Positions 1-64,000 of a DNA stretch of 64,000 bases are shown piece after piece. Numbering within the stretch: position 1 is the stretch's first letter; each line of letters begins with the position of its first letter. The notes beneath the pieces are model-generated. The model worked only from the letters and a program-made list of their open reading frames with translations. It had not been told where the DNA came from and ran no database searches. The position numbers and the translations under genes were made by a program. Where the stretch lies: the IMG/VR virus record IMGVR_UViG_3300028025_000089. The stretch is one strand, 5' to 3'. The stretch is from a virus. Its lineage: Duplodnaviria > Caudoviricetes.

Positions 1-76
1 AGAACATATATCTTGAAGATTTTTCTTCGTGAGTTTCTCTAATAACTTTTCTAATGATTGAGTTTAAATTTTTCAT
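1..76 (-). CDS. Hypothetical protein, 5' end only (runs off the left edge): MKNLNSIIRKVIRETHEEKSSRYMF...
   Basis: ATG at 76-74, open frame to position 1, 3 nt after the stop of 80..454; not in the ORF track. Confidence 0.7.
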   Translation of the reverse strand, partial: MKNLNSIIRKVIRETHEEKSSRYMF

Positions 77-79
77 ATA

Positions 80-454
80 TTAGTTGTTTAAACCATTTGG
101 TCCTCCTAACTGAACCGCATTTAATTGTGTAACGGCATTTCCATTATTGTTTGTCCAAACAGGGTGTGGAAATTCTAAAGTGACCGTATTACCACTACAA
201 TCTAATGTGCAAAGAGTGTATGCGGTATTTGCAGACAACGGAATAAACTCATTACAGTCATAACAAGAATCAAATAAAGATCCAATATTATATACGGGAC
301 CAGGACCTGTTGATCCACTAACAAATGTTGCACATAGTGTAGTTCCTGTTAAACTTACAGAATAAGTTTCACCTGTCGTTGGTGTTAACCCTGCAGTATC
401 CACCTTAATGTAAACTCCAGGTTGAAAACACACTTCAAATCTTTCTATTGCCAT
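80..454 (-). CDS. Hypothetical protein, probably virion-associated (Thr/Gly/Cys-rich)
   Basis: 124-aa ORF with TATTTAT motif 13 nt upstream. Confidence 0.6.
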   Translation of the reverse strand: MAIERFEVCFQPGVYIKVDTAGLTPTTGETYSVSLTGTTLCATFVSGSTGPGPVYNIGSLFDSCYDCNEFIPLSANTAYTLCTLDCSGNTVTLEFPHPVWTNNNGNAVTQLNAVQLGGPNGLNN

Positions 455-467
455 AATATTTTATTTA

Positions 468-474
468 ATAAATA
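468..474 (-). promoter_or_regulatory. Putative late promoter TATTTAT
   Basis: ATAAATA on + strand, 13 nt upstream of ATG at 454. Confidence 0.6.
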
Positions 475-479
475 TCTCT

Positions 480-1949
480 TTATTCTGATTTAACATTTAC
501 AATAAAGAAATTAATTTGTTGTTTGTAAACATTAATCTGACCTGAAGTGGTCACTTTAATATCCACAAAGTATTCATTTGGTATTTTGTCTCTTGTGTCA
601 AACATGAAATAATACTCATTTGGAGTTCTATTCAAAGTTGTCCAATCTTGAACGACAACCTCAGTTGTTCCCTCTTTTACATACACTCTATACTGACCAT
701 CCACATTCGGAAGTTGTTTATTAGTGGTATATGCTTGTTTAATAATAACCCCAACTTTTCTAATGTCTGTATTTAATATTCTCTCATCTTGTTTTAACCC
801 ATAATAAGAAAATCCGTATTGTGATGGATCGTTTGTGTTTGTTCCAATTTGAATTGATTTTTTAAATGGATATAATACAAATTCATTAACTTGGTTAGGT
901 AAATTGAATCCATTTAATTCAATGTTGGACCAAGTATCTGTAAATGTGCAAGGTGTTTGATAACCAATTAATGGGGGTAATGTAACCTCATAAACCCCTC
1001 TTGTTCTTAAACATGTTGGAAGATTTTGAAGTCCTTGAATTGGGTTTCCTTGTGAGTCAGAAATTGAAACTAAAGGATTTTGATCCAAATTAATAAAATT
1101 ACCATCTTCATAAATGTATAGATATAATTTATTTGATTTTCCCATAGAAAAATTATTTCTATCATCTTCGATCAAATCATTGTATGTTGTTAGAAGGTAT
1201 GGTTCATAGAATGTTTGAGTATGTCTAGTGAAAAACCCAACTGAATATGTTCCTGTGGTCCCTGATAAATTTTCAACTTGAGGTAAATAAGCAATACCCC
1301 AACCTCTTGGGTTTTGAATAGCTCCACTTAAAACATTATTTATTTCTGAAGTCATATCAAACTCAATATCTTCATTACCAAATTCAAAGTGTTGTATATC
1401 AACAATTGTAATAGATGAAAATGGAACTAAACCTTGATTTCTATTATCATATATTCCTGCTTGCTGCCAATCATTAATAGTTGTTCTTTCAAACCAATTT
1501 GATGGTCTAACAGAATATGATCTATTTGGACCTAATGGTTCAGGTATATCATAAAAATCATACCCAACACCTTCGTCCCAAGTTTGAGGAAGTGCTGGAT
1601 CAAAATTAACAGGAGGTATTCTAAAAAGTATTAAATCAAATGAAGTTGCTCTCATACTACCATCAGGCATTGAGGTATTTAATAGTTCATTATTAAATGA
1701 TGAGGTATTTGTCATCTTTAATGTATGAGTCATTTCACTATTTAAACAATTTGTGGAAATTATACCTTGAGCGATTTTTTCTCTTAATGAAGTTAAATCT
1801 ATATCAAAGATAAAACGTGAATAACCAACAGGGTTTGCTAAACCACCGTCCCCATAGTAAAGTTGCATAACAGGATTTCTTCCTGTGTTAACATAACTAT
1901 TATATACTATCGTGTTGTTTCTACTAAAGTAGGAGTTATGAATTGACAT
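480..1949 (-). CDS. Putative virion structural protein, possibly DNRLRE-like beta-sandwich
   Basis: 489 aa; SRFIFDIDL and WDEGVG motifs resemble DNRLRE-type domains; late motif upstream. Confidence 0.45.
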   Translation of the reverse strand: MSIHNSYFSRNNTIVYNSYVNTGRNPVMQLYYGDGGLANPVGYSRFIFDIDLTSLREKIAQGIISTNCLNSEMTHTLKMTNTSSFNNELLNTSMPDGSMRATSFDLILFRIPPVNFDPALPQTWDEGVGYDFYDIPEPLGPNRSYSVRPSNWFERTTINDWQQAGIYDNRNQGLVPFSSITIVDIQHFEFGNEDIEFDMTSEINNVLSGAIQNPRGWGIAYLPQVENLSGTTGTYSVGFFTRHTQTFYEPYLLTTYNDLIEDDRNNFSMGKSNKLYLYIYEDGNFINLDQNPLVSISDSQGNPIQGLQNLPTCLRTRGVYEVTLPPLIGYQTPCTFTDTWSNIELNGFNLPNQVNEFVLYPFKKSIQIGTNTNDPSQYGFSYYGLKQDERILNTDIRKVGVIIKQAYTTNKQLPNVDGQYRVYVKEGTTEVVVQDWTTLNRTPNEYYFMFDTRDKIPNEYFVDIKVTTSGQINVYKQQINFFIVNVKSE

Positions 1950-1961
1950 TTAGTTTTTCTT

Positions 1962-1969
1962 TATAAATA
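1962..1969 (-). promoter_or_regulatory. Putative late promoter TATTTATA
   Basis: TATAAATA on + strand, about 12 nt upstream of ATG at 1949. Confidence 0.6.
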
Positions 1970-3547
1970 TCAATTAATTCGAATATTTTGATTTAATATT
2001 GAATTATCTGCGTCTTGTAAAATTTTGTTAATTTCATCTAACTTGGTTCCATCAGTTCCTATTGGAATTGGGGCTTCGTTTATATTGTGAACATGTGATC
2101 CTAAAAATTTAACAATTAACGTAAGAAGTTTCATTAATTCATTTCCTCTTACCATTGGATCTGTATTTGGTAAAATTTGTTCTGTAAAATATTCTTGTGG
2201 AATACCGTATAGAGTTTCTTTTGGTTGTAGGTTGATTTTACTTTTGGATGGTATATCTGTTTTATGAGATAAAAAATAAATAAAATCTGACGCCAATGTT
2301 CCGTAAGAAACAGGATTTGGTGTGTAAACGTTTTGTCTTAAAGTTTCGGTTTGTAATGTTAATTGTGGACCAACAACGTTTTTTGACCAAACTAATGCAC
2401 TACCAAATTCTCTATCTGATGGTAATAGTTTTATTTTTCTAAAAAAATTATTAATCATATTAAAATCTGTAGTTCCCGTCGACGATAATCTATCAACACT
2501 ATCTTTTGATGGTCTAAAATAAAAAGGAAATTGTTTTTCTAATCTTGTATTGTTTTCTAATGGAAATTGTGTATACCCATCAACATTAATTTTCCCTTGA
2601 TTAACACCATTTATAAATTGATTAATAATCTTAACCCCTTCATCCAAAGTTTTTCCTGTAAATTCCAAAGTATATTCAGGACCACTTTTATATTGATCTA
2701 ATGGTGTTGTCATATCAATTTCGGTAGTTTTGGTTTGGTCTTTTGGAAGTAACGAATATAATTTAATATTACCATTATATGTCGTTGTCCCTGTAACTCC
2801 ACCACCGCTGGTAAAACCCGTCAACGTAAATTCATCCGTAATGTCCCACTCAATTAATTTTTTAACTAACTGAGGAAGGTTAGAAAAAAATCTTTTTTTA
2901 ATTGGGTCTGTTTCTTTTTTTTCTTGATCGTAAATTGATATTTGTAAAAAACTTCTATTTTGTCTTGGTGTTGGTAAATTAAATTCTGCGGTTTGTGTTG
3001 TGATGTTTTTTCCTGCTCTAATTAAAACTTCATTTTGTTTAACAATAACATCAGAAGTCCCTCGACCTAAAATTGCATTATCACCTGGCTCAGGATATAT
3101 ACCTTTTGAGTTTCCTTTATTTTCAAAAGTTAAAGGATCTTTTATATTGTTGGCTTGTTTTAAAAACTCACCACTTGCCAACATTGATTCTGAGTTATGC
3201 CAATTTTCAAAAAAGTTGTTTTGAGGTCTTGTAATTGGCCCTTGAATATAAAATTTTGAGTTGTCAATTGTTTGATTTGTGTTATAGAAAAATATATGAA
3301 TATATTCATCAACTTTTGGAACTTGACTTATATAGTAAGGTAATAGTGGTAAATAAATTAATGGGTCTCTTAAAGTCCATATATCTTTTTCAGGGTCCCA
3401 ATCTTCAGGTAAAACGTCTGATTCAACCTCATCAACAGGAAGTGCACGAATTCTACCAAGCATCAAAGGATCTTGATTGTTAATTACAAAACCTTGAAAA
3501 ATTATTTTGTCGTGTAATGCTTCAGTTATTTTACCTTTTAAACTCAT
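1970..3547 (-). CDS. Baseplate central spike/hub protein (T4 gp5/P2 gpV-like)
   Basis: N-terminal GFVINNQDPLMLGRIRA fits the gp5 OB-fold G-x-V...DP-x-x-LGR motif; C-terminal SHVH fits the metal-binding HxH spike tip. Confidence 0.75.
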   Translation of the reverse strand: MSLKGKITEALHDKIIFQGFVINNQDPLMLGRIRALPVDEVESDVLPEDWDPEKDIWTLRDPLIYLPLLPYYISQVPKVDEYIHIFFYNTNQTIDNSKFYIQGPITRPQNNFFENWHNSESMLASGEFLKQANNIKDPLTFENKGNSKGIYPEPGDNAILGRGTSDVIVKQNEVLIRAGKNITTQTAEFNLPTPRQNRSFLQISIYDQEKKETDPIKKRFFSNLPQLVKKLIEWDITDEFTLTGFTSGGGVTGTTTYNGNIKLYSLLPKDQTKTTEIDMTTPLDQYKSGPEYTLEFTGKTLDEGVKIINQFINGVNQGKINVDGYTQFPLENNTRLEKQFPFYFRPSKDSVDRLSSTGTTDFNMINNFFRKIKLLPSDREFGSALVWSKNVVGPQLTLQTETLRQNVYTPNPVSYGTLASDFIYFLSHKTDIPSKSKINLQPKETLYGIPQEYFTEQILPNTDPMVRGNELMKLLTLIVKFLGSHVHNINEAPIPIGTDGTKLDEINKILQDADNSILNQNIRIN

Positions 3548-3786
3548 TTTGATTTTGTTCGTTCAGAATATTCTTTATATAACAAATTATAAGTGTTTTC
3601 TAATTTATCTAAATGGTGTGTTAATTTAACTAAAGATTCTTTTGTTAAATTAAAATCTTCTTGGATAAAATCCATTGCTAGTTGTAAATCTTTGTTAGAT
3701 CTATCTTTATGTTCTCTAATTATGTCAAGAATTTCTTGAGACTTAATTTTTTTTTCGTTGATATTAAATGAATTTTCCATATGCAT
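3544..3786 (-). CDS. Hypothetical coiled-coil protein
   Basis: 80 aa, in operon; start may be 3780. Confidence 0.6.
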   Translation of the reverse strand: MHMENSFNINEKKIKSQEILDIIREHKDRSNKDLQLAMDFIQEDFNLTKESLVKLTHHLDKLENTYNLLYKEYSERTKSK

Positions 3787-5689
3787 CTGTTGGTATTGTT
3801 ATTCCTGCTGGAGTTATGGTTATTGGACCAATTCCAATCGCAACTTTTCCATTTTCATCCATTTCTTTGGCGTTACCATCAATCATCGCTTTTATTGATG
3901 CCAAAAATTTATTTGGACTACCGTCTGGCATTGGTCCTGTTGGGATACCTAATTCTTCTAAATTTTGAATTGTGTTTAAAAAAGATCTGGTTGGTGAATA
4001 TCCATCTAAAAGTCTTGCGGATAATAAAAGTGGAAGTGGTAATTCACCGCCCGCCGCTGATAATGCATCCAATCGTTTTCTAACGCCAATATTTAATAGT
4101 TGTAATAATTCATCCAACACACTTTTACATTCTCTAAAATCTTTAACAATTTGTGTCAAAGCCGGAATTATAGCAACTATCGATAAAATTATTCTGTATT
4201 TCTTTTTTGTTTTTTCATCTGCAATATCCTTTAGAAGTAATGCGACTAAAACTTTAATTTCTTTTTTTAATTCATTAAATACTGCTTTAGTGAACATCGC
4301 CGCAATTTTAGTTAAAAGTTCGTTGAAAAAGTTTTTAAATCTTTTTAAAAAATCTTCTAAATTAGATATTTGATCAAATATTGGTTGATTTACCATACCA
4401 GCAACAATCATTATAGGTAATACTGTTTTAGGTGATAAAACCGTATTTATAATTGCCTTAATAAATTGTTGGAAAAACCCTGCATCAACAGATAACTTAA
4501 AAGTTGGGTCTTCATCAATGACAGGATATATAATACCTAAAGCGTCATTTATTTCATTAACATCAGAAGTATCTTCATTAAATTGTAAATTGTCTAAAGC
4601 GGTTAAAACAGCATCTAAATTCATTGGGACTTTTACATTATCACAATCTTCAAATTCTAAAACACCTAATTTTATGTCTGAAGTAATTTGATCAATTATT
4701 CTTAAATCAACATCGTTAAATTCATAAAACGATTCATCAACATTATCAACTTCAGAAACTTTTGATGTCCCTCCGACATTTATTTCTTTATTAGAATCCG
4801 AACATAGACCTAATATTCTTTGCATTATTATTAAAGATTTTTGAATTGATGATAATTTTAATTTACCATCTCCTCTACCAAATGAAATTGATCCGGTGAC
4901 ATAATCAACCAAGTTGGTAAAAAATGTCTTATAATTTAATATATCAATAGTTCCATAATAATCATTTAAAAATTCATCAACTAATGCAATATTTTGTCTT
5001 GGTTTTAAATCTACTTTAAAAAAATTACCCTGTATTGTTTGAGCATTTTGGTCAACATAACTTTCAACATAAGTTATATCAAAAAGATTTTGTTGGGACA
5101 CCCCAATATAATCGTTCCCCGCCACCGACAAATAACTTTGATTTAAATTTTGTGTTCGATCATAAAGTTCTCTATTCATTGAGAAAGGAAAGGTTCCGTA
5201 TAATACGGGTTCTTGTTCAAAAAATAACTTCCCAATTTTATCTGTAGGTGACGATTCAAAAATCCCAAAAAGATCCACAGATTTTACAGGAATATAATAA
5301 GTTGTATTAAATTGATAATCTTGTAAATTACTACACGCAAGAGATTTTTGAACCTCTTCTATTATAAGATTTTTTATTTCAGGTTTAGTTTTTTTTAAAG
5401 AATTAACAAAAATTCTTTTTATTAACGTATCAGTTTCTAAACCAGAACCCTTCAATTCTTTGAGTTGTGTAATTAACTCATCTAAAAAAGTTTTAGGATT
5501 TGTGGTGTGTTTTTTTCTGTATTTAACAAAATCACTTAATTGATTTGATAAAAATTTGTTTGCAGTTTCTTGCGAATCACCGGCCTTTTTCTTAAGTTCA
5601 TCATAGTCCTGCTTATATTGTTTATATTTTTTATAAACATTTGTTTTATTAGCCGCTTTTTTTAAATCTTCATTAATATCAACTGCCAT
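3764..5689 (-). CDS. Hypothetical helical protein, likely virion/baseplate
   Basis: 641-aa ORF in the late operon upstream of the spike gene; no recognisable catalytic motif. Confidence 0.6.
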   Translation of the reverse strand: MAVDINEDLKKAANKTNVYKKYKQYKQDYDELKKKAGDSQETANKFLSNQLSDFVKYRKKHTTNPKTFLDELITQLKELKGSGLETDTLIKRIFVNSLKKTKPEIKNLIIEEVQKSLACSNLQDYQFNTTYYIPVKSVDLFGIFESSPTDKIGKLFFEQEPVLYGTFPFSMNRELYDRTQNLNQSYLSVAGNDYIGVSQQNLFDITYVESYVDQNAQTIQGNFFKVDLKPRQNIALVDEFLNDYYGTIDILNYKTFFTNLVDYVTGSISFGRGDGKLKLSSIQKSLIIMQRILGLCSDSNKEINVGGTSKVSEVDNVDESFYEFNDVDLRIIDQITSDIKLGVLEFEDCDNVKVPMNLDAVLTALDNLQFNEDTSDVNEINDALGIIYPVIDEDPTFKLSVDAGFFQQFIKAIINTVLSPKTVLPIMIVAGMVNQPIFDQISNLEDFLKRFKNFFNELLTKIAAMFTKAVFNELKKEIKVLVALLLKDIADEKTKKKYRIILSIVAIIPALTQIVKDFRECKSVLDELLQLLNIGVRKRLDALSAAGGELPLPLLLSARLLDGYSPTRSFLNTIQNLEELGIPTGPMPDGSPNKFLASIKAMIDGNAKEMDENGKVAIGIGPITITPAGITIPTDAYGKFI

Positions 5690-5695
5690 AATAAA

Positions 5696-6067
5696 TTATT
5701 TTTTCATTTTATATGAACCATCACTACTAATGTCTTTTTTTAATAAATTTTGAAATGTTTCGTCATCTAAATCTAAGTCTGAAAGAGTGAAATCTTCTTC
5801 TTTTTCTGTATTTTTTTGCCACATAGTAGATTGTAGTTTAGATAATGTTAATTTTTTCTCAACACAATCGTTAATAATTTTTTGTTGTTTTTCAATAACA
5901 GGACCAATAAGAGTCATATCTTCAGGTTCTTTCATCATTGTCAACATTTTATTTTGGATTCTAATTGCTGTATTTCTTTGTTCAACAAGTTCGTTATAGA
6001 TTTCTTGCATCAAAGACAACATGGATTCTTTGGATAAGTTAATTTCTTTTTTTGGTGGTCTTGGCAT
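5696..6067 (-). CDS. Hypothetical protein
   Basis: 123 aa, helical, first gene after TATTTATA at 6072-6079. Confidence 0.65.
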   Translation of the reverse strand: MPRPPKKEINLSKESMLSLMQEIYNELVEQRNTAIRIQNKMLTMMKEPEDMTLIGPVIEKQQKIINDCVEKKLTLSKLQSTMWQKNTEKEEDFTLSDLDLDDETFQNLLKKDISSDGSYKMKK

Positions 6068-6071
6068 AATA

Positions 6072-6079
6072 TATAAATA
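6072..6079 (-). promoter_or_regulatory. Putative late promoter TATTTATA
   Basis: Lies between the sigma stop codon and the ATG at 6067 (4 nt away). Confidence 0.55.
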
Positions 6080-6823
6080 TTAGTTTTTAAGTAATTCTTG
6101 AACTAACTCAAAATACAACTTTTTATATTTTTTAATTGAATTTCTAATTTCTTTAGTGGATAGATTAGTCATCTCCCTAAGTTCAAATAAAATAATATTT
6201 TTGTTAAATTTGTTATTATTTGTGTCAGGAAATATAGTTCCATAATTCTCAAACAAATCACAAATTGCAGATCCTAATTTATGTTCTTGTTCATTACATT
6301 CACTATCATCAAGATCTTGTTTTAGTTTTTCTAAAAACTTTTTGATTACATATTCAGAACTCAAATCGTCATTATCAATTACGTATGACATTTCAGTTCT
6401 ATTAGTAAGATCTGAAGAAATATCTTCATAAGAAATCTTTCGGTTCATTTCCTTTTGGTCTTTCATAATCTGACCCATAAGGTAATTTTTACAAATAGTC
6501 CCTAAGTATGAATACGCTTTCTTTTCTTTTGAAGGTTTAAATTTTTCAATCTTCGTCATCAAAAACGAATGAGTGTCGATATGTATTTCTTCATAATCCA
6601 TATCTTTTCTATATAATTTATATCTTCTAATGATAGAAGATATCATCTTATCTAAAGGATCTTTTAAAAACTCATTATATATTTTGTTACGTTCTTCAAA
6701 AGTTTCGGCCGTAAGAAAGTTTCTCACGGCCTCTTCTTCTCTTACATCAAAATAATTGTTAGTTGTTGGTTTACGTCCTTTCTTTTTCTTTTCTACCGAT
6801 ATTTCTTCACCACTCCCTAACAT
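6080..6823 (-). CDS. Phage RNA polymerase sigma factor (T4 gp55-like late sigma)
   Basis: Sigma region-2-like segment KFKPSKEKKAYSYLGTICKNYL, preceded by NYFDVREEEAV; about 250 aa. Confidence 0.7.
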   Translation of the reverse strand: MLGSGEEISVEKKKKGRKPTTNNYFDVREEEAVRNFLTAETFEERNKIYNEFLKDPLDKMISSIIRRYKLYRKDMDYEEIHIDTHSFLMTKIEKFKPSKEKKAYSYLGTICKNYLMGQIMKDQKEMNRKISYEDISSDLTNRTEMSYVIDNDDLSSEYVIKKFLEKLKQDLDDSECNEQEHKLGSAICDLFENYGTIFPDTNNNKFNKNIILFELREMTNLSTKEIRNSIKKYKKLYFELVQELLKN

Positions 6824-7629
6824 TAAATTTCTTGGGGTTCGTAATTTATATCCCTCTCATTTGTGAAGAAATATTCTTTTTTTGCAGTGTCGATCCAAAA
6901 TTTTGCTTCATCTTGCGTGATTCTATTGTCACCATTTTTGTAATTCCAAAAAATAGATCCTTCTCTTAAATTCATATGTTTGTATCCAATTCTTGGAATT
7001 GTCATAATTTTTGCTGAATTATGGGTCAAACGTAAGAATAATTCATAACCAAAAGTAAGTCTCAAATTAGATTTAAATCCACCCACTTCTAAAAATTTTT
7101 CTTTTCTGAAAACCATACCTGATGTTTGGAAATTTTGGAAGGTTTGTAAAGTTTCATTTGTTAGAATACCCATTTCAGTTGAAATGTTTTGTGCAAATGT
7201 TGCTTCATTTGTAAATCCTGCAAATACCATTTTACTATCAATGTCAACAACAATCGGAAGGAATGCGTCAACATTTTTGTAAATATCCATATAGTTAATG
7301 GCATTTTTAAACCAAATATTTGAATATTCATCGTCAAATTCTAAAATTGAACACCAATTAGAATTTGCAATTGACACTCCGTGATTAACTTGTTTTCCAA
7401 AATTTGGTTCTTCAGACCAACTTTCTAAAACTACATTTAAATCACCAAAATCGTATGAAGTTAAATGTGATGTTAAATAATCTTCTGAACCATGAACAAT
7501 GATTAATTCATTAACATAGTCTTTTTGATTTTTAACTGATTGAATAGCCTTGTCAAAAAAATCAACAAAACTGATCGCTTTTCCTGATTTGATTGGTAAT
7601 ATAACCGATACTTTATTTTCTGTGTTCAT
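6823..7629 (-). CDS. Glycosyltransferase family 2 (GT-A)
   Basis: VSVILPI, ELIIVH, NHGVS, ILEFDD (DxD), GGFKSNLRLTFGYELFLRL. Confidence 0.8.
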   Translation of the reverse strand: MNTENKVSVILPIKSGKAISFVDFFDKAIQSVKNQKDYVNELIIVHGSEDYLTSHLTSYDFGDLNVVLESWSEEPNFGKQVNHGVSIANSNWCSILEFDDEYSNIWFKNAINYMDIYKNVDAFLPIVVDIDSKMVFAGFTNEATFAQNISTEMGILTNETLQTFQNFQTSGMVFRKEKFLEVGGFKSNLRLTFGYELFLRLTHNSAKIMTIPRIGYKHMNLREGSIFWNYKNGDNRITQDEAKFWIDTAKKEYFFTNERDINYEPQEI

Positions 7630-7631
7630 AA

Positions 7632-8690
7632 TTAAATAGTTTCAAATTTTGATAGTTGATCTTCAAATGAAGTGATTCTTTTTTCAAAAATGTCACCAAA
7701 TAAACTTAAAGTTTCATTTTCAAATTTTTCTTTATTACTAATTGTTTCGAGTGTTAGATTCATTCTATCAAACAATTCAGGATTTAAATTGTCTTCTAAC
7801 CAATTTTGAATGAAATCAGATAAAACATCTACAATAATTGTTTTGTTGTTCACCCAAAGTCCATTATCTTCATTCATCCAAGAAGGAACAACATCAGGAA
7901 CTAAACCTAATACAGGGATTCCCATTTTCATTGATTCTAATGGGAAAGTCCCAAATGAACTTGTTTGGTCAATCCAAATTGAAATAAAACTATCTTTCAT
8001 TGCTTCGGCAAACTCGTTTTCACTTAAACCTCTAAGGTCTCTAAACGTAATCCATCTATATTGTGGAAACTTTACGTAAAAACTTTTGATAAGATTTGAG
8101 GTGTCTCTTTGATCTCTTGTATGGATATTAATAATTGTTTTTGGTGGGTATTCATTCTTTTGAAAAACATCAGAAATATAAGGAGCCACAACATCTACTG
8201 TAACATTTCTCATTACAGATTGGATTAGTTCTTTTTGTTTTTCTGAAGTTGTAATACATTTGTAAAACCCTAATTGTGTCCAAGATTGGCCAGGTTGTAA
8301 AGTTTCAAATATATGATCAAAGGCTTGACTTAAAACAATTTTACCACATGGTAATTTAGTGATTTGATCCATAACAAATCCGTAAATTTCAGGGATAATA
8401 ATTAAATCATCAGGTGAAATTTCTAAACTTGTTCCTTCGATTGCGCGATGTTCTAACTCAGTCATATATTCTTCACTCAACCATGACGATACTCCAAAGT
8501 ATTCAGGTTTTTCATGTAAAATAATTGCGTTATATCCATTTCTTTTTAATGTTAATGCCATTTGGTAAATGTATCTAACAGATGCCTTGGCGTTTCCTTT
8601 TGTGTCTTGAACCATAAAATAAATTCTTGAAAGTTTTTCTTTCATTCTATTTATGGACAGTTCTAATTTTTCGTGATTGTCGTTGTTCAT
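7632..8690 (-). CDS. GT-B fold glycosyltransferase (GT4-like)
   Basis: DLIIIPE in N-domain; SSFGTFPLESMKMGIPVLG in C-domain. Confidence 0.65.
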   Translation of the reverse strand: MNNDNHEKLELSINRMKEKLSRIYFMVQDTKGNAKASVRYIYQMALTLKRNGYNAIILHEKPEYFGVSSWLSEEYMTELEHRAIEGTSLEISPDDLIIIPEIYGFVMDQITKLPCGKIVLSQAFDHIFETLQPGQSWTQLGFYKCITTSEKQKELIQSVMRNVTVDVVAPYISDVFQKNEYPPKTIINIHTRDQRDTSNLIKSFYVKFPQYRWITFRDLRGLSENEFAEAMKDSFISIWIDQTSSFGTFPLESMKMGIPVLGLVPDVVPSWMNEDNGLWVNNKTIIVDVLSDFIQNWLEDNLNPELFDRMNLTLETISNKEKFENETLSLFGDIFEKRITSFEDQLSKFETI

Positions 8691-8696
8691 ATCCTA

Positions 8697-8954
8697 TTAT
8701 ATTTTGTTTATTATGTTTTTTACTCTTAAACTATTAAAAGAAATTTTAAATGGTATTGTTAGTTCACTATTATTAGGACCTAACTTTTCATCAACAGGTT
8801 CAATTTCCGTTAAAATGGTGTCAACCATCATTTTAACCATTTCATACTTAACTAAATGGATTTGAGACTCTCCCGAAGAACTTGTCATTTCCACTTCTTT
8901 TTCAACTTTATCCAAATCGATGTAGTAGTTTTCACCAAAAAGACTAAACAGCAT
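8697..8954 (-). CDS. Hypothetical protein
   Basis: 85 aa, tightly packed in operon. Confidence 0.6.
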   Translation of the reverse strand: MLFSLFGENYYIDLDKVEKEVEMTSSSGESQIHLVKYEMVKMMVDTILTEIEPVDEKLGPNNSELTIPFKISFNSLRVKNIINKI

Positions 8955-9609
8955 TATGTTTTAAATTTTTAATTATTTCTTGAAACTCAGAAAGTGAAGA
9001 TATTTCGAGTTCTGAAGAAATGTGTTTATTGTATGTGGTATTATATTTTACAACAATTTTATCCACAGGTTTATTTAATAATAAGTCAGGGTTCGCTGTA
9101 AGTAAAATGTCTATTTGATCCCACATGTTATTTTTGGTAATTTCACTAAAAAAAACAACCTTTTCTAAAAGACAACCAAATTTTGATAAAAAGAAAAGTG
9201 ATGAAGGCTTGGATTTCCCAATTTCATTGGAAACAATGATAAGTTCGTTTTTTTCTCTTAATTCAAAATATAGATCGTTTAAAATGTTAAAAGTTGTCAT
9301 TTCTGTTGATGGTGCATGACCAAATAATTCCATGGCATATTCTTCATACATAAAACTAAAAAGTTCTTCATTAGTTTTAAATGAAAAATGTTTTATTAGA
9401 TCAAGACTGGATACATCAGATATTTTTTTATATTCAAACGTTTCTTCAATAGATTCTATCATTTCGGTATTTCCTGACATATCAAGTTCATATGTCTGAC
9501 CTAAAAAATCGTCTTCACTTTTTTCAATTAAATGTTTTTCATAAAGTTGTTCAAATTTTCCAATAGTGTCTCTTAACACACCATTAATATCAAGCCCTAT
9601 TCTCATCAT
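8944..9609 (-). CDS. HAD-superfamily 5'(3')-nucleotidase-like protein with atypical motif I (DING)
   Basis: MRIGLDINGVLRD; start corrected from 9669 to 9609/9606 to avoid a deep overlap with phoH. Confidence 0.6.
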   Translation of the reverse strand: MMRIGLDINGVLRDTIGKFEQLYEKHLIEKSEDDFLGQTYELDMSGNTEMIESIEETFEYKKISDVSSLDLIKHFSFKTNEELFSFMYEEYAMELFGHAPSTEMTTFNILNDLYFELREKNELIIVSNEIGKSKPSSLFFLSKFGCLLEKVVFFSEITKNNMWDQIDILLTANPDLLLNKPVDKIVVKYNTTYNKHISSELEISSLSEFQEIIKNLKHNAV

Positions 9610-10324
9610 ATTTTTGTAAAATTTTAGAAATAAGTGGATTTCTAACCACGTCTTTATCATTGAACTCAAAAGTCCCTATGTCATTTATAAAGTTAAACCT
9701 TGTTATTGCATCGTAAAGACCTGATTGTTTTTTATCCTTATACCTATCGGTTTGTTCTAAATCTCCTGATATGAAAAATTTTGAGTTAGATCCGATTCTT
9801 GTTAAAAGAAGTTTCATTTGATTTGGAGTGGAATTCTGAGCTTCCTCAAAAATTAATATCGAATTGTCGATGTTCATTCCTCTCATATAAGCCAAAGCAA
9901 AAACTTCAATAATTTCGGCGTCTTTTAATTTTTCTTTTGCGTCTTTACCAATCAATTTGTTCAGTAAGTAATAAGATGGGAAAATATACGGATCTAATTT
10001 TTCTTCTAAATTTCCTGGTAATGATCCTAATTTTTCTTCTGCCTCAACTGCCGGTCTAACAATGATAATTTTTTCATAACCATTTCCAGGTTCCATTAAA
10101 AGATCTACAGCCGCTTTCATTGCTATATAACTTTTACCAACACCAGCGGGTCCTGAACATATTGTAATTTGGTTTGATACTAAAATGTTGTAATATTCTT
10201 TTTGATTTTCGGTTAAAAACTTACTTCTTTGTTTTTTCTTTATTACTGTGTTTATGAAATCTTTTTTTGATTGTGGGTTGTTGAAGGATTCTTCGTTTTG
10301 GATTGGTGTTTTTTTTCTTACCAT
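9590..10324 (-). CDS. phoH: PhoH-like ATPase
   Basis: GPAGVGKS Walker A, RPAVEAEEKLGSLPG, AYMRG, EEAQN, ISGDLEQTD, DVVRNPLI. Confidence 0.95.
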   Translation of the reverse strand: MVRKKTPIQNEESFNNPQSKKDFINTVIKKKQRSKFLTENQKEYYNILVSNQITICSGPAGVGKSYIAMKAAVDLLMEPGNGYEKIIIVRPAVEAEEKLGSLPGNLEEKLDPYIFPSYYLLNKLIGKDAKEKLKDAEIIEVFALAYMRGMNIDNSILIFEEAQNSTPNQMKLLLTRIGSNSKFFISGDLEQTDRYKDKKQSGLYDAITRFNFINDIGTFEFNDKDVVRNPLISKILQKYDENRA

Positions 10325-10325
10325 T

Positions 10326-10769
10326 TTAGTTTTTTAAAAATCTTTTATTTGATTCTTGAGTATAAATTTTTTCTCTCAAGTTTGTTGTTGAAAAATCATG
10401 ATCCCGTTTATTATAAACAAGTTTGATTCCTCTTTTAAGACATAAATCTTTTGCCGTAAAATTTTTGTCTTTATATTCTTCACCTAAAATTCGCACATTT
10501 AAGTCCAATGAAGAAAATATCATTAGTAATTCATCTTCGGTTGTGTAAGGTATTATTTTATCAACGTATTGGACTGCATCTAATTGGATATACCTTTCAA
10601 CTAAAGATTGAATTGGTTTGTTTTTTTCAGTTCTATCTATCGATGGGTCGACTTGAAGTGCACAAATTAAATAATCACAATATTTTTTACATTCCTCCAA
10701 CATTAGAATGTGGCCCGCATGTAGTAGATCAAATGTTGAGCAAGTAATTCCTATAGTTTTTTTATCCAT
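10326..10769 (-). CDS. Cytidylyltransferase (TagD/glycerol-3-phosphate cytidylyltransferase-like)
   Basis: STFDLLHAGH (HxGH), ERYIQL, RDHDFSTT. Confidence 0.9.
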   Translation of the reverse strand: MDKKTIGITCSTFDLLHAGHILMLEECKKYCDYLICALQVDPSIDRTEKNKPIQSLVERYIQLDAVQYVDKIIPYTTEDELLMIFSSLDLNVRILGEEYKDKNFTAKDLCLKRGIKLVYNKRDHDFSTTNLREKIYTQESNKRFLKN

Positions 10770-10772
10770 AAT

Positions 10773-11747
10773 TTATTTTTTAAAGTGATTAATCCAAAAT
10801 TCAATCATTTCATCTAACATCATTTCAAAAGTATATTCAGGTTCCCAACCTAATTGAGTTCTTATTTTTGTTGAGTCACCTTTTAAATAATCAAGTTCTT
10901 CCGGTCTTGTAAATTTGTGGTGTTGAGTCACATATTTTGTATAATCTAAATCTAATTTTTTAAAAACATACTCAACCATATCTCTAACTGAATGAGTAAC
11001 CATTGTGGACACAACAAAATCATCAGGGGCATCATTGTTAATGATTAAGTGCATTGCTTTTATATAATCTTTTGAATGACCCCAATCTCGATAAGAATCC
11101 AAATTACCTAATACTAATTCATTCTTTAGACCTAATTTAATTTCAACTGCGGTTTTTACCACTTTATTTGTAACAAAATTAGATCCTCTTCTTGGTGATT
11201 CGTGATTAAATAAAATACCATTAGATGCGTGTAATTTATATGCATTTCTGTAATTTCTTACAATGTTATATCCAAACACTTTTGAACACCCATAAGGTGA
11301 CACTGGATTCATTATGGTAGTTTCTCTTTGAAATCCGTCCTCATCTACCGAACTACCAAACATTTCGGAAGAGCTTGCTTGATAAAATCTTGCCTTTGGA
11401 CAACATCTTCGATATGCCTCTAAAATATTAATAACACCAATTGCGTTAGTCTGAACTGTAAATTGAGGAATGTCGTAACTTATTCTAACATGACTTTGAG
11501 CCGCTAAATTGTATATTTCGTCTGGTTGAATGTCGTTTAATAATCTTTCCAAACTACCTTGATCTAAAAGATCTCCATAATAAATGTTTAAATTATTTCT
11601 AATTTCGTCAGTTATTCTACTTTGTTGATTTTCAGGAACTGAATTTCTACGGATAATACCATGCACTTCATAACCCAATTCTAACAGGTATTCTGCCAAA
11701 TAAGATCCGTCCTGTCCGTTTATACCTGTAATAAATGCTTTTTTCAT
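10773..11747 (-). CDS. gmd: GDP-mannose 4,6-dehydratase
   Basis: ITGINGQDGSYLAE, YNLAAQSHV, YQASSSEMFG, SPYGCSK, NGILFNHESPRRG, RDWGH. Confidence 0.97.
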   Translation of the reverse strand: MKKAFITGINGQDGSYLAEYLLELGYEVHGIIRRNSVPENQQSRITDEIRNNLNIYYGDLLDQGSLERLLNDIQPDEIYNLAAQSHVRISYDIPQFTVQTNAIGVINILEAYRRCCPKARFYQASSSEMFGSSVDEDGFQRETTIMNPVSPYGCSKVFGYNIVRNYRNAYKLHASNGILFNHESPRRGSNFVTNKVVKTAVEIKLGLKNELVLGNLDSYRDWGHSKDYIKAMHLIINNDAPDDFVVSTMVTHSVRDMVEYVFKKLDLDYTKYVTQHHKFTRPEELDYLKGDSTKIRTQLGWEPEYTFEMMLDEMIEFWINHFKK

Positions 11748-11760
11748 TGTTTTTTATTTG

Positions 11761-12360
11761 TTATTTATTAAAAATTTTCATTTCTGTTAAGTCTGGCCAA
11801 TCTGTTACGGACCATTTTTTTGGTGGTGTATTGATAGCGTTTTCTAATTTATCTAACCCTAATTGTGCAGTTTCAGGAGTCATATAATAATGAAAACCAA
11901 TCGTATCAATATTTTGGTCTCTCCATGGCACATTAGGTAGTCTACCATCATAAGACATTTTTTTTAAGTTTAAATAATCTTCTTCATTATCAAGTAAAAT
12001 TACACCCCCTCTACCTAAAGATAGGTGTTTTTGATACTGAAAACTGATACACATGAATGTATTGGGAATGTAACTATCTTTTCTCCATAAAACAGCGGCG
12101 TCAATAATTCTTCTTTCACCATAATTTAATGTATAATAGTCTTCCCAATTCTCATCTCTCCACTCTCGTTCTAAACCCATTTTTTCGGCTAAAAAAGGAA
12201 CGGATAAATAAGTCCTTTTTGGGACGTTTATTTTTGTTTCTTTGGTGTATCTTAAACACAACTCAATTCCGTGAGTGCAACTATCTACCGCAATTGCATA
12301 TTTAGATCCAAAAAATTTAGAAATTTGATCTTCAAAGTCAGATATTATTTCGAATGACAT
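11761..12360 (-). CDS. Short DegT/DnrJ/EryC1/StrS-family PLP aminotransferase (perosamine synthase/VioA-like)
   Basis: AVDSCTHGIELCL, IIDAA, SFQYQKHLSLGRGG (PLP lysine); only 199 aa. Confidence 0.8.
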   Translation of the reverse strand: MSFEIISDFEDQISKFFGSKYAIAVDSCTHGIELCLRYTKETKINVPKRTYLSVPFLAEKMGLEREWRDENWEDYYTLNYGERRIIDAAVLWRKDSYIPNTFMCISFQYQKHLSLGRGGVILLDNEEDYLNLKKMSYDGRLPNVPWRDQNIDTIGFHYYMTPETAQLGLDKLENAINTPPKKWSVTDWPDLTEMKIFNK

Positions 12361-12404
12361 AATAAACTATTTTAATTTTTATTTACTATCAGTAGATGTT
12401 TTAA

Positions 12405-12435
12405 AAAATGTAACCCACCACAAACGGAAAGTCAA
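12405..12435 (-). promoter_or_regulatory. Host-type (early/middle) promoter TTGACT-N17-TACATTTT
   Basis: -35 at 12435-12430, -10 at 12412-12407; heads the 12360->6080 operon. Confidence 0.6.
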
Positions 12436-12969
12436 TTATTCATTATCGCGCTTCAATAGAAGCTCGTAATTTTCTAATATTTTTTTAGGATTAATTTTTT
12501 TTACAAGTTTTGCAGGATTCCCTTTGTAGACACCCCATTCTTCCGTGTCTCCCATTAATAAACTACCTGCGGTTAATAAAACACCTTTTCTTAAAATAGA
12601 ACCTGGTAATACAATCGCATTAGTCCCTATATTAGAAAACTCTTCCATAATAACGGGCTCAATTATTTGTTTACCTTTAAATTTTTTTGGGATCATTGCC
12701 CCAAATAAACCACTATCATCAAATCTATCACTACCACATATTATTCGTGATCCTGACATTATATTATTAAACCCTTTTGCTTCGAAATAAGCGGTATTAC
12801 CTCCTATTATAGTGACATAAGGGCTTATATGAACATAGTCCCCAATACTTATTTCAGTGGTGCAATACACTCCTTTATCTATTGACACATGATTACCAAT
12901 ATGTTTTGGTTTGTTTTTAAAAAAAACATCTTGATTGACAACCAAGTCTTTTTTCTTGTTAGATTTCAT
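12436..12969 (-). CDS. Hexapeptide-repeat (LbH) acyltransferase, VioB/WbbJ-like
   Basis: IGDYVHISPYVTIIGG, NIGTNAIVLPGS, WGVYKGNPAK. Confidence 0.8.
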   Translation of the reverse strand: MKSNKKKDLVVNQDVFFKNKPKHIGNHVSIDKGVYCTTEISIGDYVHISPYVTIIGGNTAYFEAKGFNNIMSGSRIICGSDRFDDSGLFGAMIPKKFKGKQIIEPVIMEEFSNIGTNAIVLPGSILRKGVLLTAGSLLMGDTEEWGVYKGNPAKLVKKINPKKILENYELLLKRDNE

Positions 12970-12978
12970 AAAATTTAA

Positions 12979-13659
12979 TTATGATTTAATTAGAATTCCT
13001 TGTCCTGTTGGGGAAGTGTATATTAAACAATTTTTTTCTTTGGCAAACTTGTCATGAGATTCTTTTTGATTTTGATGTCCAGGAAACCCATAATCATCAA
13101 ATATAATTATCCCGCCATTGACAACTTTGTCCCATATAAATTCTAAAGCTTCTTTTTCAGGTTTAACACAATTAAAATCAATAGACACAAAGGAAACTTT
13201 GTCTGTTTTAATTTCTTCTAATGTATCGGGAATATAACCTGGTATTATTACCATATTTTCAAACTTTTGGAATTTTTCTTTTACTTCTTCATACCAATTT
13301 CCATATTGTTGGTAGTTTCTTAATGCCGATAACTCTACGTCCAATAAATTTTCATTTTTTAAACCTTCAAAACTATCCAATAAGTAATATTTTTTATTTA
13401 TTTTTTCAAACTCCAAATATTCGTATATGGCGGATGAAAACAATCCAAAACCACCCCCAAATTCAACAAAGTCACCTTCTAATTTTGACGCATATTTTGC
13501 CGCCCAAATTAAAGTATGTATTCTCCATCTAATTGTGTATGCGTCTGAAATTAACCTATTATTTGCCGCCATAACACATTTTTGATATGCATTTATGAAT
13601 TTTGGATCATTCATAAATTCGGTACTTGCTAGAGTTGAAATTATATCTTCTTTATACAT
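12979..13659 (-). CDS. TylF/MycF-family sugar O-methyltransferase
   Basis: EGDFVEFGGGFG, LDSFEG, FVSIDF, GGIIIFDDYG. Confidence 0.85.
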   Translation of the reverse strand: MYKEDIISTLASTEFMNDPKFINAYQKCVMAANNRLISDAYTIRWRIHTLIWAAKYASKLEGDFVEFGGGFGLFSSAIYEYLEFEKINKKYYLLDSFEGLKNENLLDVELSALRNYQQYGNWYEEVKEKFQKFENMVIIPGYIPDTLEEIKTDKVSFVSIDFNCVKPEKEALEFIWDKVVNGGIIIFDDYGFPGHQNQKESHDKFAKEKNCLIYTSPTGQGILIKS

Positions 13660-13662
13660 TTT

Positions 13663-14289
13663 TTATATTTTTTTTGTTTCGCAAATTATGAAATGTTTGA
13701 CATTTCCTTCTTGATTTAAATCGTGAGTTTGATAATCCTGATACCAAATGTTTTCAATATCAAAATATTTGTTAATTAAATTTTTTATTTTATCTTCTGT
13801 TATGTAAAAAGTCTTATGCCATTTCATTGATGCTCGACTTTTTTCTTGATCGTATGGTGTTGAAAATAACAACTTACCCCCATCTTTAAGAGATTTATGA
13901 AAGTTATACATTAATTTATCAATATCGGATTCCTCAAAATGCTCCACAGTTTCAAACGAAACTATCATGTCAAATTTATTTTCAAAATCTATATCCAATA
14001 AATTTTTATTATAAAAAAACACTTTATTTTCATTACCATATCTTTCTTTAATCTCATTAATTGTAATTTCATCAATATCGACACCGTGAACTTCTCTACA
14101 ATTTTCAGACAACATCATACTACCATATCCCGATCCACAAGCCATATCGGCAACAATATAATCTTCTTTAATTAATTTTTTTGCCATTTCATACCTTTTA
14201 AAATGTGATTTTTGATACATATTGAAATTATTATAATTCATATCATAATAATTAATATCCATTCTTTCTCCATTATTTTCTAAATTCAT
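13663..14289 (-). CDS. Class I SAM-dependent methyltransferase
   Basis: VADMACGSGYG, GVDID, FDMIVSFETVEH, LKDGGKLLFSTP. Confidence 0.9.
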   Translation of the reverse strand: MNLENNGERMDINYYDMNYNNFNMYQKSHFKRYEMAKKLIKEDYIVADMACGSGYGSMMLSENCREVHGVDIDEITINEIKERYGNENKVFFYNKNLLDIDFENKFDMIVSFETVEHFEESDIDKLMYNFHKSLKDGGKLLFSTPYDQEKSRASMKWHKTFYITEDKIKNLINKYFDIENIWYQDYQTHDLNQEGNVKHFIICETKKI

Positions 14290-14965
14290 AATTTTTATTT
14301 TTAGTTATGTTTATTTCGTCTTGTAAATTTTTAGTATATGTTTTACTTATTTGATTTGAGTGAGAGGTATTTGCAATTAAACAATCTTGTAAAACACAAG
14401 GAGGACCATATTTTTTATATAATAAAAAATAATAATCACAATCCATTAACATCGTTAAATTTTCGTCAAAAAAATCAATATCATTATTTAACATTGATAA
14501 TACTGATGGAGACCCTATGGTATTTCTACCTTCTATTATATTATCACTCCAAACAGGGGTAATAAAATTGTAAAAATTAACAGAATCGGTAGTATCACAA
14601 GAACCATTTACCAACCATTTTGTTGTTTCACTTGAAAATTGTTCGTCAATTAACTTCAATGAATTATTTTTAACAAAGAAATCATCTTGAAACATAATTT
14701 TTATTATCTCACCTTTGGCATGTTTTAAAGCAAAATTCAAATTAGCCGGACTATTTCCTCTGTTATTTTTATTTTTTAAATAATTTATATTTAAATCTTT
14801 GTGAGAGGATACGAGATCTTTTATAATGTCGTCGACACTATGGTCAGAAATAATAATTTCTAAATCTTTATAATCTTGATCTTTGATTGATAAAAGTAAT
14901 TGATTTAAAAAATAAGAACCTTGACCGTTAATTTCCCATGTGGGAATCACTATTGAAAATCTCAT
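14273..14965 (-). CDS. Glycosyltransferase family 2
   Basis: FSIVIPT, EIIISDHS, GEIIKIMFQDD, IGSPS, LMDCDYY. Confidence 0.85.
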   Translation of the reverse strand: MRFSIVIPTWEINGQGSYFLNQLLLSIKDQDYKDLEIIISDHSVDDIIKDLVSSHKDLNINYLKNKNNRGNSPANLNFALKHAKGEIIKIMFQDDFFVKNNSLKLIDEQFSSETTKWLVNGSCDTTDSVNFYNFITPVWSDNIIEGRNTIGSPSVLSMLNNDIDFFDENLTMLMDCDYYFLLYKKYGPPCVLQDCLIANTSHSNQISKTYTKNLQDEINITKNKNYEFRK

Positions 14966-15384
14966 GGGTTATTTTTTATAAAAACTTTATCTAATGACTG
15001 ACCCTCATATGGACCCGTTTTATATTCATAAACGATAGTATCATCCTCAAGTATTTCATATGTATGTCCACCATATAAAGTAAAACTTGCATCTCCTGAG
15101 TAAAGTATTGGGGTTGCTATAATTTGATCGTCAATGTCATAAAATATACATCTAACACTACCTTTAATAACAATCCAAGATTCTTGAGCTATTTGTTCAG
15201 TATAATGTCTATCTTTAGTTATGTGTTTGTGTGGATTAAAGGTTTTACCATTTGGCATCTTTAAAGTTGCACATTGTATAAAATTATCTTCGGGAACTAC
15301 CTCAGTTCTACCTTCAATTTCATCTAAACGATTGATTATATGTAGTAATTTACTTGGATCGACCTTTGAGTATATTTTTTCCAT
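14962..15384 (-). CDS. WbuC-like cupin-fold metalloprotein
   Basis: FNPHKH...QESWIVIKG, GGHTYE, YEYKTGPY. Confidence 0.7.
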   Translation of the reverse strand: MEKIYSKVDPSKLLHIINRLDEIEGRTEVVPEDNFIQCATLKMPNGKTFNPHKHITKDRHYTEQIAQESWIVIKGSVRCIFYDIDDQIIATPILYSGDASFTLYGGHTYEILEDDTIVYEYKTGPYEGQSLDKVFIKNNP

Positions 15385-15387
15385 TTT

Positions 15388-16179
15388 TTATTTATTTAAG
15401 ATTATCCATTCTGACGGACATAAAGTTGATGTGTTTAAGTGTGCGTTACCAGGACCAAACCACCTATTTGTTGTGATTATTTTCTTTTCAATATTTTGGT
15501 TTAAATACGCTCCCCACCAACTAAATGTGCTATTACAAATTATATTATTTTTACATAAACTCATTGTATATAAATCTAACCAATCTTTACCTGAAGTGTA
15601 GAAAATTTTATTAGGTAAATAATCAAACATATTTTTAACCCCATCTAAATCATCACTAAAGATTAAAAAAGTATTATCTCTACCGATAATTTCTGTCGCT
15701 TCTTTATAATATTCTTCGGTTTGTTGAGGATGTTTATTTGGATATTTAAGATAATCCCCCCTTCTTATATGAATAGAAGTGTAATTTCTAATTTCGGGTA
15801 AATTTTTTAATATTTCATTTTTAATTTCATCAGTTGGTTTAAAAATATCTAAGATAGTTTGTTTATTATTGATAAAATATTTTTCGCTTTGGAAGTATCC
15901 GTCTAACAATAAATTAGTTCCTTTGATATAATTGATATTTTGATGATTAAATTGTCTTTCAGTGTAAACTGAAAAACTTTCAGGTAATTTATCAATAAAA
16001 TTAATATTTCTTAAAATATTGTTGGCATAATTTTCATAATTTGGATCTATTGGTCTTATGAATTCTTTTGAAAAAATATAATCTACATTATTATCAATTG
16101 CCATACTAATTGACGCTGCAAGTTTAAATATTACATTTCCTAACCCTCCTCTGTGGTTAGTTGTGATAAAATTTTTCAT
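15388..16179 (-). CDS. Alpha-1,2-fucosyltransferase-like (GT11)
   Basis: GGLGN, GYFQSEKYF, SIHIRRGDY, IFSDD, NSTFSWWGAYL; start set at the ATGA overlap (16179). Confidence 0.92.
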   Translation of the reverse strand: MKNFITTNHRGGLGNVIFKLAASISMAIDNNVDYIFSKEFIRPIDPNYENYANNILRNINFIDKLPESFSVYTERQFNHQNINYIKGTNLLLDGYFQSEKYFINNKQTILDIFKPTDEIKNEILKNLPEIRNYTSIHIRRGDYLKYPNKHPQQTEEYYKEATEIIGRDNTFLIFSDDLDGVKNMFDYLPNKIFYTSGKDWLDLYTMSLCKNNIICNSTFSWWGAYLNQNIEKKIITTNRWFGPGNAHLNTSTLCPSEWIILNK

Positions 16180-16805
16180 TTTATTAACCATTTATAATCA
16201 GTTATTTTATTTTCTATATCACTATAACTAACTCGTTGAGTTGCGATCATGGGATAGAACGAATAAACATTTAATTTTTTCTGTAGTTCGGAATAAATTA
16301 CATCAAGAGCGTTATCACACTTTTTTAACCTCTCTAATATTTGTTTAAATGTTTTTTTATTTATTGCAACACAATGAGTGCTGAAAGTGCTATGTAATTT
16401 ACAAACTTTATCATTGATAATGTTTGGTGGTTTTACTCCCATATGAGTATTATGATTTCCACCAAAATATAACATATCCCAATCTTCAGGTAGTAAGTCA
16501 AAGAATGTGTCCATATTTTTAACTTGATCTGTAAATTCAACATCATCTTCTAAGATTAATATTGAATTATAGTTATTTTTAATTGATTCTTCTAGTATTT
16601 TTATATTGGTTAATACTAATGCCAATCTTGATGGTGTAACAAATCCATTTGAGTTTTGCGGTAATTCTTTACCATCAACCGCTTTAAACCTTTCAATTCC
16701 AGTAAGATCGTTTTTATTGAATTCGATAAGACATTCTTCCCATCTATCAAATCTTCTGTCGAGGTTAATGCAAAATGTTTTGTCAAAAAAATCAGTTATC
16801 TTCAT
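16176..16805 (-). CDS. Glycosyltransferase family 25
   Basis: CINLDRRFDRW, RFKAVDG, ILILEDD, WDMLYFG, STHCVAIN. Confidence 0.85.
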   Translation of the reverse strand: MKITDFFDKTFCINLDRRFDRWEECLIEFNKNDLTGIERFKAVDGKELPQNSNGFVTPSRLALVLTNIKILEESIKNNYNSILILEDDVEFTDQVKNMDTFFDLLPEDWDMLYFGGNHNTHMGVKPPNIINDKVCKLHSTFSTHCVAINKKTFKQILERLKKCDNALDVIYSELQKKLNVYSFYPMIATQRVSYSDIENKITDYKWLIK

Positions 16806-18183
16806 TTTTAAATATATTATTTTTAGACATTATATAATCATATAATTCTTTTGTATTTTTATTTGCCTCAGTTGATACAGTCCCATCTTTTTCGTGGTGA
16901 AAATATGTAAATAGAGGTTTTGGTATTCTTTTACCAATATATCCTTTATTCATCATTTTAATCCATAGATCATAATCTTCCCATCCTTTCATTTCTTCAT
17001 CATATCCTCCACACATATCAAAAGCTTCCCTACTGAACATAGAGCAATTAACAATAAACGGTCCTTGTATTAACCTATCTTTAGACCATTCAGGTCTTTT
17101 TTCAATTCCGGTCATTTGACCGACATGGTTTGTATCACAATATATTGGACTTAAATTTTTATTCTTTTTGATTAAATTTATACAGGTCTGTATATAATCA
17201 GGTGAAATCATATCGTCCGAATCTAAAGGTAATATATATTCACCTGAAGAATGTTTAATTCCATTGTTTCTTGCTGATGACGGACCAGCATTTTTTTGAT
17301 GTATGATTTTAATATTTGGGTGATTAGATAAACTATTAAGTTTATTAATTACGTATTGATTTTGTGAACCATCATTTACAATTACTAACTCAATATTTTT
17401 ATATGTTGAATTGAATACCGACTCCAATGATTTTTGAAACATATTCCCATAATTGTGGATTGGCATAATTATAGAAACTATTGGTTGTTTTTTGTTGTAA
17501 TCAAAAATAGGTAAATCATTTTCAACTATTTGTGGTAAATTATCTTTAAAAGATTCAACAAATTTAATTCTATTTTGTTCCCATTGTTGGTTGGTTTGAC
17601 CAATTGATAAATGAGTAATAGGAATGTTTGATACAACACCAATCTTAACTCCATCTAAATAATTTTCGAATGTAAAAGTAGTGTCGTAAAAGTGAAACCC
17701 ATTGACAATTTCATTAAAGTTTTTTGATATTTTATTTTTTTGTATCATCATAAAAACACCATCAACAATTATAGATTGTAAAACTTTATTTCCAAAAGGT
17801 TCGTTATATTTTGATAACCATTTTTTACCGTTATGTTGATGGTATACTTGACCAATCATTTCGGATGAAATTTCCCACCACATACCTGATTCAGGATAAT
17901 ATCTTGTACCAGCAACCCCCAAAATACCGTATTCAGGTCTTTTTTGGAAATGTTCCATAACTCTTTTTCCCCAATATTTTTTCTCAAAAAGAATATCATC
18001 ATGACATAAAACAACGATGTTATTACTACTTTCATTTAATATTTCATTATAAACAACTGATAATGATTTTTCTCCATTATTAATTTTTTGAATGATCTCA
18101 ACATCATCAATACCACAAGTATCTTTAACCTGTTTTATAAAATTAGGTTTTGGAGTTTTTGTGCTAAACCCTACTGTAATCAT
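16792..18183 (-). CDS. Two-domain glycosyltransferase (GT2-like + GT2)
   Basis: N-domain LCHDDI, DGVFM, GFHFYD; C-domain VSIIMP, IVNDGS, GPSSARN, LPLDSDD, EDYDLW. Confidence 0.85.
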   Translation of the reverse strand: MITVGFSTKTPKPNFIKQVKDTCGIDDVEIIQKINNGEKSLSVVYNEILNESSNNIVVLCHDDILFEKKYWGKRVMEHFQKRPEYGILGVAGTRYYPESGMWWEISSEMIGQVYHQHNGKKWLSKYNEPFGNKVLQSIIVDGVFMMIQKNKISKNFNEIVNGFHFYDTTFTFENYLDGVKIGVVSNIPITHLSIGQTNQQWEQNRIKFVESFKDNLPQIVENDLPIFDYNKKQPIVSIIMPIHNYGNMFQKSLESVFNSTYKNIELVIVNDGSQNQYVINKLNSLSNHPNIKIIHQKNAGPSSARNNGIKHSSGEYILPLDSDDMISPDYIQTCINLIKKNKNLSPIYCDTNHVGQMTGIEKRPEWSKDRLIQGPFIVNCSMFSREAFDMCGGYDEEMKGWEDYDLWIKMMNKGYIGKRIPKPLFTYFHHEKDGTVSTEANKNTKELYDYIMSKNNIFKNEDN

Positions 18184-18206
18184 ACTTTTTTATTTAATTT
18201 TGTTAT

Positions 18207-18809
18207 TTATATCCCTGTCGACCCAAACCCGTTATCGTTTCTATCTTTATTTCCCAAATCATTTTTTTCTATTAATTTGACCCACTTTCCTGAAACTACA
18301 GGACAAAGAACTGCTTGTGCGATTTTTTGACCTTTTTCTATTTTTACTTTTTCTCTTGTGGTGTTAAATAAAATGATTTGTATTTCACCTAAATAACCTT
18401 GATCTACAGTGCCAGGTGAGTTTAATACCATAAGACCTTGTTTTAAGGCCAAACCACTTTTTGATCTTACTTGAATTTCATAACCTTCTGGTATATCAAA
18501 ATGTAATCCTGTTGATACTAATTGTCTATCAAGGGAATGTATCCATACGTCTTCGGTTGAATATAGATCAAACCCTGAATCACTAATATATGCGTATTTT
18601 GGATCTACTGCGTTTTCTTTTGTTTTCTTATATGAAAGATCAATAGTTGGTATATATTCTTGAATCTCTTTTTCTAATTCAGGTATATCTAACCCTAATG
18701 TTTCCATAATGGCATTATAATCAACATCATTATTTTCATCATCTAATGAATCCAAAAATTTTAACATGTCTTGTATTTCTTCTTCAGAAACATTATTAAA
18801 ATTACTCAT
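18207..18809 (-). CDS. dut: dUTPase (trimeric) with acidic N-terminal extension
   Basis: SGFDL, RSKSGLA, GTVDQGYLGEI, IAQAV, RNDNGFGSTG. Confidence 0.95.
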   Translation of the reverse strand: MSNFNNVSEEEIQDMLKFLDSLDDENNDVDYNAIMETLGLDIPELEKEIQEYIPTIDLSYKKTKENAVDPKYAYISDSGFDLYSTEDVWIHSLDRQLVSTGLHFDIPEGYEIQVRSKSGLALKQGLMVLNSPGTVDQGYLGEIQIILFNTTREKVKIEKGQKIAQAVLCPVVSGKWVKLIEKNDLGNKDRNDNGFGSTGI

Positions 18810-19534
18810 TATTTTAAACTTTTTAATTTCATTATTGCGTCAATCAAAACCTCAACATCTCTTTCACAATAGTCAGATATTTCTTTTAATCTGTTGTGAC
18901 TCCAATACGCTTCGTGAACCATTCCACCATTTACTTCACCATCTTTTGGTGTTGGAATATCCAAACATGCACACATCAAATCTAAAGAACCAATTGCAGT
19001 ATATGCACCGTATTGCCAAATTTCTTTTGTGTCAATTGCTTTAACTTCCCAAGGTTTTGTATCGTATGACGGTAAAAGTTTAGATGGCATAATACCATTA
19101 ATAATCATTCTTTTTGCCAACATCGGAATGTCAAAGTTTTTTAGATTATGACCACACAGATAAAAATCTAATTTGTGACATCTGTTTAAAAGATCTCTAA
19201 CCTCTGTTAGTAATTTGGTTTCATCATCACCCGAGAATGTTTGCATTTTTGTTTGTCCGTTGTCTAAAACAAATGCCATGGATACACAAACAATCTTGGC
19301 AAACTCAGGAACAAGTGCCGCTCTTTTTCTAAACACTATGTCCATATGTTCTTCAGTTGTTCTATCTTCACCAAATTCTTTATCTTCGGGGAATCTTTTT
19401 AAAAACCAATCAAAATATTTGTCAAATTGTTCGGCAACTCTTGGGTTAGTTTTAATACATGATTGATAGTCAGCACACCCCCCAACGGTCTCAATATCTA
19501 AAAATAAAATTTTTGTAAGTGGTATATTAATCAT
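18809..19534 (-). CDS. Standalone PolB-like 3'-5' exonuclease (DEDD)
   Basis: FLDIETV, GHNLKNFDIP, YCERDV. Confidence 0.85.
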   Translation of the reverse strand: MINIPLTKILFLDIETVGGCADYQSCIKTNPRVAEQFDKYFDWFLKRFPEDKEFGEDRTTEEHMDIVFRKRAALVPEFAKIVCVSMAFVLDNGQTKMQTFSGDDETKLLTEVRDLLNRCHKLDFYLCGHNLKNFDIPMLAKRMIINGIMPSKLLPSYDTKPWEVKAIDTKEIWQYGAYTAIGSLDLMCACLDIPTPKDGEVNGGMVHEAYWSHNRLKEISDYCERDVEVLIDAIMKLKSLK

Positions 19535-19537
19535 TTT

Positions 19538-20749
19538 TTATTTAATTAAAGATTTGTAAAATTCTGCTCTTGTTTTTGTCACGACATTAAGATCATATCT
19601 GTCTTTTACCGTTTCATAAAGTCTTTCACCAAGATCGGTAATCATATTTGGATTGTCAACTAACTTTTTAACGTGTTTTGCCCAATCACTATGATTTTTA
19701 ACCTCATCAACAAGAAGAGCGTTTCCATCTGTAAATTGACCATTTTTAACAGCACTTTTCAAATCTATGGTGTAAGGACCTACGTTTGATGCAATAAGTG
19801 CCTTCTTATAAAATCCTGCCTCAATTACTTTTAATTGAGATTTCATTCTATTAAAAATGTGGTTTTTAATTGGTGCTAATGAAATGTCAAATTTAGAATA
19901 ATTTCTTGCGTAACTATCGACAGGTCTTGTCCATACACGAACATAATTTTCATTTTCAATTGCGGGGTATTCACCTTCCTCAAATTTGTCTAAAAACAAC
20001 TTATATTCAGGTGTGATAATTTTATAATTGTTTGTAAAAATTTCCTCATATCTAACCCAAACCGTTTCTTGTGGTTTAATTGGTCTTTGTGTTTGTTGTC
20101 CTGTTTCTTTATTAATTTCAGTAACAGTTCCACGAGTATCAAACCCACAAACATAGTATTGTAATTTATCTTGAATTGGTGATAATTTAGAAACCATGCC
20201 ATCTAACAATTTCAAATCATATAAATGTGATGATCCTCCTAACCACCCAACTCTAATTTTATCAGAAGGTAATGTTGGTTCATTGAACTGTGGTTCATTA
20301 GGGTCAATTGCGTTTGGTAATACCAAAACATTTTTATTGAACTTTCTAATCTCGTTGGCGAACAATTCGGTTGTTGTTGTTACATAATCCGCAGCCTTAA
20401 GGTTCTCAACAATTTTTGTGTGAATTTTATTTTCAATAATCAACTGATGAATAGGGTGTTCTTTTGTTGGTAACCAATAATCATCAATATCGGCAATTAC
20501 AATAATACCCAAACTTTGAAGACTTTTGATTAACATTGGGCAATTTTCGATTGGTCCTACACTTCTATGAAAATGAACAATTTGATATTTTTTCCAAAAG
20601 TTTAAATCATTAATTCTTGGTTGATATTCAATATCAACATGAAAATCATTTGGATATAGATTTTGGAGTTTGATGTGTGGATCCACACTTCTGAATCTAC
20701 CTACGCCTGACGTATCGCTAGGTAAAACTAAAACATTAATTTTTGACAT
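19538..20749 (-). CDS. GT-B glycosyltransferase (GT4-like)
   Basis: ADIDDYW, VLPNAID, GWLGGSSH, DISLAP, KSQLKVIEAG, IASNVGPY. Confidence 0.85.
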   Translation of the reverse strand: MSKINVLVLPSDTSGVGRFRSVDPHIKLQNLYPNDFHVDIEYQPRINDLNFWKKYQIVHFHRSVGPIENCPMLIKSLQSLGIIVIADIDDYWLPTKEHPIHQLIIENKIHTKIVENLKAADYVTTTTELFANEIRKFNKNVLVLPNAIDPNEPQFNEPTLPSDKIRVGWLGGSSHLYDLKLLDGMVSKLSPIQDKLQYYVCGFDTRGTVTEINKETGQQTQRPIKPQETVWVRYEEIFTNNYKIITPEYKLFLDKFEEGEYPAIENENYVRVWTRPVDSYARNYSKFDISLAPIKNHIFNRMKSQLKVIEAGFYKKALIASNVGPYTIDLKSAVKNGQFTDGNALLVDEVKNHSDWAKHVKKLVDNPNMITDLGERLYETVKDRYDLNVVTKTRAEFYKSLIK

Positions 20750-20766
20750 GTATTTTTATTTTAGAT

Positions 20767-20797
20767 AAAATATAATCAAAAATATAACTATAATCAA
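20767..20797 (-). promoter_or_regulatory. Host-type promoter TTGATT-N17-TATATTTT
   Basis: -35 at 20797-20792, -10 at 20774-20769; heads the 20749->12436 operon. Confidence 0.6.
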
Positions 20798-20827
20798 TAA
20801 AAAAACCCACCTTAATAGATGGGTTTT
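20796..20827 (-). terminator. Rho-independent terminator of the 23493->20848 operon
   Basis: Minus strand AAAACCCATCT-ATTA-AGGTGGGTTTT followed by a T-tract. Confidence 0.7.
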
Positions 20828-20847
20828 AAAAATTCATAAGCTAAAAA

Positions 20848-21462
20848 TTATTTGGCGATTTTTTTAATCTTAACAACTTTACCCTCAAATAAATGTTGTC
20901 CTACTCTAAATTTGAACATTTCGTTACTTTTTGATTCTGACTCAACTAACAATCCATTTTCGTGTAAAACTTCTTCCATAGTTTCTCTAACTATACTTCT
21001 TATATCATCAGCACTTAAAGAACTTTGTGTTTGTTGTGTTGGTATTTGTTGTCTTTTATTTTCACTAATTGGTTGTTGATTAGATTTTTTGTTCATCAAT
21101 CTTGACGCCTTCTCAACTAATTCATCACTTAATACCGCTCCTGAAGCCATACCCATAGTTGGTTGTTGAATTGGGTGCTCCATCATTAATCTTTTAATTT
21201 CATCAGGAAGTTTTGAATTAGCAATTCTATCTCCAATTGGTGCGTTTGAGTTAGATTGAGTAACAGGTCTTTGGGTTTCTTGCAAAAATTCTTGTGGAAT
21301 ATTATATTGTGCCGGAATTGCTTCGTAATTTTCCACCATAGGTGAAGAATAACCATCGTTAGATGATACGTTTCTTGCGTTACCTCGACCAATGTCGTTA
21401 TGTTTATCCATGATCTTTTTTGAGACCATCAACTTTTGCATTAAATCTTGTTCTGAATTCAT
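20848..21462 (-). CDS. Hypothetical protein (Gln/Pro/Ser-rich), possible head-internal protein
   Basis: 204 aa, last gene of a TATTTAT-headed operon. Confidence 0.6.
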   Translation of the reverse strand: MNSEQDLMQKLMVSKKIMDKHNDIGRGNARNVSSNDGYSSPMVENYEAIPAQYNIPQEFLQETQRPVTQSNSNAPIGDRIANSKLPDEIKRLMMEHPIQQPTMGMASGAVLSDELVEKASRLMNKKSNQQPISENKRQQIPTQQTQSSLSADDIRSIVRETMEEVLHENGLLVESESKSNEMFKFRVGQHLFEGKVVKIKKIAK

Positions 21463-21475
21463 ATATGTTTAATAT

Positions 21476-21856
21476 TTAAAAAACTGCATTTATAAACATC
21501 CTTTCCATACTTCTATCACCATTAGGGTTATAGTTAGGTCTTGGTGTGTCAAACGTTTCTTGAGTTGGTCTTATAAAGTTAATTTTATCAACTCTAAAAA
21601 ATCTCCAACTTGGCAATGGTTTTTTTCCTAAATAAGCCCTGTGTGAAGCTCCTTCTCTATCCCATGCCCTTAAAACAGCATTACCCTTTTTACTTAAACC
21701 AAAGGCTACGGGTTCAATAACTCTTAATCCTTTACCACCTGGTTCATCACCCTCATAATAGATAACACAAACCCTTCTATCTCTAATAGCATTATAAATT
21801 TGGTCTCTAGATGCTACTTCCAATATAAGTTGATTAAATGTGTTGTAAAGTTTCAT
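21476..21856 (-). CDS. Standalone WYL-domain protein
   Basis: VIYYEG...RVIEPVAFG...VLRAW...WRFFRVDKI is the canonical WYL pattern; no HTH domain. Confidence 0.8.
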   Translation of the reverse strand: MKLYNTFNQLILEVASRDQIYNAIRDRRVCVIYYEGDEPGGKGLRVIEPVAFGLSKKGNAVLRAWDREGASHRAYLGKKPLPSWRFFRVDKINFIRPTQETFDTPRPNYNPNGDRSMERMFINAVF

Positions 21857-22140
21857 TATGCTGAAGGTGTTGTATAAGGTTTGTCAGGTTGATATTCGTT
21901 AATTTTAATTTCATTTTTTCTTTCAATAATGTCAATTGAAGATCCTCCGTTTACCGTATCTAAAAATACACCAGTCCCTTTACCAAATTCATCACCATCG
22001 GCAATCGCATCAGGATTTGTTGCTGAATACGGATTTACAGTTTTATAGTCATTTTTAACTATCAAACTTTTTCTTTGTAAGTCTGCAATTGCTGTCAACT
22101 CATTATTTGGTTGACTAAAATCTAATCTTTCTGTTTGCAT
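21856..22140 (-). CDS. Hypothetical protein
   Basis: 94 aa, start/stop overlaps with neighbours. Confidence 0.6.
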   Translation of the reverse strand: MQTERLDFSQPNNELTAIADLQRKSLIVKNDYKTVNPYSATNPDAIADGDEFGKGTGVFLDTVNGGSSIDIIERKNEIKINEYQPDKPYTTPSA

Positions 22141-22142
22141 GA

Positions 22143-22613
22143 TTAAATTATTTTTTTAATTAAATCGTTTATTCTGTTTAGATCTTCTTTGATTCTAACA
22201 TCTTGTGTAAAGGTGCTATGATCCTCTGAAGGTCTAACCATATCTGCGTATGGACCTAAATCATTAACCAATTTAGAATCAATTGGGTCCGGCATATATT
22301 CATATTCCATCTCTTTAGAGAATGAATCGTTATTTCTTAATTGTTGGATTGTAGTTTCAGCCCAATTTTTCATATAGTCAGCACCATTTAAAATAAAAGG
22401 GGCGTCCGTTCCATCACCTTCATAATTATCAAACCAATTTTTTATTCTACCTAATTGTTGGTATGTAACATATCCACTATTTCTTAACTCCTCATTTCGT
22501 TTGTGACCTTCAATCGAAGAATCTGAATTGGGAATCTCGTCAAAACAAGTTTGAAGATATTCAACCATTTCTTTTGGTAATGGAATTGTTTTATTATATA
22601 AATTACTATTCAC
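22143..22613 (-). CDS. Hypothetical protein, faintly like a small helical domain recurrent in phage head-morphogenesis loci
   Basis: KRNEEL...LGRIKNWFD...LNGADYMKNWA pattern; family assignment uncertain. Confidence 0.5.
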   Translation of the reverse strand: MNSNLYNKTIPLPKEMVEYLQTCFDEIPNSDSSIEGHKRNEELRNSGYVTYQQLGRIKNWFDNYEGDGTDAPFILNGADYMKNWAETTIQQLRNNDSFSKEMEYEYMPDPIDSKLVNDLGPYADMVRPSEDHSTFTQDVRIKEDLNRINDLIKKII

Positions 22614-23493
22614 CTTGTTTTAAATGTTTTACTAACTTATCAACGCTTATATTTTCTTTATCTGCCAATCTTTTAATTGCTTCAATATTTCTCATCAATA
22701 TTTTTGACATAACATCATTATCATCTTTTTCTTCTTTTCTTTTTTTAACAACTTCTTTGTCTTTTGATTTTTTTGATAACAATATTTCATCAATCATGTT
22801 TTCCATTTTTTCTTTTTCCAATTCAGAAAGTCTTCTTTTTGTGAAACATTTTTTACATCTACCTCGTTTTTTTTGATTTTTTAAATCTTTATCTAACTTT
22901 CTATCAAAACCAAATCTTTTAAGTCTTTCATTCCTTTCAAATGGATCTTTAACGTCTAACTTATTTTTCAATATTTTATTTGCAACATTATAAGTTGGTG
23001 CAAATTCAATTTCTTCCCAACCAAATGATTCAGATTGATCAACTTCAGATATTGTTTTTTCACTTTCTTCACTTTCACCGTAATAAATACGAATAAATGG
23101 CCATTGTTGTGCTCTACTCATACGAACCGTTTGGTCCATCGTTTTCTTTGCCAAATTCCTTTGGTTCAAAATTGGAATGCTAGATCCCATTAAAGATCCG
23201 TCAGGATTAACCAATTCGCCAATCTCACCATCAGGTTTTTGTTTTGATTTAGATTTTTTATCTAAAAGTTTATGAACATATTCTTTTGATAATTTTTTTC
23301 CAGATTTAATTATGTTTGAAATTATTTTTTGAATATCCTCAAAAACCTCTTTGTCAACAACAATCACCTCGTCATTTTCTCTTGATTCGGTTATTGTGTT
23401 TGATACTGAATAATATATTGCAATTTTATCGCCCTTATCTTTTAAATAAAAATAATAAGGAGAGTTAAAATATTCTGTGTTAAGTTTAATCAT
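22606..23493 (-). CDS. Hypothetical Lys/Glu-rich protein
   Basis: 295 aa, first gene after TATTTAT at 23509-23515. Confidence 0.6.
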   Translation of the reverse strand: MIKLNTEYFNSPYYFYLKDKGDKIAIYYSVSNTITESRENDEVIVVDKEVFEDIQKIISNIIKSGKKLSKEYVHKLLDKKSKSKQKPDGEIGELVNPDGSLMGSSIPILNQRNLAKKTMDQTVRMSRAQQWPFIRIYYGESEESEKTISEVDQSESFGWEEIEFAPTYNVANKILKNKLDVKDPFERNERLKRFGFDRKLDKDLKNQKKRGRCKKCFTKRRLSELEKEKMENMIDEILLSKKSKDKEVVKKRKEEKDDNDVMSKILMRNIEAIKRLADKENISVDKLVKHLKQGE

Positions 23494-23508
23494 GATTTAA
23501 CTTTCTTA

Positions 23509-23535
23509 ATAAATACTTTGATCTGTGGTATTTAT
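23509..23535. promoter_or_regulatory. Back-to-back divergent putative late promoters (TATTTAT on - at 23509-23515 and on + at 23529-23535)
   Basis: Each motif lies 11-15 nt upstream of its own ATG in a 53-nt gap. Confidence 0.65.
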
Positions 23536-23546
23536 TATAAAAACAA

Positions 23547-25916
23547 ATGGCTTACCAAAATATAAATCAATATAATTATCAAAAGTTAAAAATGCAAGTC
23601 ATTTATGACGGGCAAGATATGTCATTGGCTTCTGATGAGGTTGATTTTAACCAAGAAGTTGTGTTCTCACCCTTTTTAATTGCAATTGATAATGGAAAAA
23701 AACTTCCAATCTCGTTGAATCTTAATAGTCCATTAACAACACAAAACTTGAATTTAACGTATGGAGTTTATAATCCAAACAACGTTATTGTTTCTGAAAA
23801 TTTTTATCAACCCGACGATTTAAACTTAAATTGTTTTAGTGCAAATTCAACATGTGATATTGGATTAACAGGTATTGATAATGGATTGGTCACAAAAATA
23901 AAGGGTGATGACTTGTATTATACCAATGGTTTATTTAACGACATAGAAAAATTTGATAGATTATATTATGACAGACGTATGAAGTTTATTCAAACAACGA
24001 CAAACGTTCCTGATAATAATAAATTTTCGGGCATAACTGATTACACATATTATCAAATGGTTTCAAAAACAAGTCCAATATTTGGTAGATACGTTGAGTT
24101 ATATGGTGGATTTTATCAGGGGTTTTATAAGTTGTTTGGTTATGACTATGATATATTACCCGAAAGAATGAATAAAGGTTGGTCGGTTGAAATGTTGTTA
24201 AAACCTAGATTCATCGACGAATTTGCACCTCCATCGGGTTATACAACTTTAAATCAAATTTACCCTAATAATAAGAATACATTTTTTTATATGGGGGCAA
24301 GAGCCGAAAACAAATTTTATCATTATGCCGATGGTTCCCCAAAATGTGAACCAAGTTATGTTAGAATTACTTCGGGTTTAACAAAAGAAGAAACTTGTGC
24401 TTGTTGTAATTATGAAATTAAAAATAGTAGATGTATATACGTTTATCCACCAAGACCAAAAGGTGGTGTTTATGATCCACATGTAAATTATGGTTGTAAT
24501 TTATGTAAAGGTGATGATAATCAAAAAATTACTTGCGGATGTAAATGTTATGAATCTCCGTGTGAGACTTGTGGTTGGATGTGTTTTGATCATAAATGTA
24601 ATTCCATAATCGTTCCAACACCAACACCCACACCAACCCCATCACCAACGGTTCCTTGTGATACTTATCCTCAAATAATTCAATGCACCGTAACTCCTTC
24701 ATGTTGCACATCTTGTCAATCTTGTGGTTGTGATGTTTGTGGATGTCCTCCGAAATCGGCATCAACAACTTTTTCATCTGTGGAAGATACTTGTGAAAAA
24801 GATCCCAAGTTTGATGCGTTGTCTAATAACATATCTTTTAGATTGTGTGGTGATCCACAAAATCCTGGTATTGGTGTTCGAGCAATTAAAATCACGGGTG
24901 ATTGTATTACAACAGGAGAATGTATTACAGGTCAAACTTATGTGACAGGATACACCATAGTTGATATTTGCACCCCACCAATATATCCATATTGTTTAGA
25001 AGTTAATCCTGATTGGTTAGACGTAGAACATTGGTTTTTACTAAATGTGGTTTGGGAAAGATATACTTATTGGGATTATTGTGATTTAAGATGGTTCGGA
25101 GGTTTAGATGATATTACAAGAGTCGAATACCTTCAAAGTTTAGCAAACAATGCGGTGTCTTTAATTGGTCCACCATATACAAATGGTTATGAAGTTCCAG
25201 GTCAAATAGAAATTGTCCAGTTAAATCAAAGATGGTTAGACGACACCAAGTTTAGAATGGGTCGATTGAAGATTTATATAAATGGTCGAATATTCTATAC
25301 AATAGAAGACTTTGAAGAAGTTATACCTCGAGCGTTAGATACTGACAAAGAAAAACAAGTTGGAGTTCCTTTCAACATGTCATGGGGAGGTGGAACTCAA
25401 GGTCTTCACGAAAATCTAACATTAAACTTTTGTAATATATGGAATTACTCTGCTGGTAGTGTGACCACAAATATTTTATATGTCGATTGTAATGGAAATC
25501 CTGCAAGTTTAACCGGTTTAACAAATACGACTGGAAGTATAATAGTTGATAAAAATAACACACCAACAATAACAGTTCCTGATACTAATAATGCAGTTAG
25601 TTTTAGTGGCAATTACCATTTAAAAAGTGATGACTATAATCAAGATCCTGAATGTTTTCCTGAAAATATTTTAAGTGCGACTACCTTAAACAAACTTAAA
25701 ACACATATACTATTAGAAGAAAACTTTGCAGGAACTTTCGATGGGGCAATTTCACAGTTTAGATTTTATACAGAACCATTATCATCACCTGAAGTAAAAC
25801 ATAATTTCAAATTACTAAGAGACACATTTTATATGTTTGATCCTGATTGTCCAAATTGTGACTTGGCATCTTGTCTTCCAAATGATTTTACATACACTAT
25901 AATTAATAACGAATAA
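23547..25916 (+). CDS. LamG/concanavalin-like virion protein with large Cys-rich insertions
   Basis: GWSVEMLLKP, LKIYINGR, FDGAISQFRFYTEPLSSPEVKHNF (LamG C-terminal motif); 38 Cys. Confidence 0.65.
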   Translation: MAYQNINQYNYQKLKMQVIYDGQDMSLASDEVDFNQEVVFSPFLIAIDNGKKLPISLNLNSPLTTQNLNLTYGVYNPNNVIVSENFYQPDDLNLNCFSANSTCDIGLTGIDNGLVTKIKGDDLYYTNGLFNDIEKFDRLYYDRRMKFIQTTTNVPDNNKFSGITDYTYYQMVSKTSPIFGRYVELYGGFYQGFYKLFGYDYDILPERMNKGWSVEMLLKPRFIDEFAPPSGYTTLNQIYPNNKNTFFYMGARAENKFYHYADGSPKCEPSYVRITSGLTKEETCACCNYEIKNSRCIYVYPPRPKGGVYDPHVNYGCNLCKGDDNQKITCGCKCYESPCETCGWMCFDHKCNSIIVPTPTPTPTPSPTVPCDTYPQIIQCTVTPSCCTSCQSCGCDVCGCPPKSASTTFSSVEDTCEKDPKFDALSNNISFRLCGDPQNPGIGVRAIKITGDCITTGECITGQTYVTGYTIVDICTPPIYPYCLEVNPDWLDVEHWFLLNVVWERYTYWDYCDLRWFGGLDDITRVEYLQSLANNAVSLIGPPYTNGYEVPGQIEIVQLNQRWLDDTKFRMGRLKIYINGRIFYTIEDFEEVIPRALDTDKEKQVGVPFNMSWGGGTQGLHENLTLNFCNIWNYSAGSVTTNILYVDCNGNPASLTGLTNTTGSIIVDKNNTPTITVPDTNNAVSFSGNYHLKSDDYNQDPECFPENILSATTLNKLKTHILLEENFAGTFDGAISQFRFYTEPLSSPEVKHNFKLLRDTFYMFDPDCPNCDLASCLPNDFTYTIINNE

Positions 25917-27446
25917 ATGAGTCAGAGTATTGTAATCCAAAGTGTTTTTTATGATGGTGAATTGGCGGAAGTCTTATTCAAACCGGATAATGATGATGTT
26001 GTATTAAATTTTGGTCAAATAACTTTACCATTTTTATTTGAGCCATATTTACTAATCCCTGTAAGAGAAATTTATGGAACGTATACCATAAAACCAATTG
26101 ATTCATCTTGTCCTTATTTTTTAAATGTTCCTCGACCAACACCAACACCGACACCAACTATAACCCCAACAAAAACACCTACATCGACTCCGACACCTAC
26201 GCCAACACCTACACCAACATTTAACCCATGCTTATCGTCAACACCTTTACCAACACCTACTAAAACACCAACACCTACTATAACTCCGACCAGAACAAAC
26301 ACACCAACACCTACTTTAACACCAACATATACACCAACAACTACTTTAACACCAACAACCACGCCAACTATAACTCCAAGTCCTTCACCATCCGATTTAA
26401 TTGTTACAATTCATGTTAATGTAGTTCCTGGATCAATAGTAATTCAATCATTAGTCAACTATAACATTACTTTAGATTGTGATAGTTGTGTGGAATACAA
26501 TTGTGTTTTAGGAATGAATAATGGAACTAGAATGGTAATACCAAAATCAACTGATGTCTCATCAGGATCAACAACGGGATATAGTGAAACACATATTAGT
26601 GAAGATTATAGTATGTTGGATGGAAATGTATGGATAACTTCAGCTGAAGTTTCGGGTTATACAGGAAGTGTAAGCTATGATGTTGTTATTATAACAGATG
26701 TTACACCTACACCAACACCTACACCAACTCAAACACCTACACCAACGGCAAGTGTGGGTCTCACACCAACTATAACTCCTACATATACGTCTACGCCAAC
26801 TGTAACCCCAACTTATACAATTACACCAACTCAAACGCTAACAAATACTTCTATACCAACGCAAACACCGACAAATACTACTACTCAAACTCCAACGTAT
26901 ACACCAACGCCAACTCAAACTAATACGCCTACAGAAACTAACACACCAACACCGACACCTACAGAAACTAATACTCCAACGCCAACACAAACTAATACAC
27001 CGACACCGACACAAACAGAAACACCTACCAATACACCAACACCTACTAATACACCGACATATACACCAACACCAACTCAAACTAACACACCTACACCTAC
27101 GTCATCAGCATCTAACGCACCTACGTTATACTTTGGTAAATTACAAACACCTGACTTTACCGCAGGTCAAGAAACACAATTAAATAACATTCAGTCATTT
27201 AATTCAACAGATATTCATATTCCAATAGTCACTGGTAGTGGTTATGGATACTTGTTAATTCCATCATATATGAACCAACCATCACTTATGAGAAATAGTT
27301 CTGAAGGATGTGCTGGATTTGTTGTTCCAATTATTTCAAAACCTGACGTAACTATCCCTGACATTTTTGGCAACTCCACTATTTATAAAGTATATAGAAC
27401 CTATGTCTCTACTCACGCTGAGGTTGACTTGTGGTTATGTGTATAA
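25917..27446 (+). CDS. Pro-Thr (mucin-like) repeat virion protein
   Basis: Two long TPTPT(N/Q/E)T tracts separating small beta-rich domains. Confidence 0.75.
26130..26390 (+). repeat. Pro-Thr coding repeat, tract 1
   Basis: Degenerate acacca/acacct repeats in frame. Confidence 0.8.
26700..27100 (+). repeat. Pro-Thr coding repeat, tract 2
   Basis: Degenerate [11 protein letters not shown] units in frame. Confidence 0.8.
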
Positions 27447-27472
27447 TATTTTATGAATTAAAACTAAATTAA

Positions 27473-28969
27473 ATGGCCGATTTTAGTAGTGTCGGTGGGG
27501 TTGGAATCATGGGTTTCATCTCCCCGATGGATACAAGAGATACGTATGCAGTTATTGATCCTTTATACGGGATTGATGGTATTAGAAACGTTGGGAGTGT
27601 AGAAGATCTTAGTGGGATTTCTTACGATCGTAGAAGATCGGGAATGATCGTAGGTATAGAAGGGGGAACACGGTATTTTAAACTAAAAGATGTTATTTGG
27701 TCTTTTGATATTAGTGATTGGGAAGAAATTTTCTTATACACAATTCCTCAATCGGCAATCACAACAAACAATATTACAGGAGGAACTGTAGATTACTCAA
27801 CTCAAACTTTAACTCTTACAACAAGTTCGGGTGATACAATTACGATTACAGGTATCACTGACACCTACATTACAGGAGGAACATATAACCAAGAAGATTC
27901 GACTTTAGAATTAATAAGTAATTACGGAACAAGTGTTGAAATTACTGGATTTTCGCAGTCAGTTAGTGTTTCGGCAAATACAGGGTTAGGTGTTGATTCA
28001 GGTTTTTTATATACAACATATAATACCCTTTTAGACCCTTCATTAGAAATGGCATCCACAATCGGAGGTCTTACGGCAGGAACATCAGTTTCAAATTTAT
28101 CAGGAAAAACAATTGTGTCAATTTTTGACGACATGCTTTTTCCAACTCAACAACCAACATATACAATACCAACAATTTCTATAAGTAATAATAACGCAAC
28201 AATAGAAGTTGGTTCAACATATAATAATACTTTAACGGCAACCGCAACTAAAAATACCGCAGGAAATTTCACATATTTAGAAATAATAAGAAACGGATCA
28301 ACGTCACTAACTTCAACCACTTCACCATTATCGGCAGTAACCACAAGTTTACCAAGTCAATATGGATATAGTGATCCAAATAATCCGAATTATAATTTTA
28401 CATTAACTTATAATGAAAGTTATGTGATACCAACAGGAGTAACAAGTTCATCAACAACATATAAAGCAAGAGGTAACTACAATAGTGGTTTACCAAAAAA
28501 TACAAACAAGGGGGTTAGTGATACAAGACCCGCACAAATTAGATCAACCAACGCACCTCAAGCAAGTTCAACATCTTTTGATTCATCATTAAAAACTATA
28601 ACGGGAATATTTCCTTATTATTATGGTAAAATGAATGTTGAACCAACAATCGAATCAGTTAGAGAATCAATTTTAAATGGAACTGCAAGTAAAGTTTTAT
28701 CAAGTGCTTCAGGAAATCTTCAAATAACTTTTAACGCATCAACCGAATTTTTATGGTTTGCACATTTGGCATCTTATGGGTTAAAAACTCAATGGTATGT
28801 GGCGGCGGATAATAAAGGTCTAATGTCTAATTCAAGTTTGTTTGATACAGGTGCAAATGGTCTTGTTAGTAGTGAATTAGGTTTTTGGTCAAACGCAAAT
28901 TTTTATATTTATTTAGGAAATTACAAAACGACACTAAACACAATAACTTTGGGTAACGGATTATTTTAA
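27473..28969 (+). CDS. Thr/Ser-rich tail/fibre-associated structural protein
   Basis: 498 aa, beta-strand and Thr-rich composition; N-terminal RRRSGMIV motif; in late operon. Confidence 0.55.
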   Translation: MADFSSVGGVGIMGFISPMDTRDTYAVIDPLYGIDGIRNVGSVEDLSGISYDRRRSGMIVGIEGGTRYFKLKDVIWSFDISDWEEIFLYTIPQSAITTNNITGGTVDYSTQTLTLTTSSGDTITITGITDTYITGGTYNQEDSTLELISNYGTSVEITGFSQSVSVSANTGLGVDSGFLYTTYNTLLDPSLEMASTIGGLTAGTSVSNLSGKTIVSIFDDMLFPTQQPTYTIPTISISNNNATIEVGSTYNNTLTATATKNTAGNFTYLEIIRNGSTSLTSTTSPLSAVTTSLPSQYGYSDPNNPNYNFTLTYNESYVIPTGVTSSSTTYKARGNYNSGLPKNTNKGVSDTRPAQIRSTNAPQASSTSFDSSLKTITGIFPYYYGKMNVEPTIESVRESILNGTASKVLSSASGNLQITFNASTEFLWFAHLASYGLKTQWYVAADNKGLMSNSSLFDTGANGLVSSELGFWSNANFYIYLGNYKTTLNTITLGNGLF

Positions 28970-28972
28970 GAC

Positions 28973-29698
28973 ATGGCAATATTAATTAATGATAATTTAA
29001 ATCCACTAGCACCCAAGATCTTAGATAACAGGTTTGGACCTTATACCTCGACCACTGAGGCGAACCTTTCGATTGATTTAGCGTTTAGAGTAGTTGGTTT
29101 AACTGTCGGTGTATTGTCTGGTAACACAACCTATTCAGGTGGTCGTTATGTTTCAGCATCTGAAGGTATTGTTGAATATTGGTATTACACAGGAATTACC
29201 GATTCTGATTTAGTTTTAAAATCCGATTGCACCGCTCAGTGTGGAGATCCAAATTTCGTTGATAAAGAAGTTTTATATCCTGTTGATGGTGTAAATAAAA
29301 TATTCACATTACGATATACGCCTGAATATAATTCTCAAGACATATATTATAATGGACTTTTACAAAAAGAAGGTCTTGATGCCGATTACACAATTGTTGG
29401 AAGAACAATAGAGTTTAATGTTGCACCATTTGCAAATAGTAGATTATTAGCGTCATATAGAACATACTCTGAAATTAACTTTGTTGATAATGAAACACCT
29501 ATGGGTGTAGTTGATGGAGTGAATACCATATTTGAATTGTCTATTACACCAATTGAGGGTAGTGACCACCTGTATTTAAATGGTTTATTACAAGACGAAG
29601 GTCTTATGTTTGACTACGATCTTACGGGTAGAATAATAACATTTAATATTGCACCACCAATCGGTAGTATAATATTATGTTCATACAGATTTAATTAA
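28973..29698 (+). CDS. Virion protein with two tandem NGLLQ-x-x-G-x-DY beta-domains
   Basis: DGVNKIFTL...YNGLLQKEG..DY and DGVNTIFEL...LNGLLQDEG..DY. Confidence 0.6.
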   Translation: MAILINDNLNPLAPKILDNRFGPYTSTTEANLSIDLAFRVVGLTVGVLSGNTTYSGGRYVSASEGIVEYWYYTGITDSDLVLKSDCTAQCGDPNFVDKEVLYPVDGVNKIFTLRYTPEYNSQDIYYNGLLQKEGLDADYTIVGRTIEFNVAPFANSRLLASYRTYSEINFVDNETPMGVVDGVNTIFELSITPIEGSDHLYLNGLLQDEGLMFDYDLTGRIITFNIAPPIGSIILCSYRFN

Positions 29699-29738
29699 AA
29701 AAAAGTAAAGATTACTTAAATAAAGGAAAAAAATAACA

Positions 29739-29746
29739 TATTTATA
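29739..29746 (+). promoter_or_regulatory. Putative late promoter TATTTATA
   Basis: 20 nt upstream of ATG at 29767. Confidence 0.5.
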
Positions 29747-29766
29747 AAAAGAACAAAAAATTAAAA

Positions 29767-30000
29767 ATGGAACAAGAAGAAAAATATACAACAAGTGACC
29801 TATATTTGGGAGCTTATTTGAAATTGAAGGGGTTTAAAATGATTGTTGAAAAACAAAGAAATAAGGCAATTTTTGTGTTTGAAAAAACAGAAGAATTACA
29901 AAAAGAAGTTAATAACTATTTGAATGAAAGTGGTTCTTGTGAACCTCTTTTATATACAAATTCAATTAAGAATTTAAAAAATTTATTATATAATTTGTAA
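29767..30000 (+). CDS. DUF5659-like small protein
   Basis: YTTSDLYLGAYLKLKGF...FVFE...YTNSIKNLKNLL pattern. Confidence 0.65.
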   Translation: MEQEEKYTTSDLYLGAYLKLKGFKMIVEKQRNKAIFVFEKTEELQKEVNNYLNESGSCEPLLYTNSIKNLKNLLYNL

Positions 30001-30028
30001 AATTTTTGAATTTTTCAAATTTATGAAA

Positions 30029-30230
30029 TATTTATATGTAGATCAAAGTCTTATCTAGACGATTATTAATATTCTTATTTATCCTTTTATTTAAATTTAT
30101 AAACGTATTAAGTGAACAATCCACTCGAGGTTGTTCAGGTCTAAATTTGTATGCGTCATCAAAACATAAAATTTGAGTTGAATTTTATGGTGTGAAAGAA
30201 CATTTAAAGTATAAAAAATAATTTTTTTTT
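30029..30230 (+). promoter_or_regulatory. TATTTATA motif plus about 195-nt leader with two hairpins
   Basis: Motif 30029-30036; TGAACAA/TTGTTCA stem 30113-30137; CATAAAATT/AATTTTATG stem 30165-30189. Confidence 0.5.
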
Positions 30231-32687
30231 ATGGCTACTACTAAAATAGTTTTAGACTTACAATCGGATTTGTTGTTAACTAATGCACAAATCTATAACC
30301 CAACAGGTATTGAAGCCGCTAACATCGAGTATGGTGTAGGTAACGTTGCCGATGAGTTAATCAATTTATCAACCGCAGACTCAGTTGAAGAGGCTGCAAG
30401 AATCTCTGGTGATAATTCAGTTGCCGCTAACTTATCAACTGAAGTTGTTAACAGATCAACTGCTGTATCTACTGAAGCATCTTTAAGAGTTTCTGGTGAT
30501 TTATCATTGGATAATGCGTTAGATGCTGAAGAATCTGCAAGAATCTCAGGTGACTTATCTTTAACAACAAGAGTATCTAATGAAGAAGTTGTAAGAGCAT
30601 CTGCCGATACATCTATCGTTAATTATGTTGACGCTGAAGTAACTACATTAGAAAATGCTGACGCATCTTTAACAACAAGAGTATCTAATGAAGAAGTTGT
30701 AAGAGCATCTGCTGACGCATCTATCGTTGCGACTATCTCAGCTAACAATTCTGCAGATCAATCATTAGCAACTAGATTATCTCAAGAAGAATCTAACAGA
30801 GCATCTGCCGATACATCTATCGTTAATTATGTTGACGCTGAAGTAACTACATTAGAAAATGCTGACGCATCTTTAACAACAAGAGTATCTAATGAAGAAG
30901 TTGTAAGAGCATCTGCCGATACATCTATCGTTAATTATTTAGATGCTGAAGTTTCTGCTGAAGAGTCTGCAAGAATCGCTGGTGACGCATCTTTAACAAC
31001 AAGAGTATCTACTGAAGAGGCTAACAGAGCATCTGCTGATACATCTATTGTTAACTACGTTGATGGTGAAGTATTATCTATTGATTCTGCTTTATCTTCT
31101 GAAACTTCATCAAGAGTATCAGGTGACGCATCTTTAACAACAAGAGTATCGACTGAAGAATCTACAAGAACTTCTGCTGACACATCTATCGTTACTTATT
31201 TAGACGCTGAAATCGCTGATGAGGCATCTGTAAGAGCATCTGCTGACGCATCTATCGTTGCGACTATCTCAGCTAACAATTCTGCAGATCAATCATTAGC
31301 AACTAGATTATCTCAAGAAGAATCTAACAGAGCATCTGCAGACGCATCTATCGTTACTTACTTAGACGCTGAAGTTTCTGCTGAAGAATCTGCAAGAATC
31401 TCAGGTGATGCATCTTTAACAACAAGAGTATCTACTGAAGAATCTGCAAGAACTTCTGCTGACGCATCTATCGTTACAAGTTTAGATTCTGAAATCACCG
31501 CAAGACAATCTGAGGATTTAGTATTATACAACACTTTTAGTTCAGAAGATTCTATCGAAAAAGCGGCTAGAGAATCTGCAGACGCTTCTATCGTGACTTA
31601 TGTTGACGCTGCTGATGCTAGTCTACAAGACGCGATCAATGCTGAAGCAACTGCGAGATCAAATGCTGACGCCTCTATCAACACAAGAGTATCTACTGAA
31701 GAATCTGCAAGAGCGGCTGCTGACGCATCTATCGTTACTTATTTAGATGCTGAAGTTTCTACTGAAGAATCTGCAAGAATCGCAGGTGATGCATCATTGA
31801 CTACAAGAGTATCAACTGAAGAATCTGTAAGAGCTTCTGCTGACGCATCTATCGTTGCGACTATCTCAGCTAACAATTCTGCAGATCAATCATTGGCAAC
31901 TAGATTATCTCAAGAAGAATCTAATAGAGCATCTGCCGATACATCTATCGTTACTTACTTAGACGCTGAAATCGCTGATGAAGCATCTGTAAGAGCATCT
32001 GCTGACACATCATTAGAAAGTGAATTGGCAACTACTGAGACATCTATCAACACTGCAATTTCTACTGAAACTTCTGCTAGAATTTCTGGTGATGCATCGT
32101 TAAATTCTAAATTAGATCTTGAAGTTGCCGATTTAAATGATCAAGTTTCTACTGAAACTTCATTAAGAGAATCTGCTGATAATTCATTGTTTGTTAACTT
32201 GAATGATAAAATCGTTGTTGAAACTTCTGAAAGAGTATCTGCCGATAATTCATTGTTTGTTAACTTGAATGATAAAATCAATACTCAAATTTCTACTGAA
32301 GAGTCCTCAAGAATTTCAGGTGATGCGTCATTGGCTTCGTCTTTATCTTCGGCTGTTGAAACATTAGAAAATGCAGATTTGGCCGAAAAATCAAGCAGAG
32401 AATCTGCTGACGCTTCATTAGCAGCTCAGATTTCCGCAATCAACGCTTCTGATTTTGGTAAAACTGCACCAGGTTCACAACCTAATGGAACAACAACAAA
32501 CTTTAATATTAATCCACAACTTGTTAATAACACCGAGTTCGTATATCTTAACGGTCTACTTCAGGAAGCAGGTGAGGATTATACTACGTCTGTTGATTCA
32601 CAAACAGGTAACATTGCAACAATCGTGTTCGCAAATGCACCTAAAGCGGGTTCTAAATTACAAGTTGCAGGTAACGTAGTTGCTTAA
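30231..32687 (+). CDS. Long repeat coiled-coil fibre protein with C-terminal NGLLQ beta-domain
   Basis: About 700 aa of E-x-x-x-R-x-x-(A/G)D-x-S(I/L) repeats; own promoter motif and terminator. Confidence 0.75.
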   Translation: MATTKIVLDLQSDLLLTNAQIYNPTGIEAANIEYGVGNVADELINLSTADSVEEAARISGDNSVAANLSTEVVNRSTAVSTEASLRVSGDLSLDNALDAEESARISGDLSLTTRVSNEEVVRASADTSIVNYVDAEVTTLENADASLTTRVSNEEVVRASADASIVATISANNSADQSLATRLSQEESNRASADTSIVNYVDAEVTTLENADASLTTRVSNEEVVRASADTSIVNYLDAEVSAEESARIAGDASLTTRVSTEEANRASADTSIVNYVDGEVLSIDSALSSETSSRVSGDASLTTRVSTEESTRTSADTSIVTYLDAEIADEASVRASADASIVATISANNSADQSLATRLSQEESNRASADASIVTYLDAEVSAEESARISGDASLTTRVSTEESARTSADASIVTSLDSEITARQSEDLVLYNTFSSEDSIEKAARESADASIVTYVDAADASLQDAINAEATARSNADASINTRVSTEESARAAADASIVTYLDAEVSTEESARIAGDASLTTRVSTEESVRASADASIVATISANNSADQSLATRLSQEESNRASADTSIVTYLDAEIADEASVRASADTSLESELATTETSINTAISTETSARISGDASLNSKLDLEVADLNDQVSTETSLRESADNSLFVNLNDKIVVETSERVSADNSLFVNLNDKINTQISTEESSRISGDASLASSLSSAVETLENADLAEKSSRESADASLAAQISAINASDFGKTAPGSQPNGTTTNFNINPQLVNNTEFVYLNGLLQEAGEDYTTSVDSQTGNIATIVFANAPKAGSKLQVAGNVVA
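30594..30916 (+). repeat. Exact 119-bp direct repeat (30594-30712 and 30798-30916)
   Basis: Read directly from the sequence; offset 204 nt (68 codons). Confidence 0.85.
30698..31936 (+). repeat. 111-bp direct repeat, three copies (30698-30808, 31229-31339, near-identical 31826-31936)
   Basis: Encodes VRASADASIVATISANNSADQSLATRLSQEESNRASA. Confidence 0.85.
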
Positions 32688-32705
32688 TAATTTGTAAATG
32701 AATTC

Positions 32706-32739
32706 AAAAAAAAAAAGAGTCCTTCGGGACTCTTTTTTT
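32706..32739. terminator. Bidirectional rho-independent terminator with C(UUCG)G tetraloop
   Basis: A11-GAGTCC-TTCG-GGACTC-T7 between convergent genes. Confidence 0.92.
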
Positions 32740-32742
32740 GTA

Positions 32743-33945
32743 TTATAGATTATCAAATAAATTTGTTTCGGGATTATAAATTAAATCTTTATTCCCACCA
32801 TTAAATAAATTGTAAATAAGTTTGTCATAGGTTTCAACCAAAACTTCATTGTCCGCATGGTATCTTTGAAGAACCTTATCATTTCTTTCATGATACTCGA
32901 TTAAATTATTATCGTGTTCTGATAATATGTAATCCAATTGTTTTGCTCCACCAACTGTGTCAGATCCTTCGTAATAATAACCAAGATCTTTACACAAAGG
33001 TGCGTTATGTAAAACAGGATAACCCAAAAACGCGGCATCCATATATAAATAATTCAACGGATTTAAAACTTGATGACAAACAAGAACATCCAAATGTTGA
33101 GTTAGAATAAATGCAGTTTGATATCTTGCTTCGCCCGAAACTCTTTTGTCTTTATATAAATCAAAAGTTTTTACAATCGCCATAAACTCATGATTAGTTT
33201 TTAATTTTTCAGCGTTTGTAATCATCAAACTATTTATTTTTTCTTTACCAATTTCACCTCTATAACATTCCTCAACCACCAAAGATGGTATAAGTGCATA
33301 TTTGACTATATTAATATTTGGTTCCATAATACCAATAGTCTTTCTTTCTTTATTAGGAACGTATTTATATCCTTTTTTGTATTTTCCTTCTAAGTGAGAT
33401 CTTTCAATTTCTTTTACACTTTCCAATAAAAATTTGTGGTGCCAAATAAAAGGGACCATTATTGCATCAGTTCTATACACCGTTTTGAAAAAACCAAAAT
33501 TTGTTTCGTGTTGTTGTGGAATATACCAAACCTCATCAAAAGTTGTTTCGTATTCAATATAATTTTTTTGATTTTCACCAAATAAAACTTTTTCAGTATT
33601 CAAAATGTAGTTATTACCACATTTGTATGCGACATATCTTTTATTAGGATCTTCTTTAAATTTTAATATTTTTGATTCGTGAATTTGTGCTCCCATCATA
33701 ATAATAAGATCCATCTCCATATATTTGTCGTCAAAGAAATATATGTCAAGATCTTCTAAATATTTTGCCTTTGTTAAATTATCACCCTCAACTTTAACAC
33801 TATTTAAAATACAAACTTCATAATTGTTTGTTGAGTTTTTTAAAAGATGCGACAACATTAAAACATTTTGTTTCATACCATTTGTCCATATTGACTCAGA
33901 GTAACTTTTAAGTGCTAATGTGATTCCAATTTTTAAATTTTTCAT
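32743..33945 (-). CDS. DUF2827-like protein (putative GT-B glycosyltransferase), paralog 2
   Basis: IGIT...SIWTNGMKQN, MEPNINIVK, HQVLNPLNYLYMDAAFLGYPVLHN; start corrected to 33945. Confidence 0.75.
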   Translation of the reverse strand: MKNLKIGITLALKSYSESIWTNGMKQNVLMLSHLLKNSTNNYEVCILNSVKVEGDNLTKAKYLEDLDIYFFDDKYMEMDLIIMMGAQIHESKILKFKEDPNKRYVAYKCGNNYILNTEKVLFGENQKNYIEYETTFDEVWYIPQQHETNFGFFKTVYRTDAIMVPFIWHHKFLLESVKEIERSHLEGKYKKGYKYVPNKERKTIGIMEPNINIVKYALIPSLVVEECYRGEIGKEKINSLMITNAEKLKTNHEFMAIVKTFDLYKDKRVSGEARYQTAFILTQHLDVLVCHQVLNPLNYLYMDAAFLGYPVLHNAPLCKDLGYYYEGSDTVGGAKQLDYILSEHDNNLIEYHERNDKVLQRYHADNEVLVETYDKLIYNLFNGGNKDLIYNPETNLFDNL

Positions 33946-33946
33946 A

Positions 33947-35095
33947 TCAATAAATTTTATTTTCTTCCCAATTATATTTTTTTCTTTCAAACTTATTATT
34001 TAAAACATTTTCAACAAGTTCTTTGTATTGGTCAACTAAAGTTTGATTTTCTTTAGTGTATCTTTTTATAATTTCTCTATTTTTGTTGATGTATTCTTTA
34101 TAATTGTCATTATGATTTTTAATAACATCGTCAATTCTATTTAAAGCCTCGTCTCCATTGAATCCTTCATAGTAATAACCAACGTCTTGACACATGGATC
34201 CATTATGGATAACAGGATACCCCATCCAAGCAACATCCAACCATAAATAATTTAAATTATTTTCCCATTGCCAACTAAAAACAAAATCGGTATGGTCAGG
34301 AACAATTTTGGCCGTAGGGTATCTATCCTCAACACTTACTATTTTACTTTTACCGATTTCGGTTGATAAAACAAAATCAATAAATGGTTTTGATGTTTTT
34401 ATAACATCGGCACCAAATAAATATATGTGACTCAGAGGATTTATTTTTTGATTTTTTTCTAATATTACTATCGGTAAAACAACATTTTTCATTACAGAAA
34501 TATTAGGTTCCATAACCGAACACCTTTCTATTTTTCTTGGTGCATATGTTTCTTTGTTTCTTAATTTAAACGTTTCTTCAATTACAAATGGATCCCAAAT
34601 AAATGGGACAACAGTTACTTTATCTTGACCTGTAATAAACTGATAAAAACTATAGTTGGTTTTTTCCATTTGAGGTATTGACCATACTTGATGTGGTTTT
34701 TGATCTAAATCATATCTATTTCTAAAATAAGTAGTATCTTCATTTTTTTTAAATAAAATATTTTCAGTTTTCATGAGGTAATGATTACCACATTCATATG
34801 CTACTATTTTTAGATCTTGATTTTTTATTTTCCATTTTTTGAAGTGTGTTTTTTGCACCGTAAATCCCAATTGAATAACCAAATTATATCTTATATTATA
34901 AGATTTTTCTAAACTAAAAATGTTTATTTCGTTTTCGTATTTTTTTATTTCTTCGATTGTGTTTTCATTACCACAAATTAAATCAACAATATATCCACAT
35001 TTTTTTAACACTCTCGCTAAATATATGGCGTTTTGATTAACTCCATTTGAAAATAAATTGCCTTTTATATTAATTGTTATTCCAATTCTTTTCAT
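33947..35095 (-). CDS. DUF2827-like protein (putative GT-B glycosyltransferase), paralog 1
   Basis: RIGIT...LFSNGVNQN, MEPNISVMK, WQWENNLNYLWLDVAWMGYPVIHN. Confidence 0.75.
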   Translation of the reverse strand: MKRIGITINIKGNLFSNGVNQNAIYLARVLKKCGYIVDLICGNENTIEEIKKYENEINIFSLEKSYNIRYNLVIQLGFTVQKTHFKKWKIKNQDLKIVAYECGNHYLMKTENILFKKNEDTTYFRNRYDLDQKPHQVWSIPQMEKTNYSFYQFITGQDKVTVVPFIWDPFVIEETFKLRNKETYAPRKIERCSVMEPNISVMKNVVLPIVILEKNQKINPLSHIYLFGADVIKTSKPFIDFVLSTEIGKSKIVSVEDRYPTAKIVPDHTDFVFSWQWENNLNYLWLDVAWMGYPVIHNGSMCQDVGYYYEGFNGDEALNRIDDVIKNHNDNYKEYINKNREIIKRYTKENQTLVDQYKELVENVLNNKFERKKYNWEENKIY

Positions 35096-35098
35096 TTT

Positions 35099-35653
35099 TT
35101 ATTTTTTTATATGTTGATTTACAAACTGTAAAATAATTTGATTTTTTTCTTCATCTGTTTTTGCGTTAGCCCATAACCATAAAAAAGAAGTTTCAAGTGA
35201 TTTAAGTTCTTGTTTTTTTTCGTTCACAATTTTTTCTAAAAGAAAAATATTTGTTTCATCTAAATCTACCTCTATAGATAATTTTTGGGCTATTTTATAT
35301 AAAGTCAATAGATCATTTTTGTCATAAGCCCTTTGAGCATCAGTATACATTGTCACCAAATAAACATCTGTGGTTTTATCGGGATGACAAAATTTTGCAA
35401 TACTTCTAAAAACACTTTTTATTTTAAGTAATTCTTCGTCAGAAACCTCGTATTTTTTATCAACTTTTTTATTTTCGTTTTTAGTATCCCCAGATTGAAT
35501 TGGTATTTCTTCGCCAAGATCGTGAATTTCTTTCATGAATAATGGTCTGTAATGAGAATTAAACTCATCAACATATTCTTCTTCTGATTCTAATAGATTT
35601 AACTCCTTTATTAGAAGTCTTAACTTTAAGTTATTTAATTTTTTGTTTGACAT
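35099..35653 (-). CDS. J-domain (DnaJ-like) co-chaperone
   Basis: KSVFRSIAKFCHPDK...AQRAY (HPD motif in a helical hairpin). Confidence 0.8.
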   Translation of the reverse strand: MSNKKLNNLKLRLLIKELNLLESEEEYVDEFNSHYRPLFMKEIHDLGEEIPIQSGDTKNENKKVDKKYEVSDEELLKIKSVFRSIAKFCHPDKTTDVYLVTMYTDAQRAYDKNDLLTLYKIAQKLSIEVDLDETNIFLLEKIVNEKKQELKSLETSFLWLWANAKTDEEKNQIILQFVNQHIKK

Positions 35654-35657
35654 CTAT

Positions 35658-35695
35658 TATAAATAGATTGAAATCTCTTTGAGTTTATATTTATA
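35658..35695. promoter_or_regulatory. Back-to-back divergent TATTTATA motifs (- at 35658-35665, + at 35688-35695)
   Basis: Would drive the J-domain/DUF2827 operon leftward and the giant Gly-X-Y gene rightward. Confidence 0.65.
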
Positions 35696-35741
35696 GATGT
35701 TAATGAATATTATTTCATATAACAGAAATATTTAAAATAAG

Positions 35742-38700
35742 ATGCCAATATATAATAGATTAACAGACCGTCAAAAAGTTTCAGCTGTAACTTTAAATGA
35801 TATATTTCACGTAGTAGTTACGGGAGACACAACACAGAGCCCTCAAGGATCATCTTATTATGCTCCTTTGAGTGATCTACAATCATTATTAAGTGGTTCT
35901 ACAGGTCCTGCAGGAACTTCAGGAACAAACGGAACAAGTGGAACAAACGGAACTTCAGGGACAAATGGTTCTAGTGGAATTAATGGAACATCAGGAACTA
36001 ACGGAAGTTCGGGGACAAATGGATCTAGCGGAACCAATGGAACATCAGGAACAAACGGAACTAATGGGACATCTGGAATTAGCGGATCTTCAGGGACTTC
36101 AGGTTCAAGTGGAAGTTCAGGTTCAAGTGGAAGTTCGGGAACTAATGGAACAAGTGGAACTAATGGTAGTTCAGGAACAAATGGATCTTCAGGGACTAAT
36201 GGGACATCAGGAACTAATGGAACTAGTGGGACAAACGGGACTAATGGAACATCGGGATCATCAGGCACGAGCGGATCAAGTGGGACATCAGGGACTAACG
36301 GAACTAGCGGAACAAACGGGTCATCAGGAACTAATGGAACTAGTGGTTCTTCAGGAGCCAATGGAACTTCAGGGACTAATGGAACTAGTGGTTCTTCAGG
36401 AACTAACGGAACTTCAGGGACTAATGGGTCTAGTGGTTCTTCAGGAACTAACGGAACAGACGGATCAAGTGGGAGTAGCGGCACTAACGGAACGTCAGGT
36501 GCTAATGGCTCAAGTGGGACTAATGGGACATCAGGAACTAACGGAACTGACGGATCAAGTGGAACAAATGGCACGTCAGGGTCTAGCGGCACAAATGGAA
36601 CTTCAGGAAGTAGCGGAACTTCTGGAACAGATGGTTTAACATGTATAAATTATACTTTATCAGCACCAGGACCGACCGACTCACAATTTACAGGAACAAC
36701 ATGCGATGGAGTTCAACAAACAGGTAATGTTGCATCTGGAACCTCATACAGTGATTGTTTTATTAGTGGTTCTGTAACTATGAATAATGGTGGTATAATA
36801 ACAAATAATGGAATTTGTGTTGGAACGTCAGGGACAAGCGGGACTAACGGAACTAATGGAACATCAGGAACGAATGGAAGTGATGGGACGAGCGGAACTA
36901 ATGGAACATCAGGAACTAATGGAACATCAGGGACGAATGGAACCGATGGTTCAAGTGGAATTAATGGTTCTTCGGGAACTAACGGGACTTCGGGAACTAA
37001 CGGAACAGATGGTACTAGTGGTCTAAATGGAACATCAGGAACGAATGGGACTTCAGGAACAGATGGTATAAGCGGAACAAATGGGACATCAGGAACTAAT
37101 GGTTCAAGTGGATCGTCAGGCACAAATGGAACAGATGGAACAAGTGGGACTAACGGGACATCAGGGTCTTCAGGAACAAATGGAACTGACGGAACTAGCG
37201 GTTCTTCAGGGACAAATGGAACTGACGGAACTAGTGGTTCTTCAGGGACAAATGGGGCCGATGGTTCAAGTGGAACAAATGGGACTTCAGGAACTAACGG
37301 GTCTAGTGGGACAAATGGAACCGATGGAACATCCGGAACTAATGGGACTGATGGTTCAAGTGGGTCTAGCGGAACTAATGGAACTAGCGGTAGTTCAGGA
37401 ACAAATGGTACAAATGGAACTGACGGAACTTCTGGTACTAATGGAACCGATGGAACATCAGGGACAAACGGGACTAGCGGTAGTTCAGGAACAAATGGAA
37501 CTGACGGAACTTCTGGTACTAATGGAACCGATGGGTCAAGTGGAACTAGCGGAACTAATGGAACATCAGGAACTAATGGAACCGATGGTTCAAGTGGAAC
37601 TAATGGTTCTTCAGGGACTAATGGAACTGACGGAACATCGGGAACGAATGGAACAAGCGGAACTGACGGAACATCAGGATCTAGCGGAACAAATGGTACA
37701 AGTGGGACTAACGGAACGTCAGGAACTAATGGGACCAATGGAACTTCAGGGACTAACGGTAGTTCAGGAACTAACGGAACCGACGGAACATCTGGAACTA
37801 ATGGAACGTCAGGATCTAGCGGAACTAATGGCACCGATGGGTCAAGTGGAACTAGCGGAACTAATGGAACATCAGGAACTAATGGAACCGATGGAACAAG
37901 CGGAACAGGATTTAACACAGTTCAAGATCCCGCATTAACAAGAGTATTAACTTCTGACGGCACTCCAAACGGAGCAATTGCTCAATCAGGTTTAACATAT
38001 AATGGAACACAATTAACGGTTACGGGTCTTACATATACTAGTGGTGTTACATCGACCTCTAAAATTACATTTCCACAAATAACAATCAATAGTAGTTATA
38101 CGGCAACTACAAATGATTACATGATAGATGTTACAGGAGGAACATTTACAGTTTCTTTACCAAGTGCTGTAGGTATTCAAGGAAGATTATTAGTTGTTAA
38201 AAATAATGGTGGGGGTGCAGTAACCGTAGATCCATATGGAAGTGAAACTATTGATGGAAAACCATTTGTTATTTTAGGCGAAACAAACTCAATACAATTA
38301 GCAAGTAATGGAAGTGAGTGGGTTGCATTAGGATATAATATATCAACCGTAAACTCTTCAACAGGTGTTTTTGAATTTACGGGACTAACAAAAGTATCAA
38401 ATACAACCTTTAATGTTGCACGTGTTAAAGGATGGATAGTTGATGATACAACTAACCCTTTAAGTCCCCAACTTTATTATGTAGATTTTAGTGGTGGAAC
38501 ATTTACCGATAATTATGTGACCACCGATTTTGAAACCTTTGTTTATTTAACAAGTGGTGGAACAATTGGTCAGCAACCAACAATCTTAACAGAACAACAA
38601 AGAAGACAAAATATCTTTTTAGGTAAAATAGGACACCCTGAAAAAACATCAATTAATTTAGTTTTTTCTCAACCTGATTTTGTCCAATCTCCATTATCAC

Positions 38701-41700
38701 AACTTCGTGATATGTTTGTTCCAATTAATTTAATTAATGGTGGGGTATATCCTTCACCTAATGGGGCAAATTTAAAAATTAATACAAGTGCGGGTTACAT
38801 ATATGGTTTGGGTATTAATTTCGCATCGAATACATTAGAACCAAATTCATTATCAATATCAGGAACTAGTCCTTGCACATTTCAATATAGAACTCAAACA
38901 GGTGGGACGGTTACAAATGTTACTGATATTGATCCACTTAACTATGATGTTGGTGGAGTTAAAACACCAATAACAGGAACTAAAACAACAAACCAAAGAA
39001 TTTTTTTATTACAAAATGGTTCGTTTAGAATTCAATACGGTCAAAACGTTTATACCACATTTGCAGAAGCGGTTGCATCATTACAAACCGAATCATTCAC
39101 GGAATTCCCTAATTTTATTAACAATGCCGTTCTTATTGGAATCTTAACGGTGACATCGACCGCAACTGATTTAACGGATCCTGCAAAGGCAAGATTTTTC
39201 TTCGCATCCAAATTTGGTGAAACTGTAGGTGCTGCGGGAGGAGTGTCAACAACAAACTTACAACAGGCATACAACAACTCATCTCAACCTGAAATCACAA
39301 CTAATTCAACATTAGGTGCTGTTTCAATTAAAAGAGGTAGTGCTTCTGACGCTGATCATGTATTTGAAATTCAAGATGGTGCTGGTGTTGATAGAATGTT
39401 AGTTAATGGTTCAGGTAGAACAACAACGACAGATTTAACAATTACAGGTCTTACAGTTAATTCAGGATTGACAAGATTTTTAGTTGTCGATACAAGTGGA
39501 AACACATATTACAGAACAAGTGGTGCCGATGGAACATCGGGAACTAACGGGACATCAGGGACTAATGGAACTAGTGGTAGTTCAGGAACTAATGGTACAA
39601 GTGGAACCAATGGAACTAGCGGTAGTTCAGGGACAAATGGAACATCCGGCACAAACGGGACTAGCGGTTCTTCAGGGACTAATGGGACAAACGGGACATC
39701 TGGAACGAATGGCACAAGTGGAACAAATGGAACTAGTGGTTCTTCAGGAACTAATGGAACAAACGGCACATCAGGGACTAATGGAACATCTGGCACAAAT
39801 GGTTCTTCGGGGACTAACGGTAGTTCAGGAACAAATGGAACATCTGGCACAAACGGGACTAGCGGTAGTTCAGGAACAAACGGGACTTCAGGAACTAATG
39901 GCACAAGTGGAACCAATGGAACTAGCGGTAGTTCAGGCACAAATGGAACATCCGGCACAAACGGGACTAGCGGTTCTTCTGGAACCAATGGAACAAGCGG
40001 TAGTTCAGGCACAAATGGAACATCAGGATCTAGCGGAACTAATGGAACATCAGGAACTAATGGAACTAGCGGTTCTTCAGGCACAAATGGAACAAGCGGA
40101 ACCAATGGGACTAGCGGTAGTTCAGGAACAAACGGAACAAATGGAACTTCAGGGTCTAGCGGAACTAATGGAACAAACGGTAGTTCAGGCACAAATGGAA
40201 CATCAGGATCTAGCGGAACTAATGGAACCAATGGAACATCGGGAACAAACGGAACTAGCGGTAGTTCAGGGACTAACGGCACATCAGGAACAAATGGGAC
40301 AAGTGGAACTTCACCAACAGTTCCAGGATCAAATGACCAAGTATTAACTTCAAACGGGTCAGGTGGAATAGTTGCAGAATCTTTATTAACATTTGATGGA
40401 ACTAAATTAAGTATGTTATACCAATCAGGTGATGAAGGTGGTGAATTATTCTTAAACAAGGCGGTTACCAATACAACATTAAGTGGTGGAATTACAATAG
40501 ATTCATACCAAAATAAATTAAGATTTTTTGAACAAGGTGGAACTGCGAGAGGTGCGTATATTGATTTAACAGCATGTGCTGCCGGTGTTGGCACAAATTT
40601 ATTAAGTGGTGGTGGAACGACTAGTGGAACAAATGGAACATCGGGAACCAATGGAACATCGGGAACTAATGGAACAAACGGAACATCCGGCACTAATGGC
40701 ACAAGTGGAACTTCAGGATCTAGCGGAACTAATGGAACATCGGGATCTAGCGGAACTAATGGAACATCGGGAACCAATGGGACTTCAGGGTCTAGCGGAA
40801 CTAACGGAACAAGCGGAACCAATGGGACTAACGGAACAAGCGGTTCTTCAGGCACTAATGGAACTAATGGAACAAGCGGAACGAATGGAACTAATGGTTC
40901 TTCAGGAACAAACGGCACATCAGGGACAAACGGGACATCTGGCACTAATGGAACAAGTGGTTCTTCAGGGACTAATGGAACTTCAGGGACTAATGGGACT
41001 AGCGGTTCTTCAGGGACAAATGGAACATCGGGAACCAATGGGACTTCAGGGTCTAGCGGAACTAATGGAACATCGGGGTCTAGCGGAACTAATGGAACGT
41101 CAGGAACTAATGGAACAAGTGGTTCTTCAGGAACTAATGGAACTTCAGGAACAAATGGAACTTCAGGAACAAATGGAACTAGTGGTTCTTCAGGGACAAA
41201 CGGGACAAGTGGTAGTTCAGGCACTAATGGAACTAATGGTACAAGTGGAACTAACGGTAGTTCTGGAACTGACGGAACAAGCGGAACAGGATTTTCATCA
41301 ATTTCACCAACTACAAATGATAACATATTAACAGCAAACGGAACTTCAAATTCTGCAGATTCAGAACCAAATTTAACATTTGACGGAATAAATAATATTC
41401 TGAATGTAACGGGTAGAACCAACATGACAGACTCAACTGCAGCACCAGCACCTTCGTTAAGTATTGTAAGTAACCCAACAGTACCGGTTAAAAGAACAAT
41501 ATCTGTTACTAATTCAGGTGACGGTATAAATACAAATGATCTATTTGGAGTTCAAACATTAGTGACAGGTGCGGTTAATAGTGCAATTGGATACTCTACT
41601 GACGTTTCAGATGCCGTAGGAGAAAATATTGGTGTTGATATTATCAATGCTTCAAGTCAGTCAGGATCAACTCAATGGGGGTCAAGAACAAACGTTGTGA

Positions 41701-42725
41701 GTGCTGGACCAGATATTAAATATGGTCACTACACTTTATTGGCCAACGGAGGTAAAGATAATTATGGTAATTATAATCAAGTTTCTGACGGGACAAATTC
41801 AAACACAGCTTACTATGGTAATGTAACGGGAATTGTAAATAAATTTGGTTACGTATTACAAGGAACAAACTCTTCAGCAAAACCATCAGGTAGTGATACA
41901 CAATATGGTGTGTCTCTTACCGTTAATGGTGCAGGTAACACATCAAGCACACAAAAATACGGAGGTTACTTTGATGTAAGTGGGGATGCTAAAGGACATA
42001 GTGGTATATATACTAAAGCCCAAAGTGCCACCGCAGCTAATTATGGTGTTGAGGCATATGCCTCGGGTATATATGGAAATAATTATGGTATTTACGCTTT
42101 AAATGATACAGTAGTTAGTGGAGGTTTAGACGTTCAACATGGTGGGTATTTTGAATCCACTGGTTTTGGTGATGTAACATCAACAATAAAATATGGTGTT
42201 TTTGCGTCGGCTTCAAACACGTCACTTGAAAACTATGGTTTATTTACTCAAGCAAATGGTGGTGATAAAAATTATTCATTATATGCTGCCGCTGGTAGAT
42301 GGACATTAAGACACGACCCGAATGTCGAATTAGGTATAAGTGACCCTGAAGGTTATGGTGACATTGTATATTTTGGTGGTGGAGGAAGTTCATTTGCAGC
42401 CGGTGATGTTGTTTATTTAAACGCAACAGGTGATTGGTCACCAACAGATGCTGGTAATTCTGGTAACTCAACAAATATGTTAGCATTAGCTCTTGGTAAC
42501 AATGTGTCAGATGGACTTTTGATTAGAGGTTACGCATATTCAAGTAGTTGGAGTTGGACCATTGGTGCACCTTTATATTTGGTTTCTGGAACTGCAGGGG
42601 CTATGACAAATACAGCACCATCAAGTGGAGGTGACGTTGTTAGAATAGTTGCTTATTCTATAGACTCGGCAACAGGAGGAAAAAAAATATATTTTAATCC
42701 TGATAATAGTTGGACAATAGCTTAA
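35742..42725 (+). CDS. Giant Gly-X-Y (GTS/GTN/GSS/GTD) collagen-like fibre protein, 2327 aa
   Basis: Four Gly-X-Y blocks separated by beta-rich fibre domains; beta-solenoid NYG repeats and a decoration-like C-terminal domain. Confidence 0.85.
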   Translation: MPIYNRLTDRQKVSAVTLNDIFHVVVTGDTTQSPQGSSYYAPLSDLQSLLSGSTGPAGTSGTNGTSGTNGTSGTNGSSGINGTSGTNGSSGTNGSSGTNGTSGTNGTNGTSGISGSSGTSGSSGSSGSSGSSGTNGTSGTNGSSGTNGSSGTNGTSGTNGTSGTNGTNGTSGSSGTSGSSGTSGTNGTSGTNGSSGTNGTSGSSGANGTSGTNGTSGSSGTNGTSGTNGSSGSSGTNGTDGSSGSSGTNGTSGANGSSGTNGTSGTNGTDGSSGTNGTSGSSGTNGTSGSSGTSGTDGLTCINYTLSAPGPTDSQFTGTTCDGVQQTGNVASGTSYSDCFISGSVTMNNGGIITNNGICVGTSGTSGTNGTNGTSGTNGSDGTSGTNGTSGTNGTSGTNGTDGSSGINGSSGTNGTSGTNGTDGTSGLNGTSGTNGTSGTDGISGTNGTSGTNGSSGSSGTNGTDGTSGTNGTSGSSGTNGTDGTSGSSGTNGTDGTSGSSGTNGADGSSGTNGTSGTNGSSGTNGTDGTSGTNGTDGSSGSSGTNGTSGSSGTNGTNGTDGTSGTNGTDGTSGTNGTSGSSGTNGTDGTSGTNGTDGSSGTSGTNGTSGTNGTDGSSGTNGSSGTNGTDGTSGTNGTSGTDGTSGSSGTNGTSGTNGTSGTNGTNGTSGTNGSSGTNGTDGTSGTNGTSGSSGTNGTDGSSGTSGTNGTSGTNGTDGTSGTGFNTVQDPALTRVLTSDGTPNGAIAQSGLTYNGTQLTVTGLTYTSGVTSTSKITFPQITINSSYTATTNDYMIDVTGGTFTVSLPSAVGIQGRLLVVKNNGGGAVTVDPYGSETIDGKPFVILGETNSIQLASNGSEWVALGYNISTVNSSTGVFEFTGLTKVSNTTFNVARVKGWIVDDTTNPLSPQLYYVDFSGGTFTDNYVTTDFETFVYLTSGGTIGQQPTILTEQQRRQNIFLGKIGHPEKTSINLVFSQPDFVQSPLSQLRDMFVPINLINGGVYPSPNGANLKINTSAGYIYGLGINFASNTLEPNSLSISGTSPCTFQYRTQTGGTVTNVTDIDPLNYDVGGVKTPITGTKTTNQRIFLLQNGSFRIQYGQNVYTTFAEAVASLQTESFTEFPNFINNAVLIGILTVTSTATDLTDPAKARFFFASKFGETVGAAGGVSTTNLQQAYNNSSQPEITTNSTLGAVSIKRGSASDADHVFEIQDGAGVDRMLVNGSGRTTTTDLTITGLTVNSGLTRFLVVDTSGNTYYRTSGADGTSGTNGTSGTNGTSGSSGTNGTSGTNGTSGSSGTNGTSGTNGTSGSSGTNGTNGTSGTNGTSGTNGTSGSSGTNGTNGTSGTNGTSGTNGSSGTNGSSGTNGTSGTNGTSGSSGTNGTSGTNGTSGTNGTSGSSGTNGTSGTNGTSGSSGTNGTSGSSGTNGTSGSSGTNGTSGTNGTSGSSGTNGTSGTNGTSGSSGTNGTNGTSGSSGTNGTNGSSGTNGTSGSSGTNGTNGTSGTNGTSGSSGTNGTSGTNGTSGTSPTVPGSNDQVLTSNGSGGIVAESLLTFDGTKLSMLYQSGDEGGELFLNKAVTNTTLSGGITIDSYQNKLRFFEQGGTARGAYIDLTACAAGVGTNLLSGGGTTSGTNGTSGTNGTSGTNGTNGTSGTNGTSGTSGSSGTNGTSGSSGTNGTSGTNGTSGSSGTNGTSGTNGTNGTSGSSGTNGTNGTSGTNGTNGSSGTNGTSGTNGTSGTNGTSGSSGTNGTSGTNGTSGSSGTNGTSGTNGTSGSSGTNGTSGSSGTNGTSGTNGTSGSSGTNGTSGTNGTSGTNGTSGSSGTNGTSGSSGTNGTNGTSGTNGSSGTDGTSGTGFSSISPTTNDNILTANGTSNSADSEPNLTFDGINNILNVTGRTNMTDSTAAPAPSLSIVSNPTVPVKRTISVTNSGDGINTNDLFGVQTLVTGAVNSAIGYSTDVSDAVGENIGVDIINASSQSGSTQWGSRTNVVSAGPDIKYGHYTLLANGGKDNYGNYNQVSDGTNSNTAYYGNVTGIVNKFGYVLQGTNSSAKPSGSDTQYGVSLTVNGAGNTSSTQKYGGYFDVSGDAKGHSGIYTKAQSATAANYGVEAYASGIYGNNYGIYALNDTVVSGGLDVQHGGYFESTGFGDVTSTIKYGVFASASNTSLENYGLFTQANGGDKNYSLYAAAGRWTLRHDPNVELGISDPEGYGDIVYFGGGGSSFAAGDVVYLNATGDWSPTDAGNSGNSTNMLALALGNNVSDGLLIRGYAYSSSWSWTIGAPLYLVSGTAGAMTNTAPSSGGDVVRIVAYSIDSATGGKKIYFNPDNSWTIA
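35895..36641 (+). repeat. Gly-X-Y block 1 (83 triplets)
   Basis: 747 nt = 83 x 9 nt. Confidence 0.85.
36822..37901 (+). repeat. Gly-X-Y block 2 (120 triplets, rich in GTD)
   Basis: 1080 nt = 120 x 9 nt. Confidence 0.85.
39522..40313 (+). repeat. Gly-X-Y block 3 (88 triplets)
   Basis: 792 nt = 88 x 9 nt. Confidence 0.85.
40626..41282 (+). repeat. Gly-X-Y block 4 (73 triplets)
   Basis: 657 nt = 73 x 9 nt. Confidence 0.85.
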
Positions 42726-42727
42726 AT

Positions 42728-45658
42728 TTAAAACTGTCTATTATCAATGTAGATAATAACTTCATTGTAGTATTCTATAAAATGTTCGTTCCATAAATCC
42801 CACTTTATGTTTACACCATCAATAGAATACACTTCAAAGTTATTAAACATTTGTAAAATATTATCTCTAAACCATCTGAACTTACATTCATGAAAGTTTT
42901 CATCGTTACGTAAATGAAACTCGGTAACAATTTTTGGGATTGTTTTTAAAAATTCTATATTAGATGGTTGAAACACATCGTATTCTCCCCCTTCACAATC
43001 ACACTTAAGAAAATCAATTTTATCAATTCCATTCTCATCTAAAAATTCTCTGAATGTAAAAGTAGGAACACTTTCACTAATTCCATCCCATGTAATGTCA
43101 ATTCTTTTTTTGTCAGTAATTGCACCCTGAATTATTTTGACATTATTTTTTCCAACGTTCCTTTTTAAAACTTCTATTTGATATGATAATGGCTCAACAA
43201 CAAAACATTGTTTTGGATTGTTCGGTAAAATTGAATACGTGAATGGTCCTAATGATGCACCTAAATCAACAACAATATCACCCTCTTCTACGGTAAAACA
43301 TCTATCATATATGTTATGATCTTCAATTTCTTTAATTGCGGCCTCACTATACCAATTAGTTTTTCCTCCCCAATCAAAACCATCTAATTTATTTTTTTTC
43401 TCAATAACTTGTTCTTTATTCATAATCTTATTTATTTCTTTTATCACCATGTCTGATGTTATTTTTTTGGAACATTCAAATTGACGATCAGTTCCTTTAT
43501 GAAGTGGACACCAATTCCAATCACCAGCGTTTAATCTATCATTATTAAAACATCCATGACATACGTCTTCATTTATAACTCTATATGTGTCTAACTTTGT
43601 TTCTGCAAATTTTTCACTAAACCCTGAAATTAAAATGACGGGTAATTCACATGCCCAAGCCAACCAAGATAAGCCTGAACCTAACCCAATGAAAAACTCA
43701 CAAGTTGATAAATCATCAATTACTTCTTGTAAATTACCACCTTTATATATTGTAACTCCTTTTGGGTAAAAATTATTCATATACCCATCACCTTCTTTAG
43801 AATAGATCATACATTCATAACCTAATGCATCAAGATGATCTATAACGGACTGCCACCCATCAGGATTGTTCCAATACTTTGCCTGTGCGGTTGAATGAAA
43901 TCCAATACCAACTTTTTTCTTTTTTGGGGTGTTTGGTAATTTAAGTTTTGGTCTAATCTCTTTATATTCTAATCCCAAAATATCCGTTGCTGTTTTTTGT
44001 AATGGCTGTCTTTTAAAATCAAAAGGATGTTTATTAAAATCAAATTCCCCATTTTCGTTGTAATACCAACCAAGTTGATATTGAGCGATTATATTATATA
44101 CCGTTTCACCTGGATCAACAAATTCAATATTTGGGTATTCATTTTTAAATAATGAATTCATAAATGTGGATACGATCAACTCGCAATTGTGTTTTTTTCT
44201 AAACTCCTCACAATATGGAATCCAAGCCAACGTGTCACCAAGAGATTTTGAACCGAAAGAAATATAAACTCTTTTGTTTTCAAGATTCAAAACATTTGAA
44301 TAAATAACATTTTTGTTTTCTTTTATTTCGGTTTTCCATTTTGTGTAATATTGTCTATTAACTTTAACCCAAGAATTGATTTTAATATTATTGTTATAAA
44401 TAATATTTTCTTGTTCATCAAAAAAGGTAATCTCAAAGTTTGAATCGTCATCCCCTGTTATTTCAATAAAAGGATTTACAACAAAATGATTATTTATCTT
44501 GCATGATTTTGTTATTGGATTATTTATTGTTTTTGTTACATTTTTAACTTCTTTATAAAAATCTAATAACTCTTTTTTAAAATCCCTTTCATTATTTATT
44601 TCATAAGTTTCATTTGAATTTAATAACTCAAGTAAGGTATTTTTTATGTCGTTGTAATCGTTTGATTTGATTGGTGTAATATACTTGTCAAACATTCCAA
44701 CATATTGTGGTAGATTTCTTGTCATTATTTTCATTCCATAGTTAATAGATTCTCTAATAACCAAAGGATTACATTCCCAAGTTGAGTTAAACATTAAAAC
44801 ATCACAGGCTTTCATAAATGTATCAACATCATCTCTTTCACCCCACACCGTAACATTCTTTGGTAAATCATCCATTATTGGTTTCCAATAATTTTCAAAG
44901 TTTGACGCTTGGTTTCCAATAAAATGAAAATGTAAATCAGGGTGAGTATCTTGTAATAATCTTGCAACTTCAATACCCTCCTTTTGATTTTTACCTTCAG
45001 TCCAAAGACCGACATTTAAAATGTGTGTTTTTGTAATTGGGATGTTTAATTTTTCTCTTTCTGTTATTTTTTTTAATAATGGAACTCTATGTGATTGATC
45101 AACTATACTAAGGTCATTTAGTATATCACTTACCTTATCTTCCAATGGATATTCCCAAACTTTCTTTGGTGTATCAAGTTTGTTAAATTGACTTGTCAAA
45201 TGATAAGGGGTGACTAAAGAATAATAGTCAGGGTGTAGTTTTTTATTTGTATTTCCATTAAACCAAATGTTATGACAAGTCTCAACAATTCTCCACGTTC
45301 TATCATTATCATATAATTGGTTAAGTAGATCTAAAGGAATTTTATTAAAACTTTCAAACCCTTCCGGTATTTCTTCAATATGGACAATATCAATTTCATT
45401 TTCCTTTATAATATCAATTAGTTGATATTTTTTTTCAGGTTCTGTAAACCAACCTAATGTGAAAAAATGATTTGAATCAAGTAAGTCAATTATCTTATTT
45501 CTTTGAACTATGTATGTGTCACTAAACTGCGAATATTCTACAAGAAAAACTTCAATTTCATTTTTATATTCCAATAAAGATTCAATTCTCTTTAATACGA
45601 ATTGTGGCATCCCTCCTGTTGATAAATGGGGAACAACATACATTAATTTTATTTTCAT
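42728..45658 (-). CDS. Fusion: GT4 + autotransporter O-heptosyltransferase-like (Aah/TibC) + FkbM methyltransferase
   Basis: GT4: PHLSTGGMPQF, STWECNPLVIRE. Aah-like: SKSLGDTLAW, STAQAKYWNN, FIGLGSGLSWLAW, LISGFS, VCHGC..NWCP..FEC. FkbM: VVDLGASLG, VVEP, IDFLKCDCEGGE. Confidence 0.88.
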   Translation of the reverse strand: MKIKLMYVVPHLSTGGMPQFVLKRIESLLEYKNEIEVFLVEYSQFSDTYIVQRNKIIDLLDSNHFFTLGWFTEPEKKYQLIDIIKENEIDIVHIEEIPEGFESFNKIPLDLLNQLYDNDRTWRIVETCHNIWFNGNTNKKLHPDYYSLVTPYHLTSQFNKLDTPKKVWEYPLEDKVSDILNDLSIVDQSHRVPLLKKITEREKLNIPITKTHILNVGLWTEGKNQKEGIEVARLLQDTHPDLHFHFIGNQASNFENYWKPIMDDLPKNVTVWGERDDVDTFMKACDVLMFNSTWECNPLVIRESINYGMKIMTRNLPQYVGMFDKYITPIKSNDYNDIKNTLLELLNSNETYEINNERDFKKELLDFYKEVKNVTKTINNPITKSCKINNHFVVNPFIEITGDDDSNFEITFFDEQENIIYNNNIKINSWVKVNRQYYTKWKTEIKENKNVIYSNVLNLENKRVYISFGSKSLGDTLAWIPYCEEFRKKHNCELIVSTFMNSLFKNEYPNIEFVDPGETVYNIIAQYQLGWYYNENGEFDFNKHPFDFKRQPLQKTATDILGLEYKEIRPKLKLPNTPKKKKVGIGFHSTAQAKYWNNPDGWQSVIDHLDALGYECMIYSKEGDGYMNNFYPKGVTIYKGGNLQEVIDDLSTCEFFIGLGSGLSWLAWACELPVILISGFSEKFAETKLDTYRVINEDVCHGCFNNDRLNAGDWNWCPLHKGTDRQFECSKKITSDMVIKEINKIMNKEQVIEKKNKLDGFDWGGKTNWYSEAAIKEIEDHNIYDRCFTVEEGDIVVDLGASLGPFTYSILPNNPKQCFVVEPLSYQIEVLKRNVGKNNVKIIQGAITDKKRIDITWDGISESVPTFTFREFLDENGIDKIDFLKCDCEGGEYDVFQPSNIEFLKTIPKIVTEFHLRNDENFHECKFRWFRDNILQMFNNFEVYSIDGVNIKWDLWNEHFIEYYNEVIIYIDNRQF

Positions 45659-45711
45659 CTAAAAAAAAATAATTTATTCATATTATTTGTGTAGTATCTT
45701 ACTATTAGTTT

Positions 45712-46638
45712 GTGAAAGAAATTTGTTTAGACATATCAGATTGTAGAGCGTTAGGTGATACTTTATGTGCAACCCCAACGATTAGAAAACTATATCACTC
45801 TTATGGAAAAAAAATTTCTGTAATCACACATTATCCTGAATTGTTTTATAACAATCCATATGTTTTAGAAATTTTTGATAATTCAAAAAATAAAGAAGAA
45901 TTATCAGATCATGAAATTTTTTCAACTTTCGACATTTCATACAAAGAAAATGGTGTTTGTAATAAACATAACACAATTGATATTAGACAATTTCACGCAA
46001 TTAATCTTGGGTTTATGTTAACCAAAAATGAGATGACCTTAGATTATTTTCCAAATGATGTGTCATTACCTGATCTACCAAAAAAATATGTTTTAATTCA
46101 TCCCGTTCAAAATTGGGAATCAAGAACTTGGCCAATAAAAAATTGGCAAATGTTAACACAGTTGTTAAATGAAAAAGGGATTCATGTTATTTCTGTTGGT
46201 AAAGATTCTTCTGAATTGGGAGGGTCTAATGTTGATAAACCTGTTTTTGATTTTCCAATTAAGTTGGGATATAACTTAATGAATCAAACTTCAATAGATC
46301 AAACTTGGCATTTAATAAATAATAGTTCTTGTTTTGTGACTATGGATTCGGGTCTTTTACATTTAGCGGGAACAACAGATGCCGAAATAATACAATTAGG
46401 AAGTTCAATCGATCCTGAGTTTAGATCACCATATAGAAATGGTAGTCAAGAATATAAGTATCATTATGTTAGTGGTGGTTGTGGTTTACATTGTGCCTCA
46501 GATATGAAATATGGTGTTCGTGAGTGGGGATCAATACAAGGTATACCTTCTTTAGTAAAATGTTTAGAAAGAAAAGAAACTTTTGAATGTCACCCAAATA
46601 TCTTATCGGTATACAATAAAATTTTAGAAATAGTTTAA
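45712..46638 (+). CDS. GT9-family (heptosyltransferase-like) glycosyltransferase
   Basis: ALGDTLCATPTIRKL, LIHP..SRTWP, FVTMDSGLLHLA; GTG start. Confidence 0.8.
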   Translation: MKEICLDISDCRALGDTLCATPTIRKLYHSYGKKISVITHYPELFYNNPYVLEIFDNSKNKEELSDHEIFSTFDISYKENGVCNKHNTIDIRQFHAINLGFMLTKNEMTLDYFPNDVSLPDLPKKYVLIHPVQNWESRTWPIKNWQMLTQLLNEKGIHVISVGKDSSELGGSNVDKPVFDFPIKLGYNLMNQTSIDQTWHLINNSSCFVTMDSGLLHLAGTTDAEIIQLGSSIDPEFRSPYRNGSQEYKYHYVSGGCGLHCASDMKYGVREWGSIQGIPSLVKCLERKETFECHPNILSVYNKILEIV

Positions 46639-46643
46639 TTTGG

Positions 46644-46650
46644 TATTTAT
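46644..46650 (+). promoter_or_regulatory. Putative late promoter TATTTAT
   Basis: 5 nt upstream of ATG at 46656. Confidence 0.5.
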
Positions 46651-46655
46651 GTTAT

Positions 46656-46955
46656 ATGCCAAACATAGTTCAAATTAATTCTTTATCGGGAACGGCACCT
46701 TTTGATTTATATGTGTGTGATCAAACAATTTCATATTGTTTTTTTGTTGCGAGCATTTCAGGATCACCATATACATTTGATGTTCCACCCCCATTAGATT
46801 CAACAACACCAATTATATTAAAAGTTATTGATGCAAATAACTGTGAGGTAATATATCTATTATCTTGTGGTGAAATTTATATTAAAGAATTTGAAGGGTT
46901 TGAAGTGTTCTTATTTCAGGATGCAAATGTATTTATATTTGAAGGTCCACCTTAA
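46656..46955 (+). CDS. Small hypothetical virion-type beta protein
   Basis: 99 aa, KVIDANNC motif, late motif upstream. Confidence 0.55.
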   Translation: MPNIVQINSLSGTAPFDLYVCDQTISYCFFVASISGSPYTFDVPPPLDSTTPIILKVIDANNCEVIYLLSCGEIYIKEFEGFEVFLFQDANVFIFEGPP

Positions 46956-46992
46956 CAATTTACTATTGAGATGTCTATAATATTTTTGTTTT

Positions 46993-48237
46993 ATGAAAAT
47001 ATTTGTTCAAATCGCGTCGTATCGCGACCCTCAGCTTATACCAACAATAGAAAATATGTTGGAGAATGCCAAAAGACCAAAAAACATTGTAATTGGTGTG
47101 GCAAGACAATTTCATCCTGAAGATGGTTTTGATGATCTATCCAAGTATGAAAAAGATAAAAGATTTAGAATCCTAAATATTCCTTACACAGAATCAAAAG
47201 GAGTTTGTTGGGCAAGACATCAAGTTCAACAACTATATGGTGGTGAAGAATATACCCTTCAGATCGACTCTCACATGAGATTTGAAAAGAATTGGGATGA
47301 CGAAATGATTAAAATGATTAAACAACTTCAAAAGAAAGGTCATAAGAAACCTTTATTAACGGGGTATGTTTCATCTTTTGATCCTGAAAACGATCCTGCA
47401 GGTAGAGTTACTGAACCATGGAGAATGGTTTTTGATAGATTCACTCCTGAAGGTGTTGTATTCTTTTTACCTGAAACTATTCCAGGTTGGAAAGAAATGA
47501 AAGAACCAATTCCGGCAAGATTCTATTCTGCACATTATTGTTTTACGTTAGGTGAATTTTCAACCGAAGTTCAACATGATCCTGAATTTTATTTTCACGG
47601 AGAAGAAATTTCAATTTCAGTAAGAGCATATACTCACGGTTATGATTTATTCCACCCACATAAAGTTCTTGTATGGCACGAATATACAAGAAAAGGTAGA
47701 ACAAAACAATGGGACGATGATAAAGAATGGCATTTAAGAAATACCGCATGTCATATTAAAAACAGACAACTTTTAGGAGTTGATGGTGAAACGTTTAATG
47801 GTGATTACTCTGAATGGTTTGGAACTGAAAGAACCGTTCAAGATTACGAAAAATATGCTGGTATTCGTTTTGAAACAAGAGGGATTCAACAAGAAACAAT
47901 AGATAAAAAATATCCACCAAACACATATAATTTTGAAACCGAACAAGATTGGAAAAATTCATTCTCAACAATTTTCAAACATTGTATTGATATAAACTAT
48001 GTTAGTGTTCCTGAAAAAGATTATGAATATTGGGTAGTTGCTTTCCACGATGAAAATGACGAAACATTATATAGAAGAGATGCCGACATTAATGAAATCA
48101 ACGGATTCTTCAGAGACCCTGATGGGTATTGTAAAGTGTGGAGAGAATTCAACACAACTAAAAAACCTAAGTATTGGGTTGTATGGCCTTACTCAACTTC
48201 TAAAGGATGGTGTGATCGATTAACAGGAAATTTATAA
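46993..48237 (+). CDS. GT60-family polypeptide/hydroxyproline N-acetylglucosaminyltransferase-like protein
   Basis: IFVQIASYRD, SKGVCWAR, LQIDSHMRF (DSH motif), FHGEE, AYTHGYDLFHP. Confidence 0.85.
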   Translation: MKIFVQIASYRDPQLIPTIENMLENAKRPKNIVIGVARQFHPEDGFDDLSKYEKDKRFRILNIPYTESKGVCWARHQVQQLYGGEEYTLQIDSHMRFEKNWDDEMIKMIKQLQKKGHKKPLLTGYVSSFDPENDPAGRVTEPWRMVFDRFTPEGVVFFLPETIPGWKEMKEPIPARFYSAHYCFTLGEFSTEVQHDPEFYFHGEEISISVRAYTHGYDLFHPHKVLVWHEYTRKGRTKQWDDDKEWHLRNTACHIKNRQLLGVDGETFNGDYSEWFGTERTVQDYEKYAGIRFETRGIQQETIDKKYPPNTYNFETEQDWKNSFSTIFKHCIDINYVSVPEKDYEYWVVAFHDENDETLYRRDADINEINGFFRDPDGYCKVWREFNTTKKPKYWVVWPYSTSKGWCDRLTGNL

Positions 48238-48241
48238 TAAC

Positions 48242-49819
48242 ATGGCAAATATTTCGTTTTACGGTTCCCACAATGCCGCTGTAGTTGTGGAGGATCAAGG
48301 AAAAATTATTACAGTAATAGAGGTAGAAAGATTTTTAACTCAAAAAAATGCAGGTTATTCACAATATTTAGTATCATATTCAAGACCTTTTTTATTAAAA
48401 CATATTATACAATATATTAAAGATGAGTTTGGTATTTCTGAATTTGATAAATGTTATTACTTAAATTCTGATACGGTAGAAGGATCTGAAAAAGTTCATT
48501 ATCAAGAATTAATACCAGCAAAAGAATACATCAATTCATTACACCATTTAAGTCATGCTGCTTGCGGATTCTATCAAACGGATTATAATGAAGCGTTAAT
48601 CATTTCTTTTGATGGTGGAGGTAATGACGGGTTCTTCAATGTTTATCACGCTGAAGATAGAAATAACATAAATGTAGTTGAGAAATTCAATATTGATTTA
48701 GGATTTCCATATATGTCATTTGGTGATTACTTGGGTGACATTACAAAAGAACCGGCACTTAATATTGGTAATTTAGTTTATGCAGGAAAAATAATGGGTC
48801 TTTGTTCGTATGGAAATGTGAACGAAGAATGGTTACCACATTTTGAGGAATACTATAGAAGAAAACCAGATGGTTTAAATTACTTACAATACCTACAAGA
48901 ACTTAGTGAACAAACAGGTTTATCATTTGATATGGAAAATCGAATGTCAGGTCAGTTAGGGTGGGATGTTGCTAAGACATCACAAATTGCATTTGAGAAT
49001 GTTTTTATGGAATTGGCTCAACCGTTTTTAGATCAATTCCCTAATATTCCTTTGATTCTTGTTGGTGGATGTGCGTTAAATATCTTGTTAAACACAAAAT
49101 TACACCAAGAACTTAATAGACCTGTGTTTGTTCCACCAAATCCTAATGATTGTGGAATTGCAACAGGTATGATGTTAAATCACATTAAACCTGAAAAGGC
49201 AATTGATATTACTTATGCGGGTATTGGTATTTTAGACAAACACACATTAATGTCTCATGTAGAAGAACGACACGCTCTTCCTCTTAAAACTGAAATGTTA
49301 GTTGATGATTTAGTAGATGGTAGAATTGTTGGGGTTGTCAGAGGTAATGCCGAACATGGACCAAGAGCTTTAGGAAATAGAAGTATTATTTGTAATCCAG
49401 CCTACGAAAACATGAAAGACATTTTAAATGCAAAAGTAAAAAATAGAGAGTGGTATAGACCATTTGCGCCTGTTTGTAAATTAGAAGATGTATCTAAATA
49501 TTTTAATTTCGAAGGTGAGAGTAAATGGATGGGATTTTGCCCAACGGTAAAAGAAGAATGGAGAGAAAAATTAGTTTCAATTACACATGTTGACGGGACT
49601 GCGAGAGTTCAAACAGTTACAGAAGAACAAAATCCTTGGTTATATAATTTATTAACCGAATTTGAGAAAAAATCAGGAATTGGTGTTTTATTAAACACAT
49701 CTTTCAATGTAAACGGAAAACCAATTCTTTCTCGATATAGTGATGCGATTTGGGTTTATGATAAAACAGAAATGGATTGTCTTTTATTAGGTGATTATTA
49801 TTTTAGAAAAAGAGCATGA
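48242..49819 (+). CDS. Carbamoyltransferase (NodU/CmcH/TobZ family)
   Basis: HHLSHA, DGGG, GKIMGL, GGCALN, PNDCG, GPRALGNRSI, REWYRPFAP, HVDGTARVQTV, LNTSFN. Confidence 0.95.
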   Translation: MANISFYGSHNAAVVVEDQGKIITVIEVERFLTQKNAGYSQYLVSYSRPFLLKHIIQYIKDEFGISEFDKCYYLNSDTVEGSEKVHYQELIPAKEYINSLHHLSHAACGFYQTDYNEALIISFDGGGNDGFFNVYHAEDRNNINVVEKFNIDLGFPYMSFGDYLGDITKEPALNIGNLVYAGKIMGLCSYGNVNEEWLPHFEEYYRRKPDGLNYLQYLQELSEQTGLSFDMENRMSGQLGWDVAKTSQIAFENVFMELAQPFLDQFPNIPLILVGGCALNILLNTKLHQELNRPVFVPPNPNDCGIATGMMLNHIKPEKAIDITYAGIGILDKHTLMSHVEERHALPLKTEMLVDDLVDGRIVGVVRGNAEHGPRALGNRSIICNPAYENMKDILNAKVKNREWYRPFAPVCKLEDVSKYFNFEGESKWMGFCPTVKEEWREKLVSITHVDGTARVQTVTEEQNPWLYNLLTEFEKKSGIGVLLNTSFNVNGKPILSRYSDAIWVYDKTEMDCLLLGDYYFRKRA

Positions 49820-50703
49820 AAACAAAATTAGTAACTGCGTTTTATACTGATATTATTGGGTTTCCTTTTTTTGGTCACGAGTCCTTTGCAAGACATGAAC
49901 GTTATTTACATTCATTAAGAACTTTAAACAATATGAATACAGAAATTGTTTGTTATTGTAATGACACTCAATATGATTTAATGACCAAATATTGTGAAGA
50001 ATTTAATTTGACTAATGTAACGATTAAGATTTCAAACCTTAGAGATTATCCAAAAACAAATAGAATGTTAGAATTAAAAAGATCTAACGATCAATTTAAT
50101 TTTTATCATGAAGTTGATTGGAATAAGTTATATCTTCTTTCTAAAGAGTATGATGAATTTTATGATTATATTTATTGGATTGACTGTGGTTTATCTCACC
50201 GTGGTTTATTCACTTTAAAATACAATCCACACTCCGATAAAATTACAGGTTTATCAAGAGATTGGGAAAACTATTCATTCACAAATATATTTTGTCCTGA
50301 ATTATTTCCAAAGATAAATAATTGGGTAGGTGATAAATTAATCAATTTGGCAAACACTATGTTTTCCCACAACCCAAACGAAATTAGATCTGTTTATAAA
50401 AATAACAACGATTACAAACACATGTCAGTTGGTGGTATTTTAGGGGGACACATTTCAAAATTAAATTGGTTCATAGAACAATTTGATAGAATAAGTGATA
50501 TAAGTTTAAATGAAAATTTTATATTAAATCACGAAGGTATGATAACAGATTTAGAGTTTGAAAATCCTGAAATGTTTAAAACTTATAGTTTTGACACTTG
50601 GTATCATGATGACTTTTGGCTTACAACACCGATTTTCGATAGAGAATCAATTAAAAATAAAACACACTTCGTTCATTTTTTTGAAAAGGAGTTAGGAATT
50701 TAA
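49816..50703 (+). CDS. HtrL/WlaTC-like glycosyltransferase
   Basis: KLVTAFY, YIYWIDCG, VGGILGG, E-G near the C-terminus. Confidence 0.6.
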   Translation: MKTKLVTAFYTDIIGFPFFGHESFARHERYLHSLRTLNNMNTEIVCYCNDTQYDLMTKYCEEFNLTNVTIKISNLRDYPKTNRMLELKRSNDQFNFYHEVDWNKLYLLSKEYDEFYDYIYWIDCGLSHRGLFTLKYNPHSDKITGLSRDWENYSFTNIFCPELFPKINNWVGDKLINLANTMFSHNPNEIRSVYKNNNDYKHMSVGGILGGHISKLNWFIEQFDRISDISLNENFILNHEGMITDLEFENPEMFKTYSFDTWYHDDFWLTTPIFDRESIKNKTHFVHFFEKELGI

Positions 50704-50712
50704 AAATTAAAT

Positions 50713-53091
50713 ATGGAAGATTTTTTTGATAAGGTATTACACTATTATGGCAGAAAGGGCCAAAAACTATTTATGATCAACATTGGTGCCATGGACGGTG
50801 TTATGTTTGATAGTATGAGCGGTTATGCTCAAATATACAATTCAGATGTATTATATGTTGAACCAATGAAACCTCATTTTGAAAGATTGGTAGAACATAA
50901 AAGTAATAACCCTGGAAATAAATTTGAAAATTCGGCGATTAGCGATTTCAATGGGACTATTACTATGAAAACAATTCCAATTGAGGTTGTTGACGAAGGT
51001 TTAGTTCATCCTGCTTTTTATGGTATGAGTGTGATTGATCCTACTAAAAATGGTATGGGTAGTGAAGGTGACAGAGAGGTTGTTGAAAAATATGCCGTTG
51101 ATGTTGAGGTAAATTGCATCACATGGGATACTCTTGTTCAAAGACACAATATAGAACATTTTGATGTGTTGTCAGTGGATACTGAAGGACATGATTATAC
51201 AATTTTTAAACAAATTGATTTACAAAAATTTAGACCTAGTCTGATTAGATTAGAGTGGTGTAATATGACTGATGAAGAAAAAACTAACATTACAAATAAA
51301 TTTACAGATGCTGGATATGTTTATGAAATATTAGGTAATATGGATATTGATGCAATTAGAAAAGATGTTTACGATGAAATAGAATTATCTTTAAATCCTG
51401 TAAAACCAAAAGAAGAAAAATCAAAATCAAGACTTACCATTGTTACTGGTTTATGGAACATTAAAAGAGAAGAATTAAGTGAAGGTTGGTCAAGATCTTA
51501 TGAACACTACTTAGAAAAATTTTCACAGTTATTAGATACATCTTGTAATATGATAATTTTTGGTGATTCAGAATTAGAAAGTTTTGTTTTTTCTAAAAGA
51601 AGTCATGAAAACACACAATTTATTAATAGACCACAATCGTGGTTCAAAGGAGAATTCTATGATAAAATTCAAGAAATTAGAACAAATCCTGAATGGTATA
51701 ATTTGGCAGGTTGGTTAAAAGACTCCACACAGGCTAAATTAGAAATGTATAATCCGCTTGTAATGTCAAAAATGTTTTTATTACACGATGCGGTTATATT
51801 AGATAAATTTGATTCTCAAAAATTATTTTGGTTAGATGCTGGAATTACAAACACAGTGAATCCAGGTTATTTCACACATGATAAAGTTTTAGATAAGGTG
51901 GAAAATTTATTTGATCGTTTCACATTTGTTGCATTCCCTTACGAAGCAGACAAAGAGATTCATGGATTTGATATTGACGCAATGACCGAAATGGTTGGTC
52001 AAAGAGTTAATAAAGTTTGTCGTGGAGGTTTCTTTGGTGGATCTAAACCAATGATTAGAGAAATGAACACTCTATATTACGACTTAATGAAAACTACTTT
52101 AAGTAGAGGTCTTATGGGAACTGAAGAAAGTTTGTTTTCAATTATGACATATACAAACCCAAACAATATTGATTATGTAGAAATTGAGTCTAATGGGTTA
52201 TTATATAAGTTTTTTGAGGACGTTAAAAACAATAATGTAGAAATTAAAAGTTTTAGAAAGGGAACCCCAACCAAAGTTAGAAATGGAGATGTTGGTTTAT
52301 ATGTAATTACATTCAACAGTCCTAAACAATTTGAGACGTTAATTAATTCTATGTATGCTTATGATGAAGATTTTATTCATAAAACAAAGAAATTTTTATT
52401 AGACAACTCAACTGATTTATCTACCACACCAAAATATTTGGAACTGTGTGAAAAATATGGTTTTGAACACATCAAGAAAGATAATATAGGTATTACGGGA
52501 GGTCGTGTGTTTGTTGCCGAACATTTCCACGAATCAAATATGGATTACTATATGTTCTTCGAAGATGATATGTTTTTCTACAATGGACAAGATTTTACTT
52601 GTAAAAATGGGTTTATGAGAAAAACTAAAAATTTATACGAAAAAGTTTTACAAATTTCTAAAAAAGAAAATTTTGATTTCTTAAAATTTAACTTTACAGA
52701 ATTTTATGGTAGTCATGAAAAACAATGGGCGTGGTATAATGTTGATCAAGAGTATAGAAATACTATTTGGCCTGATAACCCAAAACTTCCTGTAAACGGT
52801 CAAGATCCAAATGCTCCTTATTTAGAATATAAAAATATTAAATCATATGAAGGGACACCTTACGCCACGGGTGAAGTTTATTTATCAAATTGGCCGATAA
52901 TTTTATCTAAAGAAGGAAACTACAAATGTTATATTGAAACTAAATACACCTATCCTTACGAACAAACTTTAATGTCACATTGTTATAAAGAAATGAAGAA
53001 AGGAAAAATACATGCGGGAGTTCTTCTTATGACACCAACCGAACACGATCGTTTCGAGTTTTATGAAGGTGGGTTAAGAAAAGAATTTTAA
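50713..53091 (+). CDS. Fusion: FkbM methyltransferase + HtrL/WlaTC-like GT + GT-A-like domain
   Basis: INIGAMDG, YVEP, LSVDTEGHD; TIVTGLW, SKMFLL, FWLDAG, GGFFGG, GTEES; YMFFEDD. Confidence 0.75.
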   Translation: MEDFFDKVLHYYGRKGQKLFMINIGAMDGVMFDSMSGYAQIYNSDVLYVEPMKPHFERLVEHKSNNPGNKFENSAISDFNGTITMKTIPIEVVDEGLVHPAFYGMSVIDPTKNGMGSEGDREVVEKYAVDVEVNCITWDTLVQRHNIEHFDVLSVDTEGHDYTIFKQIDLQKFRPSLIRLEWCNMTDEEKTNITNKFTDAGYVYEILGNMDIDAIRKDVYDEIELSLNPVKPKEEKSKSRLTIVTGLWNIKREELSEGWSRSYEHYLEKFSQLLDTSCNMIIFGDSELESFVFSKRSHENTQFINRPQSWFKGEFYDKIQEIRTNPEWYNLAGWLKDSTQAKLEMYNPLVMSKMFLLHDAVILDKFDSQKLFWLDAGITNTVNPGYFTHDKVLDKVENLFDRFTFVAFPYEADKEIHGFDIDAMTEMVGQRVNKVCRGGFFGGSKPMIREMNTLYYDLMKTTLSRGLMGTEESLFSIMTYTNPNNIDYVEIESNGLLYKFFEDVKNNNVEIKSFRKGTPTKVRNGDVGLYVITFNSPKQFETLINSMYAYDEDFIHKTKKFLLDNSTDLSTTPKYLELCEKYGFEHIKKDNIGITGGRVFVAEHFHESNMDYYMFFEDDMFFYNGQDFTCKNGFMRKTKNLYEKVLQISKKENFDFLKFNFTEFYGSHEKQWAWYNVDQEYRNTIWPDNPKLPVNGQDPNAPYLEYKNIKSYEGTPYATGEVYLSNWPIILSKEGNYKCYIETKYTYPYEQTLMSHCYKEMKKGKIHAGVLLMTPTEHDRFEFYEGGLRKEF

Positions 53092-53097
53092 TTCAAG

Positions 53098-53104
53098 TAT
53101 TTAT
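53098..53104 (+). promoter_or_regulatory. Putative late promoter TATTTAT
   Basis: 13 nt upstream of ATG at 53118. Confidence 0.55.
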
Positions 53105-53117
53105 TGAAAAATGCTAA

Positions 53118-53624
53118 ATGGAATTTTTCATTAAGAAAGGTGCGACCCTTCCTGTTTTAAAAATCAACGTTATTAAAGACGGTAGATCTGACTATGATAG
53201 AACTATGCGGTATTTAGAAGAGACCGACATATTTTTTTCTATGGTCGATACTGAAACAGGTATACCAAAGTTTACATCAAGACCTGCGGGTGTGATGAAA
53301 AAAGAACAATTAAATACAAACCTTCAAACGGAGTATTATGTTTATTATCAATTCACACCTAACGACACAAAAAAAGTTGCAAGATACAAAGGTCAATTTC
53401 TTTTTAGAAATGAAACAGGTTATTTAATACTTCCTTTAAATCAAGAAATATATGTAAATGTTACTGATAGTTTTATAATAAATGATTTTGAATATCAAAG
53501 TTGTTATGTTGTAGATTTTCCTTGTTGTAAATCACAACCTGTTCCACCACCAATTCCTCCAATACCAACAACCACAACATCAACCATACCAACAACCACA
53601 ACATCAACCATAACCGGTTTATAA
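53118..53624 (+). CDS. BppU-N-like baseplate/fibre-attachment protein, paralog 1, with Pro/Thr tail
   Basis: FFIKKGATLP, VYYQFTPNDT, YKGQF; PPPIPPIPTTTT tail. Confidence 0.55.
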   Translation: MEFFIKKGATLPVLKINVIKDGRSDYDRTMRYLEETDIFFSMVDTETGIPKFTSRPAGVMKKEQLNTNLQTEYYVYYQFTPNDTKKVARYKGQFLFRNETGYLILPLNQEIYVNVTDSFIINDFEYQSCYVVDFPCCKSQPVPPPIPPIPTTTTSTIPTTTTSTITGL

Positions 53625-53644
53625 TACTAAATGGTCTTTTGTTG

Positions 53645-53652
53645 TATTTATA
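53645..53652 (+). promoter_or_regulatory. Putative late promoter TATTTATA
   Basis: 12 nt upstream of ATG at 53665. Confidence 0.55.
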
Positions 53653-53664
53653 GAAAAAGATTAA

Positions 53665-54468
53665 ATGGAATTTACTATAGGTCAAAACTCTACGCTCCCT
53701 CTTTTAAAATTACAGGTTGTAAAGGATGGGATCAGTGATTACGAGTCCATGATGAATTTTATTGAAACCTCATCGATATTTTTTTCGATGACAAACATTG
53801 AGACTGGTGTTTTAAAAATAAATGCTAAGGCAGCAAGTTTTGTTGAAAAATTAGAGTTAAACCCAAATGCTAGTCCTGAGTATTACGTTTATTATAAATT
53901 CACACCTCAAGATACAAACAAAGTTGGAAGATATGAAGGTCAGTTTGTTTTTATAAATGAAACAGGAACATTAGTATTACCAATTAGAGAAAAGTTATAT
54001 ATTAATATACTTGAAAGTTATATGTCAAATGATTTGGTATATAATAATTGTTATGTTTTGGATTATAGATGTTGTGTAACACCTTTCCCAACAAACACAC
54101 CAAGTCAAACTCCATATCCTATTTTGAGTATGACCCCTACTCAAACACCTACTCAAACACCTACACCAACAGTAACACCTACAAACACATCCACACCTAC
54201 AGTAACACCTACAAACACATCCACACCTACTCAAACATTAACACCAACGGTAACACCAACAAATACATTTACGTCCACCCAAACGGTAACACCAACAAAT
54301 ACTCAAACAGTAACACCAACAAATACTCAAACAGTAACACCAACTCAAACACCTACCCCAACTCCAACACCAACTCAAACACCAGCGGTCGTTGTATTAA
54401 TCAATCCAATAATAACCGAAAATGATGAATATATTATCGTTGGTAATAATGAATATTTAAAATTTTAA
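53665..54468 (+). CDS. BppU-N-like protein, paralog 2, with long Pro-Thr repeat
   Basis: First ~135 aa align by eye with 53118..53624; [10 protein letters not shown] and TPTNTQTV repeats at about 54128-54385. Confidence 0.6.
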
Positions 54469-54471
54469 AAC

Positions 54472-54479
54472 TATTTATA
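54472..54479 (+). promoter_or_regulatory. Putative late promoter TATTTATA
   Basis: 12 nt upstream of ATG at 54492. Confidence 0.55.
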
Positions 54480-54491
54480 AAATAAAAAACT

Positions 54492-56348
54492 ATGGCACTA
54501 ACAGGTAAAACAATTGGAGAATTAGAATATCTACAATTCCCAACAAATGAAACTTTAATTCCAGTACAATATATTGGGGACACTTATCATATTACATTTT
54601 CTTCGATAACATATAACGAAGGGACATATGCACAGTTTGTTGCAGAAGCAGGAGCCGGTGTTCTTACACCAGGTAGATTTTATTTGATGACAGATTATCA
54701 GGCCATTTATGACCAACCTAACTATGATAATTTCAAAACTCCCATCTTTACAGGTAACAGTATGACAGGTATTACCGAACCATTATTATTACTTGCAATA
54801 TCAGAAACGCAGTTTTCACCTACGGTATATTCAACATTATATCCTCAAGATCAAATAACATATGATATAACTTGGAATACGACTGAAATCTCAAGCACAC
54901 CAGCAAAAGGTAGGATTACAGAAAGAATTGACATATACAACAACAGAACAGACTACGATCATAGAAATATTTTATTTAAAAGATATCGCGGGTATTCATA
55001 TGATCAAAATAATCCACTGAGTGGTCTTGTAGGGATAAGTGGTATAACAGGAAATACTGGTGTATTATATGGAAACACAGGAACAACATTTAATTCAAAC
55101 TTATTTGTTGGAAGTTATATTGCGGTGAGAAATTTAAATCCATATATTTTTGAAGTTATTTCAGTTGAGAGTGATTCTCTTGCTACAATATCAGGTGTAA
55201 CTATAAGTGAAACTAATGACTCATCTTATTATTACGGAAATGACGATGGGATAATGAGTTATTACCAAGCAAATGTAAGACAAGATTTAGTTTATGAATA
55301 CACAACATTTGGTGATGCCATTGATGATAATGGTGCTGTAAATAATTATGTTGGTAATTACTCAAATCTTTATTTATACGAAGGGGTTGGAAACTTTTTA
55401 TTGGCAAATAATGTATTCTTAGTGGGTGCTTACAGAAACAACACTATTGGTGACGGATCTCGTAATAATACATTTAACGATGATTGTTATGATAACCAAA
55501 TAGGGTCTAATTTTTATAACAACTCCACAAATGATGATTTTGATAGTAATATAATCGGTGATAATTTCCGTGACAATTTTATTACCGCTAATTTCCAACG
55601 AAACAGAATTGGTTATAATTTTTATGATAATATTTTAACAGGATCTGATTTTTACAGAAACAATATCGGAAATGATTTTAATGGAAATGTTTGTAATAAC
55701 AACGACTTTCAAAATAATGAGATAGGAAATCAATTTAACAATAATGAAATTTATAATAATTTTTATAAAAATGACATAGGTAATGGTTATAACGGTAACA
55801 ATATCTACAGTGATTTTTATGGTAATTTGATTGGGAACGGATATAATAATAATACTATTTATACGAGTTTTAGAGATAATGTAATTGGTGATTATTTTGA
55901 TAATAACACAATTGGTGACAATACAAACATCGGAGGATTTTCGTTTTATTTAAATAATATCGGGTATTACTTCCAAAGTAACATTATATTAGGAACCTTT
56001 GCCTATAATGAAATAGGTAGTAATTTCCAAAATAATAATATTGGTGACGGATTTGGGTTTGGGATTTCTACAAGTCAAGGAAATAAAATAGGAAATTATT
56101 TTTACAATAATATAATCGGTGAATATTTTTATAATAATGTGATTGCAGATGGATTTTATTTTAACACAGTAGTTGATTTTTTCCAATTAAATGATGTAAA
56201 ATTTTCATTATTTTCTACCGATTTTAGCACATCAACATATGTTTATGGTGACTATAATTGCACTTTATTTAAAAACTCGGTATTATCCCCAAGACTTTCT
56301 TACTTTGACGGGTCGGATACTTTGATGGTAGTTAATGTGACCGATTAA
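54492..56348 (+). CDS. Putative tail fibre/spike with Asn-ladder beta-solenoid
   Basis: About 9-residue N-x-IG-x-x-F-x-x repeats over roughly 55400-56180. Confidence 0.65.
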   Translation: MALTGKTIGELEYLQFPTNETLIPVQYIGDTYHITFSSITYNEGTYAQFVAEAGAGVLTPGRFYLMTDYQAIYDQPNYDNFKTPIFTGNSMTGITEPLLLLAISETQFSPTVYSTLYPQDQITYDITWNTTEISSTPAKGRITERIDIYNNRTDYDHRNILFKRYRGYSYDQNNPLSGLVGISGITGNTGVLYGNTGTTFNSNLFVGSYIAVRNLNPYIFEVISVESDSLATISGVTISETNDSSYYYGNDDGIMSYYQANVRQDLVYEYTTFGDAIDDNGAVNNYVGNYSNLYLYEGVGNFLLANNVFLVGAYRNNTIGDGSRNNTFNDDCYDNQIGSNFYNNSTNDDFDSNIIGDNFRDNFITANFQRNRIGYNFYDNILTGSDFYRNNIGNDFNGNVCNNNDFQNNEIGNQFNNNEIYNNFYKNDIGNGYNGNNIYSDFYGNLIGNGYNNNTIYTSFRDNVIGDYFDNNTIGDNTNIGGFSFYLNNIGYYFQSNIILGTFAYNEIGSNFQNNNIGDGFGFGISTSQGNKIGNYFYNNIIGEYFYNNVIADGFYFNTVVDFFQLNDVKFSLFSTDFSTSTYVYGDYNCTLFKNSVLSPRLSYFDGSDTLMVVNVTD

Positions 56349-56365
56349 AAATATTAAAATTTTAG

Positions 56366-56396
56366 TTGATAAGAGTATTTTTTACTCCTATATTTA
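56366..56396 (+). promoter_or_regulatory. Host-type promoter TTGATA-N17-TATATTTA upstream of the DNA polymerase
   Basis: -35 at 56366-56371, -10 at 56389-56394; same geometry as the 12.4 kb and 20.8 kb promoters. Confidence 0.6.
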
Positions 56397-56453
56397 TTTA
56401 CGAAGGTAAATGCCGACCTAATTCGGTAGCTAATACACCAAAAGTAAATAACT

Positions 56454-59273
56454 ATGATATCACAAGAAGAAATTGAAAATTTCCTACAAGGAAACGACCC
56501 CGAACAATATATCGTGTCAGTAGAATACGATTATGTATCCGACAAAATTTTTAGAGTAAAAGAAGTTCCTGGTAAAGGAAAACAAATATCAAAAGACACC
56601 TTGATTTCATTTGCATGGGTTGGTGATCTACGAAGTCTTAACTTTTATTCAAAATCAAAAGCATTACAAAAAGAAGCCATGTCTAAACATGGTATTATTA
56701 TAGAAAAATTAAAAACCGAAGGTAATGATCGTTTAGAACGAGGACTTACCTTTATGGTTAAATCTATGAAAGGTTATAGAAATCTTATTCAGTTCTTTAG
56801 AGAAGGAGGTGTAGATCCGTGGGGTGAAAATGTAAGAGACCTCATCATGGTTTTACCCCCCGTTGAGCAATACCTCATCTCAAAAGAGAAACGACTATTC
56901 AAAGGATTCGAAGAATACAATGACATCACAAGGATGGTATTCGACTTGGAGACGACCTCACTTGAGCCCAAGGATGGTCGTATCTTCATGATCGGAATTA
57001 AAACAAACAAAGGATTCAAAAAAGTAATTGAATGTTCTAATGAAGATGAAGAAAGAAGAGGTATAACCGAATTCTTCAATATCATAGAAGAACAAAAACC
57101 TTCAATTCTTTCAGGATACAATTCATTCAACTTCGACTGGTATTGGATTTATGAAAGATGTAAAATGTTGAATCTTGATATCAAAAGAGTTGCTAAATCT
57201 CTGAACCCTGAAAAATCTATATCACAAAAAGAATCAATGTTAAAATTAGCAAACGAGGTTGAGAAATTTACTCAAACTCAAATGTGGGGTTATAACATTA
57301 TTGATATTCTACATTCAGTTCGTAGAGCTCAAGCAATCAACTCAAACATTAAAGAAGCTGGTTTGAAGTATATTACTAAATACATTGAGGCTGAGGCTCC
57401 TGATCGTGTCTATGTTGAACACAACAAGATCGGTTCTATGTATCGTGAAAAGGAAGAGTATTGGTTGAATATTGAAAATGGTAAATATAAAAAAGTGGGC
57501 GTTGATTCTAAGATCGATGAGGTTTGTGGAAGACATTCTAAAATTTATATTAAAACAACGGGGGACGATATTATTGAGCGTTATCTTGACGATGACTTAG
57601 AAGAAACTCTTTTGGTTGATGAAGAATTCAATCAAGGTTCATTTTTGTTGGCATCACTTCTTCCAACAACATATGAAAGAGTATCAACGATGGGAACGGC
57701 AACACTATGGAAAATGTTGATGTTGGCTTGGTCTTATAAACACGGACTTGCAATTCCTGCAAAAAATGATAAAGGGAACTTCGTAGGAGGACTTTCAAGG
57801 TTGATTCGAACAGGATACTCAAAGAACGTATTAAAACTCGACTACTCGTCTCTATATCCATCAATTCAGTTGGTTCACGATGTGTTTCCTGATTGTGATG
57901 TGACAGGTGCAATGAAAGGTTTATTATCATACTTTCGTAACACTCGTATCAAATACAAACAACTTGCTGAGGAATATGCAACGATTGATAAAAAGAAATC
58001 AACATCTTATGACCGTAAGCAATTACCAATTAAGATCTTCATTAACTCGATGTTCGGTGCCCTATCAGCCCCACAAGTATTTCATTGGGGTGATATGGAT
58101 AAAGGTGAAATGATTACTTGCACGGGTCGTCAGTATCTTCGAATGATGATTAACTTCTTTATGGATCGTGGATATACACCTCTTGTAATGGACACGGATG
58201 GTATTAACTTTTCTGTTCCTGAAGGTGTAGAAGAAAGACGTTATGTTGGTAAAGGTCTGAACTGGAAAGTAAAAGATGGTAAAGAATATGTTGGTGAAGA
58301 AGCGGATGTAATGGAGTTTAACGATCTTGCAATGAGAGGTGAGATGGCACTTGACACTGACGGACAATGGCCAGCGTGTATTAACTTGGCTCGTAAGAAT
58401 TACGCCTTGATTACAGCAAAAGGTAAAATCAAACTTACAGGTAATTCAATTAAGTCTAAGAAAATGCCGATCTATATTGAGAAGTTCTTAGATAAAGGAA
58501 TTAAATTACTTCTTGACGGTAAAGGACAAGAGTTTGTTGAGTGGTATTATGAATACGTCCAACAGATATTTGATCTTCAAATTCCTTTGATGGATATTGC
58601 AAACAAAGCAAAAGTAAAACAAACTATTGATGACTACATTATTCGTAGTAAACAAACAACAAAGGCGGGAAGTTTAATGTCTCGACAAGCACACATGGAA
58701 TTGGCGATCAAGGAGGGGTTAAATGTAAATCTTGGTGATGTAATATTTTATGTTAATAATGGATCTAAAGCATCACACGGAGATGTTCAAAAAGTTAATA
58801 AACCAAAGAAAGGTTGGTCAGAAGATCATATAAACACTTATGGGGGACCAATTCCTGATTCATTAGATTCGATAATCCAACTTAATTGTTATAGAATTGA
58901 TCCTTCAGATTTAGAAAATAACCCAACAATGAAAGGTCAATATAACATTCAAAGAGCAATTGCAACTTTCAATAAACGTGTTGAGCCATTACTTGTTGTT
59001 TTCAAACAAGAAGTAAGAAACGGATTGTTAGTTAAGAACCCAGAAGACAGACCATTCTTTACTAAAGATCAATGTGAGTTAATCAACGGACAACCATTTG
59101 ATGAAAGTGACCAAGATAAGTTAGAAGACGTTATGGAAATTTCAGACGAAGAAATGTTGTTTTGGAATCGTGTTAATGAAACTCCATATCACATGTATAA
59201 AGATGCGGATGAAGTCATGTGGAAATACGTGCCAAAAGATGAATTAATCAAGTTTGAGTCCATCGGAGGATAG
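56454..59273 (+). CDS. polB: Family B DNA polymerase
   Basis: ExoI FDLET, ExoII GYNSFNFD, motif A LDYSSLYPSI, motif B KIFINSMFG, motif C MDTDG, RKNYA. Confidence 0.96.
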   Translation: MISQEEIENFLQGNDPEQYIVSVEYDYVSDKIFRVKEVPGKGKQISKDTLISFAWVGDLRSLNFYSKSKALQKEAMSKHGIIIEKLKTEGNDRLERGLTFMVKSMKGYRNLIQFFREGGVDPWGENVRDLIMVLPPVEQYLISKEKRLFKGFEEYNDITRMVFDLETTSLEPKDGRIFMIGIKTNKGFKKVIECSNEDEERRGITEFFNIIEEQKPSILSGYNSFNFDWYWIYERCKMLNLDIKRVAKSLNPEKSISQKESMLKLANEVEKFTQTQMWGYNIIDILHSVRRAQAINSNIKEAGLKYITKYIEAEAPDRVYVEHNKIGSMYREKEEYWLNIENGKYKKVGVDSKIDEVCGRHSKIYIKTTGDDIIERYLDDDLEETLLVDEEFNQGSFLLASLLPTTYERVSTMGTATLWKMLMLAWSYKHGLAIPAKNDKGNFVGGLSRLIRTGYSKNVLKLDYSSLYPSIQLVHDVFPDCDVTGAMKGLLSYFRNTRIKYKQLAEEYATIDKKKSTSYDRKQLPIKIFINSMFGALSAPQVFHWGDMDKGEMITCTGRQYLRMMINFFMDRGYTPLVMDTDGINFSVPEGVEERRYVGKGLNWKVKDGKEYVGEEADVMEFNDLAMRGEMALDTDGQWPACINLARKNYALITAKGKIKLTGNSIKSKKMPIYIEKFLDKGIKLLLDGKGQEFVEWYYEYVQQIFDLQIPLMDIANKAKVKQTIDDYIIRSKQTTKAGSLMSRQAHMELAIKEGLNVNLGDVIFYVNNGSKASHGDVQKVNKPKKGWSEDHINTYGGPIPDSLDSIIQLNCYRIDPSDLENNPTMKGQYNIQRAIATFNKRVEPLLVVFKQEVRNGLLVKNPEDRPFFTKDQCELINGQPFDESDQDKLEDVMEISDEEMLFWNRVNETPYHMYKDADEVMWKYVPKDELIKFESIGG

Positions 59274-59591
59274 TATATACCATACTCCCTGAATGTTTTG
59301 TAATTCTATACAAGCACCTCTACCGATGTGAATTTCATCCCAATCTTCGTCAATTCTACCCATGTCAGGCATTATAGTGCAATTGGTTAATGACTTAATT
59401 GTAATCTTATCTGTAGTTGTTGAGTCTAATTTTAATTTACAATTACTAACATCTTTGATTAATAAAAGATATTCACCCTTTGTTGAGTAAATTTCTTCAC
59501 TAATAACAACAGTTTCAAATGTATCCAAACTTATAGAACGACCTCCTCTAAATACTGTTTTTCTAACGGGTTTTTCTCTATATATTGCCAT
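59244..59591 (-). CDS. Small beta-domain virion-type protein
   Basis: 115 aa; IDED...CIELQNIQGVWYILS resembles the TIDG...SIQLASNGSEWVAL domain of the giant fibre. Confidence 0.55.
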   Translation of the reverse strand: MAIYREKPVRKTVFRGGRSISLDTFETVVISEEIYSTKGEYLLLIKDVSNCKLKLDSTTTDKITIKSLTNCTIMPDMGRIDEDWDEIHIGRGACIELQNIQGVWYILSSDGLKLD

Positions 59592-59594
59592 AAC

Positions 59595-60722
59595 TTAAAT
59601 AACGTATATTTGACGAGGCATTGCTCTAAACTTTAATTGTTTGTTAAGATTTTCTGCTAATAGTGCTTCACGCTCCATTACTTTTTCAGGACGAAGTCTT
59701 GTTAATCTTCCTTCTGCACCAATTAACTCTTCCAGAAGTTTAGCCTTTTCGTCTTTTCCTTCGGTCGCCATTGTAGTATAATCCATTGTAAGATCACCAT
59801 CAGGAGTTTTTAGGTTTCCACTAAACTTACCTCTAACACGAGCTAATGTTTCTTTACAATAAGCAACAAACCATTTTCTAACCCAAATTTGTGCGGGATT
59901 GTTTAATTTTTCCCAAGACATTTTATTAAAAGGAACATCTGAAGGTAATAAAATAATATCAGGATTATCCGCTAAACACTTATCTCTATCTCCTTGTGAC
60001 GTATCATAATACCAATACCAAACTTGACCTTGGGCCAATTCCGAATTTCCGAAATCAAACTTACCTCCAGGGGTATTTAAAAGGTGTAACGCTTTTTTAC
60101 CACCAGGAAGTGCTGTGATATAATATGTTAATTCACCCGCAAATATTCTTCTTTGTATGTTAACTTCTTGCATTCTTAATAATGTATCAAATACTGGTGT
60201 TAAATAATAACTTCCTGCCATGTTACCAATTTGAGCAAGACCTCCACCACCACCTAAACCAGTTCCATTACCAACTCCGGCAAAACCACCTAAACCAAAC
60301 AATAAATTATTAAGGGTTGTTGGGGTGAACCATAAAACTTCATTAATTTCACGACCTGCCGGTATTTCGTAAATTTGTTGATTAGGAACTAATTGTATGT
60401 AATCTTTTTTAATTTCCCAATCACCTCCGGCTTGTAGACCAACTATTTTAGAATATGCATAAGTATAACGAGTTTCAAAATCTAAACTTTTGGTTATGAA
60501 AGCTCGAGATAAAGATTGAGTATCAAGATTTAAGTTATACAATGATGTCCATTGTGATTCTATTAACCAATCCTGAACATATTGAGAATAATCATCAATA
60601 GAATATTCAAGTAAAGTATCCATCATTTCATCCTCTAATTCTACAGATCTTAAAGGTGCTCCAAGTAAATGTCTAACTTTTTGATAGAACTGACTTCTTT
60701 CCGGTTCGCTAATTATTGCCAT
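59595..60722 (-). CDS. Neck/head-completion protein (T4 gp13-like)
   Basis: LGAPLRSVELEDEMM at the N-terminus; WVRKW..AYCKE.L..VRGKF...EGKDE..KL at the C-terminus. Confidence 0.75.
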   Translation of the reverse strand: MAIISEPERSQFYQKVRHLLGAPLRSVELEDEMMDTLLEYSIDDYSQYVQDWLIESQWTSLYNLNLDTQSLSRAFITKSLDFETRYTYAYSKIVGLQAGGDWEIKKDYIQLVPNQQIYEIPAGREINEVLWFTPTTLNNLLFGLGGFAGVGNGTGLGGGGGLAQIGNMAGSYYLTPVFDTLLRMQEVNIQRRIFAGELTYYITALPGGKKALHLLNTPGGKFDFGNSELAQGQVWYWYYDTSQGDRDKCLADNPDIILLPSDVPFNKMSWEKLNNPAQIWVRKWFVAYCKETLARVRGKFSGNLKTPDGDLTMDYTTMATEGKDEKAKLLEELIGAEGRLTRLRPEKVMEREALLAENLNKQLKFRAMPRQIYVI

Positions 60723-60735
60723 AAGAGTTTTTTTA

Positions 60736-60743
60736 TATAAATA
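60736..60743 (-). promoter_or_regulatory. Putative late promoter TATTTATA
   Basis: 13 nt upstream of ATG at 60722. Confidence 0.6.
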
Positions 60744-60751
60744 TCTTTTAG

Positions 60752-62896
60752 TTAGATAATTATTTTGTTTAACTCTTTTTTATAGAAATTTATCATCTCA
60801 GAAATTTCAATATTTTCACCACCCAATTCTTTTATTTTATCTGTAAAATATTTAATTCTATCTCTATAAAATTCAATTTGTTTATTAACATCTTTTGATA
60901 TGAATTGTTTTACAGGTGCTTTTTGTGTTTCTTTTTGTAATGGAACTTTAAAGTTACTTTGAAGTGGCATTTCATAATAATATATATAATATGGTGGATT
61001 TCTTCTTGAGGTGCTTACCGTTAAAATTTTACTATAATCGTTTCTAAACATGATGTATTTTTGTTCTGCTCTATCAACATACAAAATTATATCAACATTT
61101 TCTTCTTTATATTTTTTGTTTGTGTGCCAAGATTCCACCTTAAAATAATATCCCCTATCTCCACCATCAAAAAATTCAATATGATTAAGGCTATTTGTAA
61201 AAGGTTTGACTTGGAAATAAATTGTGTCTCCTCCTTTAATTTTTAAAACTATATCTTGACCTTTTTTTCTATCATTAATATCTCCCGAACAATGTTCATA
61301 CAACTCATAAGTCATACCTTCTTCATCAGGATTTAATTTATATATTTGTCGAATAATACTTGTTGCATAATTTTCATTCTCTTTACCAACTTCTATTGTC
61401 CCAACGTTTATTTCCGCCAAACGATCTAAATACATTCCTTCATTTGCGAAAAGGTCATAAGCATGTTCTTTAATCCATGTTTTAAAATCTGTTAACCCTT
61501 CAGTTTCTTCTAACCAAATGTTATATATTTCTTTTTTAACTTTACTATTGGTATCAAAACGATTGACGATAGACCATTGACTTGTTCCTCCGTGTTTTTT
61601 TTCTGCATAATCACCACCTAAAATACCAACATCTGTGGTGCATTTTTTTGTTTGGATTCTACCTATACAACCATTTTTATATTGTTTACCAAGACAACCT
61701 ACATATTGTGAATTAATTAAATCTCTTAATTGTTTTGGTGTGTATGGAAATGCGAAAGTTGTGCTAATTTCATTTATAATTTCTTTAGACTCAACACTCT
61801 CTTTAATATTTTCTTTTTTTGTCTTTGACAAATATAAATCGTTTACAAACTCCCAATTAACAACATCCCAAAATTTTGAAATGTATTCATCTCTTTTGTT
61901 TTGATATTTTAAATAATATGCATGTTCCCAAACATCAAGACCCAACAATGGAAATCCACCTTTTTTAACAACATTCATAAGTGGGTTGTCCTGATTTGGA
62001 GTTGACATTATTTTTAATTTTCCATCTTTTGATAGATACAACCACGCCCATCCTGAACCAAAACGATCTTTCGCCGCTTGATTAAATTCGTCTTTTAGTT
62101 TTTTTATGTTACCAAAATCTTTTTTAATCTTTTCATATATTTCACCATGAGGTCGTTGTTTTTTTGGGGACAACATTTTCCAAAATAATGCGTGGTTAAA
62201 AGCTCCTCCAGCATTGTTTCTAACTTTATTATCGTATTTACTGATTGTTTTAATAATATCTTCTAACTCTAAATCACCTTTTTTATCTTTCAATGCATCA
62301 TTCAATTTATCAACATAACCTTTGTAGTGTTTGTTGTAGTGAACGTTCATTGTTTTGGAATCAATAAACCGAGATAAAGAAGAATATGAATAAGGTAATT
62401 TTTCAATACCTATTTTTTTCATTTCAACCAACAAATTATTTTTGGTTTCAATTTTTTGTTCTAATAAAATTTGAGTTTCTAAAATTAAAAGTTTGTTATT
62501 AATTTTTTTATGTTCATACATTAATTGTTCCATTTCAGGATTTTCTTTTTCAAACATTTTAATAAGTCGTCCTGCAAAAGCATTTGCTTCATCTTCATTT
62601 TTACCACCGATGTCTGGACCTTTTTTTCTTTTTAAAACATCCATTTGGTGTTCATGAACCCATTCATGTGCTAAGGTTCTCATAATATCTCTATTCATAC
62701 GATCACCAACCAAGACTTTAATTGTGTTATCAGACCTCCTACTACCTGTAGACATTTCACCTTTTTGTTGATTTAAAAAAAATACTTTAACATCGTTTTT
62801 CAAAGGAAATTCACGTTGCAGAAGTTCAGTAAACTTTGTAATAAAGTCGGTATATTTTTTAAAATCTTTATTTTCTATGGTTAGTTTTACGTTCAT
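60752..62896 (-). CDS. Three-domain fusion: ImmA/IrrE-like HExxH domain + Mn-type superoxide dismutase + PD-(D/E)XK-like domain
   Basis: RTLAHEWVH...EDEANAFAG; LPYSY, HYNKHY, NNAGGAFNH, FGSGWAWL, TPNQDNP, DVWEHAYY; D..KGQD...FQVKP; start corrected to 62896. Confidence 0.85.
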   Translation of the reverse strand: MNVKLTIENKDFKKYTDFITKFTELLQREFPLKNDVKVFFLNQQKGEMSTGSRRSDNTIKVLVGDRMNRDIMRTLAHEWVHEHQMDVLKRKKGPDIGGKNEDEANAFAGRLIKMFEKENPEMEQLMYEHKKINNKLLILETQILLEQKIETKNNLLVEMKKIGIEKLPYSYSSLSRFIDSKTMNVHYNKHYKGYVDKLNDALKDKKGDLELEDIIKTISKYDNKVRNNAGGAFNHALFWKMLSPKKQRPHGEIYEKIKKDFGNIKKLKDEFNQAAKDRFGSGWAWLYLSKDGKLKIMSTPNQDNPLMNVVKKGGFPLLGLDVWEHAYYLKYQNKRDEYISKFWDVVNWEFVNDLYLSKTKKENIKESVESKEIINEISTTFAFPYTPKQLRDLINSQYVGCLGKQYKNGCIGRIQTKKCTTDVGILGGDYAEKKHGGTSQWSIVNRFDTNSKVKKEIYNIWLEETEGLTDFKTWIKEHAYDLFANEGMYLDRLAEINVGTIEVGKENENYATSIIRQIYKLNPDEEGMTYELYEHCSGDINDRKKGQDIVLKIKGGDTIYFQVKPFTNSLNHIEFFDGGDRGYYFKVESWHTNKKYKEENVDIILYVDRAEQKYIMFRNDYSKILTVSTSRRNPPYYIYYYEMPLQSNFKVPLQKETQKAPVKQFISKDVNKQIEFYRDRIKYFTDKIKELGGENIEISEMINFYKKELNKIII

Positions 62897-62897
62897 T

Positions 62898-63326
62898 CTA
62901 TTTTGACATTTCAAACATAATTATATCTGATTCTTTATAGTATGGACCTATGTTTGTTTGATAAGTAACGGTTGCTTTGTATTCACCCGATTCTAACGGT
63001 CTATAAATATTTGAGTTTGAGTCCGCAATTGGTTCATTATTTAATAACCAAACCCATGTTAATGATGTTACGGTTATTGGAAATTGCGTTGGGGACATAA
63101 CAATTAAATCGGAACCATCAATCATAACATCTAATCTGTTACCAAACACTAAAGATAATAAAGCATTTTTAAGTCCATCTATTTGTTCTTGTAATGTTAC
63201 ATCTACCTGATCGTTTATTGAATCTTCAGTAGATATTTTAGTTTCTAATGATTCGTCAATAGAATCTAATGAACTAAGATCTTCACTTAATCCATCAATT
63301 TGACTTTGATCTAATTTTGTTGGCAT
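62898..63326 (-). CDS. Small virion-type protein with C-terminal Ig-like motif
   Basis: WVWLLNNEPI...SGEYKATVT; late motif upstream. Confidence 0.55.
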   Translation of the reverse strand: MPTKLDQSQIDGLSEDLSSLDSIDESLETKISTEDSINDQVDVTLQEQIDGLKNALLSLVFGNRLDVMIDGSDLIVMSPTQFPITVTSLTWVWLLNNEPIADSNSNIYRPLESGEYKATVTYQTNIGPYYKESDIIMFEMSK

Positions 63327-63340
63327 AATTTATTTTTATA

Positions 63341-63347
63341 ATAAATA
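63341..63347 (-). promoter_or_regulatory. Putative late promoter TATTTAT
   Basis: 14 nt upstream of ATG at 63326. Confidence 0.55.
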
Positions 63348-64000
63348 TCACCGTTTGTTAATTAGATTTAATATTTCTTCAGCAACATCACCAACATTTT
63401 CAGGTGTTTGATCACCCATTACGGTTCTAATAATTTCTTTTTTCTTGTTAAGTATGTCATAAATAGCACCTTCTATAGTATTTTCAAATAAAGGATAATA
63501 AACCAATACGTTTGATTTTTGTCCGTAACGATATGCTCTATCTTCTGCCTGTGCGTGTTCTGCAGGAACAAATGATAAGTCGTTCATAATTACAACCTCA
63601 GCGGAAGTTAATGTTAAACCAACCCCTGCAGCTTTTAAATTACCAACAAAAACTCTAATTTTTTCATCATTTTGAAATGAATCCACAGCTTGTTGACGAA
63701 CAGAGTTAGAACAACTACCATCAAGGTATACCGCCTGTTTTCCAAAATGATGGTATATTGTTTGAAGTGTATCTGTAAAGTTTGTGAAAATAATAACTTT
63801 TTTTCCTTGTTCTAAAATGTTTTCCGCAAACTCAATAGTTTGTTTTGTTTTTTCGTTTGCAATTACTTTTCGAACTTTCATCAGTTTTGAAAACTGAACT
63901 GTGAGTGATGAAGACTCTTCAGGGTTTTTATCATACCAATCGTAATATTCGCCCATAAGATTTTCATATTCAGAAGATTTTAATCTCAAATAAACTGGTG
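63348..64000 (-). CDS. SNF2/SWI2-family helicase, C-terminal part (continues beyond the right edge)
   Basis: KVIIFTNF, LDGS, VGNLKAAGVGLTLTSA, AQAEDRAYRYGQ; frame is open to the window end. Confidence 0.9.
   Translation of the reverse strand, partial: PVYLRLKSSEYENLMGEYYDWYDKNPEESSSLTVQFSKLMKVRKVIANEKTKQTIEFAENILEQGKKVIIFTNFTDTLQTIYHHFGKQAVYLDGSCSNSVRQQAVDSFQNDEKIRVFVGNLKAAGVGLTLTSAEVVIMNDLSFVPAEHAQAEDRAYRYGQKSNVLVYYPLFENTIEGAIYDILNKKKEIIRTVMGDQTPENVGDVAEEILNLINKR

Follow-up and report, generated by a model that had tools for sequence, protein, structure and literature searches.

Gene content of the block

The window analysed in the present study, 64 kb of DNA from an uncultured, AT-rich jumbo phage, contains a block in which genes for glycan-active enzymes are interleaved with genes for long, Ser/Thr-rich fibre-type proteins (Table 1). 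This arrangement had been the core of the original prediction for positions 23547 to 56348, and the family assignments and gene order show that it is real; all coordinates given were correct. Glycan genes are also present to the left of that range, between about 6.8 and 20.7 kb on the minus strand, and add a GDP-mannose dehydratase and seven further transferases to the set. All of the enzyme families named at the outset were verified using HMMs, apart from one of two HtrL-like genes: HtrL_YibB was detected in 50713-53091, and the product of 49816-50703, which had no match in the HMM search and an E value of 0.81 in BLAST against the HtrL domain, has the embedding match as its support, the nearest HtrL_YibB clusters being for the most part from giant viruses.

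Table 1. Genes of the glycan and fibre block, with coordinates in the 64-kb window.
Position	Strand	Feature	Evidence
6823-7629	-	GT2 glycosyltransferase; left edge of the wider block	Pfam Glyco_tranf_2_2 and Glycos_transf_2, E about 5e-8
10326-10769	-	Small nucleotidyltransferase	PF01467, E 2e-12
10773-11747	-	GDP-mannose 4,6-dehydratase	PF16363, E 1.7e-115; TIGR01472, 383 bits vs cut-off 415
11761-13659	-	Sugar-tailoring trio: DegT-type aminotransferase fragment, hexapeptide acetyltransferase, TylF-type O-methyltransferase	Pfam: DegT E 3e-14; Hexapep E 2e-7; TylF E 1e-15
13663-18183	-	SAM methyltransferase, GT2, 140-aa ORF without assignment, GT11 (fucosyltransferase family), GT25, double GT2	Pfam
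19538-20749	-	GT4-like glycosyltransferase, adjoining dUTPase and exonuclease genes	phrog_7162 glycosyltransferase, E 3e-46; Pfam Glyco_trans_1_4, weak
23547-25916	+	Cys-rich 789-aa protein (38 Cys) with 12-residue linker; first gene of operon	Sequence, composition
25917-27446	+	509-aa protein, two long mucin-like Thr/Pro tracts	Composition (T 25%, P 15%)
27473-29698	+	498-aa Ser/Thr-rich protein (S+T 27%) and 241-aa protein	Sequence, composition
30231-32687	+	818-aa Ser/Thr-rich fibre	18-residue repeat, composition
32743-35095	-	DUF2827 pair in tandem, predicted cytoplasmic glycosyltransferases	PF10933
35099-35653	-	J-domain-like protein, 184 aa, contains CHPDK	Upstream of DUF2827, same orientation
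35742-42725	+	2327-aa collagen-like fibre	Pfam Collagen, E 3.5e-147; PHROG tail-fibre families, E to 5.6e-128
42728-45658	-	976-aa fusion: GT4, TibC/Aah-type protein O-glycosyltransferase domain, FkbM methyltransferase	HMM
45712-46638	+	GT9 (heptosyltransferase-family) enzyme	PF01075, E 6e-17
46993-48237	+	GT60 (PF11397 "GlcNAc" transferase)	E 8.2e-71, 239.7 bits vs cut-off 21
48242-53091	+	Tailoring cassette (next three rows)	
48242-49819	+	NodU-like O-carbamoyltransferase, N and C domains	HMM
49816-50703	+	295-aa putative HtrL-like protein	Language-model match to HtrL clusters, 0.97
50713-53091	+	FkbM, HtrL_YibB and C-terminal part of no assigned family	HMM
53118-54468	+	Paralogue pair, 168 and 267 aa	Common N-domain (135 aa, conserved) with CC at its end, followed by Thr/Pro tails
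54492-56348	+	618-aa Asn-rich protein, repeat of about five residues; final gene ahead of DNA polymerase	Sequence

The Cys-rich gene that opens the operon adjoins the 509-aa gene in relatives too, and the 509-aa product matches phrog_15511 (function unassigned; E 1.5e-20). The 241-aa protein has a small beta-type domain in duplicate, a domain that also forms the end of the 818-aa fibre, and resembles a virion structural protein (phrog_11431, E 4.8e-9). In the 818-aa fibre (S+T 26%), hydrophobic and Ser/Thr residues recur with a period of 3.6 residues within an 18-residue repeat, which is compatible with the Ser/Thr-rich coiled coil predicted earlier and fits one of non-heptad type. The protein at 35742, first noticed for its GTS/GTN/GSS composition, has 1094 Gly-X-Y residues in four tracts with a single Pro, X being T (76%) or S (21%) and Y being S (53%), N (40%) or D (7%); its layout further includes a 539-aa central domain, a repeat region modelled as all-beta and solenoid-like at low confidence (pLDDT 31-57), and a conserved C-terminal knob resembling phage capsid-associated chains (Z 8-9) and a neck fibre (E 0.003). 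Pro-Thr tracts are present at all three genes expected to have them, namely at 25917, in the tail of the protein at 53118 and at 53665 (T 21%, P 11%). For the N-domain of the latter two (AF2 pLDDT 79), VIA ranks phage baseplate domains of BppU_N type highest, at borderline scores (Z 7.1-7.7); some members of this family have no tail. Taken as weak matches, these similarities suggest that the Thr/Pro-tailed and coiled-coil proteins might belong to the virion. The 618-aa protein, whose gene also occurs in some relatives, gave no match in HMM searches including PHROG and by eye looks like a pentapeptide beta-helix.

Three candidate initiating enzymes

First, the TibC-type domain (residues 407-745) lies between the GT4 (198-353) and FkbM (785-922) domains of a fusion whose gene is convergent with the collagen gene and separated from it by 2 bp. 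It scores 290.4 bits against TIGR04414 (cut-off 200) and matches TibC (4RAP) at E 4.2e-63; all of 52 phage homologues retain the catalytic Asp-110, Thr-226, Lys-230, Trp-305 and the four iron-finger Cys. In those TibC/Aah enzymes that have been characterised, the target is Ser of an adhesin (PMC4358343), and Arg-286 of TibC, which contacts adenine N1, is essential for activity (eLife 2014, PMC4358343). This position is Val in the present phage, Val, Thr or Ser in 46 of the 52 homologues and Arg in only one, and the position of Pro-300 is Gly or Ser in phage TibC-type domains. Since Arg-286 is replaced in the phage clade, the donor nucleotide may differ from that of TibC, and heptose would be one candidate among the possible donor sugars. 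The steadiest partner of the fusion is the GT9 gene (50/79 loci), which scores far under every LPS heptosyltransferase equivalog cut-off.

Second, both DUF2827 genes match PF10933 strongly (32743-33990, E 3e-95; 33947-35095, E 9e-74, both on the minus strand), the true start of the first probably being the ATG at 33945, giving 400 aa as in relatives. DUF2827 genes have been found adjacent to trimeric autotransporter adhesins, and the products are predicted to be cytoplasmic glycosyltransferases (preprint, bioRxiv 10.64898/2026.01.22.700529). The 184-aa neighbour matched no Pfam family at E 0.01, and its nearest Atlas clusters carry PF00226 DnaJ (score 0.95). In relatives, a fibre gene of the 818-aa type is always convergent with DUF2827, and the trio of J-like, DUF2827 and coiled-coil genes is intact in 11/12 loci with differing flanks.

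Third, GT60 has 364 viral relatives, the best 80 of which are 74-100% identical; homologues in the jumbo phages XacN1, Xoo-sp13, CM1 and RAS14 (43-46% identity) carry no annotation beyond glycosyltransferase or hypothetical protein, where the sequence is annotated at all, and a sequence search with the phage enzyme found no solved structure. A module of GT60, a variable cassette, FkbM-HtrL and the Thr/Pro-tailed family occurs at about 80 loci, the gene content from GT60 to FkbM-HtrL differing from phage to phage. This variability, together with the short, truncated aminotransferase ORF (199 aa), might point to transferases that act on host proteins or small molecules, or that are mostly inactive cargo of a hypervariable island. 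However, the catalytic residues invariant in 52 homologues and the identity of GT60 among its best 80 relatives indicate strong purifying selection, and such an explanation appears very unlikely.

Gene linkage and alternative targets

In a near-complete relative (G002; 272.6 kb, 286 ORFs), nine ORFs are collagen-like or have Thr/Pro tracts, and five of these fall in a block of about 20 ORFs with the enzymes described here (hypergeometric P about 1e-4). Collagen-like ORFs were observed at 51/103 TibC-type-fusion loci versus 4/63 GT60-only loci, and Thr/Pro-tract ORFs at 97/104 GT60 loci (seven had none) versus 17/62 fusion-only loci. When near-duplicate loci were removed at 90% identity, the enrichment was moderate: 11 of 42 clusters had a gene of the collagen or Thr/Pro-tract type as immediate neighbour, where about 6% would be expected from the genome-wide baseline of 9/286 (P about 4e-5). 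Among the loci retrieved, the frequency declines from 16% at the next gene only to 8% at a distance of seven genes or more, and a gene order inherited within a group of related phages accounts for much of the linkage. The fusion adjoins giant collagen-like or Thr/Pro-mucin-like genes in many related contigs; in a clade at 47% identity, a 1064-aa Thr/Pro-mucin-like protein replaces the collagen, and in an isolate, Microcystis phage Mel-JY01, a GTS/GSS collagen ORF lies 1.7 kb upstream of the TibC-type gene. Across related phages, each of the candidate initiating enzymes is accompanied by a particular class of fibre gene, the kind of co-occurrence that the original prediction proposed to look for. 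In some clades (loci L033-35 and L055-59), the fusion is retained and the surrounding 10 kb contain no acceptor-like gene.

Such loci would also be consistent with enzymes that remodel the host surface (LPS core, O-antigen or capsule), for example in superinfection block or a change of adsorption, with the fibre genes as mere neighbours. GT9, GT25, GT11, GT2 and HtrL/YibB, together with the GDP-mannose dehydratase, aminotransferase and acetyltransferase, are classic LPS and O-antigen families, and several of the enzymes are PHROG-labelled "GtrB-like O-antigen conversion". Nevertheless, no membrane segment was predicted in any enzyme of the gene set, including those at 13663-18183, and a search of the 64 kb revealed no priming polyprenyl-phosphate transferase, flippase, polymerase, ligase, ABC or other exporter. 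In addition to the low GT9 scores, the TibC-type domain exceeds the cut-off of a protein-specific equivalog and the fibre-enzyme linkage is above the genome-wide baseline, and we therefore consider host-surface remodelling rather unlikely as an account of the whole set, although part of the enzymes may act there.

A further possibility is that the transferases, in part or all together, attach sugars to phage DNA as a hypermodification that protects against restriction; phage DNA glycosylation is described as common and diverse in work cited in PMC12619734 and PMC13326640. A dUTPase/dCTP-deaminase-like gene and an exonuclease gene at 18.2-19.5 kb are flanked by GT genes, and 4/5 related genomes encode a thymidylate-synthase-family enzyme; the ThyA-family matches, at 179-317 bits across the profile, are as expected of ordinary thymidylate synthases and are therefore not informative on DNA modification. 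In contrast, no DNA substrates of TibC/Aah, GT60 or DUF2827 were found reported in the literature consulted, about fifteen transferases with methyl, carbamoyl and acetyl tailoring would be a large number for base modification, and the linkage is to fibre genes rather than to nucleotide metabolism. DNA modification is accordingly very unlikely for the set as a whole, although part of it may have DNA targets.

Proposed pathway and comparison with known systems

Herein, we propose, with a probability of roughly 60% and on the basis of gene linkage, that the block encodes a system that glycosylates the phage's own fibre proteins in the cytoplasm, for which we infer targets, sugars and purpose as follows. 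Unusual activated sugars would be supplied by the phage GDP-mannose 4,6-dehydratase, the aminotransferase fragment, the acetyltransferase (the tailoring trio yields 47.9 bits for the NeuD/PglB/VioB family) and the HldE-domain-II-like nucleotidyltransferase, whose top match is heptose-1-P adenylyltransferase, with glycerol-3-P cytidylyltransferase almost equal (TIGR02199, 73.5 bits, under the cut-off of 181.5; TIGR01518, 65 bits). Three soluble initiating transferases would then each act on the fibre encoded alongside: the TibC-type domain on Ser residues in the proline-free, collagen-like fibre or in its C-terminal repeat region, DUF2827, aided by the J-domain co-chaperone, on the 18-residue-repeat coiled coil, and GT60 on the Thr/Pro stalks carried by proteins whose N-domain is BppU_N-like. 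The glycans might be extended by the GT4, GT9, GT2, GT11, GT25 and HtrL-like enzymes and capped by the FkbM/TylF methylases, carbamoyltransferase and acetyltransferase before the glycosylated fibres are built into the virion. If so, the purpose could be protection against proteases or shear, stabilisation of a proline-free collagen helix, or adhesion. Virion fibre glycosylation, as first suggested, is probable and is supported in part, by gene linkage across related phages. No publication describing such a system was found in a literature search.

Parts of the proposed system have counterparts elsewhere. Protist GT60 enzymes are polypeptide alpha-GlcNAc transferases, acting in Dictyostelium (Gnt1) on Skp1 hydroxyproline and in Trypanosoma cruzi on mucin Thr; the phage enzyme shares the strong PF11397 match and the mucin-like Thr/Pro context, and differs in being phage-encoded, its acceptor and any use of UDP-GlcNAc being putative. 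In Mimivirus fibrils and the collagen-like BclA of the Bacillus exosporium, sugar pathways of virus or cell decorate fibrillar or collagen-like surface proteins. The phage likewise has its own sugar pathway genes and a collagen-like fibre gene, but its collagen is without Pro- or Lys-type acceptor motifs.

Similar to TibC/TibA and Aah/AIDA-I (BAHT; TIGR04414; PDB 4RAP/4RB4; PMC4358343), the phage domain is above the equivalog cut-off, keeps the catalytic Asp, the contacts to beta-phosphate and sugar (Thr, Lys, Trp) and the iron-finger Cys, is predicted to be soluble and cytoplasmic, and is encoded next to a long, repetitive, Ser-rich surface fibre. Unlike these systems, it is phage-encoded within a three-domain fusion, departs from TibC at Arg-286 and Pro-300, and neighbours a predicted collagen-like virion fibre in place of an autotransporter. 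In the DUF2827/adhesin systems of Burkholderia, Veillonellales and Pasteurellales (bioRxiv 10.64898/2026.01.22.700529), adhesin genes adjoin genes for predicted cytoplasmic DUF2827 glycosyltransferases; here, tandem copies similarly border a long, presumably trimeric fibrous protein, whereas the partner is an 18-residue-repeat coiled coil and a J-domain-like gene completes a conserved trio. Finally, mycobacteriophage glycosyltransferases modify extensions of their own structural proteins (Freeman et al. 2023, as cited in PMC12619734), with, as cited there, one or two transferases targeting the C-terminal ends of the capsid and tail-tube subunits. Compared with that account, the present phage has about fifteen or more transferases of other families, linked to sugar synthesis and tailoring genes and to dedicated fibre proteins.

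Glycan enzymes of the window and the phage that carries them

Genes are tightly packed in the window, which has a G+C content of about 30% and encodes a family-B DNA polymerase whose best matches in a search of isolated phages showed only 23-32% identity, indicating a lineage without a close cultured relative. Related IMG/VR contigs reach 270-373 kb, and the source of the window is therefore taken to be an uncultured jumbo phage. The motif ATATTTAT was considered as a late promoter and rejected, with 13 sites in the window against 15.7 expected and thus no enrichment; ATATTTAT was found ahead of the polymerase and of fibre genes, and is hence uninformative on timing.

The original prediction named a series of glycan enzymes, and HMM searches supported both DUF2827 proteins, the Aah/TibC-like and GT60 enzymes, the GT4, GT9 and two FkbM domains, and the carbamoyltransferase. 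Two HtrL-like proteins had also been proposed; the assignment held for the FkbM-HtrL protein, whereas the 295-aa protein preceding it showed a language-model (embedding) match to HtrL clusters (0.97), with no HMM match and no significant BLAST match to the HtrL domain. Further glycan genes were observed on the minus strand at 6.8-20.7 kb, beyond the range covered by that prediction, and the window carries in total roughly fifteen or more transferase domains together with enzymes of sugar synthesis and tailoring. The DegT-type ORF of this stretch belongs to a sugar pathway that is otherwise intact, and its gene may have been truncated or split.

Coordinates of the features of the window discussed in the text
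Position	Strand	Feature	Evidence or remark
6.8-20.7 kb	-	GT2; GT2, GT11, GT25, double GT2, GT4-like gene	
6.8-20.7 kb	-	Small nucleotidyltransferase	Best match HldE domain II, 73.5 bits (below cut-off), near tie with glycerol-3-P cytidylyltransferase
6.8-20.7 kb	-	GDP-mannose 4,6-dehydratase; hexapeptide acetyltransferase	
6.8-20.7 kb	-	TylF-type and another SAM methyltransferase	
9590-10324, 18207-19534, 21476-21856	-	PhoH, dUTPase/dCTP-deaminase-like gene, stand-alone PolB-type exonuclease, small WYL-domain protein	Amid the glycan genes
11761-12360	-	DegT-type aminotransferase ORF, 199 aa	About 1/3 of the family profile
25917		Thr/Pro tracts	
30231-32687	+	Coiled-coil fibre, 818 aa	
32743-33990	-	DUF2827 (PF10933)	319.6 bits, E 3e-95; cut-off 25
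33947-35095	-	DUF2827 (PF10933)	248.9 bits, E 9e-74; cut-off 25
35099-35653	-	J-like protein, 184 aa	
35742-42725	+	Collagen-like fibre, 2327 aa	
42728-45658	-	TibC-type fusion, 976 aa	
45712-46638		GT9	Far under every LPS heptosyltransferase cut-off
46993-48237		GT60 (PF11397)	239.7 bits, E 8.2e-71; cut-off 21
48242-49819		NodU-like carbamoyltransferase	
49816-50703		295-aa protein	Embedding match to HtrL clusters
50713-53091		FkbM + HtrL_YibB (PF09612)	HtrL_YibB 44.7 bits; cut-off 24.1
53118-54468	+	Thr/Pro-tailed paralogues, 168 and 267 aa	Tracts at 53118 and 53665
54492-56348	+	Asn-rich protein, 618 aa	About 5-residue repeat x-N-F/I-x-x, pentapeptide-like beta-helix by eye; no HMM match
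60752-62914	-	720-aa ORF	Complete Fe/Mn superoxide dismutase domains at residues 171-359 of a far larger protein; N- and C-terminal parts unassigned

Several functions could be served by such a set of enzymes. The GT4-like gene adjoins the dUTPase and exonuclease genes, a setting that would suit the glycosylation of DNA by some of these genes, and by this gene in particular; the chance of this explanation is small. A ThyA-family search of the relatives had no power to separate thymidylate synthase from hydroxymethylase. Remodelling of the host surface would be in keeping with the LPS-type enzyme families present and is possible at a rather low probability; however, it lacks any membrane-linked step and leaves the linkage of the enzymes to fibre genes unexplained. 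A simple hydropathy scan revealed no membrane segment in any transferase or glycan enzyme of the window, and searches of the window found no flippase, polymerase, ligase, priming transferase or exporter. We favour phage-encoded glycosylation of the phage's own fibres, a likely but unproven reading to which we assign a probability of about 0.6.

The TibC-type fusion and the collagen-like fibre

Enzymes of the BAHT type transfer heptose from ADP-heptose to Ser and form a dodecameric ring. In the fusion protein, a GT4 domain (residues 198-353) and an FkbM methyltransferase domain (residues 785-922) flank residues 407-745, which matched TIGR04414, the NCBIfam equivalog of autotransporter O-heptosyltransferases (290.4 bits, above the cut-off of 200), and the TibC structures 4RAP and 4RB4 (E 4.2e-63 for 4RAP). 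In TibC, Asp-110 acts as the base in catalysis, Thr-226 and Lys-230 touch the beta-phosphate, Trp-305 contacts the heptose O4, and Cys-339, 342, 358 and 370 make up the iron finger (PMC4358343). All 52 distinct phage homologues keep the corresponding D475, T590, K594 and W665, as well as C700, C703, C717 and C729, and because of this conservation the domain appears, at the sequence level, to be active and TibC-like in architecture. The ADP specificity of TibC rests on Arg-286 at the adenine N1, with the alanine mutant being inactive, and the stereoselectivity for heptose is set by Pro-300, which is Ser in Aah (PMC4358343). The nucleotide pocket looks different, as Arg-286 is not kept: the fusion of the window has V646, and the 52 homologues have Val (31), Thr (11), Ser (4), Leu (3), Ile (1) or Arg (1) at this position, and Gly (29), Ser (20), Pro (2) or Ala (1) at that of Pro-300.

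Judged by these residues, the domain seems to work like a BAHT, and we assign no donor. Heptose is suggested by three genes: the constantly associated GT9, the gene resembling HldE domain II, and a GmhA-like gene, the last present in only one of five related genomes. The lost Arg-286 and the GDP-sugar genes of the phage point elsewhere. That the transferases of the window are inactive or unrelated cargo is unlikely, because the catalytic residues are invariant and GT60 is strongly conserved.

The candidate acceptor for this enzyme, if the phage glycosylates its own fibres, is the collagen-like protein encoded convergently with the fusion. The GTS/GTN/GSS tracts noted in the original prediction proved to be 1094 residues of strict, uninterrupted Gly-X-Y in four tracts (Pfam Collagen PF01391, E 3.5e-147), with X being Thr (76%) or Ser (21%) and Y being Ser (53%), Asn (40%) or Asp (7%). 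The X and Y positions are not rich in imino acids, with a single Pro in about 730. Asn occupies Y in 144 triplets, nearly all of them followed by Gly-Thr or Gly-Ser, so that N-x-S/T sequons number roughly 140; the enzymes identified in the window include no N-glycosyltransferase of the HMW1C type. The protein falls among the tail-fibre families of PHROG. Its last approximately 130 residues are conserved in many fibres (model pLDDT 73-90), resemble small capsid or portal-vertex chains (Pam3, Adjutor, Patience, HFTV1 and FCWL1; Z 7.4-9.0) and match a 'neck fiber' by sequence (E 0.003), and the protein is as likely to be a fibre of the head or neck as one of the tail. The AF2 model of the last 479 aa is poor (pLDDT 56) and usable only in these last 130 or so; the repeat region before this knob was modelled as a beta-solenoid matching adhesin and tailspike helices, a weak reading to which little weight is given because its pLDDT is 31-57. 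A PDB sequence search with the central domain returned no match.

Relatives of the fusion were observed in 150 viral stretches, and 79 loci were fetched. In most loci of at least 54% identity, a collagen-like ORF, often a giant of 1,700-3,200 aa, adjoins the fusion or lies a few genes off, and such an ORF is found nearby even in distant loci (e.g. L061 and L074/75). A clade of 47% identity instead carries a 1064-1070-aa protein, with Cys-rich modules and long Thr/Pro linking tracts, adjoining the GT9 partner; GT9 occurs together with the fusion in 50 of the 79 loci. When collagen-like and Thr/Pro-tract ORFs were counted as acceptor-like and the loci collapsed at 90% identity, an acceptor-like gene was the immediate neighbour of the fusion in 11 of 42 clusters. 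The baseline was taken from G002, a related genome (93% complete, 272.6 kb) in which 9 of 286 ORFs are collagen-like or have Thr/Pro tracts, five of these nine within the enzyme block of about 20 ORFs (P ~1e-4); against this genome-wide baseline the neighbour count has a binomial P of ~4e-5, with these statistics, drawn from ad hoc composition thresholds and related genomes, showing association and not independence. Single-linkage clusterings at 70% and 55% were left out owing to poor representatives. In the fetched loci the local gradient is modest, with acceptor-like ORFs at a frequency of 16% one gene away and still 8% at distances of seven genes or more. The gene-neighbourhood comparison suggested in the original prediction thus recovered an association of transferases with fibres across relatives, but some clades (L033-35, L055-59) retain the fusion although no acceptor-like ORF lies within 10 kb of it. 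In the distant relative L059, a gene near the fusion (14400-16250, plus strand) resembles by eye a GlmS-type glutamine-fructose-6-phosphate aminotransferase, which would feed the synthesis of UDP-GlcNAc. G002 (IMGVR_UViG_3300023174_000042) has three more Thr/Pro-tract ORFs outside its main block, a pair at 62161-67178 and one at 188615-189949.

The isolated Microcystis phage Mel-JY01 carries a TibC-type domain (47% identity) inside a 1226-aa protein, and a Gly-Thr-Ser/Gly-Ser-Ser collagen open frame of at least 1016 aa lies 1.7 kb upstream of this gene. The frame (positions 2-3052, plus strand, of PP395634.1; locus L172) extends past the beginning of the record; the annotation sets two minus-strand CDSs over it and has a plus-strand call for its last 177 aa only; probably the record is mis-annotated here, or the gene spans the record ends.

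DUF2827 and GT60 with their fibre partners

The two tandem DUF2827 copies are convergent with the coiled-coil fibre. The Ser/Thr-rich coiled coil proposed for this protein was upheld: Ser and Thr make up 26% of the residues, and hydrophobic, Ser/Thr and acidic residues recur with a period of 3.6 residues in an 18-residue repeat, indicating a non-heptad coiled coil. A hydrophobic period of 2.0 was discarded, as it arose from counting Ala as hydrophobic and became 3.6 without Ala. All 12 viral relatives of DUF2827 are fairly close (55-98% identity), and 11 of the 12 loci show the J-like gene, DUF2827 and then a convergent coiled-coil fibre, an order kept despite other flanks, namely a polymerase in L082 and unrelated genes in L083/84. 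The sequence CHPDK occurs in the J-like protein, whose closest Atlas clusters have DnaJ domains (0.95), with no Pfam call for the protein itself. The recurrence of this gene just upstream of DUF2827 suggests that host Hsp70 is recruited for folding or glycosylation of the fibre. PDB sequence searches with DUF2827 and with GT60 gave no match.

In protists, GT60 enzymes transfer GlcNAc from UDP-GlcNAc onto Thr or Hyp of proteins. The GT60 of the window has 364 viral relatives, with 74-100% identity among the 80 loci listed, and the recurring gene order is GT60, one to five variable genes, FkbM-HtrL, one or two members of the 168/267-aa family, and the polymerase. Members of this family have in common a conserved N-domain of 135 aa with Cys-Cys at its end; some have no further part, others carry poly-Thr or Thr/Pro tails, and others tails with additional distal domains of up to 709 aa; the Thr/Pro tracts of the window were found as originally described. 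Thr/Pro-tract ORFs are present in 97 of 104 GT60 loci versus 17 of 62 fusion-only loci, several of these loci sharing one contig. The model of the N-domain has a pLDDT of 79. Phage baseplate chains, among them the N-domain of TP901-1 ORF48 (BppU), take the first four places of its VIA matches, at Z 7.1-7.7, within the noise band of the tool. The Atlas match to BppU_N (PF10651) was 0.84; Pfam gave no match of the N-domain to BppU_N, and Foldseek returned generic Ig matches only. Homologues of GT60 with 43-46% identity were observed in the jumbo phages XacN1, Xoo-sp13, CM1 and RAS14, and in XacN1 the GT60, with a carbamoyltransferase and a GT9, adjoins baseplate-wedge genes and also a gene for a 3313-aa protein, which is not rich in Ser or Thr.

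Proposed pathways and comparison with known systems

We tentatively propose, as a joint reading that we hold with low confidence, that a widespread, apparently aquatic lineage of uncultured jumbo phages might run three parallel cytoplasmic O-glycosylation pathways, in which each initiating enzyme would be genetically paired with its own fibre class. First, the TibC-type enzyme would act on the proline-free collagen; it may have switched to a non-ADP-linked donor upon loss of Arg-286, possibly fed by the GDP-sugar genes of the phage, and dense glycosylation of Ser and Thr, in place of (hydroxy)proline, might stabilise the collagen helix. Second, DUF2827, together with the J-protein, would serve the coiled coil with the 18-residue repeat. 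Third, GT60 would modify the Thr/Pro stalks of proteins whose N-domain may resemble BppU_N.

Virus-encoded glycosylation of virions has been documented so far in giant viruses and, among phages, in a few mycobacteriophages. Our literature search found no description of a phage TibC-type enzyme, of DUF2827 or GT60 in virion glycosylation, or of a collagen-like phage fibre associated with a heptosyltransferase or with glycosylation. A 2025 survey of aquatic jumbo phages noted several core glycosyltransferases and listed virion glycosylation as one possibility (PMC12619734), and phage-encoded virion glycosylation is already known from mycobacteriophages according to work cited in that survey. If the present reading is true, a large group of jumbo phages from the environment would join the viruses with virion glycosylation, through enzyme families newly tied to phage particles, and DUF2827 would gain its first candidate substrates. 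The TibC-type enzyme would be a natural variant whose nucleotide pocket is altered, and the system would offer a test of whether glycosylation can stabilise a proline-free collagen helix. Glycan coats on the fibres would also matter for host range, for the survival of particles in the environment, and for the way antibodies and lectins view phages.

Both the TibC-type and the DUF2827 loci have bacterial counterparts. The substrate of a BAHT is the beta-helical passenger of the adjoining autotransporter, whereas the fusion adjoins a collagen-like phage fibre. According to a 2026 preprint, Burkholderia and other bacteria carry DUF2827 genes, frequently two or three in number, beside genes for trimeric autotransporter adhesins, and the DUF2827 products look like cytoplasmic glycosyltransferases (bioRxiv 10.64898/2026.01.22.700529); the phage locus follows the same idea, with a phage fibre as the partner.

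Follow-up and report, generated by a model that had tools for sequence, protein, structure and literature searches.

A GT4-BAHT-FkbM fusion enzyme encoded beside a collagen-like fibre gene in a lake phage, a candidate for fibre O-glycosylation

The DNA analysed here, a window of 64,000 nucleotides, comes from a large uncultured lake phage. On its minus strand, positions 42728..45658 hold a single open frame with an ATG start, which encodes P0001, a 976-amino-acid fusion of a GT4 glycosyltransferase, a TibC/Aah-like (BAHT) domain and an FkbM methyltransferase. The gene converges with that of P0002 (35742..42725, plus strand; 2327 amino acids), a tail-fibre-type protein and candidate acceptor. 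As the sequence-only reading had pointed out, the two genes end 2 nt apart, with the stop codon of P0001 at 42730-42728 and the TAA of the fibre gene at 42723-42725. A scan for promoters and terminators around the P0001 gene gave no signal above the shuffled expectation. A giant-virus origin was considered, because related contigs carry HSP70 and ClpB genes, and was dropped in view of PHROG tail-fibre and head-tail adaptor matches and of IMG/VR relatives with terminal repeats.

All three domains of P0001 match profiles above cut-off, bearing out the three-domain ORF described earlier, and the nucleotide ranges first proposed for them agree with the domain borders of the predicted model. The N-terminal domain (residues 1-372; 44543..45658, minus strand) is a GT4-type, retaining GT-B glycosyltransferase. 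It matches Pfam Glycos_transf_1 (PF00534) over residues 198-353 (E 2e-14; 53.7 bits, cut-off 26.4), its model finds BshA, MshA, PimB', WaaG and PimA by Foldseek as GT-B folds, and the motifs G222-K223 and E295-x7-E303 are kept in 21-23 of 23 aligned homologues. At the other end of the protein, behind a flexible linker with pLDDT below 50 (residues 748-757; 43388..43417, minus strand), lies an FkbM-family SAM methyltransferase domain (residues 768-976; 42731..43357, minus strand). This domain is supported by NCBIfam TIGR01444 over residues 796-915 (54.1 bits, cut-off 37.7) and by PF05050 (42.2 bits, cut-off 22.7), and its SAM-binding motifs D798-x-G800 and D887-x-E889-G are kept across aligned homologues.

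The middle of the protein belongs to the bacterial autotransporter heptosyltransferases (BAHTs), of which TibC and Aah are examples. In the model the unit as a whole covers 43421-44503 and consists of an N-terminal beta-barrel of seven predicted strands (residues 386-456; 44291..44503, minus strand) and a catalytic domain with an iron finger (residues 463-746; 43421..44272, minus strand). NCBIfam TIGR04414 (hepto_Aah_TibC) matches residues 407-745 with 290.4 bits (cut-off 200; E 2e-86), and phmmer against TibC in the PDB gives a match far beyond chance (E 4e-63). The structure prediction against TibC that the sequence-only reading had suggested points the same way: the model (pLDDT 86) superposes on TibC 4rap/4rb4 at TM 0.82-0.84 with an rmsd of ~3.1 A over ~380 columns, and the Foldseek alignment spans ~380 of ~385 TibC residues, the flattened N-terminal beta-barrel included. 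The middle domain of P0001 is a true relative of TibC, the adhesin-glycosylating enzyme of E. coli.

In TibC, D110 is the catalytic base, T226 and K230 are ligands of the beta-phosphate, W305 is the ligand of heptose O4, and Cys339, 342, 358 and 370 bind iron (PMC4358343). The iron finger and the beta-barrel distinguish BAHTs from LPS heptosyltransferases and bind the protein substrate in TibC (PMC4358343). The corresponding residues of P0001, D475, T590, K594 and W665, are invariant among 248 unique viral or metagenomic homologues, so the catalytic residues whose loss had been named in advance as telling against the assignment are retained. The four Cys noted earlier in this domain, C700, C703, C717 and C729 (43472..43561, minus strand), align with the four iron ligands of TibC and are, at the level of sequence, likewise invariant in the 248 homologues. 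P0001 thus shares with TibC and Aah (PDB 4RAP/4RB4; PMC4358343) a homologous beta-barrel, GT-B core and Fe(Cys)4 finger at 34-38% identity, together with the catalytic Asp, the Thr/Lys phosphate ligands and the sugar-binding Trp, and all of these genes adjoin one for a giant Ser-rich repeat protein. P0001 differs by carrying GT4 and FkbM domains in the same protein, by its position outside the classic clade and by having a collagen-like Gly-X-Y phage fibre as its neighbour, whereas the neighbour of TibC/Aah is a beta-helical autotransporter.

A further difference lies in the donor site. R286 of TibC contacts adenine N1 and is named as the basis of ADP specificity, and its replacement by Ala abolishes or largely diminishes activity (PMC4358343). 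The equivalent residue of P0001 is V646, so that donor binding would differ from that of TibC. Among the 248 homologues this position is V in 201, L in 31, T in 10, I in 4 and R in 1, making it hydrophobic or Thr in 246; the 5 reference BAHTs and the 37 classic-clade bacterial enzymes all have Arg. Other clade-specific differences are D to S at 620, W to G at 628 and W to F at 704. The thumb cluster F265/V266/F368 of TibC reads Y626/M627/F727 (Y/M/F) in P0001, and the thumb segment is 3 residues shorter, with pLDDT 55 and no hairpin in the monomer model; a TibC-type ring, a dodecamer with beta-hairpin thumbs, is therefore not established for P0001 by modelling.

The neighbouring fibre protein carries 364 Gly-X-Y triplets in four blocks, mostly GTN (139), GTS (117), GSS (73) and GTD (22). 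Only 1 Pro falls inside the blocks, and there is almost no Lys. Residues 721-1260 match PHROG tail-fibre families (E 3e-23 and 5e-15), while a solved-structure search with the non-collagen parts returned just one weak match, to a phage neck fibre (E 0.002).

On the other side of P0001, and divergent from it, lies a plus-strand gene for a 308-amino-acid GT9 enzyme of the heptosyltransferase family (45712..46638; PF01075, E 6e-17). It is followed on the same strand by further glycan genes, namely a GT60 GlcNAc-transferase-like gene (46993-48237), a carbamoyltransferase gene (48242-49819) and an FkbM plus HtrL/YibB gene (50713-53091), with an ORF of unknown type at 49816-50703. Two DUF2827 genes (32743..35095, minus strand; PF10933, E 3e-95 and 9e-74) precede the fibre gene. 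Among 79 phage loci, GT9 accompanies the fusion more constantly than any other gene, standing beside the BAHT gene in 49, while the glycan genes of 46993..53091 are less constantly linked to it (9-21 loci). The fusion itself is variable. In 76 phage loci we found GT4-BAHT-FkbM in 31, GT4-BAHT with a separate FkbM and/or GT9 in 23, GT9-GT4-BAHT in 5, BAHT-FkbM in 3 and, in 14, a stand-alone BAHT gene with FkbM close by. That GT9, GT4, BAHT and FkbM occur joined in some loci and separate in others, in varying combinations, points to one pathway.

An ORF with Ser/Thr Gly-X-Y repeats lies at most 10 kb from the BAHT gene in 39 of the 79 phage loci, against an expectation of ~14% taken from two complete genomes, and in nearly all phage loci with at least 54% identity. 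This linkage among related phages partly reflects shared ancestry and to that extent is not independent evidence; the pairing of enzyme and fibre also recurs in varied orientations and distant lineages (L060, L064, L077 and the Microcystis phage Mel-JY01). Bacterial homologues show the same association. Of 37 that lack the Arg, 23 lie at most 2 kb from a Ser/Thr collagen-like ORF, often 0-160 bp away, and an autotransporter-type giant gene accompanies none of them. Of 43 Arg-bearing homologues, 16 have a giant autotransporter-type gene directly downstream, such neighbours being recognised only as giant Gly-rich ORFs in that position; a phmmer search of the bacterial loci with two autotransporter beta-domains gave no match. 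In the tree, the classic autotransporter clade is separate (support 100), and P0001 falls outside it in a viral clade adjoining a methanotroph/Polaromonas clade with collagen-like neighbours. In phages and methanotrophs alike, the neighbours in the clade of P0001 are Ser/Thr-saturated, proline-free Gly-X-Y proteins.

Taken together, these results suggest that P0001 is probably the core of a phage protein O-glycosylation module that acts on the collagen-like fibre P0002, most likely with host ADP-heptose as donor. In the infected cell, the BAHT domain would transfer the first sugar from a nucleotide sugar to Ser/Thr hydroxyls in the proline-free Gly-Thr-Ser and Gly-Thr-Asn repeats of P0002, with D475 as base and T590/K594 holding the beta-phosphate. 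The GT4 domain of P0001 and the GT9 enzyme encoded next to it may then extend the sugar, which the FkbM domain would O-methylate. The analysis establishes which domains are present, that the catalytic and iron-finger residues and the fold are kept, that the four enzyme domains are variably fused and that the gene is linked to those of Ser/Thr collagen-like proteins; acceptor, donor, order of steps and purpose are inferred. The earlier suggestion that one polypeptide could initiate, extend and methylate a glycan on the fibre gains from both the domain recombination and the link to collagen-like genes, although as a comparison of sequences these make it plausible rather than certain. Hydroxyproline stabilises the triple helix of animal collagen; the glycan of P0002 would serve to stabilise and shield a triple helix of collagen type lacking (hydroxy)proline.

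ADP-heptose remains our best guess as donor, since HldE is present in bacteria whose enzyme lacks the Arg, and gmhA- and hldE-like genes occur in one related phage. It is also possible, though we would not expect it, that the chemistry is the same with another donor, the viral/methanotroph clade having lost adenine recognition and using either a GDP-activated heptose or hexose, made by a phage Gmd-type cluster, or a non-heptose sugar. The near-complete replacement of the adenine-contacting Arg speaks for this variant of the favoured reading, as do a GT11 gene and a GDP-mannose 4,6-dehydratase-like gene in the window (10773-11747, minus strand; gmd 383 bits, cut-off 415), which point to GDP-sugar chemistry. 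Moreover, Mel-JY01 has the enzyme, with Ile at site 286, and an ORF for a collagen-like protein of 1016 amino acids, gmhA and HldE were not found in it, and Microcystis LPS is reported to be without heptose (PMC4515613). Heptose genes were likewise found in neither G004 nor G005, the nearest near-complete relatives. Against it, Methylobacter and Methylomicrobium combine an Arg-less enzyme with a true bifunctional HldE (397 and 385 bits), and the related phage G002 has genes belonging to the ADP-heptose route, which resemble gmhA (239 bits), HldE-I (301 bits) and HldE-II. The heptose-O4 and phosphate ligands are, in addition, invariant, and the constant partner belongs to the heptosyltransferase family. 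A search beside BAHT genes for heptose genes found almost none and is uninformative on the donor.

The sequence-only reading had doubted ADP-heptose, should the host be one of the Bacteroidota, on the grounds that many Bacteroidota lack LPS heptose and that the window holds no recognisable heptose pathway. The doubt itself draws support from the lost Arg and is countered by the heptose genes of G002 and the methanotroph HldE, and its premises prove weaker than stated. In the Bacteroidota class searched, 102 of the 121 genomes sampled have a gmhA-like gene. The window, for its part, does contain a small HldE-domain-II/TagD-like nucleotidyltransferase gene (10326-10769, minus strand), but its score (rfaE_dom_II, 73.5 bits) is below the cut-off of 181.5. 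The genes at 10326..11747 begin a sugar-modification cluster that reaches ~20749.

A broader and more doubtful proposal joins the two differences from TibC. Here a large branch of the TibC/Aah family, mostly viral and also found in methanotrophs and Polaromonas, might have given up beta-helical autotransporters as acceptors in favour of proline-free, collagen-like Gly-(Thr/Ser)-(Ser/Asn) repeats, lost the adenine-reading Arg and, at least in certain hosts such as heptose-free cyanobacteria, replaced ADP-heptose by another donor. If so, dense O-glycosylation would take over the role of hydroxyproline in stabilising the triple helix of phage fibres.

The acceptor could also be something other than the giant fibre. 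We consider it unlikely that the sugars go instead to different phage proteins, for instance Pro-Thr tract proteins or decoration proteins of the head and tail, and that the module adjoins the fibre gene simply as part of a general virion-glycosylation island. The window does encode other candidate protein glycosyltransferases (GT60 and the two DUF2827 proteins) and other Ser/Thr/Pro-rich proteins, and in phage groups at 37-47% identity no collagen-like gene lies within 10 kb of the BAHT gene. However, the Ser/Thr Gly-X-Y neighbour recurs at close range beside BAHT-like genes in bacteria that lack the remaining island genes, and in the 45-47% identity group, where the collagen-like gene does not adjoin the enzyme gene, G003 nevertheless has a gene for a GTS protein of 404 triplets, 46 kb from its BAHT gene. 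Least probable of all is a non-protein acceptor, that is, remodelling of host LPS, capsule or a phage-made polysaccharide, possibly for superinfection exclusion or to mask receptors. LPS core is the usual substrate of the GT9 family, and LPS-type genes (HtrL/YibB, GT25 and GT2) lie near P0001. But the features that mark BAHTs off from LPS heptosyltransferases are fully retained, neither a membrane segment nor a lipid-carrier gene was seen adjoining the P0001 gene, and the linkage to repeat proteins holds across phyla.

Fibre glycosylation by P0001 would have partial precedents among viruses. PBCV-1 A064R is also a virus-encoded polypeptide with two glycosyltransferases and a methyltransferase that builds and methylates part of a virion-protein glycan (PMC9614988). 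In fold and family its GT-A-like rhamnosyltransferases are unrelated to the domains of P0001, it comes from a chlorovirus with a eukaryotic host, and it extends the N-glycan of the capsid protein without initiating on protein, whereas P0001 is proposed to initiate. Mimivirus L230, like the proposed module, glycosylates the virus's own Gly-X-Y collagen-like proteins (PMC9614988), but with another fold, hydroxylating Lys and adding glucose to hydroxylysine, while the acceptors in P0002 would be Ser/Thr. A further parallel is the virion O-glycosylation of mycobacteriophages, whose glycosyltransferases decorate the phages' own structural proteins (Freeman et al. 2023, cited in PMC12619734); the enzymes belong to other families, none of BAHT type, and the targets are the C-terminal tails of capsid and tail-tube subunits rather than a collagen-like fibre (PMC12619734).

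A literature search found no paper on the pairing of this enzyme with a fibre. To our knowledge, phage virion glycosylation is known from only a few systems, and the BAHT family was previously known only as a virulence-linked modifier of adhesins in enterobacteria. The present results tie the family to a distinctive class of substrate, the Ser/Thr-saturated, proline-free collagen-like fibres. If confirmed, the proposed module would explain how proline-free repeats fold and survive, would extend a structurally well-understood enzyme to a new class of acceptors, and perhaps to a new donor as well, and could provide modular GT9/GT4/BAHT/FkbM enzymes for glyco-engineering. The idea is directly testable in a cultured phage-host pair, since Mel-JY01 has the same pairing. 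BAHT-type matches at E 1e-10 or better occur in more than 6000 protein clusters, and by this measure such enzymes are very common in aquatic jumbo phages.

P0001 is encoded by a single open frame of 976 aa on the minus strand (42728-45658) that converges on P0002, the 2327-aa fibre-type gene (35742-42725), with two bases between their stop codons. Pfam and NCBIfam matches place within this ORF a GT4-type domain (residues 198-353, PF00534), a TibC/Aah-type domain of the bacterial autotransporter heptosyltransferase (BAHT) family (residues 407-745, TIGR04414; 290 bits against a cut-off of 200) and an FkbM methyltransferase (residues 796-915, TIGR01444; 54 bits against a cut-off of 37.7). The sequence-only reading had proposed this three-domain ORF, its coordinates with four Cys at 43472-43561, and the 2-nt spacing from the giant fibre gene, all of which we confirmed. 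The window has a G+C content of ~30% and comes from a tailed phage; its genes include those for tail-fibre and head-tail adaptor proteins, family-B DNA polymerase and helicase. The closest record, an IMG/VR fragment of 63.6 kb, has a copy of the fusion that is 71% identical, and remoter relatives are phage genomes of 256-373 kb, some with terminal repeats. The databases hold >120 clusters of the P0001-type fusion (at >=70% identity) and >6000 of the BAHT-type domain. HSP70/DnaK and ClpB-like genes lie within 10 kb of 72-84% identical fusions in two phage loci, L002 (259 kb) and L003 (208 kb), recalling the chaperone-bearing aquatic 'moraphages' with predicted Bacteroidota hosts (PMC12619734).

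A phmmer search against the PDB matched residues 415-746 to TibC (E 4e-63). A structure model built from a 35-sequence alignment (mean pLDDT 86) consists of a GT4 part (residues 1-372; Foldseek matches to BshA, MshA, PimA/PimB' and WaaG), a seven-strand beta-barrel (386-456), a GT-B core with a Cys-rich insertion (463-746), a disordered linker (748-757) and an FkbM part (768-976). Compared with TibC, as had been suggested, the model gave a Foldseek TM of 0.82-0.84 (TibC-normalised) and an rmsd of ~3.1 A over ~380 columns, a span that brings the beta-barrel into the superposition. In TibC, Asp110 is the catalytic base, Thr226 and Lys230 contact the beta-phosphate, Trp305 contacts heptose O4, Arg286 on adenine N1 is the basis of ADP specificity, Pro300 concerns C6 stereoselectivity, Cys339/342/358/370 are the Fe ligands and Phe265/Val266/Phe368 make the ring contact (PMC4358343). 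The catalytic residues, on whose retention the sequence-only reading depended, and the sugar-binding Trp are kept in P0001 as D475, T590, K594 and W665; C700/C703/C717/C729 align with the Fe-ligand Cys and Y626/M627/F727 occupy the ring-contact positions. P0001 retains the Asp, Thr, Lys, Trp and four Cys, none of which varies among 248 unique viral or metagenomic homologues, and the enzyme is therefore predicted to be catalytically intact. The iron finger and hydrophobic thumb-tip residues are conserved in the same alignment; the thumb segment of P0001 is 3 residues shorter than that of TibC, and in the model it has low confidence and forms no hairpin. P0001 has G660 in place of Pro300 and V646 in place of Arg286, and is thereby devoid of the sole base-specific contact of the TibC-ADP-heptose structure. 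Position 286 is V in 201 homologues, L in 31, T in 10, I in 4 and R in 1, and is Arg in 5/5 reference bacterial enzymes adjoining autotransporter genes.

We scored 80 bacterial loci, one genome per species, for residue 286 and gene neighbours. Where the residue is hydrophobic or Thr (37 loci), 23 have a Ser/Thr Gly-X-Y ORF within 2 kb and 0 a giant Gly-rich ORF directly downstream; for the 43 Arg loci the counts are 8 and 16. These giant ORFs are of autotransporter type (0.9-2.5 thousand residues), and the collagen-like ORF of hydrophobic-286 loci is often just 0-160 bp away. In methanotrophs, both cultured and uncultured, and in Polaromonas, a stand-alone BAHT-like gene lacking the Arg sits 0-160 bp from a Ser/Thr collagen-like ORF of 100-330 aa (Methylobacter L138 and L147; Methylomicrobium L156, L161 and L163; Polaromonas L137, L152, L155 and L159), and this pair is the bacterial counterpart of the phage enzyme-fibre pair. 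A maximum-likelihood tree of 133 domains, unrooted and therefore silent on the direction of change, sets the classic clade (Enterobacteria, Oxalobacter, Elusimicrobia, Selenomonadaceae, Burkholderia and the references) apart on a long branch (support 100). P0001 falls on the other side of the main split (support 95), inside a viral clade (support 98) that adjoins the methanotroph/Polaromonas clade (support 100); members of the latter carry I/V/M where TibC has the Arg and have collagen-like genes beside them. A gammaproteobacterial clade (support 99) keeps the Arg yet has collagen-like neighbours. P0001 is thus a true TibC/Aah homologue that falls outside the clade linked to autotransporters.

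The candidate acceptor, P0002, contains 364 Gly-X-Y triplets in four blocks (residues 52-300, 361-720, 1261-1524 and 1629-1847), including GTN (139), GTS (117), GSS (73) and GTD (22); of the 1092 residues in the blocks, 547 are Ser/Thr and one is Pro. Residues 721-1260 match PHROG tail-fibre families (E 3e-23 and 5e-15). The GTN-GTS repeats also create 173 Asn-x-Ser/Thr sequons, and no HMW1C-type N-glycosyltransferase was seen within the window. Long antisense or out-of-frame ORFs inside the gene (e.g. 39509-41425, minus strand) were rejected as repeat artefacts.

A Ser/Thr Gly-X-Y ORF lies within 10 kb of a P0001 relative in 39/79 IMG/VR loci, a count that is weak evidence alone because gene order is common to related phages; nearly all loci with >=54% identity to P0001 have such an ORF. 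By chance, a random 20-kb span overlaps a Gly-X-Y ORF ~14% of the time (two complete genomes). More telling is the recurrence of the pair in varied orientations and on distant branches (L060 with (GSS)n, L064, L077/78), together with the related phage genome G003, which has no adjacent fibre yet, at a distance of 46 kb, codes for a GTS protein of 404 triplets, and the pair of the cultured Microcystis phage Mel-JY01. There, a 1226-aa protein with a BAHT domain at its end and Ile at the Arg site is encoded 1.7 kb downstream of a 1016-aa frame (L132:2-3049, plus strand; PP395634.1) with 162 Gly-X-Y triplets (GTS 66, GSS 51). The record instead places hypothetical proteins on the minus strand (1-651, 739-2298) along with a short plus-strand ORF, and the 1016-aa frame appears to be a gene for a collagen-like fibre that was annotated wrongly.

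TibC and Aah are the nearest known enzymes. Closest in function are chlorovirus A064R, likewise two GTs and a methyltransferase, which acts on a capsid glycan, and mimivirus L230, which glycosylates viral collagen-like proteins (PMC9614988). Glycosylated mycobacteriophage virions are known from work cited in PMC12619734. Full-text searches (phage with autotransporter heptosyltransferase; heptosyltransferase with collagen-like) returned no paper describing the phage BAHT/collagen-like pairing, which is nevertheless genuine, occurs widely and lends itself to testing.

When BAHT-bearing ORFs of 76 loci were sorted using the four domains as queries, we found GT4-BAHT-FkbM (31 loci), GT4-BAHT accompanied by neighbouring but separate FkbM and/or GT9 genes (23), stand-alone BAHT with an FkbM gene close by (14), GT9-GT4-BAHT (5) and BAHT-FkbM with a separate GT4 (3). 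The GT9 gene of the window (308 aa, 45712-46638) is oriented divergently from P0001, and its homologue adjoins the BAHT gene in 49/79 loci (E 1e-79 to 1e-173). That GT9, GT4, BAHT and FkbM are joined in some genomes and encoded apart in others is evidence of the standard kind that they serve one pathway. The GT60, carbamoyltransferase, FkbM+HtrL and DUF2827 genes of the window are less constant (4-21 of 79 loci). In a phage group of 45-47% identity (L043-L053), the GT4-BAHT ORF has N-terminal extensions, reaching up to 1921 aa (e.g. L053:6410-12172), with FkbM encoded by a gene of its own further downstream.

The evidence on the sugar donor of P0001 pulls both ways. ADP-heptose, to which we lend an even measure of belief, is favoured by membership of the BAHT family, by the invariance of the Trp and of the phosphate ligands, and by a GT9 enzyme as partner. 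In addition, Methylobacter and Methylomicrobium, whose enzymes lack the Arg, have a true bifunctional HldE (397 and 385 bits). The 373-kb genome of the related phage G002, which has terminal repeats and a 68%-identical BAHT domain, codes at scattered sites for a GmhA-like protein that scores 239 bits on NF001628 (G002:C1:118794-119264), a kinase resembling HldE domain I (301 bits, cut-off 345; 39139-40074) and an HldE-domain-II-like adenylyltransferase (317253-317645). G003 has a weak adjacent gene pair resembling HldE domains II and I, and a 147-aa nucleotidyltransferase of the window matches HldE domain II best, with 73.5 bits, far under the cut-off and close to TagD. A donor other than ADP-heptose is possible, if rather unlikely. 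It would fit the loss of Arg286, and no heptose genes were found in G001 or G004-G011, nor gmhA and HldE in Mel-JY01; a review describes Microcystis LPS as free of heptose and Kdo (PMC4515613), which we count against ADP-heptose. In the window, the Gmd-like, aminotransferase-like, acetyltransferase, methyltransferase and GT11 genes suggest a glycan built at least partly by GDP-sugar chemistry. The sequence-only reading had allowed that the donor may not be ADP-heptose, a caution that gains from the lost Arg286 and loses from the GmhA/HldE-like genes of G002 and the HldE of the methanotrophs. Its premise that many Bacteroidota lack heptose did not hold at the level of genes in the one class sampled, where 102/121 genomes have a gmhA-like gene (E <=1e-30), 68 of them over the cut-off; leaving out one unpublished genome (G110) changes nothing. 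G002 covers three of the four steps to ADP-heptose, without GmhB, which was not found in the five records searched (G001-G005).

A long minus-strand stretch of the window (10326-20749) is given over largely to sugar modification, with genes for an HldE-II/TagD-like nucleotidyltransferase, a Gmd-like dehydratase, a hexapeptide acetyltransferase, methyltransferases of TylF type and class I, GT2, GT11, GT25, a double GT2 and a GT4-like enzyme. A dUTPase and an exonuclease gene are scattered within it, and PhoH (9590-10324) overlaps its lower edge. The DegT/LegC-type aminotransferase ORF (199 aa, 11761-12360, minus strand) matches two separated parts of a ~360-residue profile and looks truncated or internally deleted.

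Follow-up and report, generated by a model that had tools for sequence, protein, structure and literature searches.

A fused zincin, Mn-type superoxide dismutase and nuclease-like protein of freshwater T4-related phages as a possible head-packaged polyprotein

Why should a phage join, in one reading frame, the fold of a zinc metallopeptidase, a superoxide dismutase (SOD) and a further long domain, and is the product used whole or is it cut into separate enzymes? This question is raised by a gene on the minus strand of the window, i.e., the whole 64,000-nucleotide stretch of DNA analysed here, which comes from a jumbo phage of fresh water, uncultured and related to T4 (T4 superfamily). The gene is a single ORF of 714 aa (60752-62896) composed of a zincin fold, an Fe/Mn SOD and a C-terminal domain of approximately 350 aa. 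The first-pass annotation, made from the sequence, had read this triple fusion in one frame, and suggested a late-made cargo that would be packaged in the phage head and cut into its parts. The parts of the gene are the following:

62513..62896, minus strand: minimal zincin (zinc-metallopeptidase fold) domain, residues 1-128 (AlphaFold pLDDT 89, structure matches, invariant residues)
62654-62668, minus strand: HEWVH (H77-E-W-V-H81), invariant in 28 diverse homologues
62582-62599, minus strand: NEDEAN, within N100-E-D-E-A-N105-A-F-A, invariant in 28 diverse homologues
62405..62512, minus strand: linker 1, residues 129-164, predicted as one long helix with many (I/L)xE motifs and ending in LVE, followed by M159 (model, homologues)
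62423-62431, minus strand: LVE of linker 1, before M159
61826..62404, minus strand: Fe/Mn-family SOD, residues 165-357 (Pfam, 6gsc alignment)
61757..61825, minus strand: linker 2, residues 358-380, predicted to be disordered (alignment, model)
61799-61807, minus strand: IKE of linker 2
61769-61777, minus strand: INE of linker 2
61409..61756, minus strand: C-terminal module, first half, residues 381-496 (alignment, model)
60950..61408, minus strand: probable PD-(D/E)xK (restriction-endonuclease-like) fold core, residues 497-649 (VIA, Foldseek, AFDB)
60752..60916, minus strand: predicted C-terminal helical hairpin, residues 661-714, and the stop codon (model)

The fusion itself stands. The open frame spans 60752-62914 on the minus strand, all of the homologues start at the ATG that lies here at 62896, and there are no internal stops within the 714-aa ORF. 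The same open frame is found in 72 IMG/VR loci with 63-98% identity and conserved synteny, while both of the domain junctions are bridged by contigs from three independent lake studies, which rules out the misassembly that the first-pass annotation had asked to be checked at these points. The peak of read depth over the SOD core, which is due to the SOD genes of other organisms, could in principle mislead assemblers, but given these loci, their synteny and the bridging contigs, the chance that the gene is an assembly chimera is practically nil, as is that of a decaying gene, given that each of the three parts has conserved catalytic residues. The architecture is also not rare: more than 1,296 protein clusters contain it, and it occurs widely in lake metagenomes, where at least 14 public runs from at least nine studies contain half or more of the sampled words of the locus. 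In one lake metatranscriptome library, the N-domain, the SOD and the upstream ORF were represented by short pieces only. No cultured relatives were found for the fusion (the best coverage was 40%, in the SOD part only) or for the neck protein encoded downstream, and only distant ones were found for the polymerase.

The N-terminal domain presents the mixed sheet and active-site helices of the zincin fold, with the HExxH motif located in the helix of residues 69-87 of the model and both E101 and E103 in the helix of residues 99-118, which is the ligand layout of zincins. In the alignment of 28 diverse homologues, H77, E78, H81, E101, E103 and N105 are invariant, and either E101 or E103 may be the third zinc ligand. 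The VIA comparisons of residues 1 to approximately 120 returned Z values of 9.8 for 1oz9, 9.7 for the M30 peptidase lugdulysin, 8.7 for Wss1, 7.4 for SPRTN (6mdx) and 6.1 for PprI/IrrE, and the best 50 rows (Z 9.8 to 5.5) were nearly all zinc peptidases, YbeY-type zinc hydrolases or zincin-fold toxin domains; the best match in Foldseek was Wss1, with a probability of 1.00. Peptidase activity is predicted from this modelled fold. Membership of the ImmA/IrrE family was rejected: Pfam searches of the whole protein and of residues 1-165, with E values of up to 1, did not return ImmA/IrrE (M78, PF06114), and the Z value of PprI falls below those of other zincins, so that the HExxH...ExxAN.FA pattern is a likeness of motif only. 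A profile of the 28 homologues of the domain had no match among the PDB chains.

The SOD is complete. Both Pfam domains were identified, Sod_Fe_N (PF00081) at residues 165-243 (1.2e-20; 74.2 bits, with the cut-off at 27) and Sod_Fe_C (PF02777) at residues 249-353 (1.1e-40; 138.2 bits against 20.9), and the alignment with 6gsc places the four metal ligands at H186, H235, D321 and H325, and the gateway residues at H190 and Y194. The second-sphere residues, NNAGG at 227-231 (G230-G231) and NQD at 301-303 (Q302), are of the Mn type, although the metal actually preferred does not follow from a sequence, and dismutase activity is predicted from the intact residues. The enzyme is 57% identical over its full length to solved MnSODs (6gsc, E 1e-66), the closest structures being 6gsc, 6gsb and 5a9g, which we take to be the MnSOD of Sphingobacterium sp. 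T2. The nearest genomic SODs are from the Chitinophagaceae, Flavobacteriaceae and Sphingobacteriales, at 50-56% identity. The Mn-SODs of the Bacteroidota, of which the closest solved ones are approximately 57% identical to the phage protein over the whole enzyme, have identical ligands and Mn-type residues, but these cellular enzymes are of approximately 200 aa and have neither a leader nor fused domains.

Neither Pfam nor the PHROGs returned anything above noise for the N and C parts (DUF6055, E 0.0075, and DUF6005, E 0.014, are both below the cut-off). The C-terminal module contains, in its first half, three invariant cysteines (401, 410 and 419) and a WSxxNRFDTN motif. Residues 497-649 were matched by VIA to 2ost, I-Ssp6803I (Z 7.3, rmsd 3.5, 112 residues aligned), and further to Hjc (1gef, Z 6.7), NhoI (6.1) and DpnI (5.3), while the best PDB rows in Foldseek were I-Ssp6803I, SPARDA, D212 and EcoRV (probability 1.00, E 2.9e-3), and the matching AFDB clusters are named PD(D/E)XK endonuclease or DUF4365. 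The modelled segment is assigned to the alpha-beta-beta-beta-alpha-beta core fold of the PD-(D/E)xK nucleases with moderate confidence, because the Z values are middling. E508, D548 (in GQD) and K564 are invariant or nearly so and lie in the expected elements, and V563 is present in at least 90% of the sequences. Q562, however, occupies the place of the middle acid of D...(D/E)-x-K in 28 of the 28 sequences, and as this residue replaces a catalytic acid, the module may be called nuclease-like, but its nuclease activity is uncertain. The hairpin that closes the protein (helices 309-329 and 335-352 of the C model) has only generic helical matches in VIA.

All three kinds of domain seen by the first-pass annotation have therefore been borne out, that is, a metallopeptidase-like N-domain, here a zincin fold, a complete Mn-type SOD with both Pfam domains, the four ligands, NNAGG and NQD, and a nuclease-like C-domain with conserved D...Q-V-K (GQD548, Q562-V-K564), here a PD-(D/E)xK-like core. 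The packaging, cleavage and delivery that it built upon them are of another order, and are what we infer from the evidence that follows.

This evidence begins with the linkers, where the first-pass annotation had pointed to (I/L)xE motifs on both sides of the SOD. LILE, LLE and LVE are indeed found at residues 137-158, directly before M159, and IKE and INE at residues 364-376, after the SOD, where the model has a pLDDT of less than 50 (residues 362-379). The protein has 12 [IL]xE motifs, of which the three at the borders are the most conserved, being kept in 38 of the 40 non-redundant homologues at 156-158, 37 of 40 at 364-366 and 40 of 40 at 374-376. In comparison with the expectation from composition, in 36 homologues, the motif is 2.2 times as frequent in linker 1 and 4.1 times in linker 2, against 0.6-1.0 times in the domain interiors. 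The linkers are otherwise variable, with linker 1 approximately 50% identical among the homologues, and over the first 36 columns of the C-part alignment no residue is invariant apart from two glutamates of linker 2 (E5 and E15). A joint of the form K-K-(L/I)-x-E-S is found ahead of at least five unrelated C-terminal domains, as well as between tandem C-modules; nine of the alternative C-terminal domains gave no match in Pfam. Two points weigh against cleavage: [ILV]xE occurs in 33% of the 30-aa windows of this AT-rich proteome, and the proposed cut site before the SOD lies inside a long helix that is confidently predicted.

The modular swapping around the SOD, which the first-pass annotation had proposed to look for, is real, with alternative C-domains, zincin-less forms and stand-alone forms, and each of the three modules is a separate gene in related phages. 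The zincin-less forms carry, at the place of linker 1, an N-terminal leader of 21-30 aa that ends in (I/L)xE directly before (M/A)-(K/R)-K-I-G-I, as in MLLENKLNLLSEKINTSEFLLLE followed by MKKIGIEK, and they retain the linker motifs between the SOD and tandem C-modules. A stand-alone SOD of 250 aa, at the same locus, has a leader of 30 aa that ends in FINE and is followed by MRKIGIE. More generally, the stand-alone SOD and C-module genes have leaders of 10-30 aa ending in (I/L/V)xE at the positions of the linkers, and among 54 relatives of the C-module that stand alone, 46 have [ILV]xE within their first 30 residues, compared with a frequency of 33% in internal windows. The leader of P0168 stops six residues short of the FP..P motif, a spacing identical to that of INE376 in the fusion. 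The leaders of the C-module are of the types MKIIITESQ..., MKELILEILKE... and MxKIREEVDKIKEIMG..., which are also found on approximately 30 genes of a relative, G002, whose genome is 93% complete and has the same synteny and 82% identity in the fusion protein.

Homology of sequence between the leaders and the linkers is not demonstrated by score, given that a profile HMM of 19 leaders of G002 reached at most 4.1 bits against the SOD family, no better than the internal background of G002. In 94 of 106 proteins, it was one of the two linkers that held the best match of the leader profile, and a two-part regular expression, devised after both had been viewed and thus descriptive only, had 14 N-terminal and eight internal matches (4.6 expected). 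The zincin also exists as a stand-alone gene of 128 aa in related phages, with the same promoter motif as the fusion and no leader. No stand-alone zincin was found in the records of the zincin-less phages, nor an SOD in those with a stand-alone zincin, these records being 9-46% complete.

The neighbourhood of the gene bears on when it is expressed:

63341..63347, minus strand: TATTTAT, a promoter motif of the late type, 21 nt ahead of the start codon of the upstream ORF (motif, position)
62898..63326, minus strand: upstream ORF of 142 aa, with its stop 1 nt before the ATG of the fusion (ORF list)
59595..60722, minus strand: downstream gene of 375 aa, neck or head-tail adaptor-like, with its own TATTTAT at -21 (PHROG 211, E 4.6e-9)

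The gap of 1 nt and the TATTTAT motif are both as the first-pass annotation had them, and it is probably from this motif that the 142-aa ORF and the fusion gene are jointly expressed. This upstream ORF, which has no match in Pfam or the PHROGs, is an optional neighbour present in 19 of 67 related loci, and in the relatives without it TATTTAT lies 12 nt before the ATG of the fusion in 17 of 23 distinct upstream regions. Within the window, the motif is found 12-22 nt before the start codons of 11 listed genes, including the neck gene, and in G002 it precedes 99 of 323 genes, among them those of the protease, scaffold, neck and tail and the leader-tagged genes. The idea of a late gene is thus supported by a positioned motif that is common to head, tail and neck genes, from which late expression of the fusion may be presumed, although the timing itself is our inference. 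The SOD locus has a fixed position between a helicase and the neck gene, the latter being its conserved right-hand neighbour (synteny in 62 of 67 loci).

The cleavage reading also needs a prohead protease of the T4 type, and this premise is now grounded in genes, read in the relative G002 rather than in the genome of the window. G002 encodes a gp21-type protease (Peptidase_S77, PF03420; 81 bits, 1e-22) and a Gp23 capsid protein (PF07068; 2.8e-73), which has a T4-like site near residue 60, between ...SFLINE and ASSDG. In T4, cargo is directed to the core by leaders of 10-20 aa, which gp21 removes by cutting C-terminal to glutamate (PMC9958956, PMC5694885).

Given this, we tentatively favour, at not quite an even chance, the reading in which the protein is a late-made modular cargo, packaged in the head and cut at leader-derived joints into three enzymes, a reading for which the support is circumstantial. 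Three modules that are separate genes elsewhere, the minimal zincin, the Mn-type SOD and the Cys-rich and PD-(D/E)xK-like domain, would have been fused, and the two joints would be the former N-terminal leaders of the SOD and the C-module, each ending in (I/L)xE. [quoted passage not shown] Once there, the SOD could remove superoxide early in the infection, while the protease-fold and nuclease-like parts might act on targets of the host. The complete chain of events, in which the internalised leaders become joints and one late gene loads a zinc protease, a Mn SOD and a nuclease-like enzyme in stoichiometric amounts, for separation by the prohead protease and injection, is doubtful. Against packaging, the targeting sequence of T4 is N-terminal, whereas the fusion has no leader of its own, and neither do the stand-alone zincins. 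A leader of 10-20 aa ending in (I/L)xE was sought at the N-terminus of the fusion, where the zincin fold begins at once; the T4-like candidate MNVKLTIEN was rejected, since its glutamate is not conserved and its residues form a strand of the zincin (3-7).

The missing leader also speaks for a protein that is never cut, a three-domain late enzyme of the infected cell in which the linker motifs would be conserved as helical or flexible spacers. Such an enzyme might, for example, protect replicating or packaging DNA in a host exposed to oxygen and light, with the SOD acting on superoxide and the other parts on DNA damage or DNA-protein adducts, and the closest zincin folds do include the DNA-protein-crosslink proteases Wss1 and SPRTN, although the likeness to these is no stronger than to other zincins. 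Multi-domain enzymes function without cleavage, and both the confident helix of linker 1 and the frequency of [ILV]xE by composition fit in here. This alternative nevertheless leaves unexplained the (I/L/V)xE extensions of the stand-alone SOD and C-module genes, and it does not account for two glutamates as the sole invariant residues of linker 2, in a disordered stretch, or for an identical joint before unrelated domains, and we regard it as rather unlikely.

Cleavage might, on the other hand, be the work of the zincin rather than the prohead protease, in cis or in trans, which would make the fusion a self-processing polyvalent protein of the kind proposed for phages and plasmids. The catalytic residues of the zincin are invariant, stand-alone zincin genes exist with the same promoter motif, and the fold, with its N-terminal helix, three-stranded sheet, HExxH helix and Glu helix, fits the peptidase of the polyvalent proteins (PMC5512222). 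The autoprocessing of these zincins is, however, a prediction of the literature (PMC5512222), the forms that have no zincin keep their linker motifs all the same, and the type of motif fits the T4-type serine protease of the lineage, which makes self-processing improbable.

The favoured reading, that of a packaged and cut cargo, has its nearest parallel in the internal proteins and Alt of T4, where leaders ending in (I/L)xE are likewise found on many unrelated payloads (PMC9958956, PMC5694885). The lineage, as seen in G002, has the gp21-family protease and a Gp23 with an L-x-E site followed by A, the cargo loci are hypervariable in both cases, and late expression is shared, here as suggested by the promoter motif. 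Unlike the cargo of T4, the fusion has no N-terminal leader, and its three predicted enzymes are connected by leader-like segments that lie inside the polypeptide; its payloads also differ, and to our knowledge neither an SOD, a zincin nor a Cys-rich nuclease-like domain is among the known cargo of T4. Polyvalent proteins, as described from phages and conjugative elements by Iyer et al. (2017), have 2-15 domains that combine a zincin-like peptidase with effector-type enzymes (PMC5512222), and the fusion falls within this definition by its domain content, with three domains and an N-terminal zincin. Both are multi-domain phage proteins with a zincin-like hub and exchangeable enzymes, for which packaging and processing are proposed (PMC5512222), but the fusion is small and its joints carry the motif of the prohead protease and would be derived from leaders; superoxide dismutase has zero occurrences in that paper (PMC5512222).

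A virus-encoded SOD is also known in the chlorovirus PBCV-1, in which the Cu/Zn SOD A245R is made late and carried in the virion, and is thought to lower superoxide early in the infection (PMC7019647). Late expression and carriage in the particle, established there, would be shared by the fusion, but A245R is a Cu/Zn rather than an Fe/Mn enzyme, from a giant virus of eukaryotes, and is a single protein with no proteolytic release. In the phiKZ-like giant phages SPN3US and 201phi2-1, many head proteins are cut C-terminal to glutamate, some of them multiply (PMC5694885). The ejection or inner-body proteins of these phages thus resemble the proposed cargo in being cut by a prohead protease at a short motif after Glu, but the motif is A/S/G-x-E, the propeptides often exceed 100 aa, and both the lineage and the payloads are unrelated.

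If the fusion is packaged and cut, it would join the leader-targeted head cargo of the T4 style with the polyvalent proteins, two ideas that have been kept apart, given that the latter could then arise by the fusion of leader-bearing cargo genes, with the leaders becoming joints cleavable by the protease. T4-like phages would then have a general route, of "beads on leader strings", for assembling and reshuffling the cargo that they inject. It would also place an antioxidant enzyme among the proteins that a phage brings into the cell, as the first Fe/Mn SOD of a phage to be carried in the virion, and would point to superoxide as something that matters from the first moments of infection in lakes that are sunlit and oxic; we know of antioxidant enzymes carried into the cell so far only in giant viruses of algae and amoebae. 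An uncut cytoplasmic enzyme would still be an unreported architecture for an SOD, of modest interest. As the locus is hypervariable around a constant SOD, it may serve as a natural library of candidate injected effectors, which includes the Cys-rich and PD-(D/E)xK-like family, a family of only approximately 80 representative clusters.

The window consists of AT-rich phage DNA (GC ~30%), in which a minus-strand ORF at 60752-62914 has its ATG at 62896, the start found in all homologues, which gives a protein of 714 aa.

60752-62896, minus strand: fusion (query, q) of zincin (1-128), linker 1 (129-164), SOD (165-357), linker 2 (358-380) and C-module (the rest)
62898-63326, minus strand: preceding ORF of 142 aa; stop one base before the fusion ATG, TATTTAT 21 nt before its own start

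The first-pass annotation had described a complete Mn-type SOD between a metallopeptidase-like and a nuclease-like domain, behind an ORF under a TATTTAT motif and a 1-nt gap, and a check of the fusion sequence recovered every element that it listed, at the coordinates it gave. The three domain assignments also held, the outer two on predicted models. For the SOD, Pfam assigned Sod_Fe_N (165-243) and Sod_Fe_C (249-353), both with scores well over the cut-off, and no other domain on the whole fusion; H186, H235, D321 and H325, the gateway H190 and Y194, and the Mn-type GG and NQD are present, and identity to solved Mn-SODs is ~57% over the whole length (6gsc, E 1e-66).

In an alignment of 28 diverse N parts, H77-E-x-x-H81 and N100-E-D-E-A-N105 are invariant, and the AlphaFold model (pLDDT 89) predicts a strand and helix, a three-stranded sheet, the HExxH helix, a second helix with Glu residues and a long helix (129-161). 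Compared with ~48,000 PDB representatives (Foldseek likewise ranked the zincin Wss1 first), nearly all of its top matches were zincin peptidases, YbeY-type zinc hydrolases or toxin domains of the same fold, with Z scores of 9.8 for AQ_1354, 9.7 for M30 lugdulysin, 8-9.3 for M1 aminopeptidase cores, 8.7 for Wss1, 7.4 for SPRTN and 6.1 for PprI/IrrE. Given these matches, and given that the Pfam model of the ImmA/IrrE family (M78) does not match, the N part as modelled is a minimal zincin fold outside M78. In other related phages the zincin is a separate 128-aa gene, whose end coincides exactly with the start of linker 1.

The C-part model (pLDDT 85) is disordered over its first 18 residues (q362-379), and its residues 136-288 (q497-649) match PD-(D/E)xK nucleases in three libraries, such as I-Ssp6803I (Z 7.3) and Hjc (6.7), but also NhoI, DpnI, EcoRV, SPARDA and AFDB clusters named PD(D/E)XK endonuclease. 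The invariant E508, D548 and Q562-x-K564 occupy the positions of the catalytic E, D and (D/E)xK; as Gln replaces the middle acid, nuclease activity is uncertain. No fold can be assigned in the model to the terminal helical hairpin or to the 115 residues ahead of this core, which hold three invariant Cys and WSxxNRFDTN. The module also occurs as stand-alone proteins of 250-400 aa.

The query holds twelve [IL]xE motifs, and conservation is highest for the three that lie at domain borders, which are kept among non-redundant homologues in 38 of 40 (156-158), 37 of 40 (364-366) and all 40 (374-376); of columns 1-36 of the C-part alignment, only two are invariant, and both are Glu. Compared with what composition predicts, [IL]xE is enriched 2.2-fold in linker 1 and 4.1-fold in linker 2, and neutral or depleted inside the domains. 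The exact T4 consensus for prohead cleavage is said to be (L/I)-x-E, a form attributed to Black, Showe and Steven (1994). A K-K-(L/I)-x-E-(S/N) joint follows the SOD whichever domain comes next, and recurs between tandem C-modules.

Of two checks named in the first-pass annotation, the one for module swapping around the SOD found such swapping, and the one on support across the junctions found contigs that bridge them. Relatives with N part and SOD at ~80-90% identity bear unrelated C-terminal domains of at least five types, none in Pfam; zincin-less forms consist of a leader, the SOD and two tandem C-type modules; in some loci the space to the neck gene fits zincin and SOD only, and one relative has a 250-aa gene of leader and SOD. 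Given this swapping, loss and independence of the surrounding modules, the SOD is the constant core of a hypervariable locus. Identities to the query differ sharply between modules within one homologous protein (P0012, P0006 and P0023 against P0001; in P0012, N part 60%, SOD 97%, C part 96%), a mosaic that indicates frequent recombination at the joints. The order of helicase, optional 142-aa ORF, SOD gene, 375-aa neck-like gene, 115-aa ORF and opposite-strand polymerase is kept in 62 of 67 loci.

As for an artefact, it can practically be dismissed: in a word-indexed search the fusion turned up in over 1,296 clusters, many of them on 100-290 kb contigs (that of the window measures 244,736 bp), and IMG/VR has 72 loci. 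Half or more of the stretch's sampled words occur in each of at least 14 DNA runs, drawn from no fewer than nine freshwater or lake studies, and contigs from three of these studies bridge both junctions. No cultured relatives were found.

In the zincin-less proteins, the first 21-30 residues end in (I/L)xE directly before a conserved (M/A)-(K/R)-K-I-G-I, and we know of no such extension in ordinary cytoplasmic SODs. Stand-alone C-module relatives carry [ILV]xE inside the first 30 residues in 46 of 54 cases, against 33% of internal windows, and many start MKIIITESQ...LxE, MKELILEILKE or MxKxxEExxRIKxLMG...xE; in one (P0168) the last leader Glu lies six residues before an FP..P motif, exactly like E376 in the fusion. 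A relative genome, G002 (272,576 bp, 93% complete, 82% identity in the fusion protein), has these three types of leader on 17, 7 and 6 genes, which resemble the internal-protein arrays of T4 on a much larger scale. The leader profile scored the linkers without significance, so that homology between leaders and joints rests on position and motif pattern. The leaders of these ~30 genes (L077-L090, e.g. 228-264 kb) are of the types MKRIIRLTESDLARIVRRVINE / MKIIITE.Q..., MKNIIIEEINRIK... and MKELIRHILKEE...; the payloads behind them are unrelated and include one lytic-transglycosylase-like protein, TATTTAT is present on most of these genes, and a further tagged site lies at L070:5109-5870.

The head machinery of this lineage is also of T4 type. 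A Peptidase_S77 (T4 gp21) protease is encoded by G002 and by two further relatives (81 bits, cut-off 27). In G002 its neighbours are a Gp23 capsid protein (2.8e-73) and an acidic, scaffold-like gene. This Gp23 matches 1,760 records from T4-type phages, and its N-terminal region has, at about residue 60, the sequence ...ENQASFLINE followed by ASSDG.

G002 180236-182143 (L086:236-2143), minus strand: Gp23-type capsid protein, 635 aa

On sequence, the lineage is placed as a deep branch of the T4 superfamily; the best database relatives of this Gp23 are the uncultured 484-kb phage LR756508 and Microcystis phage Mel-JY01 (~43% identity). In T4, gp21 cuts 65 residues off gp23 and trims short N-terminal peptides from internal proteins and Alt, and cargo is directed to the core by a leader of ~10 aa (PMC9958956). 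Both in T4 and in giant phages the cut falls on the C-terminal side of Glu (PMC5694885).

TATTTAT stands at set distances (-11/-12, or some -20 to -25) ahead of 99 of 323 G002 genes, among them protease, scaffold, portal-size, tail and neck genes, many leader-tagged genes and the SOD fusion. Given these kinds of genes, it is likely a late or structural promoter, different from T4's own motif TATAAATA. Where relatives lack the 142-aa ORF, TATTTAT stands 12 nt ahead of the fusion ATG; in the window it often has the form ATATTTAT.

Window genes with TATTTAT 12-22 nt upstream
80-454
480-1949
5696-6067
22606-23493
23547-25916
35099-35653
53118-53624
53665-54468
54492-56348
59595-60722
62898-63326

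The simplest account is that leader-bearing cargo genes were fused, turning leaders into joints. The SOD and C-module would then be cargo of the T4 internal-protein kind, with a zincin added in front in the window's protein, and a prohead protease that removes leaders as in T4 would cut the same sites in the fusion. By this analogy the fusion may quite possibly, though we say so tentatively, be cut at its joints into three proteins in the head. The main weakness is that neither the fusion nor the stand-alone zincin has an N-terminal leader, so that entry into the prohead would have to rely on the zincin itself or on an internal leader. That the protein acts uncut, as a late enzyme of the cytoplasm, is a rather unlikely alternative that deserves some weight; self-processing through its zincin, the mechanism put forward for polyvalent proteins (PMC5512222), is improbable, given that the zincin-less forms keep the same joints. 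Chlorovirus PBCV-1 offers a precedent for a late-expressed SOD packaged in the virion (PMC7019647), although that enzyme is of the unrelated Cu/Zn family. SOD is not mentioned in the polyvalent-protein survey (PMC5512222) or in a survey of 224 jumbo phages, and a literature search combining SOD, jumbo phage and virion gave no relevant work. What is new here is that the joints are linked to the N-terminal leaders found on stand-alone modules, and that the lineage is shown to encode a T4-type protease and a capsid site of that type.

The nearest cellular SODs (L092-L170; 50-56% identity) are almost all from Bacteroidota (Chitinophagaceae, Flavobacteriaceae, Sphingobacteriales), which suggests a freshwater member as donor of the SOD gene, and perhaps as phage host. 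Within the genome collection, the SOD part has its best match (67% identity, including the MKKIGIEK start) on a 15.9 kb MAG contig binned as Polynucleobacter (L091, CAYVBV010000039.1), probably a mis-binned phage contig of the same lineage whose SOD is not cellular. Finally, window 35742-42725 (plus strand) holds a 2,327-aa ORF within a region of GC 0.38-0.46, against ~0.30 elsewhere, and of long overlapping ORFs on both strands, and is a repetitive or compositionally odd coding sequence.
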